Origin: Bugula neritina
Taxonomy: Eukaryota; Animalia; Bryozoa
Assembly (NCBI GenBank): GCA_964035545.1
Contig: OZ037770.1
Coordinates: 186,001-250,000 of the forward strand
Direction of reading: 5' to 3'
DNA: 64,000 nucleotides
The notes beneath the pieces are model-generated. The model searched no databases, was not told the DNA's origin, and saw only the letters and a program-made list of their open reading frames with translations. The position numbers and the translations under genes are program-made. The first letter of the stretch is position 1. Every line of letters starts with the position of its first letter. Below, piece by piece: positions 1 to 64,000 of the stretch.

Positions 1-2216
1 TAAATAATAACACATTGAATGTGTTTATTAAGTTGACTCTGTAAGGTTTCCTGAATGTCTACCAAATCAAACTCTAATTGTTTTCAGCATGTTTAGACTT
101 TCATTTGTTGAGCTCATGGAACTTCACAACAACAAACTTAAGTTATAATTATTGTGTTCATACAGTACCATTAGCTTGTCATTATATAAATGTAAGAATA
201 TTATATAATATTAAAGTACAGATAATGCATACATCACAGTATATGTGATTGAATAGAGATATAGCTGTAGGCTAATGTCCATCATACTTAGTGTTACAGT
301 TTATTTGTTAAGTAGAGATGGTATTGTATACCCACAGAACATCAAAGCTACACACACTGCCAATACAGGTGTGTGCAGGTACTATGATATATTAATGGCT
401 ATTGTTATGTTGTAAAGATAATATTATTTTAAAATCACAACAAATAGTGTTGATGTATATTTCTATGTTCTTCATGCAACATAGAATACTCTCAATGCAT
501 AATGTAATGATTTAAATGTAAGAAAACAATATTAAACAAATACAAGATAATTACTGTTATAAAAAGGTAGCTGATACAGATTGAAGTTGGTGTGTTTTTC
601 CTATCAATTTATTTCAATGGAATGTTATTATAGTGAGAGTGTAGTTAGTATAAACACATGTGAATACAAACAGTAACTCCTATCATATCCTCAGCACATC
701 TAACATTACTTTACTGTATAATAATACTGATTGTGAGGAGCTAGACTTGCTGTGTGGATTATGTAGTATAATTAGCACAAAGCTCCTTGGTAATGGATGC
801 TAATAGTATAAGTTAAACATAGAATTGGATAGTTTAAGCAATTTGAAACTTATTTGTTGAAAGGAAAATATATTAGAAGATGAAAAGAATGAGGAGTAAA
901 TATTGACAGGAAGTAAATAATATTGAGATAAAGAGAGAGAATGGAAGAGTTGTAATATTATGATATGAGAAAGTTGAAGATGGTATTGAGATGGGTTGAA
1001 GTAGAGACAATCTCAGTTTCTTGTCACCAGAGTGAATGATCCACCAAACACTAACTAATTATGTATCAGTTTCTAGTATTTACCACTTAGCATTGTTATT
1101 ATGTCTGCACACCTGCTGCAGGTAGTAAATCTATTTATAGCCACAGGTATGTGCAGGTTAGTGTATGTCTCAATAGCAACATGCTGTAGGTAACATGATT
1201 ACTCTACGTAACATATACTGCACGTAACTCATACTAAACATGAAATACTGTACATAGAATACTGTATATTTATGCTGTACATACATACTGTGAACTAAAT
1301 AATGAAGAAATTTAGATAAACCAACAAAAACAATTTATTTAGAACATGTTTTGGTTAATTTAAACTGAAAATAGAACTATTTCGTTAATTTATGATCTTT
1401 TACTTCTTTGGCCAAGTAAGTGGAGTTATTGAAAGTAATTTTTATCACCCAGATTCTCTGAAATTCTCTAATTAATTAAGAAAAGGGCTGTGAACATAAA
1501 ATAAATAATAATATTGGATCCTAATCTTTAATCTGATTGTTTGTGACATAAAAACCCATCTATAGATGAAACTTGAAATATTGTTTAAAATAAGATATAA
1601 AATCTTAACCAATTTCTAGACTGCAGGCAACTTTGTACCATTACATAGAGTATAATAAACACACAATAGTGCCCTCGACACGGGTCTTTCTTCCGCTCAT
1701 ATTATTCATGTTCAGCGAATTCCTAATAAAATTAGTTTGTATGAAAGGAAAAGTTAGAGTAGCCATTTTGAGTCAACATAAATCAGTGAGTGAATAAAAG
1801 AGATGAACTGAGTTTGTTTGCTTTTCTTCATTGCTCTTTTGTTAAATGTAAATTAGCCATAATGGAGGTGCTAAAGACTTGAAAACTTCAAAAGTATTTG
1901 TTTTAGACTGGAATTCTGAAAGACAATTGGTAAAAGGGATGCTATAGTATATAATGTGTTTGTTATATTGGTAGAGTGTAGAGTGGATAAACTTAGTATT
2001 TATATGATGAAACAAGAAGAATATACATCCAGGTTTTTATGTTTGAATTGAATAGAATTTGATGTGCACTCGGCACCAACTAATATGAATAAAATCTCCT
2101 TTGATATGAAAACAGATAAAGAAGAACTTTGCATACATAATTCTTGTCTTGTTTTCACACATTTGAATGGATCAATTTTGTATCTCCTCCATAGAAATAG
2201 ATCTAGGGTCATGTAG

Positions 2217-2472
2217 ATGTATACTCTTTGGTATACAAGTATTACAGTAATATATACTCTTTGTTATACAAGTGTTACAGTAATATATACTCTTTGTTAT
2301 ACAAGTATTACAGTAATATATACTCTTTGTTATACAAGTGTTACAGTAATATATACTCTTTGTTATACAAGTATTACAGTAATATATACTCTTTGTTATA
2401 CAAGTGTTACAGTAATATATACTCTTTGTTATAGGTGTATTACAGTAGTATATACTCTTTGTTATACAAGTG
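2217..2472. repeat. 33-bp minisatellite (tatatactctttgttatacaagtattacagtaa), about 7-8 copies
   Basis: Direct tandem periodicity; explains the 11-aa periodic ORFs at 2217 and 2228. Confidence 0.95.
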
Positions 2473-3309
2473 TGTGTGCGTGTGCCATAATAACTCTTGA
2501 AAGCTGGCAGCTTGAGTCAAATGACCTATCAGCTAGGTCATGTGACCACATACTGTGTGGTAACAGCATCTTAGTGGGTGGTCCAAATAGTTCAGTCTTC
2601 ACTGGACTCAACATAGCCTAATAGCCTACCAGATATTGTATACAAACTAAGGGAGGCTGGGCTGATGCTCCACAAAGAATCTATATGTCATAATCTCTTG
2701 AATAATTAGTAAGATTTAATATTAATGAGCTATCACTGACAGGGCCATTAAATTTATGGAACTTCAAACAGAGCATTTACTATCAGATGAGGTGATACAG
2801 TGTACTGCAGGAGCCTAGACTGGACACAACATTACCTGCACACTTTATTACTAGATTCTTTTAATTCTTATCAAAAGAAAATCTTTAGAATCAGGACTCA
2901 GAGTCTGTTCTAAAAGCTGCATTACAATTTGATTTTGGTATTTCATTAAAACAATAACTGCAACTTAACATGTTCCTCAAGATGCTCCTGAGAGTGTATT
3001 AGCAAGTGCTCTAAGGTGTGAGCAAGTGCTCTAAGGTGTGAGCAAGTGTCATCACTGTCTCCTTGACAACCACAACCAGTGCTCTCCTCTACTCTCTATT
3101 ATATCAGTAAACTATCACAACCATGCAATATAATTATCTACCAGTAAGTAAGTCAACATAAACAAGAGTTGTGAGTATTTAGAGCACTTCAATTAGTGAT
3201 AAGAAAGTATTAAGATGTCTACTTCTTACTTTAGCACTTGTAACTTCTTATCATAACTTATTATTCCATATTCTGAATGACATTATAGTTAATATAATCT
3301 GTTACTACT

Positions 3310-3397
3310 CTCTCTATCCACCACTGTAGAGCTCTCTATCCACCACTTTAGAGCTCTCTATCCACCACTGTAGAGCTCTCTATCCACCACTGTAGAG
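3310..3397. repeat. 22-bp tandem repeat (ctctctatccaccactgtagag), 4 copies
   Basis: Direct periodicity. Confidence 0.9.
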
Positions 3398-4045
3398 TCC
3401 ACTCACTCTACTTACTACTGTTACTAATTACTCTTGCTAATAGCTTCACTACTTACACACCAATTAGTAAAATCTGTTTGTAATGTTTGTGGTCAGCCCA
3501 TGCTGTCCTCAATATTACTTTAATTAATTCATTAAAACCTCAGATATGACCCTTTAGTGCTGTTCACTCTACACATGCTCCAGTCTAACTTCTTAGCAGA
3601 AGTTTTATTAGTTATTATGACGTTATAACATTCTTGTGAGTGGTTTAGTTCTGGAGTGACAAAACTACAAGACAGGATAACAGCTCAACAGCTGGAGGCT
3701 TCTGTGCTAATCATTTCCTTCTCATGCTGCTTCTCAAATATGCTCCCTATGTAACAGCAAACAGCAAACAGCAAACCTCAGTTTACTTTGACTTCATATA
3801 CTCTGTTGGTTATAAGATTATGTATATACTATATATAACATGCTGATTACTAGGTATCTACCTTATAAAGCTTCTTACTGATCAATATACAGTTGTAAGA
3901 AATGCTGGCTAGTTAGCCTGTTTCCTCACTCAAAACTTCACATCTTTGTGGTAGTTTCTGCTGTCTAAACACCTTATTTCTTGGGGAATTTTTTAGATCC
4001 AGGGCTAAATATTTTTCTCCCTTGAAATATATGAAATACTTGAGA

Positions 4046-4099
4046 GGCACGCGACTTACATTGTCCAGACCAGCCAATCAGAGGAGAGCAAGCACCTGC
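4046..4099. promoter_or_regulatory. Candidate enhancer 3' of the achaete-scute gene: Hairy-type site GGCACGCGAC, CCAAT and proneural E-box
   Basis: GGCACGCGAC 4046-4055, CCAAT 4074-4078 and CACCTGC (=GCAGGTG) 4093-4099 cluster in 54 bp. Confidence 0.45.
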
Positions 4100-4249
4100 T
4101 CCTAGCTGTCTCACTCTAAGCTGTCATAGCAGGGACAGGAGAGGCTATTTAATAAACCACATATATATATTGTGTAACAAAACAGTTCTTCATCTTCAAC
4201 GATGGCTATCTCTCTCCTGTCTTCCTCTTCTCTCTCTCCTTCTCCTTTT

Positions 4250-4490
4250 CTCGGTGTCCGGTAAAAACGGCACAGGTAAAAACGGCACAGGTAAAAATGG
4301 CACAGGTAATAATGGTACATTTTCAATATTAGGGTTTAGGATGGGATTGGGTGTTTGGGATTTGGGGTTGGGGTTTAAGGGTTGAAGGCTTGAGTTTGAG
4401 GTTTCGGAAAATTTAACATTAGTGTGCCATGTTTTTTCTACTTTTCCATTTGTTCCTTTATTATCGGCGCCATTTTTACCTAATACTCCT
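4250..4490. mobile_element. Short non-autonomous inverted-repeat element (MITE/HINE-like)
   Basis: Left end has tandem GGTAAAAAYGGCACA copies (4260-4320); the right end has the inverted GCGCCATTTTTACC (4467-4480); G/T-rich core; interrupts a CT-rich tract. Confidence 0.55.
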
Positions 4491-4878
4491 TCTCTCCCCC
4501 CTCCCCATTTCCCTCTCCCTACCCCTCGCTCCTTTACCCTCTCTTCCTCATCTACACTGTAGGCTGCAGGGAGTCTAACAGTATAATACTAGATGGTGGG
4601 AGATCCAAGGGGTTATCCTACACTGTGTTATGCACTAAGTTATACACCTGCACTAAGTTATGTAATAAATATCACAACAAGTTGCATACCAAGTATGGAA
4701 TATTTCTATACTATTGCTGGCATCACGTGATGATGTTTTGTATAGAAATCAACATGATTACATAACTTCTCACATATTTCTAGATAAATTTCAAATTGTA
4801 TGTTTTTAACAGGTAAACATGTAATTATATGAAAAATGTTTACTTTCAGTATGACTCAGCTAACACAGTGACTTAGTA

Positions 4879-5084
4879 ATGTGTTGATACTCGTGTGTTG
4901 ATACCCATGTGTTGATACTCATGTGTTGATACTCATGTGTTGATACTCATGTGTTGATACTCATGTGTTGATACTCATGTGTTGATACCCATGTGTTGAT
5001 ACTCATGTGTTGATACCCATGTGTTGATACTCATGTGTTGATACTCATGTGTTGATACTCATGTGTTGATACTCATGTGTTGAT
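4879..5084. repeat. 14-bp minisatellite (atgtgttgatactc)
   Basis: Direct periodicity, about 14 copies. Confidence 0.95.
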
Positions 5085-5650
5085 ATATGATGCACGCACA
5101 CTCTTACACAGCAAAAGCTATTCTCTGGCTTTGAATATTTTATTTTAGTGTAAAACTGGAAAATTGAAAGATCAAGTATCAAAAATGGGTATAAATTATA
5201 AAATAAGTAGAAAACAAAAAGGAATTTTTTATAAAATGTGGAAAAGATTATTACACAGAGTTTCATCAATAATATTATTGCATAAATAACTTATACTTGC
5301 ATAAGGCATAAAATGTTGAGTATATATATTAATATCATATGCATACACATTGTAGAGAAAATTGAAGGATATGTATTATATTGCATTTCCCCCGAACCTG
5401 GAAATTATCACCAAAATCATAAATTATATATTCTGTTCCTTAAATTATTAAATTATTAAATGCTTTTCTCTTGCGCATATCACAGTTGAGGTCATTTCAT
5501 TGCATGCAAGTCTTCCTTGACTACAAAATAGTAGAATATAATATATAGTAGAGCATTTTATACAACATACGATCACATAATATACCATCAGGTAATAGAA
5601 AGTTACCTGCGTAGTCTAATATAAATATAATAAAAAATTACCTGCAAAGT

Positions 5651-7714
5651 CTAATAAAGCCAAGAAGCAAATTCTAGCAGCTCAGCCTCTTCCGTGGAGA
5701 TGTCTTCGGTGTTACCATACAATCCTTGCTCTACGGAGCTGAAACTACTGGTAGGGGAGGGGTACGTCGTCCCGAACTCATCACAGGATGGTGTGGAATA
5801 GTCTATTTGGAAGGCGCTGGTTCTGTTTGGGTAATTATCGTAATATTGTAGGTCTCTAGAGAAAGTGTTGTTTGTCTGGTTGCTAAGTAACGATCCATTC
5901 GGACAGTGTGACATCACGTCCTGTTTACTCAACAAGTGATAACTGTCAACAGGTGTTGCATGCGACTGTGTTAGCAGCTGTGATTGGTCGTAAGTGTGGT
6001 AGGAAGCTGATGTGATTGGCTGAGAAGGGCTGGTGCATTGTGGGTGACGAGGACTCGAAGGAAGACTGGAGGGGACTGACTCGCTGTCGGAGTCAGAGTT
6101 CACGCTGCCATTCAAGTCATCGAGTGTTTCCTGCAGGTCTTGTATGTACAAGATGGCCGCCTTTAGCGTGTCAACTTTACTCATCTTTTTACTGCGCAGG
6201 TGTGGGGGGACATGGTTGGCCAGCGTGACGAAACCTGCAGTCAACAAAACAACATATGAGTTGACAGGAAGTAGTAGCTGGACAGGAAGTAGTTGGTGGA
6301 CAGGAAGTAGTTGGTGGACAGGAAGTGGGTTTAAGCAATGTAGAGAATCTCAAAGGGAATAGATAAGAATCTGTACACAAACTGACAATGAGCATCATAT
6401 GGATAAAACACAAACAGTGCATGTACGTATGTATACACATACAGCACATATACCTATGCAGACATATACAGTGTGGCTGTCAAATATGAGAGTAAACATC
6501 AAGCAATGCACATCCTTTGAAGATTTCTGACAGGGATAAGGAGATACAGAAATACAAGATACATTCTATCTATTGAGGTGATTCCAGATTAGCAGTTATC
6601 TCACCATGGCAGATCAATAACTGTACTCTCTTCCTCAAAAGAATTTTTTTTTCTAAACCCTTTTTGGAAAATACTCCAGTGGTTAAGGTGGAGAAATTGA
6701 TGTGGTACGCTTAAAGTTGACTGCCAGTTTTAGTGCTCAATTGATGACATGAGGCCTGAATTTTCTTATAAGTATTCTATTATAAGTGGAATGCCAGAGA
6801 AAAAACAGAAATAAAATATTCTTTTGCATGATCAAATTTCTTATGAATTTGTCAGCTTACTTCCGACTGCATTTTTAATCATTTTTGGGACAAAATAAAC
6901 TAACAGAAAATGAATATTAGACCAACAGTCAATATGTTAAAAATAAAACATAAATGTATTGTATACACTTGTACATTTTATCTGCACAACATTCCGTACT
7001 ACTCTCAGTACTACTCTACTCTCAGTACTACTCTAGACTCAGTACTACTCTAGACTCAGTACTACTCTACTCTCAGTACTACTCAACACTCAGTACTACT
7101 CTACTCTCAGTACTACTCAACACTCAGTACTACTCAGTGCTACTCTACTCTCAGTACTACTCTAGACTCAGTACTACTCTAGACTCAGTACTACTCTACT
7201 CTCAGTACTACTCAACACCCAGTACTACTCAACACTGGGAACACAACTCTCATATGGGTTCTACATTACAAAACCAACACACCAGGATCTCAATACAGCA
7301 GCTAAAACCCTTCCTACTTGCCTCAGACATCACTTTATTGCACCATTTATTTTTGACCTCAAAATTACATTTTTCATCAAAAACTCTGGAGATTTTGACA
7401 GCAGACTATGGCTCACCCTGGTTGACAGCCCTGACTCTGTTCCTTTCTCTGGTGTTCCTCCTAGTCACAGCCTGGGGTCGCGGGTGGTTCATTGCCTTCT
7501 TACTAATCTGCCCCCCTCGCTGTCGCGCATACTCCAACTTTAGCAACGGCTCCGTCACACATCCTGTTAGAGATTGTTCGGAGGATACTACTTCCTGTTT
7601 AGGGAGGATTGTGGGAGACTGTTTGCGTTGTGGAGATAATGGCGTTAAAATAATCTGCGTGAAAGTTGTACCATTCACTGTGGCCATCGCAGGCATTACC
7701 TTCAGTGTTGCCAT
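5651..7714 (-). CDS. ASCL1: Achaete-scute family (ASCa) proneural bHLH transcription factor; exons 7417-7714 and 5651-6234
   Basis: The spliced product gives the bHLH AVTRRNTRERNRVRAVNQG|FVTLANHVP...KKMSKVDTLKAAILYIQDLQ and the family C-terminal motif EEAELLEFASWLY*. Phase-1 GT-AG intron at 6235-7416. Confidence 0.93.
6263..6327. repeat. 18-bp tandem repeat x4, each copy with ACAGGAAGT, near the 3' end of the ASC intron
   Basis: ACAGGAAGT at 6264, 6282, 6300 and 6318. Confidence 0.9.
6996..7232. repeat. Degenerate intronic minisatellite (ctcagtactactcta-type)
   Basis: Direct periodicity within the ASC intron. Confidence 0.9.
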
Positions 7715-7756
7715 GGAAACAATTTAGTCAGTGCTTAGAGTAAGTGTGAGAGAGCA

Positions 7757-7893
7757 GACTGAAGGCACGTGCTGTGCTGGTCTGCATTTATATGCACTCG
7801 CGACTGACACACGTCTGCAAGTACCGCCCACATCTTGGCAAGTGCCTGCAGGTGTTTGCTATTAGAGTACTGCTTGTCTCGAATTCTGATTGG
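7757..7893 (-). promoter_or_regulatory. Core promoter of the ASC gene: Inr, HES-class site, TATA, proneural E-box, CCAAT
   Basis: On the minus strand: TCAGTC Inr (7762-7757), TATAAAT (7792-7786, about -32 from the Inr A) and CCAAT (7893-7889). Read on the plus strand: GGCACGTGCT 7764-7773 and GCAGGTG 7848-7854. Confidence 0.6.
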
Positions 7894-10800
7894 CTAAAGT
7901 CACAAACACAAAGAATTCCTACTGCACTTTGCAGGCTATTAGCTACGCTATGTAATTTTCAACTGACAAAATTGATTTATTCAAGTATAACCCTTTTTTA
8001 AATATCCTCATTCTTTTTATTTTGGTATTTCTTTTAATAAAAACTTACGGCTATATATCAATAGTCACTATAGAGTCACTATATGAGTATATAAACAGCA
8101 TACTTAGTGAATATACGGATATCTGGTATCCAGAATTAACTATCAACCAAATAAACATAATACTGTATTACTATATATCAATAATAGTTTTAGCTAGCAT
8201 ATTATTATATTGTTGTATTAATTTATAAAGTACAGGACATATATCATAATAGCATATAGGATAACAATATTATTATTATTACATTGTATATCTTATAATA
8301 AGTTATATTACATTGTAACCATATTATATACTATACTACATCCTATATCACATTCCTATATTTTATGTTGCTTTGTACTTTAAATTAATTCATTATAGTA
8401 TATCTTATATTATATTATATTATATATATTATATAATAGAGCTTGTATATTTGTTTTTATACATTATATACGAGTCTTATATGTTGTGCAAAATATTAGT
8501 AAATAGTCTGAGAGAATAGATAGTCTGAGAGAATAGATAGTCTGAGAGAGTAGATAGTCTGACTGTATGTCTGAGATTTATTAGTTTACGACTGACTCAC
8601 AGTCATCACTGAGCTACAGTTGGGAGACTCAGCTACTTGAGCAACTAGCCACTACTACACCCACTCCATCATATACAATATTATTAACATATCTCCATCT
8701 CAACAAGACTCAAGATGTCTATCATTGCCTCCTTCTAAGTGATAAGATTTCTAAATTCGAATAAAGTGTTTGTAAATGTGTTTTCTTCCTTGACTTTAGC
8801 AAAAATTGGTGTTTGCTGTCGTGGTTTGTCTCTGCGTGTCTGTTTGTCCGTCTGTCTGTCTGTCTGTCTCTCTGTGTTGAGTTGTTTGTCATCTCAACCA
8901 AACTGAAGCAACCAGTCAAAGCACTTCTTAATACTACTCTAATCATGCTCTAAAATATTCTAACATTTATCTTATAAAATGCTTTTAGTTCTGAATTGTA
9001 TAAGTAAATTGGCCAAACCTCAAACTACCTTACACTATGTGTATTTATGCCCTTTGAATCAGAGTAGACTGAAAGGGCTAACGGAGAGAGAGAATATTCA
9101 TTACTTGAAATATTTTATACTAAACTCTTTAGTCCAGCTAAAAATTCAATCTTTTAATAAAAACAGAGTGTTGAGATGTTATAATAATTAGGTTTTAGCA
9201 CCAAGACCTACTGTATACATTATGTATGCACTCGGAACTCAAACTAAAGAGCTGAGCTAACTGCCACAGAAGTATTTATTACATGACTTATTCTATAAAT
9301 ACTTCAATACAAAAACTATAAAATATTTCAGCTCTGTACTGGATAAAGTTGAATTCAAACTATAAATTATTTGAACTTATCATATTTCAAACAACACAGC
9401 GCTCTGTTTATGGCTGCTGGAGTCATATAAAGGCGAAAATCAATAACTAAATGACCAAATAGTGCTTGGAGTATAAAGACATGAATAATCACCAACTGGG
9501 GAGTTACTAGAGAGACATACACTATAACTGAGACTTCATATCGTATCGTAGTATCATATCGTAGTATCGTATCGTATCATGTACACTGGAGACCATTTAC
9601 CTGACATGTATTTACATAATTATGTCTCTTTGTTCACACTGTCAGCTGATAAATTACAGTGAAGCAAATTTTTACAAAACCATGCCAACAAAATTCAACA
9701 CACATGATAGCAGTTTATCTGTAGATTTCATAAAATCAGGACTTTATCAAACCAGTCATTAAATTCATTTCATTCACAATTCACAGACTTATAGCTTGTC
9801 ATTGCAAAGTATTGTAAGTATATCACATGGATTAATGTATATATAGTGAAGAGGTATAGCCTGTCAGTGTGTGACATGATATACATGTTGAGAGACTGTG
9901 TATACACCTTGTGGTACCTGCCAGCAACTGTCAGCACAGACTTCTACTCTCCTGACACCTGTGATGTCATCACCCTATGAGTCATACCATCCTGCACTTA
10001 GATGACTCATACAAACACTCTACTCACGTATAGTATAATTATATGAAGGTTTGTTTAAGGTGAATTTAGAATTTTGTATTATTATGAATTGTATAGTTCT
10101 AAGCTAGCAAGTTATTATGAAATACTTGTATATGTAACGTATAATGGCAAAATATTATTATTGCTTAGTAATTGTAATATTGTATTTTAGTTTTCCAGCT
10201 TTATTTGTTGAATATATTTTAGTTGTGCAGTTTAATATTAGAAAAGTAAAATAAAATCTTCAGGCATGTTTATAATATTTTATGTTGAAACCAGGGAAAG
10301 GGCCAACAGTGGAAAATATCTTTGCTGGCATTTTCCCAACACTTTGGTCACCTTAAAAAAAGCTGTTGCAAAAAAAGCAATTTTAACTTAGAAATGTTAA
10401 TCAAAATATTAGTAAAACCATATTGCATTTTCACTTGCTTCAACACAAAAAATTGAACACAATTAATGCTTTTATTTGAATCTACCCACTATAAGTTATT
10501 CTATACACAAATTAATCTCTATAATATTATAATCTTACGCACAGTTATTAGAAACTAATAGCTATAATATAATACATGGTATTGTACTCAGTTAATAAGA
10601 TAATCACACAGCCATAATTCTAGTTGTTATAGTTTCAACGCCTGGGGCAGATAACAACCAACTTCACATCCACTGTTTACTCCAATTATTATATTTTAGT
10701 CTTAATTCAAGAGAAATCCACTCTTTCCCACAATTCTTACAACTGGTCACCTGCACTGAGACAAAGGTAGTACATAATAATTATATATTTATATTTAATT

Positions 10801-11496
10801 TCCAATCAAATGTATTGTCAGGAATTATAAGATAAATAGTTGTTATTAGCATTATAATTACAGTATGAGTACCATCATAATGGATGTGAGACGAGGACCA
10901 TAATATATAACGCTACGGACACAATAGACTATATACTATTATACAGTATAATAATGTCTACAATACTACGATATAATGTGTACAATACTACGATATAATG
11001 TGTACAACACAAGGATATAATTGGATGTGATTACAATATAACTTGATACAGGAATGAAGGGATTATCTCCGGTGAAGTGTGAATATCAACTGAATGAGAG
11101 TGTCATATTCATCTCTCTGTATATGAGAGGGTATTACCTAGCACACTAATCCTGCTGTCACATGCGGCAGCTATAACATGCTGTCACACAGCAGCTATAT
11201 AAGATGCTGTATAGAAAAGCCCTCAAGGCACAAACTCCCATCTCCATTATTCTCTCTCATAATAGACACAAGAATACATATAAGTGACTCGGTTTGTTAG
11301 CTGTCACTACATTATTATATACAATATGCTGGGCTCATCTATTGCAGCAAATCAGACCACTTGAAATATATTGCTTAAACTATTAGAAATGATGTTTTTG
11401 TTCAGAGAAAAGGAAATAAGCTTTTAATTGAGTAAACAAATTAGTTCTACAGTTGAAGTTCTTACTCACACGTTTAAGTATCACCTGTCAGGTAGA

Positions 11497-11715
11497 ATAT
11501 TACAATAATATTATATGTTTATAATATATTACAATAATATTATATGTCTACAATTTATTACAATAATATTATATGTCTACAATATATTAGAATATTATTA
11601 TACGTCTACAATATATTAGATTAATATTATACGTCTACAATAATATATTACAATAATATTATATGTCTACAATATATTACAATAAATTATATGTCTACAA
11701 TATGTTACAATAATA
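11497..11715. repeat. AT-rich minisatellite (atattacaataatattatatgtctaca-type)
   Basis: Direct periodicity, intergenic. Confidence 0.85.
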
Positions 11716-13342
11716 GTGTAGTTCTAGAGTTAGCCCATAAGTAGATTATTGATACTGTAAGAGAAACAAATGGGCACAAAGCTGAATATTTTCTGTCCTT
11801 TTTATTCAAAACACTCAAAAGAGACAAACTACACTCATGCAAGTCAAGTGTGAATTTCCTATCATCTTATATAATTAATAAAAGCGTTACAAACTAATGT
11901 AATTATTTCTATATAGGATATACTAGCATATTAAAGTAATAATAACAATCCCTTAATACTACAATGTATCCACTCTCCAGCTAAACAACTTTGTCTATAT
12001 ATACTCTGTGGTATATCTCTTGACTTCATCTTGTCTATAATTAATATTTCAACAGCAGACCCCAAGTTGAACTCCAAATCAATAAATCATCATCTCCATT
12101 TCTGCCATTTATTTACTTGTTCTTCATTTTTGTATACAAACATGACTAACCACTTGTTTGTTTTTTATTAGGGCAGCAAATTCTACTTCCTGTCATAAAC
12201 ATAGCCTCAGATTTGCGTCCACATACTACTGGCGTTGCTCCCCACCCCCAATAAATGACAACTAATTAGCTTGCAGCCAACACAAGTATTGTTTGCATAT
12301 AATTACAGGATACAAATCTACAATTGACACCTCCCATAATGACACTTGTCAGTCTTGTCATACCAGTCCATAGAAACAAGCACTTGCAAGCACATGCAAG
12401 CGTATACAAGCACTTGTAATTCAAACAGCTCTGCATCTTATCTGCCAAGATCTGTGTTGATAAATGCTAAAAACTATCTATTTGCAATCTTCATTTTCTA
12501 TATTTACCTAAACTGCTTATTAGTCTGAGTTTTGTACGGATGCAATAGCTGTTAATGGAGTTGGAGAAGTGCAGGCATTGTACTAGGACTATGTAGTCTG
12601 ACATGTGTATATTATGGCTAATGTCATGTATACTGTATATTAATTTATATAAAGTAGAAGATAATATCTCCTCTTCTACATATAATTAATATTAAATATC
12701 ACGTTGACTGACACAATACAAACTGTCAGCTTTCTCTCTATTGCCCAGATCAACATAACTGTTAATCACAAAGAAGCCTAGCCTTAGAAACTTAGCATAG
12801 AAATTGTAGGGCATTCAGTCTTATGCCCACACAGAGGTTATTTATTATTACACAATTTAGTTTTTATGGTTCTACAGAATTCATGTGAAGTGATAGAAAT
12901 AAATAAATAAATAAATAACATTACATCATAATACCATGATCTGCACATGTACCTCAATATAACGTGTTATTAGGCTACATACATTATCTTATATATCAGA
13001 CTAATAAAATATAGACTTCATTAGTTCTATATATTAGATGTGTTTATTTAGAGTTACTTTTTTCATGTAGAGTTGAACACATTTAAATGGTGCTTCATTT
13101 AACATGTTCATAATGTATTGAGATTTAGAAACTTACTTTTATATATGCCTTATGCAGTAGTGACTTGATATAAAATACTATGGTTGTGCACTAAATGTAA
13201 ATAATGTTATGCTTGCGGTCATATACTAACCTTATAAAAAAGGAACCTAGCATTGATAGTAAGGGTTGTCATTTCATTGTGTGATTATGAATTTAGAAAA
13301 CAACTCCATTTTTACGTTAAACTTGTCTAACCACGTGATTTA

Positions 13343-13356
13343 CTTTCCATAGGAAC
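13343..13356. promoter_or_regulatory. Candidate RFX X-box upstream of the centrin-like gene
   Basis: CTTTCCATAGGAAC has one mismatch to GTTNCCATRGNAAC and lies about 95 bp before the ATG of a basal-body-type gene. Confidence 0.45.
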
Positions 13357-13448
13357 GCAAATAAAAAACCAACAGCGCGTGTTAAATTTGCTGGAAGTGA
13401 AACTACTACTAGTACTAGACTTGAACTCTAGTCACAACGGTCGTCATT

Positions 13449-16271
13449 ATGGACAGAGATAGTCCTAACAGACCAAAACATAAAGTTTCAATAACTTTTG
13501 GTAATGATCCGGTAACGCCTCAGCGAATAGTGATGCCTACGCCAGCAAGAGAAAGGGTGAGTCACAATGATTGAATGACTATGACTCGTATGACTGATAC
13601 TATAAATGTGAGCATCAGTATGACTATGAAACTGAGTATCACTCGAGACTAATTAATCATTATGAATACGATAGCCACACTCATAAGGATTATTATTATA
13701 ATCATTGATAGCCAATTTTGAATACCCCCATTCTTATAAGCCTTAATATTAATATTGCTTTATAATTATTATAAATGTTTGCAAACTAACGCTACAAGTC
13801 AGGGCCTACTAATAGCAATTAAAGATTGTACTAATTCACAATTCATTTTAAATTCACACTGGTAGCTACTAGCATTACTTTTTGAAATCAAAGGCTTTAC
13901 TGGGCTTCTTTGTTCAAATTTCACTTCCATTTCTGGACTAATATTTTTCATTGGTTTAAAATAAAGTCTGAATGTCAAGTTATAGTAATAAATTTTTTTA
14001 TTTAAACAGGTGTCTGATAATGATTGATTTAAATATTATTTTCAGCATAATTATCATGTTTCATTTTTACATGCTAATAGTTGTAGTTGTAGTCTTACTG
14101 CTCTCTATAATAACATGTATTCAGTTATTATGACTTTTTAAGTTTTGTTCCTTAGATGAAAAACTTCAACTTTGAAAAAAACTTTACTGCCAACTAGTTT
14201 TGTTAGTAAACTCAATACTTAGTAGTGAAAGATTTATTGTTACTTACATATATTGTAGCTGATGTCAATGTTGACAACGTACAAAGTTGACGATGAAAAA
14301 GAAGTGTATAATATTTTGGTATCTAAGAAGGTTCTAGATTCACTGACTCCTCAAGAAATCAGAGATCTAAGAGTTGTGTTTGACGCCTTTGATGTGAACA
14401 TGGATGGGTGAGTCATCCACCATACTGAGACAAATACTTGTCCCAGTGTATTGTTTCAATGTTATTGTAGTTTTGATGTGAAACATTTCTAGAATTTTCA
14501 TTAGCATTTATTTATACTGGTCATGTTTCAACTGTTTCGCAACATTAACTGTTAGAATGACAATGAGGGTGATGATTAGGATAGTGTATGATCTTGTAGA
14601 CTAATTCCCCTGGTGGATGTGAGAAGAGCTTTATTGTCTCTCGGCTTCAAAGTTAGTAAAGGGGAAGTGAGGAACATGATGGCAGAAGTAGACTTGCAGG
14701 CAACTAACGGGTAGGAGTGAGTACTCAGTATGAGTGTGTCAGTACTCAGTATGAGTGTGTCAGTACTCAGTATGAGTGAGTCAGTACTCAGTATGAGTGT
14801 GTCAGTACTCAGTATGAGTGTGTCAGTACTCAGTATGAGTGTGTCAGTACTCAGTATGAGTGTGTCAGTACTCAGTATGAGTGTGTCAGTACTCAGTATG
14901 AGTGTGTCAGTACTCAGTATGAGTGTGTCAGTACTCAGTATGAGTGAGTCAGTACTCAGTATGAGTGAGTCAGTACTCAGTATGAGTGAGTCAGTACTCA
15001 GTATGAGTGAGTCAGTACTCAGTATGAGTGAGTCAGTACTCAGTATGAGTGAGTCAGTACTCAGTATGAGTGTGTCAGTACTCAGTATGAGTGTGTCAAT
15101 ACTCAGTATGAGTGTGAAACTGGTAGTCTAACTGAAACATGCATTAGATGTAAACACAGAATATGTTTACAGAGAGGCCAACTTCAACACTTTCTTGGAG
15201 TTTGTCATCGACAAGCAGGGGGATTCCCGGGACAGCCTGGATGAGCTGGAGAAATCATTTAAACAGTTTGACATTGGTGAGTACATTATCTATAGTGTTC
15301 CTGTAGTTACTACTCTTCTCCTTAAATCCATAGCAGCATTATGGCTGTGAGTTAGTAAATTCTATCTGAAGTAGATGTAACAACTAATAATATGTAGCTT
15401 TGTCAATGTACATATTCTTACAACAACACAATTAAAATAATTGGTATATAAATAGCTATCAACAGTGGTTAGCTCGTATAAAGTTTTAGGCTTTATCTCC
15501 ACCTGACCATCGATAAATTCTTTTTCAAAGAAATTCTCTAGATTTTGTTTAGGCTATTACTTAATTTTATGTCAAAATGTTTTCTATTCTCATTCTGGAA
15601 AATTATACTTGAAATTCTTAACAATAAATTAAAATTATGTATTCTAGAAACTTTCACACTTATATTTTATAAAATACAAATTGGTAGGTTTAACAAATTG
15701 CCGTTGACGAGCCAACTCTGGCTTCTCTTCATATCCACGTATAAATCTTTCGCCTTTTACTAAAGATTTCCGTGGAGAGGAACATTACAATGAGTCTATA
15801 GACTTATTTTTGACACCCTCCACGGGAGGGTAATTAACACCCTCAAATGAAGTTATCTTTATACACTCTCCTTGTTAAAATTTACTCTCGTGCTTCAACT
15901 TGTAGTGTGATAATGCACGAGATTGTGAGTTGAATATATTAGTGTTTCCTTAAATTACAGAACGTAGTGATAAGTTGACCCCAGCAAGTCTCAGGTCTCT
16001 CTGTAGACAGTTTGATGTGAATTTAAAAGATGAGGAGATATTAGATATGGTGAGAATATATATTTTAGGCAAACAGTTTTGTACTAATAATTTTTTACTA
16101 AGGTACATTACAATGAGCAGTATCAGCAACTAGTTGTAATCTTGGATTTAGCACAGTTAAAGGGTTGTCATTCCCTACATACAGGTTAGAGAAGCAGACA
16201 AGAATGGAGATGGAGCAGTTGATAAACAGGAGTTCATTGATATTATGATGAAAACTAACCTCTTTATATGA
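13449..16271 (+). CDS. Centrin-like EF-hand protein; exons 13449-13556, 14259-14407, 14600-14710, 15173-15276, 15961-16049, 16185-16271
   Basis: GT-AG exons splice in frame: ...LTPQEIRDLRVVFDAFDVNMDGLIPLVDVRRALLSLGF...EILDMVREADKNGDGAVDKQEFIDIMMKTNLFI*. The ALxxLGF motif and the IMxKTNLF C-terminus are centrin hallmarks. Not represented in the ORF track. Confidence 0.88.
14717..15116. repeat. 21-bp intronic minisatellite (gtcagtactcagtatgagtgt)
   Basis: About 19 copies starting just after the donor at 14711. Confidence 0.95.
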
Positions 16272-16786
16272 ATACGTCAGGACGAGAAGACAACTTCTAC
16301 AACTGACATTCTTGTAATGACTAACTGGTAGTATTTTAGGCATGTTATTTATATTCTATTTTTAGATGCAATTTATTATGGAATGTGACAATTGTGAGCT
16401 AAACAGTTAGTGTAGTACCACTAATAAGGTTATAGTTTGTATTCGCGCATACAGGTTCTACTCTGTTAGCAGATTGATCACTTACTGTCATGTAAAGTAT
16501 ACATAGTGTGTGACATGTATGTAAATATTTATTATAGTTTATTAAGAACCTATAAAATGTGAGAAAAATATAATAGGTTATATAAATGCAAAAATATTTG
16601 TATTCAACAGAATAAACTAAAATGGTCTCTGTAGAAAATATAAATATAGACACTAAGATAATATCTAGTGGTAATAGATAAATAATTCTGTCAGGAAGGG
16701 GAATTGTCTATATGGAAGAATTACTCATGACATTAGCATGCACTGTACTATAAGTATTATATAGTCAATATTACAGTATAATACTG

Positions 16787-28318
<11,532 letters not shown>

Positions 28319-29915
28319 TATTTCCTGCGTCCACTTAGCACCGACAACTTTAAGGAAATGATGTCAGCAGAAGAGGTTCATACCGCACGCATACTGTTAG
28401 GAGGAATACTTTACCTACCTACTAAATGCCTACTAAATGCCAACATAAACATTAAAGGTAATACTATAAGAGTAGACAATTCCGCCATCATATTAGTTGA
28501 CTATATGACTCTGTAATACCCAGACTATGCAACTAACAGTTAATCTCACAAAAAGAATAATATGCTCTGATTCCAACTCAACAATGAGTCATAGATATAG
28601 GACAGGCTAACAAAACACTTAAACCAGTATTTAGCATTTACCTTAACAAAACCAATGCGAATATAACATATACCATAATGACTAAGTGATGGTGATTAAC
28701 GTCATATATAATTGTGTGTTGTGAGAGCTATGGTTCAGGATCATTATAAATCAACTACGATGACCCAATTAAGCTGCAATTAAGGCCTAATTAAACCTCG
28801 TTTCTACCTTAAAACTGCTGTAATCAAACTGAAACTTTAATCTAGGCTTAACTTTTATCACTTACCCACCTTACAGTTACAGCTATTGGAACTACAGTTA
28901 CACTAACTATAAGTGCTATAGTGAAATACTCATACTAATACTAATAGTCACGATCAGATTTAGATCTACTCATTTACAATTAAACTTGATATCAATATGA
29001 ATGACAACATGTGTATTATTATTATTGTCACATTACTGATTGAGTAGAAGTAACTGTAAGGGTAATATCAAGTTCAACATAGGGTATAACTCAAACTGGC
29101 ACTAATAGTATTTATGCATCTAGCAGTAGTGGATGAAGAACTGTAAGACTGTCACTATAGAGTAAGAATGTAGACATAGTCTTAGTCTACCAGTACCATA
29201 GTTATAGTGATAGGCATAACCATTATGACATTATGATTGAGTGATTATCATTATGATAATCACTTCAACTTTATGACTATGAGTTGTGTATCAAAATCAA
29301 TAAGCAAGTGCAATTACAAACTGACGATGACTAATTTCAATATTAAGTTAAATACCTATAAGTTATATCTGTAATCATACTGTTACACTTACTATAACTA
29401 TAAGTATAAGTATAAGTATAAGACTAAGACTGACACTGACAGTCACTGTCAGAGTAAGAATCAATGCGGATGCCGGAGCAGGAGCGAAGCAACATTAATT
29501 TTGCCTACGCTGATCTATTGTTTCACTCACGGTTTGATGGATACTAAGCAGTATGACTGTATATTGTAACAACTGCAGTATGCAATTATTGTCATTACAA
29601 TTACTATTAGTATTAGTAAGTTTGGGGGTGAATGACGGAAGTTTGAGCGTGCAATCACAGCGTTATCATTCATCAGCTAGTAGTGCAAGTGCATTGCCAG
29701 AGATTTCAGGAAGTTGCTATTCTAAGCTAGCGTTCGTTCCTGCAACTACGCAGGACTCGTTTCGACGCCTCATTTGTTGGTCAATTTCAGGAACCAGAGC
29801 CGAGTTTTAAAATCACTATATTTTAATTGGTTAATTTTTACAAGCCTGCATTATCATTGGCTATCACAATAGATATGACCTCTGACATGAAAGCCATACA
29901 TAAAATATAGCAATA

Positions 29916-30112
29916 TACAGAAATTACAGAAATAAATATGGCAATCGTCAACAAAAAAGTTGTTAAAAGCAGCACCAAGTTGGGGGTGACTAGATACAGT
30001 GTTTGTATACGCACCGTTGACCAAACTTCAAAGGCGAGATCCTGGAATCACTGCACCTCTAACTTGGTGTTGCTTCAAGCAGTTTCCTTGACGAAAGACT
30101 TGTAATTCTGTA
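29916..30112 (+). other. Imperfect inverted repeat / hairpin between the divergent PI3K and FAM162-like genes
   Basis: Core stem 29967-29988 pairs with 30054-30075 (22 bp, three G.U pairs on the + strand); outer arms tcgtcaa/ttgacga and tacagaaattaca/tgtaattctgta. Confidence 0.7.
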
Positions 30113-31187
30113 GATAGAATAATTTTATTTGTCATCATGATCACAGCTTTTACATTGCTAATTAATTTAGTGTGTATTTTTTATTTATTAGTTTTTACAT
30201 TAGTCTTAGTTATAACATTTCATGTCTTAGACTCTAAAAATTAGAGTAACAGGAGTGTAGGCTTACTCTTACTCTTAGTCTTACTTAGTCTTAAGACTTA
30301 GAGTTAGGCTATTACTATTAGTATTGCTATTAGTATTACTATCACTATTAGTATTAGTACTACTAAATGTAATACTAGTATTAATAGTGTTATTAATCCT
30401 ATTACTAATAGTTTGATGATATTTTACTTTTTTTAGTAATTTACTAGTAGTAGTAGTAAAGTAGTACTATTGCCTTGGCAATACTAATAAACTGTAGACG
30501 TGATGAAGGTCACAACACTAAATTAGTTATTAATACTTTTGTAGAACTAGATGACGGGCACGTATCTGCATATTAAGTTTAACTTTAAGTTTAACACTGT
30601 GATAGTCAATCAATATGCTTGTAGTTATAGTTGATTTAATCTTTATCACGTATCAGTAAGTTATTTGGTTGACTCATAGCTTTTAAGTGAAAAGCCATAA
30701 CTATTAAGTTTAGGTATATGAATGTTAATATGATATACTTATATCGTGATATAAGGAATATGAGAAACCGATCACCAACATCAAAATTATAACTTTTTTA
30801 AAAATTATTTATAACTTGATATGAAACTATTTAATTAAAATTTAGTTATTATTAATATGATCACAATAGCAATTATGTTTATAATATGTTGTTGATAGTA
30901 AATTATTATTAGATTGTTACTTACTTTTATATAATCAGTGTGTAATAAATAATAATTAAAATTAAGAAGTTTAGTAATAAAAGCAGCTATAGTACACAAA
31001 GTTGTTAAAAGTTGTGTAAAGATGGTTATACCAGAGCTGGAGGTATGGTGTTAAATAAGTTTTCTTACAAAACTCTACATTTGCAGCCTTATTTCTTACA
31101 CCAACTAATGAGTTTTGGGTGGACTATCGCTTTGCAGTTGATTATAATTTAATTAATCTCAATTGTCACATATTTCAGATAGTCAGG

Positions 31188-32319
31188 ATGCGTCTGCTGT
31201 CGTTATTACGTAGTGTTTCATCTCGATCTGACATACAGTCTCAAGTTCGCTGTCGCTGCCTTTACTCAGCAAGTCAGACTAAACTGAGTTCACTAGAGAG
31301 CACAGCAAACCTTTCAACCAGCCCTACTAAACCCACCAGCGAACTGAAAGTTCCCCAGGCCGAATCTGATGTTTCTGTTGAGCAGACGACTTCAAGTGGT
31401 AATATAAAGTAATATTTTGTAGCCTTATAGGTTTGCTTTTCTTACTGCCCACGACCTAAATCACTGCTTAGACTGAGATTATATTTGTGGTAGAAGGGAA
31501 GGATGGAGTACGTGCCGGCTACAATTCAGACTTATCCGAGTGGGAGAAGTGGGCCTTAGTCTATACTAAAATTTATCCCAACAAGGAGTCTATACCAAAG
31601 ATTGTCCCGTAAGTTTACACCCTGCTCTCAGCTACTACCCACTCATCCATATCTCTTATTACTGTAGGTCTGTTAAGATATCTTATTACTGTAGGTCTGT
31701 TAAGATGTCGTCATGCCAGGACAAGTTACGGACGAGAGTGGCTCTCTATCTCACCGTGATCTGTCTCTCAACCTGCCTCCTGGTGTCTGCTAACCGTAAG
31801 TCTTAGTATACTTGTTGCCTGCGTTCTTATTGGTCAGTTTCTAGTGAAACATATTCTTATTGGTCAGTTTCTAGTGAAACATATTCTTATTGGTCAGTTT
31901 CTAGTGAAACATATTCTTACTGGTCAGTTTCATGTTACAAACTATCTAGACTTACCCTAAAGTATTACTGGGTAAAGCTGGTTAAAGTTATCTGGAAGAA
32001 AAACATGTTATAGTCAACTGTTCAGCGCCAGTTTTAATTATTCTTTTTATAGAACAGAATTAATATGTATCTCACCACAATGTTGATCTTTCCCACTCAG
32101 TCTTTATTTATTGTGGGAGGTAATATCTTGTTCACTGAATCTTTATTGTGGGAGGTAATATCTTGTTCACTGAATCTTTATTGTGGGAGGTAATATCTTG
32201 TCCACTGAGTCTTTATTGTGGGAGGTATTATTCTTGTAGACAGCGTAAAGCACAGGAACAGATCCGGACAGACGATGAATGAATACGCCAACAGCCAGTT
32301 GGGACTCAAGTCTGAATAG
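31188..32319 (+). CDS. FAM162: FAM162/DUF1075-like small mitochondrial membrane protein; exons 31188-31398, 31494-31608, 31695(or 31668)-31795, 32240-32319
   Basis: R/S/L-rich presequence-like N-terminus MRLLSLLRSVSSRS; core LSEWEKWALVYTKIYPNKESIPKIVP...QDKLRTRVALYLTVICLSTCLLV (one TM helix)...SGQTMNEYANSQLGLKSE*, matching the FAM162 layout. All junctions GT-AG and in frame. Confidence 0.75.
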
Positions 32320-32674
32320 TCATGTGACCATTCATTGACCAATGACATTCATTCTCTGGGTCATGTGATCACACTAAACATGAGTGATTACCTACCTACT
32401 GTTGATGGCCAGAAAATAAAAATTGGGGTTATTATATTATTATATATATAAATATATTTCGAGGGCTTTTGAAAGCACTTTTAAATTGTAAACTTTTATT
32501 TTGTTAACTTGTTTTATGGGTTCTGTCTAACAGATATCAAAGTGGTTATGGCTGATAGAATTATACTTTAAAAATATTTGAATAATTTATACGAATAAAA
32601 TGTACGTCATTGTTGAGATACAAAGTGTGGTGAGTCATAGTAGAGTTGTCTGACCCTTGCTCTCTCTACTAACT

Positions 32675-32902
32675 ACACTATACACTGACACTATACACTG
32701 ACACTATACACTGACACTATACACTGACACAGTACACTGACACTATACACTGACACTATACACTGACACTATACACTGACACTATACTGCTGACACTATA
32801 CACTGACACTATACACTGACACTATACTGCTGACACTATACACTGACACAGTACACTGACACTATACACTGACACTATACACTGACACTATACACTGACA
32901 CA
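32675..32902. repeat. 14-bp minisatellite (acactatacactga-type) between convergent 3' ends
   Basis: Direct. Confidence 0.9.
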
Positions 32903-33079
32903 GCAGCTGGCAGCATCAGTAAACAGGTTCACAGAAACACAAAGTTAGTATAAGTTTCTAATACATGCTGGTAATATACAGTGAGTTGTGAGTAGATGAC
33001 AATGACTGATCAGTGGAACTGAGTCCAAGTTTTGGTGATTCACTGCAGCAAAGGTTATAGCCTTAGTTCTACAATTTCT

Positions 33080-36000
33080 CTAGCTCGTCCTGAGAGTGTC
33101 AGTGTTGCTGTTGACCGTCTCTCTCAGAAGTATCGTGTCACAGCTATTGGTGTTGGTTATCACTCTGCCCACCCCCTCAGTCACGAACTTCTCAATGCTC
33201 CGGCCGTTCATCTGCAAGATAGTTCTGGCACTGTAACGCCACACACCTAAGTAACATAGCTACTGCCACACCACACTTCTTAGTAACATAGCTACTACCA
33301 CACCACACTCCTTAGTAACACAGCTGCTACCACACCACATTCCTTAGTAACATAGCTACTACCACACCACACTCCTTAGTAACATAGCTACTACCACACC
33401 ACACTCCTTAGTAACACAGCTACTACCACACTCCTTAGTAACATAGCTACTACCACAGGACTATGAAGATGAAGCCACCCACTCACATTGTTAGCTGCTG
33501 AAGTCGGTCTAATAACATGTCCTGTTTTCTTCAGTGCAGTCCTTCTATTCCGGTAGTGTATATACTCTGCTAGAGCAACTAGCAGACCCAGAGTCAAACC
33601 AACTAAGAGTACTACAAACATTCCTCCAACCTAAAAGAGTTGTTATATTGTAGTGTGTCAGAGGAGATAATCACGTGTGTTAACTAGGAAACCATGTTGA
33701 CTGATGGGCTGATTTACTAAGCACAGTGGTAGAAACATGAGAGTTACTGAACCAGTTTCTAGCTAACGGCGCAACTGAATCAATGATATCTACAGGGAAA
33801 CGACTGAGCTAGGGTAGACACGGGGGGGGGGAGAGGAGGTAGGTAGGTAGAAGTAGACTGGGATCTTACATGAGGAAGGTCTAGGGGGTACGCCACGCTC
33901 TCCCCCTGTCCAGGGTTACTACAGGTGCTTATCATCCTCCACCACTTGTCGTACAGTTTGTGTATGGATCCCGTCTCTTGTAGCTTCAGTATGGCTCCAG
34001 ATATGAGGTCTCTCCACGGGGAGTCTATATGACAATGTGTATAGTATGTAGTTAGTATGTAGTTAGTGTGTAGTTAGTGTGTAGTTAGTGTGTAGTTAGT
34101 GTGTAGTTAGTGTGTAGTTAGTGTGTAGTTAGTGTGTAGTTAGTATGTAGTTAGGGTGTAGTTAGTGTGTAGTTAGTGTGTAGTTAGTGTGTAGTTAGTG
34201 TGTAGTTAGTATGTAGTTAGTGTGTAGTTAGTGTGTAGTTAGTGTGTAGTTAGTGTGTAGTTAGTGTGTAGTTAGTGTGTAGTTAGTGTGTAGTTAGTAT
34301 GTAGTTAGTGTGTAGTTAGTGTGTAGTTAGTGTGTAGTTAGTGTGTAGTTAGTATGTAGTTAGTGTGTAGTTAGTGTGTAGTTAGTGTGTAGTTAGTGTG
34401 TAGTTAGTGTGTAGTTAGTATGTAGTTAGTGTGTAGTTAGTATGTAGTTAGTGTGTAGTTAGTGTGTAGTTAGTGTGTAGTTAGTGTGTAGTTAGTGTGT
34501 AGTTAGTGTGTAGTTAGTGTGTAGTTAGTGTGTAGTTAGTGTGTAGTTAGTGTGTAGTTAGTGTGTAGTTAGTGTGTAGTTAGTGTGTAGTTAGTATGTA
34601 GTTAGTGTGTAGTTAGTGTGTAGTTAGTGTGTAGTTAGTGTGTAGTTAGTGTGTAGTTAGTGTGTAGTTAGTGTGTAGTTAGTGTGTAGTTAGTGTGTAG
34701 TTAGTGTGTAGTTAGTGTGTAGTTAGTGTGTAGTTAGTGTGTAGTTAGTGTGTAGTTAGTGTGTAGTTAGTGTGTAGTTAGTGTGTAGTTAGTAGGTAGT
34801 TAGTGTGTAGTTAGTGTGTAGTTAGTAGTTAGTGTGTAGTTAGTGTGTAGTTAGTGTGTAGTTAGTGTGTAGTTAGTAGGTAGTTAGTGTGTAGTTAGTA
34901 TGTAGTTAGTGTGTAGTTAGTGTGTAGTTAGTGTGTAGTTAGTGTGTAGTTAGTGTGTAGTTAGTGTGTAGTTAGTGTGTAGTTAGTGTGTAGTTAGTGT
35001 GTAGTTAGTGTGTAGTTAGTGTGTAGTTAGTATGTAGACATAAACTCACATCTCTGAGTGCCGACGCCGTACCCTTTACTATCAAGCAGCCCTCCAATCT
35101 GAATCAAACTTTCACAGTCTTTCTGTACTCTGAAAGTAGAGAGCAAAGTAATAAGACACTCTTTCTCTACTCTAAGAACAGAGAGCAAGGTAATGTGCTA
35201 AGCCATACTGACTACTCCATACTGACTACTCCATACTGGAATACCTATAGTCAAGGGAAGCCGACTCTAGAAGGAATGCGTAGTTGCCTTTCTTGACTCT
35301 CTCCACCCCCTCTTCGTACGACCTGACAAACACATCCGGGTTGGATGACATGTAGGACCACATTCTCCTGTAGACTTCGTTCTTTGACTCCTACCACAGT
35401 ACATAGAGTATATACCACAGTACATAGAGTATATACTACAGTACATAGAGTATATACTACAGTACATAGAGTATATACCACAGTACATAGAGTAAATACT
35501 ACAGTACATAGCTATATACTACAGTACATAGAGTGTATACCACAGTACATAGAGTATATACTACAGTACATAGAGTATATACTCCACGTACTGTAGTGTA
35601 TACTCTATGTACTGTGGTATATACTCTATGTACTGTAGTATATACTCTATATACTACAGTACATAGAGTATATACTACAGTACATAGAGTATATACTACA
35701 GTACATAGAGTATATACCACAGTACATAGAGTATATACCACAGTACATAGAGTATATACCACAGTACATAGAGTATATACTACAGTACATAGAGTATATA
35801 CTACAGTGCATGGAGTATATACTACAGTACATAGAGTATATACCACAGTACATAGAGTATATACTACAGTACATAGAGTATATACTACAGTACATAGAGT
35901 ATATACCACAGTACATACCTTAAAGAAGAGAAAGGTGGAGCCGTTGAGAAGTGTCCCGTACTTGATGTTAGTTTGAGTGGAAAGTTCCTCTACATCTTTA

Positions 36001-39000
36001 ATAGGAGACACCATCTTCTCAACTGTGAGGAAGGCAGCCAGGTTGGCTGTGTACGACGAGACGATGAAGAGGGAAAATAACCACCAGAATCCGGCTAATG
36101 TACGGGTTGAGGTTGCTGTTGGTGCCACATCATATCCTGTTTAATGACGTCATATCCTGTTATATTATATACTATGAGTCATACTATAAACTATGAGTTA
36201 TACTATAAACTATGAGTTATACTATATACTATGAGTTATATACTATGAGTTATACTATATACTATGAGTTGTATACTATGAGTTATACTATATACTATGA
36301 GTTATACAATATACTATGAGTTATACTGTATACTATGAGTTATACTATATACTATGAGTTATACTATATACTATGAGTCATACTATATACTATGAGTCAT
36401 ACTATATACTATGAGTTATACTATATACTATGAGTTGTATACTATGAGTTATACTATATACTATGAGTTATACTATATACTATGAGTTGTATACTATGAG
36501 TCATACTATATACTATGAGTCATACTATATACTATGAGTCATACTATATACTATGAGTCACTCACCGACAGCAAACCAAAAGCTGTCCACCAGCGAGAGT
36601 CGACACTTGCGGAGAACGTGGCGAGACCCGGTGTCCTCGTCTACAATCACTCGCCTGAAACAGAACACGCAGGTAATTCTACAGTCTAAACCTACCTGCA
36701 GTACTAAGACTAAAGCTAGTTAAACTTGTCAGATGACTGAGTAGCTAAATGAGAAGCTGCAAGCTGATTGGCTAAGAGAAGGTCACCTGATGTGTTCATA
36801 GGGAGAGGTCCGGGACAGGAAGTAGAGGGTGAAGCTGATCATGACGTACGCCAGACAGACAAACACCCACGTCTCTACGGCTAACGGCTGCATGAAGGCA
36901 AACAGGCCAGGTGTCTCCTTTTTAGGTGCCTGCAATCATATACCTAGTAATATAACTATATAGTATATAACTATATATTATATTATATATTATATTATAT
37001 AGTATATTATATATATTATATTATATATAGTATATTATATAATATATTATATAGTATATTATATAGTAGGTGTCTGCAATCATATACCTGGCAATATAGC
37101 TATATAGTATATTACATAGTATATTATATATAGTATATTATATAGTATATTATATAAGTGTCTGCAATCAGTAATGTATACCTAGTAACTGTACTGTGGT
37201 GTAATGGTGAGCACACCTGCTTACAAGCCAGAGGTCTCGGGTTCGAATCCCAGTTGGAGCAAAAGTTTTATAATAAGATGAGTACATATTACATTATAAA
37301 TATATCATATCTACTTACCTTACATTATAAATATATCATATCTACTCACCTTATATTATAAATATATCATATACAATATATGCCAAGATATTCCAACTGA
37401 TAATATAATATCTACTGACCTTGTACAGTATGCTAATCCCAACATTCATAAATGGTTTGGTGAGATCAATCACCTGCTCTCTCTGGTAGTTGATTGTGAA
37501 GGATCCTAAGGCTAAGTCTGCCTTCTGCAAGTCACAATATAGACTATACAGTACTTATTAGGAGTTGTGTTACCACCACTCTGTCACAGAATAGAGTATA
37601 GACTATGGACTCACGCCGCTAGCGAGTTTGCCTGTCATGCCGCCCCACACATTGTTGTGATCTGGAACCCCGTAGCTGCAGTTCTCACAGATCTCTATGA
37701 CGTAAGAGAACTGTAGCATCCTGGAGATCTCGGCCAGCAGGTCTATGCAGAAACCGGCGTAACGTGCATTTCCTGTTTGTTGAGCGTGATCATTGGCTAA
37801 CACCAGGTAGGGTTCTTCCTGTACAAACAGTCCAGTGCAACCACATTATACTCTGTACTAACACTACTATATACTCTGTACTAACACTACTATATACTCT
37901 GTACTAACACTACTATATACTCTGTACTAACACTACTATATACTCTGTACTAACACTACTATATACTCTGTACTAACACTACTATATACTCGGTACTAAC
38001 ACTACTATATACTCTGTACTAACACTACTATATACTCTGTACTAACACTACTATATACTCTGTACTAACACTATTATATACTCTGTACTAACACTACTAT
38101 ATACTCTGTACTGACTCACTATGATCGCTGTGACAATCAAAGTCTGATTCTCTTTTACAGCCGTCTGCACAGGCACTGGGTTTTTCTGCTCACTGAGCTC
38201 TCCACCAATCTTCTTATACTCAGAATGCTAAAAGTTTAACCAAATATCTGGACATACAACTACTGACAGGAAACTGAAGATTTAGCGACAAATTGCTTGA
38301 CTAAAAGCATTCTATTTAGCCACACTTAGGGTGGTATACAGCCACTCCCCTCTCTTATACACTAAACAAAGGTTAAGCTAATAATTTAAGTATTCGAAAG
38401 ATTTGGTTTTTAAACAAGAAAAGACATGTGAAAATTAGATAATGAGGTAGTATATAGGATGTTGAGCTCATTGGTAAGAACAGCATTGTATTGCCACACA
38501 ATGTAAGCTACCTGAGAGACTACACAACTAACCTTGACAAGTCCTTGACCTTCAACTAGCCTGAGAACACTCACTGAATAGTCTTGTCTCCTACCAGACT
38601 CCAGCTTAACTGATCCACTCAACCCATTCATTGATATCTAAACATCATATAGCTGAATCAGTGAGTCGTATCCTAGCAACAGCTATACTAACTTCTGTAT
38701 CCTAGCAACAGCTATACTAACTCTCATATCCTAGCAACAGCTACACTAACTCTCATATCCTAGTAACAGCTACACTAACTTCCGTATCCTAGCAACAGCT
38801 ACACTAACTCTCGTATCCTAGCAACAGCTACACTAACTTATAAGAAAGTGAATAGCTTCAGTTCCACACTTACTGAGTTCATATAGTTGTATATGGTATG
38901 ACCGACCTCCAAACTCTGCTCACTTTCACAGGATGCCTGGTTTATCACCAAGTCATACCCATTCTGAACATTCTGCATGGCTTTCATAAACATACTTACA

Positions 39001-42000
39001 GCATCACATAGCAGAAGAGAGGCAACCTGTATGAGTAATACAAGGTATCAGTACGAGTAATACAAGGTATCAGTATGAGTAATACAAGGTATCAGTATGA
39101 GTAATACAATGTGTCAGTACGAATAATACGATGTATCAGTATGAGTAATACAGGGTATCAGTATGAGTAATACAATGTATCAGTATGAGTAATACAAAGT
39201 ATCAGTATGAGTAATACAGGGTATCAGTATGAGTAATACAAGGTATCAGTATGAGTAATACAATGTATCAGTACGAGTAATACAAGGTATCAGTATGAGT
39301 AATACAAGGTATCAGTATAAGTAATACAAGGTATCAGTATGAGTAATACAAGGTATCAGTATGAGTAATACAATGTACCAGTATGAGTAATACAAGGTAT
39401 CAGTATGAGTAATACAAGGTATCAGTATGAGTAATACAATGTATCAGTACGAGTAATACAAGGTATCAGTATGAGTAATACAAGGTATCAGTATAAGTAA
39501 TACAAGGTATCAGTATGAGTAATACAAGGTATCAGTATGAGTAATACAATGTACCAGTATGAGTAATACAAGGTATCAGTATGAGTAATACAAGGTATCA
39601 GTATGAGTAATACAATGTATCAGTATGAGTAATACAAGGTATCAGTATGAGTAATACAAGGTATCAGTATGAGTAATACAGGGTATCGGTATGAGTAATA
39701 CAGGGTATCGGTATGAGTATTAAAAAGTAATAAAAAGCACTGACTTACAGTCAAATTATTAGAGTTGACAAAAAGATTTTTGCCGGTTTCTTCAGAAAAA
39801 GACGCCATGTTGAAAAAATGAAGATCATTAGCCGAGTTGCTTTCCAGAATGGTGAATGTAATGATACTAGCTTCATTGTATTGGTAGGGAGACAAATCCA
39901 GTAGATGGCTGTCCTGTGTGGTATAGTGTATAGTATATAGTATACAGTATATGGTATATACTACACTGTACTACATTATATTATACTACATTATACACTG
40001 TGTGGTGGTTTCAATATAATCTATAAACTGAGTACCAAGTTGAGAAGTAGAAAACTCTGGTTCTTCTCCACCATCCCCTCCATCAAGGCCTGTAATGTAC
40101 ACAACACAGTGTCATGGCCGACTCTTTTCTCTTAAAGTTGTTACTGATGTGCCACACAATGATGTCTCACCACAACAACTACAGTGCTGAGTATATCAAC
40201 TACTACAGTGCCGAGTATATCAACCTACTACAGTGCCGAGTATATCAACTACTACAGTGCCGAGTATATCAACTACTACAGTGCCGAGTATATCAACTAC
40301 TACAGTGCCGAGTATATCAACTACTACAGTGCAGAGTATATCAACTACTACAGTGCCGAGTATATCAACTACTACAGTGCCGAGTATATCAACCTACCAC
40401 AGTGCTGAGTATATCAACCTACCACAGTGCCGAGTATATCAACCTACCACAGTGCTGAGTATATTAACTACTACAGTGCCGAGTATATCAACTACTACAG
40501 TGCCGAGTATATCAACTACTACAGTGCTGAGTATATCAATTACTACAGTGCTGAGTATATCAACTACTACAGTGCCGAGTATATCAACCTACTACATCCA
40601 AGAAGAGTTGAGTTTCTGCCAGAGGCATGTCCACCGCATATGCCATCCACTCGTCCCTCTTACTCCTTCTGAACAGCGCGTGCATCTCTTCAGCAGACGC
40701 TACTTCCTGTAGAAACACCTGGATGTGCCGCTTGGGGTTCATCAAGTGCCGTGAGAGTTGCACCATCCTCCTGAAACCTACTCAGCAGATATCAGCTGGG
40801 TGACTCATTGACTATTCACTCATTCACTCACTCACTCACTCACTCACTCATACACTTACTTACTCATTAACTCACTCAGTCACTCACTCACTCAGTCACT
40901 GACAAAGCTGACTCACCATTGTTACCATGATACACTCACTGACTCACCATTGTTACCATGATACACTAAGGCCAATCTGAATATTTCTTGGTCTATGATG
41001 ACTTTCAAAATACTTTCATCAATGTCAGGGTAGAAGTTCAATGTCATACCAAGGTTACTACTGGTAACTCTGTCTTCTCTCCCAATCTACAGATTAATAA
41101 TACTGAATAAATAAACCAAACTCGAGTCAACAAGATATACAAATATGTCAACTCTCAGAGTTATTAAGAGCCGAGGTCTATATTCTAGCGCCATTTTGTA
41201 AAACATCTGAAACTTTCTAAGCAGTAGTATATTTAAAAGCAGACGTAAGCTAATATTGTTACATTGCGTTGTGTCATGACTCAATGTCTGGTTTGGACAT
41301 ACAGGCGAACTCTTACTGTGATGTATGGAATATCCAGGTGAGACATCATTGACTCTATGTAACCATGGTTACTACTTGTATCAAACATGGCCAATAGCTT
41401 TCCACCTTCTATCACTTCACACACTGTCAAATATACAAATAGAAAAGAGGACAACTTCACGCATATAACGCAAAGCCTTATAACCTTAACGCAGTTTTAT
41501 TATTTCAAACGCTGGAATGTTGTCAACAAAAAGCAATATTCTACGCCCTTGTTTATAAATGTAAATTTTTACACCCTTGTTTATAAATGTAATATTTTAC
41601 ACCCAACTGTTAAGGAAGTAGCATTTTTAAATTAGAAAAACCATCTGTGGGCATATTTTAGAAAAATTAAAATTAATTTGGTCACATGTCAAATGAAATG
41701 AGTGGTTTCTATTAGAATGAGCAACTTCTTACATAAAACACACAACTGATAGATTGGCAGACCTCAGGATCGTAGTGTATACCTAATATGTTATAGAGAA
41801 ATAGTTTAAACAACTCCTTGTATAGTACAACACCAAGTACCTTTCTGTCCAATAGTAAATGTGTTATCCGACTTTGTTACATTGATGATGATTGGTAGAT
41901 ACTCCAGACTGGGGCCAATAGAGGCAGTTGTAAGAGCAAAGTCGACCATATTATGTGGGAGACAGCATTCTGACTCTGGCATGATGAAACCTACAGGTAA

Positions 42001-45000
42001 CAGCATCTTATGTGTTGAATCACCTGTTGAGACATGAAATAATGTGTTGAATTACCTGTTGAGACATGAAATAATGTGTTGAATTACCTGTTGAGACATG
42101 AAATAATGTGTTGAATTACCTGTTGAAACATGAAATAAAGTGTTGAATTACCTGTTGAGACATGAAATAATGTGTTGAATTTCCTGTTGAGACATGAAAT
42201 AATGTTTGTTTGTTTGTTTGTTTGGTTTATTTCATCAAAGGTATTTAATAACACAAGGACATTAGAAAATGCCAAGGAGGCGATGATGAGGCCCATTGCG
42301 CTATAGCCTAGCTAGTCATGCGCGGGCCAACACGAGCTGACAGCGACTCTATCCAGAAAAATACAAAAAAAATACAACTATTCTAACAGATAAAGCCTCA
42401 ACTTCCTCCCAAATTCATTAGGGTTGCTAATTGACCGTAAAGGGATTGGCAGTTCATTCCATAGTGCCACCTCCTGATAACAGTTTCTTCTGTGACCTGC
42501 TGCTGTTTGAGAGTGAGGAAGGGGGAGATTTATGAATGATTGACGTGTATTGATAGAGTGAGTGGGAAAAAAATTGTCAGAGTAGAAAAAAGAATGAGCT
42601 TTCTTTAACACTTTAAAACGGTAAATCTGGTATATTGAGAGAACTTTATGCTTAGTAAATAGAGGCGCTGATGGATGGTCAAACGGTTTTTTGTTCATGA
42701 TACGCATTACCTTTTTTTGAAAAATAAAAATCTTGTTTAGATGGGTATTAGCTGCATTTCCCCAGGCCTCTGCACAATAATTTAACTTGGAATTGATGAA
42801 AGAATTATATATCAAAAGTAAAATTTTTTGAGGGAGATATTCAGAACATCGGTATATTAATCCACTAAGTGGTCGTAATTTTGTAAGTAGGTTTGAGATG
42901 TGCAAGCTCCAATTTAAATTTTTATCTATTTGTACACCTAGAAAAGTTATGCTGTTAGAGTAATTTATAGGTCTTTTATTTAATAATATACAGTTTTCTA
43001 GAATTTGAAAAGGATTTTGGTAGTTTTTTAAAACAATATAGTTGCATTTTTCATAGTTTATAGTGAGTTTGTTTTTATTGCACCAAATTGACAGAGAGTT
43101 TAGATCTTGATTTATAGCTTCCAAATGGGAGTTCAAATCTTTTGATTCAAAAAATAAATTAGTGTCGTCGGCATAGAAAATGGGATTAAAAAGTTTAAAT
43201 TGTTGAGCAAGATCGTTTATATATATCAAAAATAAGGTAGGGCCCAAGACAGATCCCTGGGGAACCCCACAGGTCACTGATCGTGAACTTGATAAGGTTG
43301 CATTTACTAGTGTGGAATGACTTCGGTTTGATAGGTAGTTAGCAACCCATGACACTGTGGATTCACTAAAACCAAGTTTTCTCATTTTTGCAAGTAAAAT
43401 ATTGTGATTTATAGTGTCAAAAGCCTTACTAAAATCTATAAAAATTCCGAGAACGCAATTTCCATTGTTAAAAGCTTCGAGCGTATTATTTTTAAATTTA
43501 ACAACAGCATCTGCAGTACTTAAATTTTTTCGAAAGCCATATTGATTCTTAGAAATCAAATTTTTAGATTCTAAAAAGTTTAAAATTTGATTGTTAACAA
43601 TTTTTTCAAGTATTTTACTAAAAATGGGGAGGATTGAAATAGGGCGGTAGTTTTCACATCTGTCATGAGAACCTTTTTTGTAGAATGGTAATATTTTAGC
43701 AGTTTTAATTTGCGCTGGAACAATTTTTTCTTCTATGCTTTTGTTAAATAAATAGGCAAGTGGTGTAGATAGTGAAATTTTGCAAAATTTGATAAGTTTA
43801 GTCGGGATATTGTCTAAACCTATAGCTTTCTTGGAATCTAGTTTTTCAATGATCTCAATTATTTGAGATTCATCAGTTTTTTTTAAATGAAATTCTTCTT
43901 TAGTAATATTTGTCAGCATTGAGTAGGTATCGGAGTTCGAATTTGTAAAATTTGAAGCTAGTTTTTGGGCTATTGTTGAAAAATACAGATTGAAATTGTT
44001 AGCTATATCCATATTGCTATCTAGCATGGTTTCAGAGTCCTCAACCGAATACAGTTTTGATGAAAAGCATCTTTTGTTTAGTTTGGCTTTCCCTGTTTGT
44101 TCATTTATAAGTACCCAAAGCTGCGAACTGTTACAATTGCTAATAAAAGCTTTAAAATAATCATATTTAGCGGTTCTCAGATCAGCATTCAAATTATTTC
44201 TAAAAGCATTATATCTTTTTAAAATCTTTTTATTCAGGGGTGCTTTTTTCACTCGTTTGTGAAGTGCATATTTCTTTTTGATTTGAGTTAAAAGATGTTC
44301 AGTAATCCATGGTTTTTGTGCAAACTTTTTAGAAGGCCTATTGTTTTCAATAGTCTGTGAACAACTTTCAATGAGAAATTTTAGTCTAGTAATAAATATA
44401 TCATAGTTTACTTCACAATTTTGTGAGTCATCAAAGAGCTTCAACCAGCAAAATGAGTTTATCTTGGAAACTAGTTTGGAATAATTAATAGTTCTATACA
44501 TATCATCTGAGACAATATTAGTTCTATTTGAACAATTCAGTTGAAACGTCACAAAAGTGGGTAGGTGGTCACTCAAATCTGACTCAATGGTTCCAGATTT
44601 ACCGTTTATGCAAGAGAAGTTTAGAAGGATATGATCTAAACAGCTAGCTCGTGACGATGAGATTCTAGTTGGGAGAGTGATAGCATTGTAAAAGGCATAG
44701 GTAGAAATAGTGGTGGAATAAGTGTCACTTACATTCATGTCAAGGGTATCTATATTGATGTCACCTACTACAATATGGGGAGAAGAATCATGGGAAATAT
44801 AAGCCTCCAGGTCACTAAGAAACGCATCAGTGGAGGAAGCACCGGGCTGCCTGTATATAATTGTGAGTCTGAAATGGGAAGACTTTGAGGCCTGACTGTG
44901 TAGAACAAGTGAGAGGACGTCTGCTCCAGACAGCGAAACAGCCTTCGTGTCGGCCCCCAGGCCACACCGCACATAGGCCCCAACACCACCTCCTCTACCC

Positions 45001-46412
45001 AGTCTCTGACTACCTACAAAATCATAACCTTCAAGTTTAAAAAATTGAATTTCATCATCATTTAGCCAAGTTTCAGTTAAACAAATTACATCAAAGGGGT
45101 TAGAAAAAGTGTTCAAAAAATATTCAAAATGTGAAAATTTATTTCTAATGCTTTGAATATTAAAGTTAAGAAGAGAGAAAGTTGAATTATTTACTTCTAG
45201 TTTGTTAAAAGAAAAGATGTCGTATGCTGTGCAGTTAATTTCATGCATTTTGCAAAAGATAACTTAGCAGTTTAAGTTAAATACAAAAGTGAGGTACACT
45301 AAACACATTTCAGGTTCTCGAGATCATTTACATCATTTATTTGGATAGCCTCCGAGTCAGGTGTTCTGCGCAAGTAAATTCGTTGGGCAAATGTCCAAAC
45401 ATACTTATAGTTGTTTGATTTTTTGAAGTTTCTGGTTTTCCAAAAAAGGTCCCTTTGCTTACTACTGAGAACCTCGTTAATAAATATTTTGGAATCTGTT
45501 TGAAAACCTAATTGTTTTGTTGACATAATACTTTTACGATAAGTGTGGAAGAATGTATCTCTTTTATTGGTGTGAACAAACTTAACCACGATGCGCTTGG
45601 TTTGTCGAATTCTATAGATTTTATCAATGTCTTGTGTAGTTGATATTGAGGTCATTTTTAGATTTTTGATGATTCTATCAAAACCAGTCATTAGGTCTTC
45701 ATCTTTGTTGTATTCAATACCATTTAACTCGACGCACTTTGCTCTCTCATGGTGTTCAGATGTCTCTATTCTCTCATCAAGAGACTTGTACTCCTCCAGT
45801 TTTTGTTCAACGTGTTTGACAGAATTTTCAATCCTTGAGATATTGTAGTCATTTTTCCTAGTTTCTTGATGTACGAATTCCAGGGACTTTTCGAATTCTT
45901 TTTGAGTATTCTCAATAGCTGTCAGCCTTGATTTGATACTGGAGAATTCACTCAAAACCAGATCTAGTTTGTTGTCCAGTGTTTTTAGAGTCACCTCATC
46001 TTCTGAGGTAGACTTAGTTGATCTAGTAGAACGCATTGTGAAATATTTGTGATAAGTTTATACAAGCTTCAAAAATGTTGGAAAAAGCTAATGCATTTAA
46101 ACAGCTATGTAAGAGAGCTCTGTAAACACAACCTCTCTCAGCGAAAGCCAACTGCCAACTGCCATGTGTTGAATCACCTGTTGAAATACAAATTATACCT
46201 GCACTACTGGAGATTTACACTACCTAATAAACCAACAGCTGCTAATATAAATGATAAATTCTCACTTCTGTAGAGAAATTGCTGTGTTGGGTTAGAGAAC
46301 TCTTAGGTAACTTACTCTCACCTAGTCTGAACACCTGAGCGCTGCACCAGCATGCAGGTAGAGATAATACCATAAATAAACCAAACCTCCACATGGTACC
46401 AGCAGACGTCAT
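33080..46412 (-). CDS. Ionotropic glutamate receptor, kainate/AMPA-type, about 20 exons
   Basis: Signal-peptide exon 46322-46412; ATD exons from 41841-41990 downward; S1 [10 protein letters not shown]...WGGMTGKL and [33 protein letters not shown]; M1 [14 protein letters not shown]; M3 [11 protein letters not shown] (35919-36136); S2 [26 protein letters not shown]; M4 [12 protein letters not shown]. The last-exon acceptor is ambiguous (stop at 33080, 33192 or 33208). Confidence 0.9.
33247..33455. repeat. About 34-bp intronic minisatellite (cttagtaacatagctactaccacaccacactc-type)
   Basis: Direct. Confidence 0.9.
34040..35036. repeat. 11-bp intronic minisatellite (gtgtagttagt), about 1 kb
   Basis: Fills the intron almost end to end. 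Confidence 0.97.
35390..35917. repeat. 21-bp intronic minisatellite (tacagtacatagagtatatac) with an internal inverted block
   Basis: Runs from acceptor to donor; about 3 units are inverted at 35588-35650. Confidence 0.95.
36165..36560. repeat. About 19-bp minisatellite (tatactatgagttatacta) filling the iGluR pore-loop intron
   Basis: Direct. Confidence 0.95.
37191..37261 (+). pseudogene. tRNA-Val(TAC)-like pseudogene or tRNA-derived SINE head
   Basis: A box TGGTGTAATGG, B box GGTTCGAATCC and TAC in the loop position; acceptor and anticodon stems pair poorly. Confidence 0.6.
37845..38840. repeat. Two intronic arrays: 23-bp (37845-38112) and about 29-bp (38668-38840)
   Basis: Direct periodicity. 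Confidence 0.9.
39030..39720. repeat. 22-bp intronic minisatellite (agtatgagtaatacaaggtatc)
   Basis: About 31 copies running into the acceptor at 39028. Confidence 0.95.
40175..40592. repeat. 24-bp intronic minisatellite (tacagtgccgagtatatcaactac)
   Basis: Direct; abuts the donor. Confidence 0.95.
42009..42205. repeat. 32-bp minisatellite (atgtgttgaattacctgttgagacatgaaata) interrupted by the LINE; remainder at 46164-46186
   Basis: 6 copies on the left; the unit resumes immediately beyond the LINE 5' end. Confidence 0.9.
42378..45248 (-). CDS. LINE ORF2: apurinic-like endonuclease plus reverse transcriptase (956 aa)
   Basis: APE motifs [28 protein letters not shown]; RT motifs [41 protein letters not shown]; uninterrupted. 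Confidence 0.97.
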   Translation of the reverse strand: MHEINCTAYDIFSFNKLEVNNSTFSLLNFNIQSIRNKFSHFEYFLNTFSNPFDVICLTETWLNDDEIQFFKLEGYDFVGSQRLGRGGGVGAYVRCGLGADTKAVSLSGADVLSLVLHSQASKSSHFRLTIIYRQPGASSTDAFLSDLEAYISHDSSPHIVVGDINIDTLDMNVSDTYSTTISTYAFYNAITLPTRISSSRASCLDHILLNFSCINGKSGTIESDLSDHLPTFVTFQLNCSNRTNIVSDDMYRTINYSKLVSKINSFCWLKLFDDSQNCEVNYDIFITRLKFLIESCSQTIENNRPSKKFAQKPWITEHLLTQIKKKYALHKRVKKAPLNKKILKRYNAFRNNLNADLRTAKYDYFKAFISNCNSSQLWVLINEQTGKAKLNKRCFSSKLYSVEDSETMLDSNMDIANNFNLYFSTIAQKLASNFTNSNSDTYSMLTNITKEEFHLKKTDESQIIEIIEKLDSKKAIGLDNIPTKLIKFCKISLSTPLAYLFNKSIEEKIVPAQIKTAKILPFYKKGSHDRCENYRPISILPIFSKILEKIVNNQILNFLESKNLISKNQYGFRKNLSTADAVVKFKNNTLEAFNNGNCVLGIFIDFSKAFDTINHNILLAKMRKLGFSESTVSWVANYLSNRSHSTLVNATLSSSRSVTCGVPQGSVLGPTLFLIYINDLAQQFKLFNPIFYADDTNLFFESKDLNSHLEAINQDLNSLSIWCNKNKLTINYEKCNYIVLKNYQNPFQILENCILLNKRPINYSNSITFLGVQIDKNLNWSLHISNLLTKLRPLSGLIYRCSEYLPQKILLLIYNSFINSKLNYCAEAWGNAANTHLNKIFIFQKKVMRIMNKKPFDHPSAPLFTKHKVLSIYQIYRFKVLKKAHSFFYSDNFFPTHSINTRQSFINLPLPHSQTAAGHRRNCYQEVALWNELPIPLRSISNPNEFGRKLRLYLLE
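45299..46036 (-). CDS. LINE ORF1 nucleic-acid chaperone (coiled coil plus RRM/CTD-like, 245 aa)
   Basis: N-terminal heptad coiled coil, then VELNGI, IVVKF, IFINEVL and YKYVWT motifs typical of CR1-type ORF1; lies upstream of ORF2. Confidence 0.88.
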   Translation of the reverse strand: MRSTRSTKSTSEDEVTLKTLDNKLDLVLSEFSSIKSRLTAIENTQKEFEKSLEFVHQETRKNDYNISRIENSVKHVEQKLEEYKSLDERIETSEHHERAKCVELNGIEYNKDEDLMTGFDRIIKNLKMTSISTTQDIDKIYRIRQTKRIVVKFVHTNKRDTFFHTYRKSIMSTKQLGFQTDSKIFINEVLSSKQRDLFWKTRNFKKSNNYKYVWTFAQRIYLRRTPDSEAIQINDVNDLENLKCV

Positions 46413-46705
46413 GCTAAACTAGAGAGCACTCTGGCTGTGTTCTCAAAGTATAGCTGAGAGCTCAGAAAGACAGAAGTGACAACACATTTGCGGAGGGGCT
46501 CCTACGTGTGCCGTAATGTGACGCAAAGTCCGAGCTAAGATAATCAAATATCTAAACTCAATCAGCAGATATTGATTACCTATAATTCAATCAGTAGAAA
46601 CTGACCTCTAACAAGACTTTACTCTACAGTAAGGAGACAGAAACATTGAGATCTAATCAACATAATTTAATACTCTAGTCTATGTACAACACAAGTCTCC
46701 TTGTA

Positions 46706-46930
46706 GACTTATAGTCACATGGTACGCTGACTTATGGTCACATGGTACGCTGACTTATGGTCACATGGTACGCTGACTTATGGTCACATGGTACGCTGAC
46801 TTATGGTCACATGGTACGCTGACTTATGGTCACATGGTACGCTGACTTATGGTCACATGGTACGCTGACTTATGGTCACATAGTACGCTGACTTATAGTC
46901 ACATGGTACGCTGACTTATGGTCACATGGT
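46706..46930. repeat. 23-bp minisatellite (gacttatggtcacatggtacgct)
   Basis: About 10 copies upstream of the iGluR start. Confidence 0.95.
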
Positions 46931-47449
46931 ACATGGTACATCTAGGCCATACAGATATATTGTTGTATTATATTATTATATCATATAGACTATAACATCA
47001 GCCACAGATATATCTGGTGTAGATACAACACTAATGAAGCCACACAACATAATTTCTCAGTCTATAGCCCTAAAGCTGCACATCACATGGGTGGACTGCA
47101 CACCGCCCCCTCCTAACCATCAGGCTGAGAAACCGTAATTAGTAATTTGCTGTGTACGTTGAGGGAAGTGGTTTGCATAATATAATATAATTATATTCCC
47201 GGCTGTCACTACAAGACTGTAAAGTCATTATAATATTCATTAGCTGAGGGATGAACAGAGTACATAGCCCTAGCTACCACAGTGTGTGTGTCAAGCTGGG
47301 AGTTGAAGAGGAGGTGGGCTACAGGCTTGTTGGATCACAAGCTAAGTCACGTCCCAAATACTCATTTATATTTAGGAAGTTAATTTCTGGAGATGATTTA
47401 ACAGAATAACATACACAGTGGCTCCTTTATGTGACGCTATAGCACCAGG

Positions 47450-47580
47450 CCAGTAGTACCGGGCCACTATAGTACTGGGCCACTATAGTACTGGGCCACT
47501 ATAGTCCTGGGCCACTAGTACCGGGCCACTAGTACCGGGCCACTATAGTCCTGGGCCAATAGTACCAGACCACTAGCACC
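47450..47580. repeat. Short tandem repeat (tagtactgggccacta-type)
   Basis: Direct. Confidence 0.85.
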
Positions 47581-48571
47581 AATTTGATGTAAGGCTCAAA
47601 AATTCAGTTATATTATAACCTAATATATTAACTTAACTAATATGGTAGCTAGTGATGAAATAGTTGTAATATCTTACTGGTTATAATTATAAACTCAAAC
47701 AAATACCCAAACACACATCTCAGGTAAAATATTAAAAGAATAATGTATCAATAGTATAATAATTATAACAATATACATATGATACAAATAAATATATAAT
47801 ATATAATATATAAATATATAATATATAGATAAACAGATAAAAAATGTACATATACTATTCCATGTAATCTAACATACTAATGTCATCAACTGAAGCAATA
47901 AACGTAGAAAGGGTGTTTTGTAGTACAACCTGTAGCTACAAACCATTAACAAAGAAATTAACTAATTATGATAAATTCATACTTAAATATAAATCATGAC
48001 GTTTTTAAACAGCCCCACACCAAAACCTGATGAATATAACCATCTTTACTTGCACCATTTTTGTGGCAGAGTTAATCTTACTGCTAATGACCCAACTATT
48101 CATATTTCCGTAATATTAAAATTATTCCATTTACCATCTTAATATGCTATTAGGGACAATAATTAGAATTGATAGTTTTATTACCAGAAACAGTCATTAT
48201 AATTGCCTGTATTTATAAATATTTTCATTAACGGCCATCAGCAAGCTGGTTTACACGCCCAGTTACCTAAGGTTAGCTTCTTCACCTAAAACTCAGTATA
48301 TAGACGCATTTATAGCCAAGTAATTAAATACCAAGCAGAAATTTTATATAATCAGGAGGTAACTTGAAATTCCCAAGTTTTACTTGAAATAGAGTAGATT
48401 AGCTGTTTGAAGCTTTTTTATAAAGTTTCAGAAGAAGGCAGGAAAGTTTGGTGAAACTTATTCTAGTTTTCATTCTCCAACAGACTACAAGGTTACCATG
48501 TGATGGCATTATTCCTGGTATATGCAGTGTTTATAACGGGCTGTGCAACACCCACCCTTACAGGGAAAACC

Positions 48572-49338
48572 TTAGCTGTATGTATTTTAACTGAATGTAC
48601 TTTAGCTGTGTGTATTTTAGCTGATGTGTATTTTAGCTGGGTGTATTTTAGCTGGGTGTATTTTAGCTGTGTGTATTTTAGCTGGGTGTATTTTAGCTGA
48701 GTGTATTTTAGCTGGGTGTATTTTAGCTGGGTGTATTTTAGCTGTGTGTATTTTAGCTGATGTGTATTTTAGCTGGGTGTATTTTAGCTGGGTGTATTTT
48801 AGCTAGATGTAATTTAGCTGGATATATTTTAGCTGGGTGTATTTTAGCTGTGTGTATTTTAACTGAATGTACTTTAGCTGTGTGTATTTTAGCTGATGTG
48901 TATTTTAGCTGGGTGTATTTTAGCTGGGTGTATTTTAGCTGTGTGTATTTTAGCTGATGTGTATTTTAGCTGGGTGTATTTTAGCTGGGTGTATTTTAGC
49001 TGTGTGTATTTTAGCTGGGTGTATTTTAGCTGAGTGTATTTTAGCTAGATGTAATTTAGCTGGATATATTTTAGCTGGGTGTATTTTAGCTGTGTGTATT
49101 TTAGCTGGGTGTATTTTAGCTGGGTGTATTTTAGCTAGATGTAATTTAGCTGGATATATTTTAGCTGGGTGTATTTTAGCTGTGTGTATTTTAACTGAAT
49201 GTACTTTAGCTGTGTGTATTTTAGCTGATGTGTATTTTAGCTGGGTGTATTTTAGCTGGGTGTATTTTAGCTGTGTGTATTTTAGCTGATGTGTATTTTA
49301 GCTAGATGTAATTTAGCTGGGTGTATTTTAGCTGGGTG
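48572..49338. repeat. 15/16-bp minisatellite (gtgtattttagctgg) with higher-order repetition
   Basis: Direct; variant blocks such as aactgaatgtac and agatgtaat recur. Confidence 0.95.
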
Positions 49339-50908
49339 TGGTATCTACACAGACAGCATTGGCTACAGAATGTCTACTATTTGCTAGCACCACATGTGTT
49401 TAGCCTGAATGGAATGATCACATCACAGAAAATTTTTATTTAATAATTATAAAACAGTGGGCTGTGTTTACATTATCATATAGCATTAGCATATATTCTG
49501 CTAATTTATTAAAATATTCTTTTATAAAATTTTGTTTTGTTTAAAAGAATTTGTTTTTTTGGAAGACATCCATTAATTAATATGCAAAGTGCGAGCTCTG
49601 CATTGTTCAATGGTGATCTTTCTGCATTTATTACATTTACACAGATTTAATTTGTGTGGAATTTATGCAGAGACTTGGGAGAGTACGAGAGTTAACATCT
49701 TTATGAATATGCATTGACTAGGGTGAAGCTGTCAACTATTTAAATAGAGCATAATATCTGCAACCAGTGTGCTGCTGCATACTTAATTATCTTGTGGTTA
49801 TCACACAGCTTTAAACTATCCTACACAATTATCATAACATTAACTGAGTAACTCTGAGGTGAGATAAATAACCGCAATGGCAAAAAGGTTAAACCTGGGT
49901 TTACCAGCTAAACAAATGACCTTCAGATATGTTGGTTAGTGGCTTTTAAACTCAAAGATAATCCAAACAAACACAATAAGTTGGTGGACATGGAACACAT
50001 CTTCACCAGGTACCACAGGGTAGAAGAAGCTGATGCAGGCATTACTTTACAGAAACTTATCTCTAACTCCACTATGCGAGCTTAAACTGTAAATCTCAAG
50101 TAGTACTTTATATTACTCAATGATTTAGTTATATTACCATCTACAATATATTACCATCTAGTATGTGATTTAGTAACTACATTAGTTACTATATGCAGGC
50201 AATAAACCCAAACCTCTACACTACAACACTATAGATTGTAGGATATACATTATATGTGTATATGTATTGTCGTATATTTAAACATTACATAATAAAAAGT
50301 AATAACATAACGTAGAGATAAAAGAATTGTTGATATTCGGAAGCCGTACTGTCAACTCAGTAAAATATGCTTTAACTAATATATGGGAACAAATTAACAA
50401 AATTTAAATATTTATTACAACTTAAAAACTTTTTTAAGAATATGCAAATTTCGTTTTGGTTAGAATTGCTGAGTCAACTGCATTACTGGAGAGTATTTAG
50501 GCTGCTAAGGAAAGTAGTGAACAAAGAGAAAAGGAGAAAAACTATTTGCTATAATTATGTGTAACATAGCACTCATTAATGTAACTGTAACATTAGCATA
50601 TATTGTAATAGTAGAGAGCATAGTATAACGTAGCAGTAGGTATAAACAGTGTGTAGAGAGAGGGAGGCGTGGCAGTGGAGATAGTGACATCTAGGAAGTG
50701 TATATAGAGTAAGGTAAGGGAACCTGACCAGCCTTGTCAGCCACTCCCTCCCCTTCCTTCACACATATGCCTTAATACTCTGCTAATTATATTCATTAGT
50801 ATTACAGGGCACAGCCCAGAATATATAACTCAAATATAAAAGTAAATACTCGAGGAATATGCTTCATTTTACTATGGTCTACTCGCAGCTGGCTGTGCGT
50901 ATGACAAC

Positions 50909-53900
50909 ATGGCAAGGAACATGTCTATACTACTTCAAGTGACGGTCATAGCGTATGTAGTCTGTGTGATATGTGTTGACGGATATGTAACGGGACATGC
51001 TCAAGGTGAGTTCACAGTCTATATTCCTAACTAGTGACACTCATGTGACAAGCATGTGACACAAAATGTAGTTCATATACTGCTAGCTGCTTGCATCTTC
51101 ATACACTAAACGAGGGAAATAAAGGAATTGTGTGCCCTCTGTGTTGCAGTTAAAATTCCGTACTCAAACTGTGTAACCTGATCACCATATGCTCCATCAA
51201 TATTCACGTGACTTACATGTAAACATATTTAGTGAATTTACATGGATTCGAAATGCTGTTACTTGTACTTGTAAGAAATTTTAAAATTAAAATAATAAAC
51301 TAAAAATAGCAAATTCACCTCAAAATCAAAGACACCTGAGCATTTTCTTGCTCACGTCTAATGACTGCACACTGAGGGATCCAGTTGATGAATTGCAGCA
51401 AGTGGATAAAATGTTTTATAAAGTTTCTTACTCAAAATATTATCTAACTACATTCTATTAGCTAGACTTAGAGAATCATGAAGTGTAGGCAGCTGGGAGA
51501 AGAAAAACAGGGAGGAAGAGTAAAGTTTTTTAAGGATAGAATAGCAGCAGTTTTTGTAATAAATAAACTAGTTTATCGGATACTTAACTAATTCCATAGT
51601 TAGGAAATCTTGCTAAGAAAATACTTACATAAATCTAATGAGAAATTGTACAACCAAAAAATGAAAGTATGACTGACTGATGAACATCACCGGCTGGTAT
51701 TGCTCGTACTTAGCTTATAACTTATGGCAAGAACTATATTCATGGAACACAAGTAAAGAAGTATACTAATGCGCTATGTATGAATGTATGTATGTATACA
51801 GGCAAGATCAAAGGAAACAGACAGGTGGCAGGGGACGGAGCAATACCAGTCCTTACCAAAGCGGAGAGGAACTGGGTGCAAGCTCTACGTGAACGGATAA
51901 GGAAACAGATACACAAAGTCTACGTGGTTCACTCTCACGGTAAGTAGAGATCCATCAATGAAGGCAATGCCAGCAGAGGTATTCGTGCTAATGCATTATA
52001 ACTGATAAATATCAAATAATGAGCTTGTTGTTATATAATAACAGCATACTGCATTTAGACACTTCTTTCAGGTGGGCAGAAAGAAGTGCGTGTTTACGAT
52101 CTACCAAAAGAAAGACAAAAGAAATCTGCAGGAGTTCCTCAGGAAAAACTAGTTCCTGGCAATCCACCAGCTCCTCAAGACCAACTAGACCCTGTGATAT
52201 TACCAATCCAAGTATTAACCCACCAACTGGCTCCTGGACACGCTCTAGCAATGGCACCAGTGGCTAGACCAGCACCAGTCAATCAACATAAACCAGTCCC
52301 TGGAAGAGTACCAGTTTACAAATTAGCTTCCACAGCAGCACCAGCCACCACAGCTGTACCAGTAACCACAGCAGCACCAGTAACCACAGCTGTACCAGTG
52401 GACCCACATAAACCAGGTCCTGTAACAGTTCCAGTACATCAACCGGCTCCAACCGCTGCACCAGCAACCACAGCAGCACCAGTAACCACAGCTGCACCAG
52501 TGGACCCACATAAACCAGGTCCTATAACAGTTCCAGTACATCAACCGGCTCCAACCGCTGCACCTGTAACTACAGCAGCACCAGTTGACCCACATAAACC
52601 AGGGCCTGCAACAGTTCCAGTACATCAACTGGCTCCAACCGCTGCACCAGTAACCACAGCTGCACCAGTGGACCCACATAAACCAGGTCCTGTAACAGTT
52701 TCAGTACATCAACCGGCTCCAACCGCTGCACCAGTAACCACAGCCACACCAGTGGACCCACATAAACCAGGTCCTGTAACAGTTCCAGTACATCAACCGG
52801 CTCCAACCGCTGCACCAGCAACCACAGCTGTACCAGTGACCACAGCTGCACCAGTAACCACAGCAGCACCAGTTGACCCACATAAACCAGGTCCTGCAAC
52901 AGTTTCAGTACATCAACCGGTTCCAACCGCTGCACCAGTAACCACAGCTGCACCAGTAACCACAGCTGCGCCAGTGGACCCACATAAACCAGGTCCTGTA
53001 ACAGTTCCAGTACATCAACCGGCTCCAACTGCTGCACCAGCAACCACAGCTGTACCAGTGACCACAGCTGCACCAGTAACCACAGCAGCACCAGTTGACC
53101 CACATAAACCAGGTCCTGCAACAGTTTCAGTACATCAACCGGTTCCAACCGCTGCACCAGTAACCACAGCTGCACCAGTAACCACAGCTGCGCCAGTGGA
53201 CCCACATAAACCAGGTCCTGTAACAGTTCCAGTACATCAACCGGCTCCAACTGCTGCACCGGTAACTACAGCAGCACCAGCAACCACAGCAGCACCAGTT
53301 GACCCACATAAACCAGGTCCTGCAACAGTTCCAGTACATCAACCGGCTCCAACCGCTGCACCGGTAACTACAGCTGCACCAGCAACCACAGCAGCACCAG
53401 TTGACCCACATAAACCAGGGCCTGCAACAGTTCCAGTACATCAACTGGCTCCAACCGCTGCACCAGTAACCACAGCTGCACCAGTGGACCCACATAAACC
53501 AGGTCCTGTAACAGTTTCAGTACATCAACCGGCTCCAACCGCTGCACCAGTAACCACAGCAGCACCAGTAACCACAGCTGCACCAGTGGACCCACATAAA
53601 CCAGGTCCCGTAACAGTTCCAGTACATCAACCGGCTCCAACCGCTGCACCGGTAACTACAGCTGCACCAGCAACCACAGCAGCACCAGTTGACCCACATA
53701 AACCAGGTCCTGCAACAGTTCCAGTACATCAACCGGTTCCAACCGCTGCACCAGTAACCACAGCTGCACCAGTAACCACAGCTGCACCAGTGGACCCACA
53801 TAAACCAGGTCCTGTAACAGTTCCAGTACATCAACCGGCTCCAACCGCTGCACCGGTAACTACAGCAGCACCAGCAACCACAGCAGCACCAGTTGACCCA

Positions 53901-56900
53901 CATAAACCAGGTCCTGCAACAGTTCCAGTACATCAACCGGCTCCAACCGCTGCACCGGTAACTACAGCTGCACCAGCAACCACAGCAGCACCAGTTGACC
54001 CACATAAACCAGGGCCTGCAACAGTTCCAGTACATCAACTGGCTCCAACCGCTGCACCAGTAACCACAGCTGCACCAGTGGACCCACATAAACCAGGTCC
54101 TGTAACAGTTTCAGTACATCAACCGGCTCCAACCGCTGCACCAGTAACCACAGCCGCACCAGTGGACCCACATAAACCAGGTCCTGTAACAGTTCCAGTA
54201 CATCAACCGGCTCCAACCGCTGCACCAGCAACCACAGCTGTACCAGTGACCACAGCTGCACCAGTAACCACAGCAGCACCAGTTGACCCACATAAACCAG
54301 GTACTGCAGCAGTTCCAGTACATCAACCGGCTCCAACCGCTGCACCAGTAACCACAGCTGCACCAGTAACCACAGCAGCACCAGTTGACCCACATAAACC
54401 AGGTACTGCAGCAGTTCCAGTACATCAACCAGCTCCGACCGCTGCACCAGTAACCACAGCAGCACCAGTTGACCCACATAAACCAGGTACTGCAACAGTT
54501 CCAGTACATCAACCGGCTCCAACCGCTGCACCAGCAACCACAGCAGCACCAGTTGACCCACATAAACCAGGGCCTGCAACAGTTCCAGTACATCAACCGG
54601 CTCTAACCGCTGCACCGGTAACTACAGCTGCACCAGCAACCACAGCAGCACCAGTTGACCCACATAACCCAGGTCCTGCAACAGTTCCAGTACATCAACC
54701 GGCTCCAACCGCTGCACCAGTAACCACAGCAGCACCAGTTGACCCACATAAACCAGGTCCTGCAACAGTTCCAGTACATCAACCGGCTCCAACCGCTGCA
54801 CCAGTAACCACAGCTGCACCAGTAACCACAGCTGCACCAGTGAACCCACATAAACCAGGTCCCGTAACAGTTCCAGTACATCAACCGGCTCCAACCGCTG
54901 CACCAGTAACCACAGCTGTACCAGTAACCACAGCCGCACCAGTTGACCCACATAAACCAGGGCCTGCAACAGTTCCAGTACATCAACCGGCTCCAACCGC
55001 TGCACCGGTAACTACAGCTGCACCAGTAACCACAGCAGCACCAGTTGACCCACATAAACCAGGTCCTGCAACAGTTTCAGTACATCAACCGGTTCCAACC
55101 GCTGCACCAGTAACCACAGCTGCACCAGTAACCACAGCTGCACCAGTGGACCCACATAAACCAGGTCCTGTAACAGTTCCAGTACATCAACCGGCTCCAA
55201 CCGCTGCACCAGTAACCACAGCTGTACCAGTAACCACAGCAGCACCAGTTGACCCACATAAACCAGGTCCTGCAACAGTTCCAGTACATCAACCGGCTCC
55301 AACCGCTGCACCAGTAACCACAGCTGTACCAGTAACCACAGCTGCACCAGTTGACCCACATAAACCAGGTCCTGCAACAGTTCCAGTACATCAACCGGTT
55401 CCAACCGCTGCACCAGCAACCACAGCTGCACCAGTAACCACAGCTGCACCAGTGGACCCACATAAACCAGGTCCTGTAACAGTTCCAGTACATCAACCGG
55501 CTCCAACCGCTGCACCAGTAACCACAGCTGCACCAGTAACCACAGCTGCACCAGTGGACCCACATAAACCAGGTCCCGTAACAGTTCCAGTACATCAACC
55601 GGCTCCAACCGCTGCACCAGTAACCACAGCTGTACCAGTAACCATAGCAGCACCAGTTGACCCACATAAACCAGGTCCTGCAACAGTTCCAGTACATCAA
55701 CCGGCTCCAACCGCTGCACCAGTAACCACAGCAGCACCAGTAAAAACAGCTGCACCAGTGGACCCACATAAACCAGGTCCCGTAACAGTTCCAGTACATC
55801 AACCGGTTCCAACCGCTGCACCAGTAACCACAGCTGCACCAGTAACCACAGCTGCACCAGTGGACCCACATAAACCAGGTCCCGTAACAGTTCCAGTACA
55901 TCAACCGGCTCCAACCGCTGCACCAGTAACCACAGCAGCACCAGTAACCACAGCTGCACCAGTGGACCCACATAAACCAGGTCCCGTAACAGTTCCAGTA
56001 CATCAACCGGTTCCAACCGCTGCACCAGTAACCACAGCTGCACCAGTAACCACAGCTGCACCAGTGGACCCACATAAACCAGGTCCTGTAACAGTTCCAG
56101 TACATCAACCGGCTCCAACCGCTGCACCAGCAACCACAGCAGCACCAGTAACTACAGCTGTACCAGTGGACCCACATAAACCAGGTCCTGTAACTGTTCC
56201 AGTACATCAACCGGCTCCAACCGCTGCACCAGTAACCACAGCTGCACCAGTAACTACAGCTGTACCAGTGGACCCACATAAACCAGGTCCTGTAACAGTT
56301 CCAGTACATCAACCGGCTCCAACCGCTGCACCAGTAACTACAGCTGCACCAGTAACCACAGCTGCACCAGTTGACCCACATAAACCAGGTCCTGCAACAG
56401 TTCCAGGACATCAACCGGCTGCTGGACATGCCCCACGAGAAGCACCAGTTACTACACCTCGTCATTCTTCAGCAACCCTCACCAAGCGCACAGAACCTCC
56501 CAAACATTCAAAAGATCCACAAAAAGAATTACAGCCACCAACTAGAAGCAAAATTTCTCCATTACCATCATCACAAAGTCCTGTGTCATCTTCTAATTCA
56601 ATAACCACACAGAATACAAAAACTTCAGCCACAGCAACCAACTCAAAGTTCTCACCTTCACTGTACAACCAACACCACATTTACATCACTTTCAACAATC
56701 ATGGTAATTTCTTAACCTATTAACTTGTTCAATATACATACAATACACTCTATAACTGACAGACTTTTTTACCTTCATGTGAGCCTTTTTTCTCTTTTCT
56801 ATTTCTTGTCACTAATTATGTTTCAATTTATCTGTTCCCATTAGGTCAGTCACAAACCTTCAGAAAAGGCCCCAATGGTCTGTTGACACCAGTAACAGGA

Positions 56901-58220
56901 TCACCACCCAATTTAAAGACCCAAACTCCACCAAATACTTCAATACCTCCATCACAACCAAACAAACAAGCAGCTGAAAGTACCACAGCTAACGCACCGA
57001 CTAAACATACAGCGCAGACAAAAGTGTTACCTGAATCAGCAGTGCCAACGACACCTCCACCACAAGCAAGTAAGCCTATTGTCCCAGCATCTCCATCATC
57101 TACGACCAATAATCCTGTGACTTCAGCAAATCATGTCACCCACCAAGATCCAATCAACATTAACAGACCTGCTGTAACACCATCTGAAGTATCAAATAGC
57201 AAAACCTCAGGTCAACCAGGAAATGTTCCACAAGAGACAACTCTTCACGACATTAAAACTCCTGCAGTTGATCATGTACCAGATACACACATAACACAAC
57301 CAGACCAATTTCAACCAGTAACAGAGCCACAGCAGCACAGCCCTACAGAGCCACAGCAACATCACCATGAGCAAACTGTAGTGGTGAATAGCAATGGACA
57401 CAAAGAGCCAAACCACCACCAACACACAATAGAGCAGGGTATCACAGAAGCACCACAGATCCACCACCAGCCGGCAGAGGAGCCTGGAAGATACTTACCT
57501 GGCGACATTCTCAATGCTGAGCCAAAGCCTTGGGGTGAGTAACTGTTAAACTCAACAGTTGTGAGTTACATAACCGTAACCATTACTCTTGTGCTAACAA
57601 TCTATTTGAATTAATAGTGACCGGTGGAGGGTGGACTGACCACTGTCCCCCACTTCTACTGGATCCCTATTACTCCAAGAGGTTAGACTTGAAGTGCAGA
57701 GAAGACAGAGACTGTCCAGCAAGCCTGAGATGTTGCCGCATAAACTACACAAAGCAATGTCTCTCAGAAGAGCAAATCACTGGAGGTAACCGCTTAAACA
57801 TTTACAGCTGCACTTTTTAGGTTACTTGCTTGTAACTCAGCTCAAGATAGAATAACGCGCGCTATCCTTTTACTTTAACTTTGCATTTTTAGCACAACAC
57901 TCGGCTCAACCTGTGCCAGAGAGCAAAACGCTAAAGTATAAAAAACCCGGCAGATGTCCGTATCTCAGACCAAGACGGTACTATGATCCTCCGCGGGACC
58001 CTGAATGTGAATCAGATGATGACTGCTCGGGGACTAAGAAATGCTGTAATATTCGTAACTCGATGCGCTGCACGCGAGCAAGGAAGGTCTATTACGTGAG
58101 TATCACCTTAAACTAATCTGAGAGCTAGTCATACAGGATGTTGGTGTTACTCTGAAATGAATTCCTTTACTTTCTGTACAACAGCCAAACTGTGGCATCA
58201 TTTGTTTTAGTAAGAGATAA
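50909..58220 (+). CDS. Secreted mucin-like tandem-repeat protein with two C-terminal WAP-like domains; exons 50909-51005, 51802-51939, 52072-56703, 56845-57534, 57618-57785, 57893-58095, 58185-58220
   Basis: Signal peptide MARNMSILLQVTVIAYVVCVICVDG; phase-compatible GT-AG junctions; 4.6-kb exon of PVDPHKPGPVTVPVHQPAPTAA(PVTTAA)n; P/T/Q/H-rich exon; Cys modules CP...CREDRDCPASLRCC...C and KPGRCP...CESDDDCSGTKKCC...C; TATAAAA at 50835. The last exon is less certain. Confidence 0.82.
52330..56420 (+). repeat. Coding VNTR: roughly 40 units of 84-120 bp built from a 66-bp core plus 1-3 18-bp PVTTAA modules
   Basis: Direct; all unit lengths are multiples of 3 and the frame is open throughout. Confidence 0.95.
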
Positions 58221-58786
58221 GACATCCCTCAACAGACAATATTACACGACCTCTACAGCAAAGTAGCGCATCAATGTGTGTGTTACACTGTAGAGGTGAT
58301 AGTAGCACACCTGGACAAGATGAAACTCTGTATACAATACATATTAATAAAGTAAGCTGACCGAGGCTGGACCTTCCACTCAATAAAATATTCTCTATTG
58401 TTATATAATAAATATATTAAACTCCAAACTTCTTTATTTCTGTAGTGTTTTATACACAAACCAATGCAATTTAGAGGAATGAATCGCAAGACAAACTGTC
58501 TACGTTCAGCATATCAATATTCCAATGTTTATTCACCATGTTGGAGTTGTCTCACAACACTACATATCATACAGTGTGCAATAGAGCAACACATCTGAAC
58601 CTTTACTCATTTGAACACCACTCGAGACTATTGTAATAGTACAAAAATGAAAAATAATTCATTAATAAAAATAGAATACAAAAGGAAACATTTTGTTACT
58701 GCTTAATACATTATGGTAACAGCTGGAGGGTGGCTATAATATATCATGAATCAAGGCTAAGTACTGTTGAGACTTAATAAATGGGG

Positions 58787-58988
58787 CAATGCATTGTGGG
58801 TACCAGCAATGCATTGTGGGTACCAGCAATGCATTGTGGGTACCAGCAATGCATTGTGGTTAACAGCAATGTATTCTGATTGAGCAAATGCACCAAGAGT
58901 AACTTGTTATGTCCGTGATGGTGCATTATGGGTACTAGTCTGCAGTGATGCATTATGGGTACTAGTCTGCAGTGATGCATTATGGGTT
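58787..58988. repeat. Tandem repeats starting at the caspase stop codon (27-bp and 21-bp units)
   Basis: gcattatgggtactagtctgcagtgat x2-3 and gcaatgcattgtgggtacca x3-4. Confidence 0.85.
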
Positions 58989-61900
58989 AAAGCCAGGAAA
59001 TAAGTAGAGTTTTTTATCACCAGTAAAGAAACACTCATCTGTAGGTTGCTGCCCGCTGACATGGCCGTACATCTTATTGGCTAGTATACTCTTGTCTCTC
59101 ACCTTTTTCTTCACCTGCATCAGTTACAACTCGTGTTATTATCGACAGCGTATAGACAGCGTACAGACAGCGTACAGACAGCGTACAGACAGCGTTAGCT
59201 CTGAGCTGGTCAGCACAGTCACACTACATTCTCACACAACACATGCGCCGAGTCCCATGAGAAGAAGGACAACTCCTAGATGTGAATATGTACAGTGACT
59301 CACCTGTTTGAAGATGGTCTGGATGTCACGGTGACAGGAGTGTTTGTAGAGAGCCACTACAATGGCTCGGATAAACCAGGTACCTTGTCGAGAGTGTCGC
59401 GATGAGACGAAACCTGTGTACACACACAATGCTTACATCATCAGTTAGTGTGTACACATACAATGCTTACATCATCAGTGTGTACACACACAATGTTTAC
59501 ATCATCAGTTAGTGAGTACACACACAATGTTTACATCATCAGTTAGTGAGTACACACACAATGATTACATCACCAGTTAGTGAGTACACACACAATGCTT
59601 ACATCATCAGTTAGTGAGTACACACACAATGCTTACATCATCAGTTAGTGAGTACACACACTACGCAGAATTACTTACTAAGAAAACTGGCTTTCATGAT
59701 ATACAGATCATCAGTTGATAAGTAATCCCCGGGGAAGGGAGATTCTACAGTCTGAGGTTTCTCTTTTTTCTGGGAGGCAGGATTACACACTTGAGCATCA
59801 CTGACTGTAGAAGCTGTGTCACTGGTATACTGACCCATTGTATCCCTCCGCTCTACAAGTGTGTCACAGCGTATAACTACGCCGCATAAACTAGATACTA
59901 CAAGGTATAAACTCGACACTACGAGGTATAAACTAGATACTACAAGGTATAAACTAGATACTACAAGGTATAAACTAGACACTACAAGGTATAAACTAGA
60001 CACTACGCCGTATAAACTAGATACTACAAGGTATAAACTAGACACTACGAGGTATAAACTAGATACTACGAGGTATAAACTCGACACTACAAGGTATAAA
60101 CTAGATACTACAAGGTATAAACTAGACACTACAAGGTATAAACTAGATACTACAAGGTATAAACTAGACACTACAAGGTATAAACTAGACACTACGCCGT
60201 ATAAACTAGATACTACAAGGTATAAACTAGACACTACGAGGTATAAACTAGATACTACGAGGTATAAACTAGACACTACGAGGTATAAACTAGATACTAC
60301 GAGGTATAAACTAGATACTACAAGGTATAAACTAGATATTACAAGGTATAAACTAGATACAACAAGGTATAAACTAGATACTACAAGGTATAAACTAGAC
60401 ACTACGAGGTATAAACTAGATACTACGAGGTATAAACTAGATACTACGAGGTATAAACTAGATACTACGAGGTATAAACTAGACACTACGAGGTATAAAC
60501 TAGATACTACGAGGTATAAACTAGATATTACAAGGTATAAACTAGATACAACAAGGCATAAACTAGATACTACAAGGTATAAACTAGATACTACGAGGTA
60601 TAAACTAGACACTACAAGGTATAAACTCGTTACCGCCAGAGCAAGCTTGTAGAATAACGAGTTTTGGTTTGCCGGCCATAGCAGGAAATCTGTAAGCGGA
60701 GAGAAGGTCAAACACATCGGAGTATTTGATTGGCTGATTATCTCTGCCATAAAGTCTGTTCTCTGTGCCGTGAGTCATGATTACAAGAGCACTCACCCCG
60801 ACCTCAGCGTAGCCTGGGTTCCTTGTCTCCTCCCGCACCGTCTCCAGCATCTCCTACATTACATTACACTACATAATAATATAATATTATATTACAGTAT
60901 ATGATATGTTATGATACATTATATAATAATACAGTATTACAGTATATAATAGTATATAATATGTTATGATACCTGGCTGGTCAAGTCAGTCTTGACTTCA
61001 CACACAAAATTCAAGTCTCTGAAGACAGTTGAGATGTTCCGGACGTCCATCTCAGACCCGTCTCTGTTCTCCAGCTTAACCTGACTGGTGGAGGGCGGCT
61101 GGTCAAAGTAGCGGTTGTTAATGATGAGACATCTGCCTCTGTGTGGAGTTGTCATCCTGTACACCTGTGATACAGTAATATACTAGTAATATAGTAGTAA
61201 TATACCAGTAATATAGTAGTAATATAGTAGTAATATACTAGTAATATAGTAGTAATATACTAGTAATATAGTAGTAATATACTAGTAATATACTAGTTAT
61301 ATACTAGTAATATAGTAGTAATATACTAGTAATACCGTAGTAATATATTAGTAATATAGTAGTAATATATTAGTAATACCGTAGTAATATATTAGTAATA
61401 TAGTAGTAATATATTAGTAATACAGTAGTAATATACTAGTAATACCGTAGTAATATATTAGTAATATAGTAGTAATATATTAGTAATACCGTAGTAATAT
61501 ATTAGTAATATAGTAGTAATATATTAGTAATACAGTAGTAATATACTAGTAATACAGTAGTAATATATTAGTAATACACTAGTAATACACTAGTAATATA
61601 CTAGTAATACAGTAGTAATATAGTAGTAATATACTACTATATTACTAGTAATATATTAGTAATATACTAGTAATATACTAGTAATGTAGTAGTAATATAC
61701 TAGTAACATGGTTAGTCATAAATTATAGCCATGCAGTAGCAACATAATACAGTACAATACTATGACATGATATAAAAATATACTATAATATCACAAGACA
61801 ACACAGCAATATAACACAACATAATACAATATAATATAATACAATATAATATAATACAATAATACAATACAACATAGCACCGAACACTCACCGAATCAGA

Positions 61901-63845
61901 ATTAAAAAGTTCCCGAATACGAGACTTCCTGCATGGCATGAGTCGTAACGAGATTCTGTCTAGATTTTCCTGATTCTCATCTAAATACTCCAAACTATCG
62001 GAGAGATCACTGTCGGAGTCCTCGGCCGCAGTTCTAGACTCAGTGTGAGTCGGGGGAGGTCTGTCCACCTCCTCTGTAGTGATAGGAACACCAGCTAAAT
62101 ATTCCTAGTCACTATCTAACAGTTACTAGTCACTATCTAACAGTTACTAGTCACTATCTAACAGTTACTAGTCACTATCTAATAGTTACTAGTCACTATC
62201 TAACAGTTACTAGTCACTATCTAACAGTTACTAGTCACTATCTAATAGTTACTAGTCACTATCTAATAGTTACTAGTAACTATCTAATAGTTACTAGTTA
62301 CTATCTAATAGTTACTAGTAACTATCTAATAGTTACTAGTTACTATCTAATAGTTACTAGTTACTATCTAATAGTTACTAGTCACTATCTAATAGTTACT
62401 AGTTACTAATTACCAAGTGATACTAGCACTAGAGAAACTATATGTAAACATAACTACTTGTATAGAGGTCATATCGATACATATATAAGTATAATTATAG
62501 TTATATCTATATATTACAATAATATGCCTGCGTGAGAACATTAATTCAAGTAGTGCGAAGATATGAGGTGTGCTCATGTTAAAGCAAGGGTAGCATCTAG
62601 ATTCTAGCCTGTCTACCAAAGGTTTATGACGGGGGTAGCAACTAGTATACAGTATCAGAAGGTATTAGGAGCTGAGTCCCACCAACTATTAGGAGAGTAA
62701 ATGTCATGCTATGAAGTGATATTACATCATATTACATTCTATTATAGTATATTATACTGTATTATATTACAGCATACTATATTATATTACATCATATTAT
62801 ACTATTACATAATAACCATCACCAAGCTAAGAGCATTTACCATAAATGGGTTCTCTACTGGAACTACCTGCAGTATACAGACACAACAGAGTTGAGAGTA
62901 TCAGTGAAGAGTGAACAGTGAATATAGTATCAGTGAATATAGTATCAGTGAATATAGTATCAGTGAATATAGTATCAGTGAATATAATATCAGTGAATAT
63001 AGTACCAGTGAATAGTGAAACAGTGAGAGGTTGTTGAGAAAGTGAAGGGAGATTATCTCTAAACTCACCGGGTGGTTGGATATTCCCTCCTCCGCCACTA
63101 AAACAAAGAGATGCACGTGTTGACTAAACTACTACTCAGCTCTGTAGAGATTAGTATAACTCTCTCATAAAGTGATACGAGGAGGGAAGACTCTCACATA
63201 CAGTGATACAAGGAGGGAAAACTCTCTCATACAGTGATACAAGGAGGGAAAACTCTCTCATACAGTGATACAAGGAGGGAAAACTCTCTCATACAGTGAT
63301 ACAAGGAGAGAAAACTCTCACATACAGTGATACAAGGAGAGATAACTCTCACATACAGTGATACAAGGAGAGATAACTCTCTCATACAGTGATACAAGGA
63401 GGGAAAACTCTCTCATACAGTGATACAGAGAGAGAAAACTCTCACATACAGTGATACAAGGAGGGATAACTCTCACATACAGTGATACAAGGAGGGATAA
63501 CTCTCACATACAGTGATACAGGGAGAGAAAACTCTCACATACAGCGATACAAGGAGGGAAAACTCTCACATACAGTGATACAAGGAGGGATAACTCTCAC
63601 ATACAGTGATACAAGGAGAGATAACTTTCACACAACAAGGATATTTTATGATACAAACAAACACATCTCCCAGAACTTAGAATTCACCTTCCAGGATCTC
63701 CTGAGCCACCAGCTCCTCCGGAAGCACCCCCTTGACCTCCAGCACCAGCTGGCCTTGTTTCCTGAACAGGTTCTGATGCGTGTTCTCTACTTGGAGCCAG
63801 TTCTGGCTTTAGAAGATCTGCCACTTCGAACTGGAACGTCTGGAC
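58980..63845 (-). CDS. Caspase-2-like initiator caspase, 5'-partial (prodomain continues beyond the window)
   Basis: Exons about 63688-63845, 63069-63097, 62841-62867, 61892-62094, 60973-61164, 60634-60853, 59678-59852, 59304-59413, 58980-59116. Motifs YRMTTPHRGRCLIINN, RDGSEMD, VIMTHG, GKPKLVILQACSG, SSRHSRQGTWFI and C-terminal KKLYLFPGFNP*. Confidence 0.9.
59414..59660. repeat. About 35-bp intronic minisatellite (gtacacacacaatgcttacatcatcagttagtga)
   Basis: Direct; abuts the acceptor. Confidence 0.9.
59872..60628. repeat. 21-bp intronic minisatellite (tataaactagatactacaagg)
   Basis: About 36 copies right after the QACSG exon donor; explains the LYLVVSS and YKLDTTR ORFs. Confidence 0.97.
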
Positions 63846-64000
63846 CTGTACATTACATATAATAGTGTATGTTATATATGGTACAGGGTATGTTATATAT
63901 AGTACAGTATATGTTATATATAATAGTGTACGTTATATATAGTACAGTATATGTTATATATAGTACAGTATATTATATATAGTACAGTATATGTTATATA
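61172..64000. repeat. Further caspase intronic arrays (61172-61706, 62105-62408 21-bp, 62900-63015, 63170-63630 31-bp, 63860-64000)
   Basis: Direct periodicity, a different unit in each intron. Confidence 0.9.

What the first reader, a model, noticed from the sequence alone, without database searches (positions are those of the whole stretch)
14711..64000. Window-wide pattern: most introns carry a private minisatellite anchored at a splice junction
Seen: over 30 introns in the PI3K, iGluR, caspase, centrin and FAM162 genes hold a tandem array with a unit unique to that intron (11-51 bp). Arrays typically begin within a few bp of a donor or acceptor, and several units include the junction itself. 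Copy number forms a continuum from 2-3 (26572, 31654, 36131, 40910) to dozens (20278, 34040, 39030, 59872). The mucin-gene introns and the young LINE lack such arrays. Inference: a mutational process seeds tandem duplications at exon-intron borders and expands them into the intron, for example at nucleosome edges, splicing-linked pauses or R-loops. It may drive intron length and possibly intron gain by duplicating AG|GT. Unique units argue against spread of one satellite or transposon family.
Basis: partly seen in the sequence, partly recalled or inferred. Interest (0 to 1): 0.78.

Follow-up and report, generated by a model that had tools for sequence, protein, structure and literature searches.

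The report
Stuttered introns in an invertebrate genome
About two-thirds of the intron DNA of four neighbouring animal genes consists of tandem repeats grown on the spot, each intron with its own; they likely sit close to exons mostly because these introns were very short to begin with, so this is likely an AT-rich invertebrate case of the 'sequence stuttering' already described in birds rather than a new splice-site-targeted mutation process.

Summary
The arrays are real and private: 38 of 55 modelled introns of five genes hold 47 arrays (units 10-51 bp); 14 junctions match RNA contigs exactly; a sister lineage has fewer copies at 4 of 4 resolvable arrays. 'Anchored within a few bp' is overstated: cut back to one unit the introns have a median of 95 nt, and edges within 5 nt (14 of 47) match chance (10.5). 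Units copying their own junction (7 donor, 3 acceptor) are no more than geometry predicts (about 7 per side). A real bias remains: donor side (18 vs 11.3), long introns (10 of 15 within 30 nt vs 3.2), five-fold density over intergenic DNA, donor-like words in units. Twenty arrays lie outside introns. No intron gain seen. This matches avian 'sequence stuttering' (PMC12954441) and amphioxus 'mirages' (PMC3087553), and this scan has noted the same on other genomes (sharks, octopods, other invertebrates). What differs: AT-rich, homopolymer-poor units, and 14 of 39 introns that would be shorter than any array-free intron without their array, a possible ratchet.

The parts
16787..28318 (-). Class I PI3K catalytic subunit gene, 24 coding exons, 1072 aa; 18 of 23 introns carry a minisatellite
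   Evidence: (46% over 1063 aa to P0125); introns 1-10 and 12 match RNA joints exactly
33080..46394 (-). Kainate-like ionotropic glutamate receptor gene, 19 introns, 13 with arrays
   Evidence: only the last acceptor seen in RNA
58980..62094 (-). Caspase gene, 3' six exons; 4 of 5 introns with arrays (upstream exons to 64000 not resolved)
31188..32320 (+).
   Evidence: (RNA joints)
13449..16271 (+).
50909..58220 (+). Mucin-like gene, 0 of 6 introns with arrays (control); GC3 0.23
26572..26645 (-). Mirage-type array: 17 exon nt + donor, 3 copies, 1-nt spacer; RNA of the sister lineage uses the exon-attached donor
22704..23366 (-). 35-bp x18.9 array whose unit holds 5 exon nt + the cognate donor
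40908..40967 (-). Doubling of 20 exon nt + donor, 2-nt spacer
31654..31706 (+). Doubling across the acceptor (12 exon nt), 1-nt spacer; RNA of the sister lineage joins at the exon-attached AG
35114..35194 (-). Diverged 42-bp doubling across the acceptor
37289..37372 (-). 31-bp x2.7 array whose unit is a diverged copy of the intron's own donor, 47 nt from it
40173..40596 (-). 24-bp x17.5 array starting at the donor GT
24936..25119 (-). 51-bp x3.6 array 7 nt from the donor, unit holds the first 9 intron nt; 1.6 units in the sister lineage
   Evidence: (tables 7, 8)
27766..28003 (-). 30-bp x7.9 array 6 nt from the donor; some copies hold a 9-nt match across the cognate donor
35392..35917 (-). 21-bp unit filling 526 of 528 nt of iGluR intron 15, with an internal inverted stretch (35574-35655); 24 nt left if cut to one unit
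19284..19684 (-). 20-bp x20.1 array; intron would be 38 nt if cut to one unit
34042..35037 (-). 11-bp x90.9 array, no G on the sense strand; intron would be 46 nt if cut to one unit
20278..21266 (-). 14-bp x71.8 array 5 nt from the donor
39029..39719 (-). 22-bp x31.4 array 2 nt from the acceptor
59886..60627 (-). 21-bp x35.3 array 6 nt from the donor
14720..15116 (+). 21-bp x18.9 array 9 nt from the donor, the only array in the centrin-like gene
32675..32901 (.). 13-bp x17.3 array in 3' UTR DNA (not an intron); about 1.3 units in the sister lineage
   Evidence: X5 record 19 runs 32674 to 32885
48572..49339 (.). 15-bp x50.8 array outside any modelled gene (largest of 20 non-intronic arrays)
42206..46163 (-). 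Young LINE (ORF1 245 aa, ORF2 956 aa with endonuclease and RT) inserted into the last unit of array 42010-42205 in iGluR intron 1

Best explanation
Most introns of four neighbouring genes are filled with tandem arrays copied from their own local sequence, and the arrays likely begin as short duplications anywhere in non-coding DNA, likely expand by ordinary minisatellite turnover, and likely end up against the exons because the introns were only about 95 bases long and splicing selection would spare only the splice signals. Shown: arrays are private, vary in copy number between lineages, and at one 3' UTR site grew from a single unit. Inferred step 1 (birth): slippage at 5-13-nt flanking repeats, or break repair by fill-in and end joining that leaves a 1-3-nt spacer. 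Inferred step 2 (growth): unequal exchange or conversion, strongest on homopolymer-poor, TpA-rich units and in genes with high GC3, likely a high-recombination domain. Inferred step 3 (placement): in a short intron any seed is near a junction and about one in seven per side includes it; long introns have homopolymer-rich interiors that seed poorly. Inferred step 4 (filter and ratchet): arrays with strong decoy donors stay short, edges stop at the donor hexamer and about 13-35 nt before the acceptor, and unique intron sequence erodes until the array itself supplies the minimum intron length, after which it would be hard to lose.
For: Collapsed introns median 95 nt, array-free introns 83-141 nt for 12 of 21. 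Short introns: 30 of 32 arrays within 30 nt vs 29.6 expected. Units with own donor 7, own acceptor 3 of 47 (with >=1 exon nt: 5 and 2) vs 6.6-7.7 per side from geometry. 20 arrays outside introns; 8 of 18 near-perfect low-copy duplications are outside genes, chance 0.05; UTR array 1.3 vs 17.3 units between lineages. Intron excess over intergenic DNA is 2.5-fold for <5 copies and 6.9-fold for >=5 copies (difference P = 0.07). Units have 0.12 identical neighbours vs 0.25 in residual intron (0 of 5000 draws); long-intron edges 0.22 vs interiors 0.28 (P = 1e-4). Donor strength of a unit falls with copy number (rho -0.44, P = 0.001; decoys in 3 of 18 arrays with >=10 copies, 18 of 32 below). Edges cluster 4-12 nt from donors and 13-35 nt from acceptors. 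14 of 39 introns drop below 83 nt at one unit, 10 at two units, 4 at three. GC3 0.52-0.60 in array-rich genes vs 0.42 and 0.23.
Against: A junction bias survives the collapse null: within 30 nt 40 of 47 vs 32.8 (P = 0.0006), long introns 10 of 15 vs 3.2 (P = 1e-4), donor within 12 nt 18 vs 11.3 (P = 0.008). Seed density is 5.9-7.0 per kb within 50 nt of exons and 0.2-1.8 beyond 100 nt. Donor-like words on the sense strand of units, 21 of 50 vs 8.3 in random intron pieces, exceed what the 5-7 cognate copies explain. Centrin, mucin and ASCL intron edges are just as homopolymer-poor (0.20) yet have few arrays, so composition is not enough. GC3 does not predict arrays within the four rich genes (P = 0.85). 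Erosion is inferred from a collapse, not from an outgroup. One window, seven genes; distance thresholds were chosen after seeing the data.
Confidence: 0.6

Rival explanations
1. A mutational process tied to exon borders, mainly the donor side (for example breaks or pausing at exon-positioned nucleosomes or at U1 binding), seeds duplications there and they then expand into the intron.
For: Donor within 12 nt 18 vs 11.3 (P = 0.008), long introns 10 of 15 vs 3.2; density gradient; donor-like words 21 of 50 vs 8.3; low-copy arrays already 2.5-fold denser in introns (P = 0.01); all 3 exact junction-spanning duplications carry an end-joining-like spacer.
Against: No excess in short introns; junction-copying units not above geometry; births outside introns; centrin and mucin have the same kind of junctions and 1 array in 11 introns; largest arrays are C-rich on the sense strand.
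Confidence: 0.25
2. Arrays are kept or favoured for a function in splicing (spacers, enhancer words, decoy sites) or are a route to new introns by AG|GT duplication.
For: 14 of 39 introns need the array to reach 83 nt; some units hold real splice sites; PMC3087553 proposes intron gain from mirages.
Against: Units are unrelated to each other and copy number differs freely between lineages; no unit joins both flanking exons; RNA contigs show one joint per intron for the 14 checked (sister lineage, contigs drop rare forms).
Confidence: 0.08
3. Arrays derive from one or a few mobile elements or satellite families that insert into introns.
For: Units share a TpA-rich vocabulary (10-mers shared by 40 pairs vs 27.9 +/- 5.6 in shuffles); the 27766 unit has about ten times the exon depth in run X7, so it may occur elsewhere.
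Against: 2 of 2775 unit pairs share a 12-mer; several units are copies of the gene's own exon edge; no repeats among non-array parts of the window (blastn); single-unit state seen in the sister lineage. No whole genome was available to search.
Confidence: 0.05
4. Arrays are assembly or long-read artefacts.
For: Copy numbers of the long arrays could not be checked against raw reads; the iGluR model lacks six conserved pore residues beside one array.
Against: Six contig ends of DNA run X14 fall 24-30 nt inside arrays, as expected if the repeats are in those reads (table 8; X14 may be the window's own sample); sister-lineage contigs carry variant units of arrays 24460, 25293, 25592, 27766; units vary among copies.
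Confidence: 0.02

Closest known systems
Sequence stuttering / exon stuttering on avian dot chromosomes (Hron et al. 2026, PMC12954441; seen: abstract, 12 passages, first part of section 7; supplements not read)
   Same: [quoted passage not shown]
   Different: Invertebrate; units short (10-51 bp), 34% GC, homopolymer-poor, with 2 G4 motifs in 64 kb, against the GC/G4-rich setting proposed for birds; introns are short at base (about 95 nt), and many would fall below the shortest array-free intron without the array; the paper reports birds and gerbils only and no distance-to-junction null in the parts I read.
Amphioxus 'mirage' minisatellites (Adh3, globins BflGb6/9, TnC, PGBD5; PMC3087553 and PMC3902484, passages read)
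   Same: Tandem copies spanning an exon-intron boundary, at 5' or 3' sites, units 10-160 bp, length-unstable, normal splicing reported.
   Different: Only about 7-10 of 47 arrays here are mirage-like; most units are purely intronic.
Ordinary minisatellite birth from short flanking repeats and tandem duplication by end joining (Haber and Louis 1998; Messer and Arndt 2007; recalled, not seen in any call)
   Same: 5-13-nt overhangs or 1-3-nt spacers at low-copy duplications.
   Different: Density: a third of the window is tandem repeat.

Membership tests
Sequence stuttering (Hron et al. 2026) | Introns highly repetitive, with locally expanded motifs confined between exons | tested here: met
   38 of 55 introns; median coverage 0.66; private units
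Sequence stuttering (Hron et al. 2026) | Extensive intron length variation within the species | tested here: inconclusive
   Three intronic arrays and one UTR array differ in a lineage about 4-5% diverged; one 11-bp non-intronic difference in X14; no set of same-lineage individuals
Sequence stuttering (Hron et al. 2026) | Occasional copying of an exon edge with its splice site | tested here: met
   6 of 47 arrays overlap an exon; cognate match 7 donor + 3 acceptor vs 0.8 + 0.4 non-cognate
Sequence stuttering (Hron et al. 2026) | Association with GC-rich coding sequence (reported correlate) | tested here: inconclusive
   Flanking GC3 0.57 with vs 0.50 without arrays (P = 0.015) but no effect within the four rich genes (P = 0.85); units 34% GC; 2 G4 motifs
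Sequence stuttering (Hron et al. 2026) | Restriction to a chromosome class or high-recombination domain | not testable with these tools
   No whole genome held
Mirage minisatellites | Repeat unit spans an exon-intron boundary | tested here: met
   26572, 22704, 40908, 31654, 35114 and, diverged, 37289; not met for most other arrays
Mirage minisatellites | Normal splicing at the exon-attached copy | tested here: inconclusive
   RNA joints use the exon-attached site at 26629 and 31695, but the RNA is from a sister lineage that may lack the extra copies
Intron gain by tandem duplication of AG|GT (Rogers model) | Intron sequence duplicates both flanking exon ends | tested here: not met
   Three matches of 7-14 nt, all explained by one-sided junction copies plus a chance GT or AG; intron-position conservation not tested
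Dispersed satellite or TE-derived arrays | Same unit at many loci | tested here: not met
   Within the window only: 2 of 2775 pairs share a 12-mer

The most novel reading that the evidence does not exclude
In this animal the arrays have become load-bearing: after a local repeat expands, the unique body of a minimal intron erodes down to the donor hexamer and the acceptor region, so a third of array-bearing introns can no longer lose their repeat and intron sequence is continually rebuilt from turnover of private minisatellites, with an added donor-side birth bias.
Probability: 0.3. Interest if true: 0.65.

Novelty: new member of a known kind. Interest (0 to 1): 0.4.

Why it matters
It extends sequence stuttering, published for birds and gerbils, to an AT-rich invertebrate gene cluster without G4-rich repeats, which weakens the idea that GC-rich secondary structure is required. 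Short introns plus a 4-5% diverged sister lineage make the open question (mutation bias at junctions versus geometry and selection) directly testable by polarising new duplications. If arrays supply minimum intron length, that would be a neutral ratchet for intron growth. It also warns that 'anchoring at splice sites' must be tested against the collapsed intron.

Tried and rejected
No whole genome, so nothing genome-wide. Two protein searches with PI3K exons found nothing; the organism stayed unnamed; best iGluR matches are 37-38% to nemertean, annelid, mollusc and brachiopod proteins, and 'bryozoan' is only my untested guess. The metagenome scan gave two loci of other organisms (52% and 70% matches) without comparable intronic arrays; no orthologous genomic DNA was obtained. 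No listed run is on record as RNA; their spliced joints argue they are. Hairpin-prone units: no excess (4.96 vs 5.17 in shuffles). Branch-point scan with a strict motif was uninformative. Acceptor decoys show no trend with copy number. Depletion of acceptor-spanning units is weak (P about 0.03-0.19 depending on the count and on two cases seen by eye). The Fisher test for short collapsed introns (P = 0.001) is partly circular because 83 nt is the minimum of the comparison set. A tRNA-like stretch near 37200 was not found by ARAGORN or Rfam. Literature: searches found no paper on this pattern in bryozoans or on array-dependent minimal introns; 'sequence stuttering' occurs in two works, 'mirage' in three; the library lacks most subscription journals; supplements not read.
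Full report
What is there. The window is animal DNA; no whole genome is held. TRF at score 40 merges into 100 arrays, 21,489 bp or 33.6% of the window, including 4.1 kb of coding mucin repeat. I modelled seven genes by hand from frames and GT..AG signals: all 62 introns are GT..AG and every frame is open (caspase frame corrected). The PI3K model aligns at 46% over 1063 residues to a full-length relative and the iGluR model at 37-38%; Pfam confirms PI3K, iGluR and caspase exons but gave nothing for the single centrin-like, FAM162-like and mucin exons tested. RNA-like contigs from a lineage about 4-5% diverged confirm 11 PI3K introns exactly and a twelfth with shifted ends, the three FAM162 introns and the last iGluR acceptor. 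The other 40 of 55 introns rest on sequence alone. The caspase exons upstream of 62094 could not be resolved and their five arrays were left out.

The observation. With score >=50 and unit >=10 bp, 38 of 55 introns in the five named genes carry 47 arrays: PI3K 18 of 23, iGluR 13 of 19, caspase 4 of 5, FAM162 2 of 3, centrin 1 of 5; mucin 0 of 6. In the four rich genes arrays are 11,560 of 17,351 intron bases, iGluR intron 1 excluded, and explain intron length (r = 0.89). Units are private: of 2775 pairs among 75 units, 2 share a 12-mer (shuffles 4.7) and 40 share a 10-mer (27.9 +/- 5.6). They share a composition: 34% GC, TpA-rich, almost free of A or T runs, with 0.12 identical neighbours against 0.25 in residual intron. 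The LINE has two intact ORFs and sits inside the last unit of array 42010, so it is younger than that array.

Are they real and moving? Six contig ends of DNA run X14 fall 24-30 nt inside arrays, though X14 may be the window's own sample. Sister-lineage contigs carry variant units of four arrays and resolve four others, each with fewer copies: 24936 (1.6 vs 3.6), 26471 (48 nt fewer), 24301 (one unit fewer) and the 3' UTR array 32675 (about 1.3 vs 17.3). Contigs can bridge only short arrays and the arrays were picked in the window, so the direction is ascertainment-biased.

Is there anchoring? Cut back to one unit, array-bearing introns have a median of 95 nt. With seeds placed at random inside them, edges within 5 nt are 14 of 47 (null 10.5, P = 0.12), within 10 nt 23 (18.2, P = 0.05), within 20 nt 30 (27.7), within 30 nt 40 (32.8, P = 0.0006). 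The last excess comes wholly from long introns (10 of 15 vs 3.2); short introns show none (30 of 32 vs 29.6). It is asymmetric: donor within 12 nt 18 vs 11.3 (P = 0.008), acceptor within 12 nt 8 vs 11.3, acceptor at 13-35 nt 20 vs 14.4. Thresholds were chosen after seeing the data. Units that copy their own junction number 7 donors and 3 acceptors, far above non-cognate matches (0.8, 0.4), which proves local origin; but a seed of the same length dropped on a short intron would span a given side 6.6-7.7 times, so there is no excess. Twenty arrays lie outside introns; density is 5.1 per collapsed kb in the five genes' introns and 1.1 outside, 2.5-fold for low-copy and 6.9-fold for high-copy arrays, and falls from 6-7 per kb within 50 nt of an exon to 0.2-1.8 beyond 100 nt. 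Some 'intergenic' DNA may hide UTR introns; I had no RNA for it.

How it likely works. Birth: among 18 near-perfect low-copy duplications (chance 0.05), 8 have 5-13-nt overhangs, as for slippage between short repeats, and 7 have a 1-3-nt spacer, as for fill-in and end joining, including all three that span a junction; the mechanisms are inferred and the precedents recalled. Placement: short introns, and long-intron interiors that are richer in homopolymer steps than their edges (0.28 vs 0.22). Filter: donor-like words are common in low-copy units (18 of 32) and rare in arrays of ten or more copies (3 of 18; rho -0.44; the matrix came from the same 62 introns); the two largest arrays have a strong C excess on the sense strand, which also argues against R-loop drive although units overall show a G excess (+0.19 vs -0.03). 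Ratchet: 14 of 39 array-bearing introns fall below the shortest array-free intron (83 nt) at one unit, 10 at two units, 4 at three; iGluR intron 15 is 526 of 528 nt array. Gene level: GC3 is 0.52-0.60 in rich genes, 0.42 in centrin and 0.23 in mucin, compatible with a recombination-linked domain but untested, and ASCL (0.53) also has three arrays. Against my reading: the donor-like excess (21 of 50 vs 8.3) is larger than the cognate copies explain, and array-poor genes have equally homopolymer-poor intron edges, so a donor-side birth bias remains open. No unit joins both flanking exons: no intron gain seen.

What is known. PMC12954441 (abstract, passages, first part of section 7) defines sequence stuttering by repetitive introns of local origin, length variation within species and occasional exon-edge copies, in birds and gerbils, tied to GC-rich genes. 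PMC3087553 and PMC3902484 (passages) describe amphioxus mirages. Two of the three defining features are met here; within-species variation is inconclusive. Earlier notes of this scan report the same on other genomes, including invertebrates and sharks; these are unchecked and add no support, but the mirage paper came to me through them. My searches found no paper on this pattern in the guessed taxon or on array-dependent minimal introns, within a library that lacks most subscription journals.

Verdict. Real, striking, largely known in kind. The junction-seeding mechanism is not needed for most of the pattern and is not excluded for the donor side. New member of a known kind; interest 0.4; the load-bearing-array reading (probability 0.3) would deserve 0.65.

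Noticed in passing
window 36137-36565 (iGluR intron 14, - strand): The spliced model lacks six residues of the conserved pore motif found in five homologues; the intron is 400 of 429 nt array and has a 20-nt imperfect doubling of the acceptor. Hidden micro-exon, assembly loss inside the array, or a real pore deletion: unresolved.
   Followed up: partly
window 42010-46185: An intact LINE inserted into the final unit of a minisatellite; the unit resumes after the element, and its ORF1 matches Baculo_FP_2nd.
   Followed up: partly
window 36930-37170: The acceptor region of iGluR intron 12 is present three times in 90-140-nt diverged blocks with AT-rich micro-repeats between; TRF does not report it as one array.
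   Followed up: partly
window 35574-35655: Inverted stretch inside the 21-bp array of iGluR intron 15, suggesting template switching.
   Followed up: no
window 37196-37260: Stretch with tRNA-like box motifs (recalled resemblance, possible SINE head); not detected by ARAGORN or Rfam.
   Followed up: partly
window 27766-28003: This unit has about ten times the exon depth in run X7: larger array in the sister lineage or copies elsewhere.
   Followed up: no
window 26067-26093: Short coding repeat in a PI3K linker exon; the sister lineage has 6 nt more.
   Followed up: no
window 30260-30410: TAT/TAG-type low-complexity patch with summed depth about 275,000 in X14: a very abundant simple-repeat vocabulary in this genome.
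   Followed up: no
window 32259-33211: FAM162-like and iGluR 3' ends converge and single contigs cover both UTRs.
   Followed up: no
window 52072-56703: 4.6-kb mucin exon made of 18-, 84- and 102-bp in-frame repeats; cysteine-rich C-terminal exons had no Pfam hit on the exon tested.
   Followed up: no
   Followed up: partly
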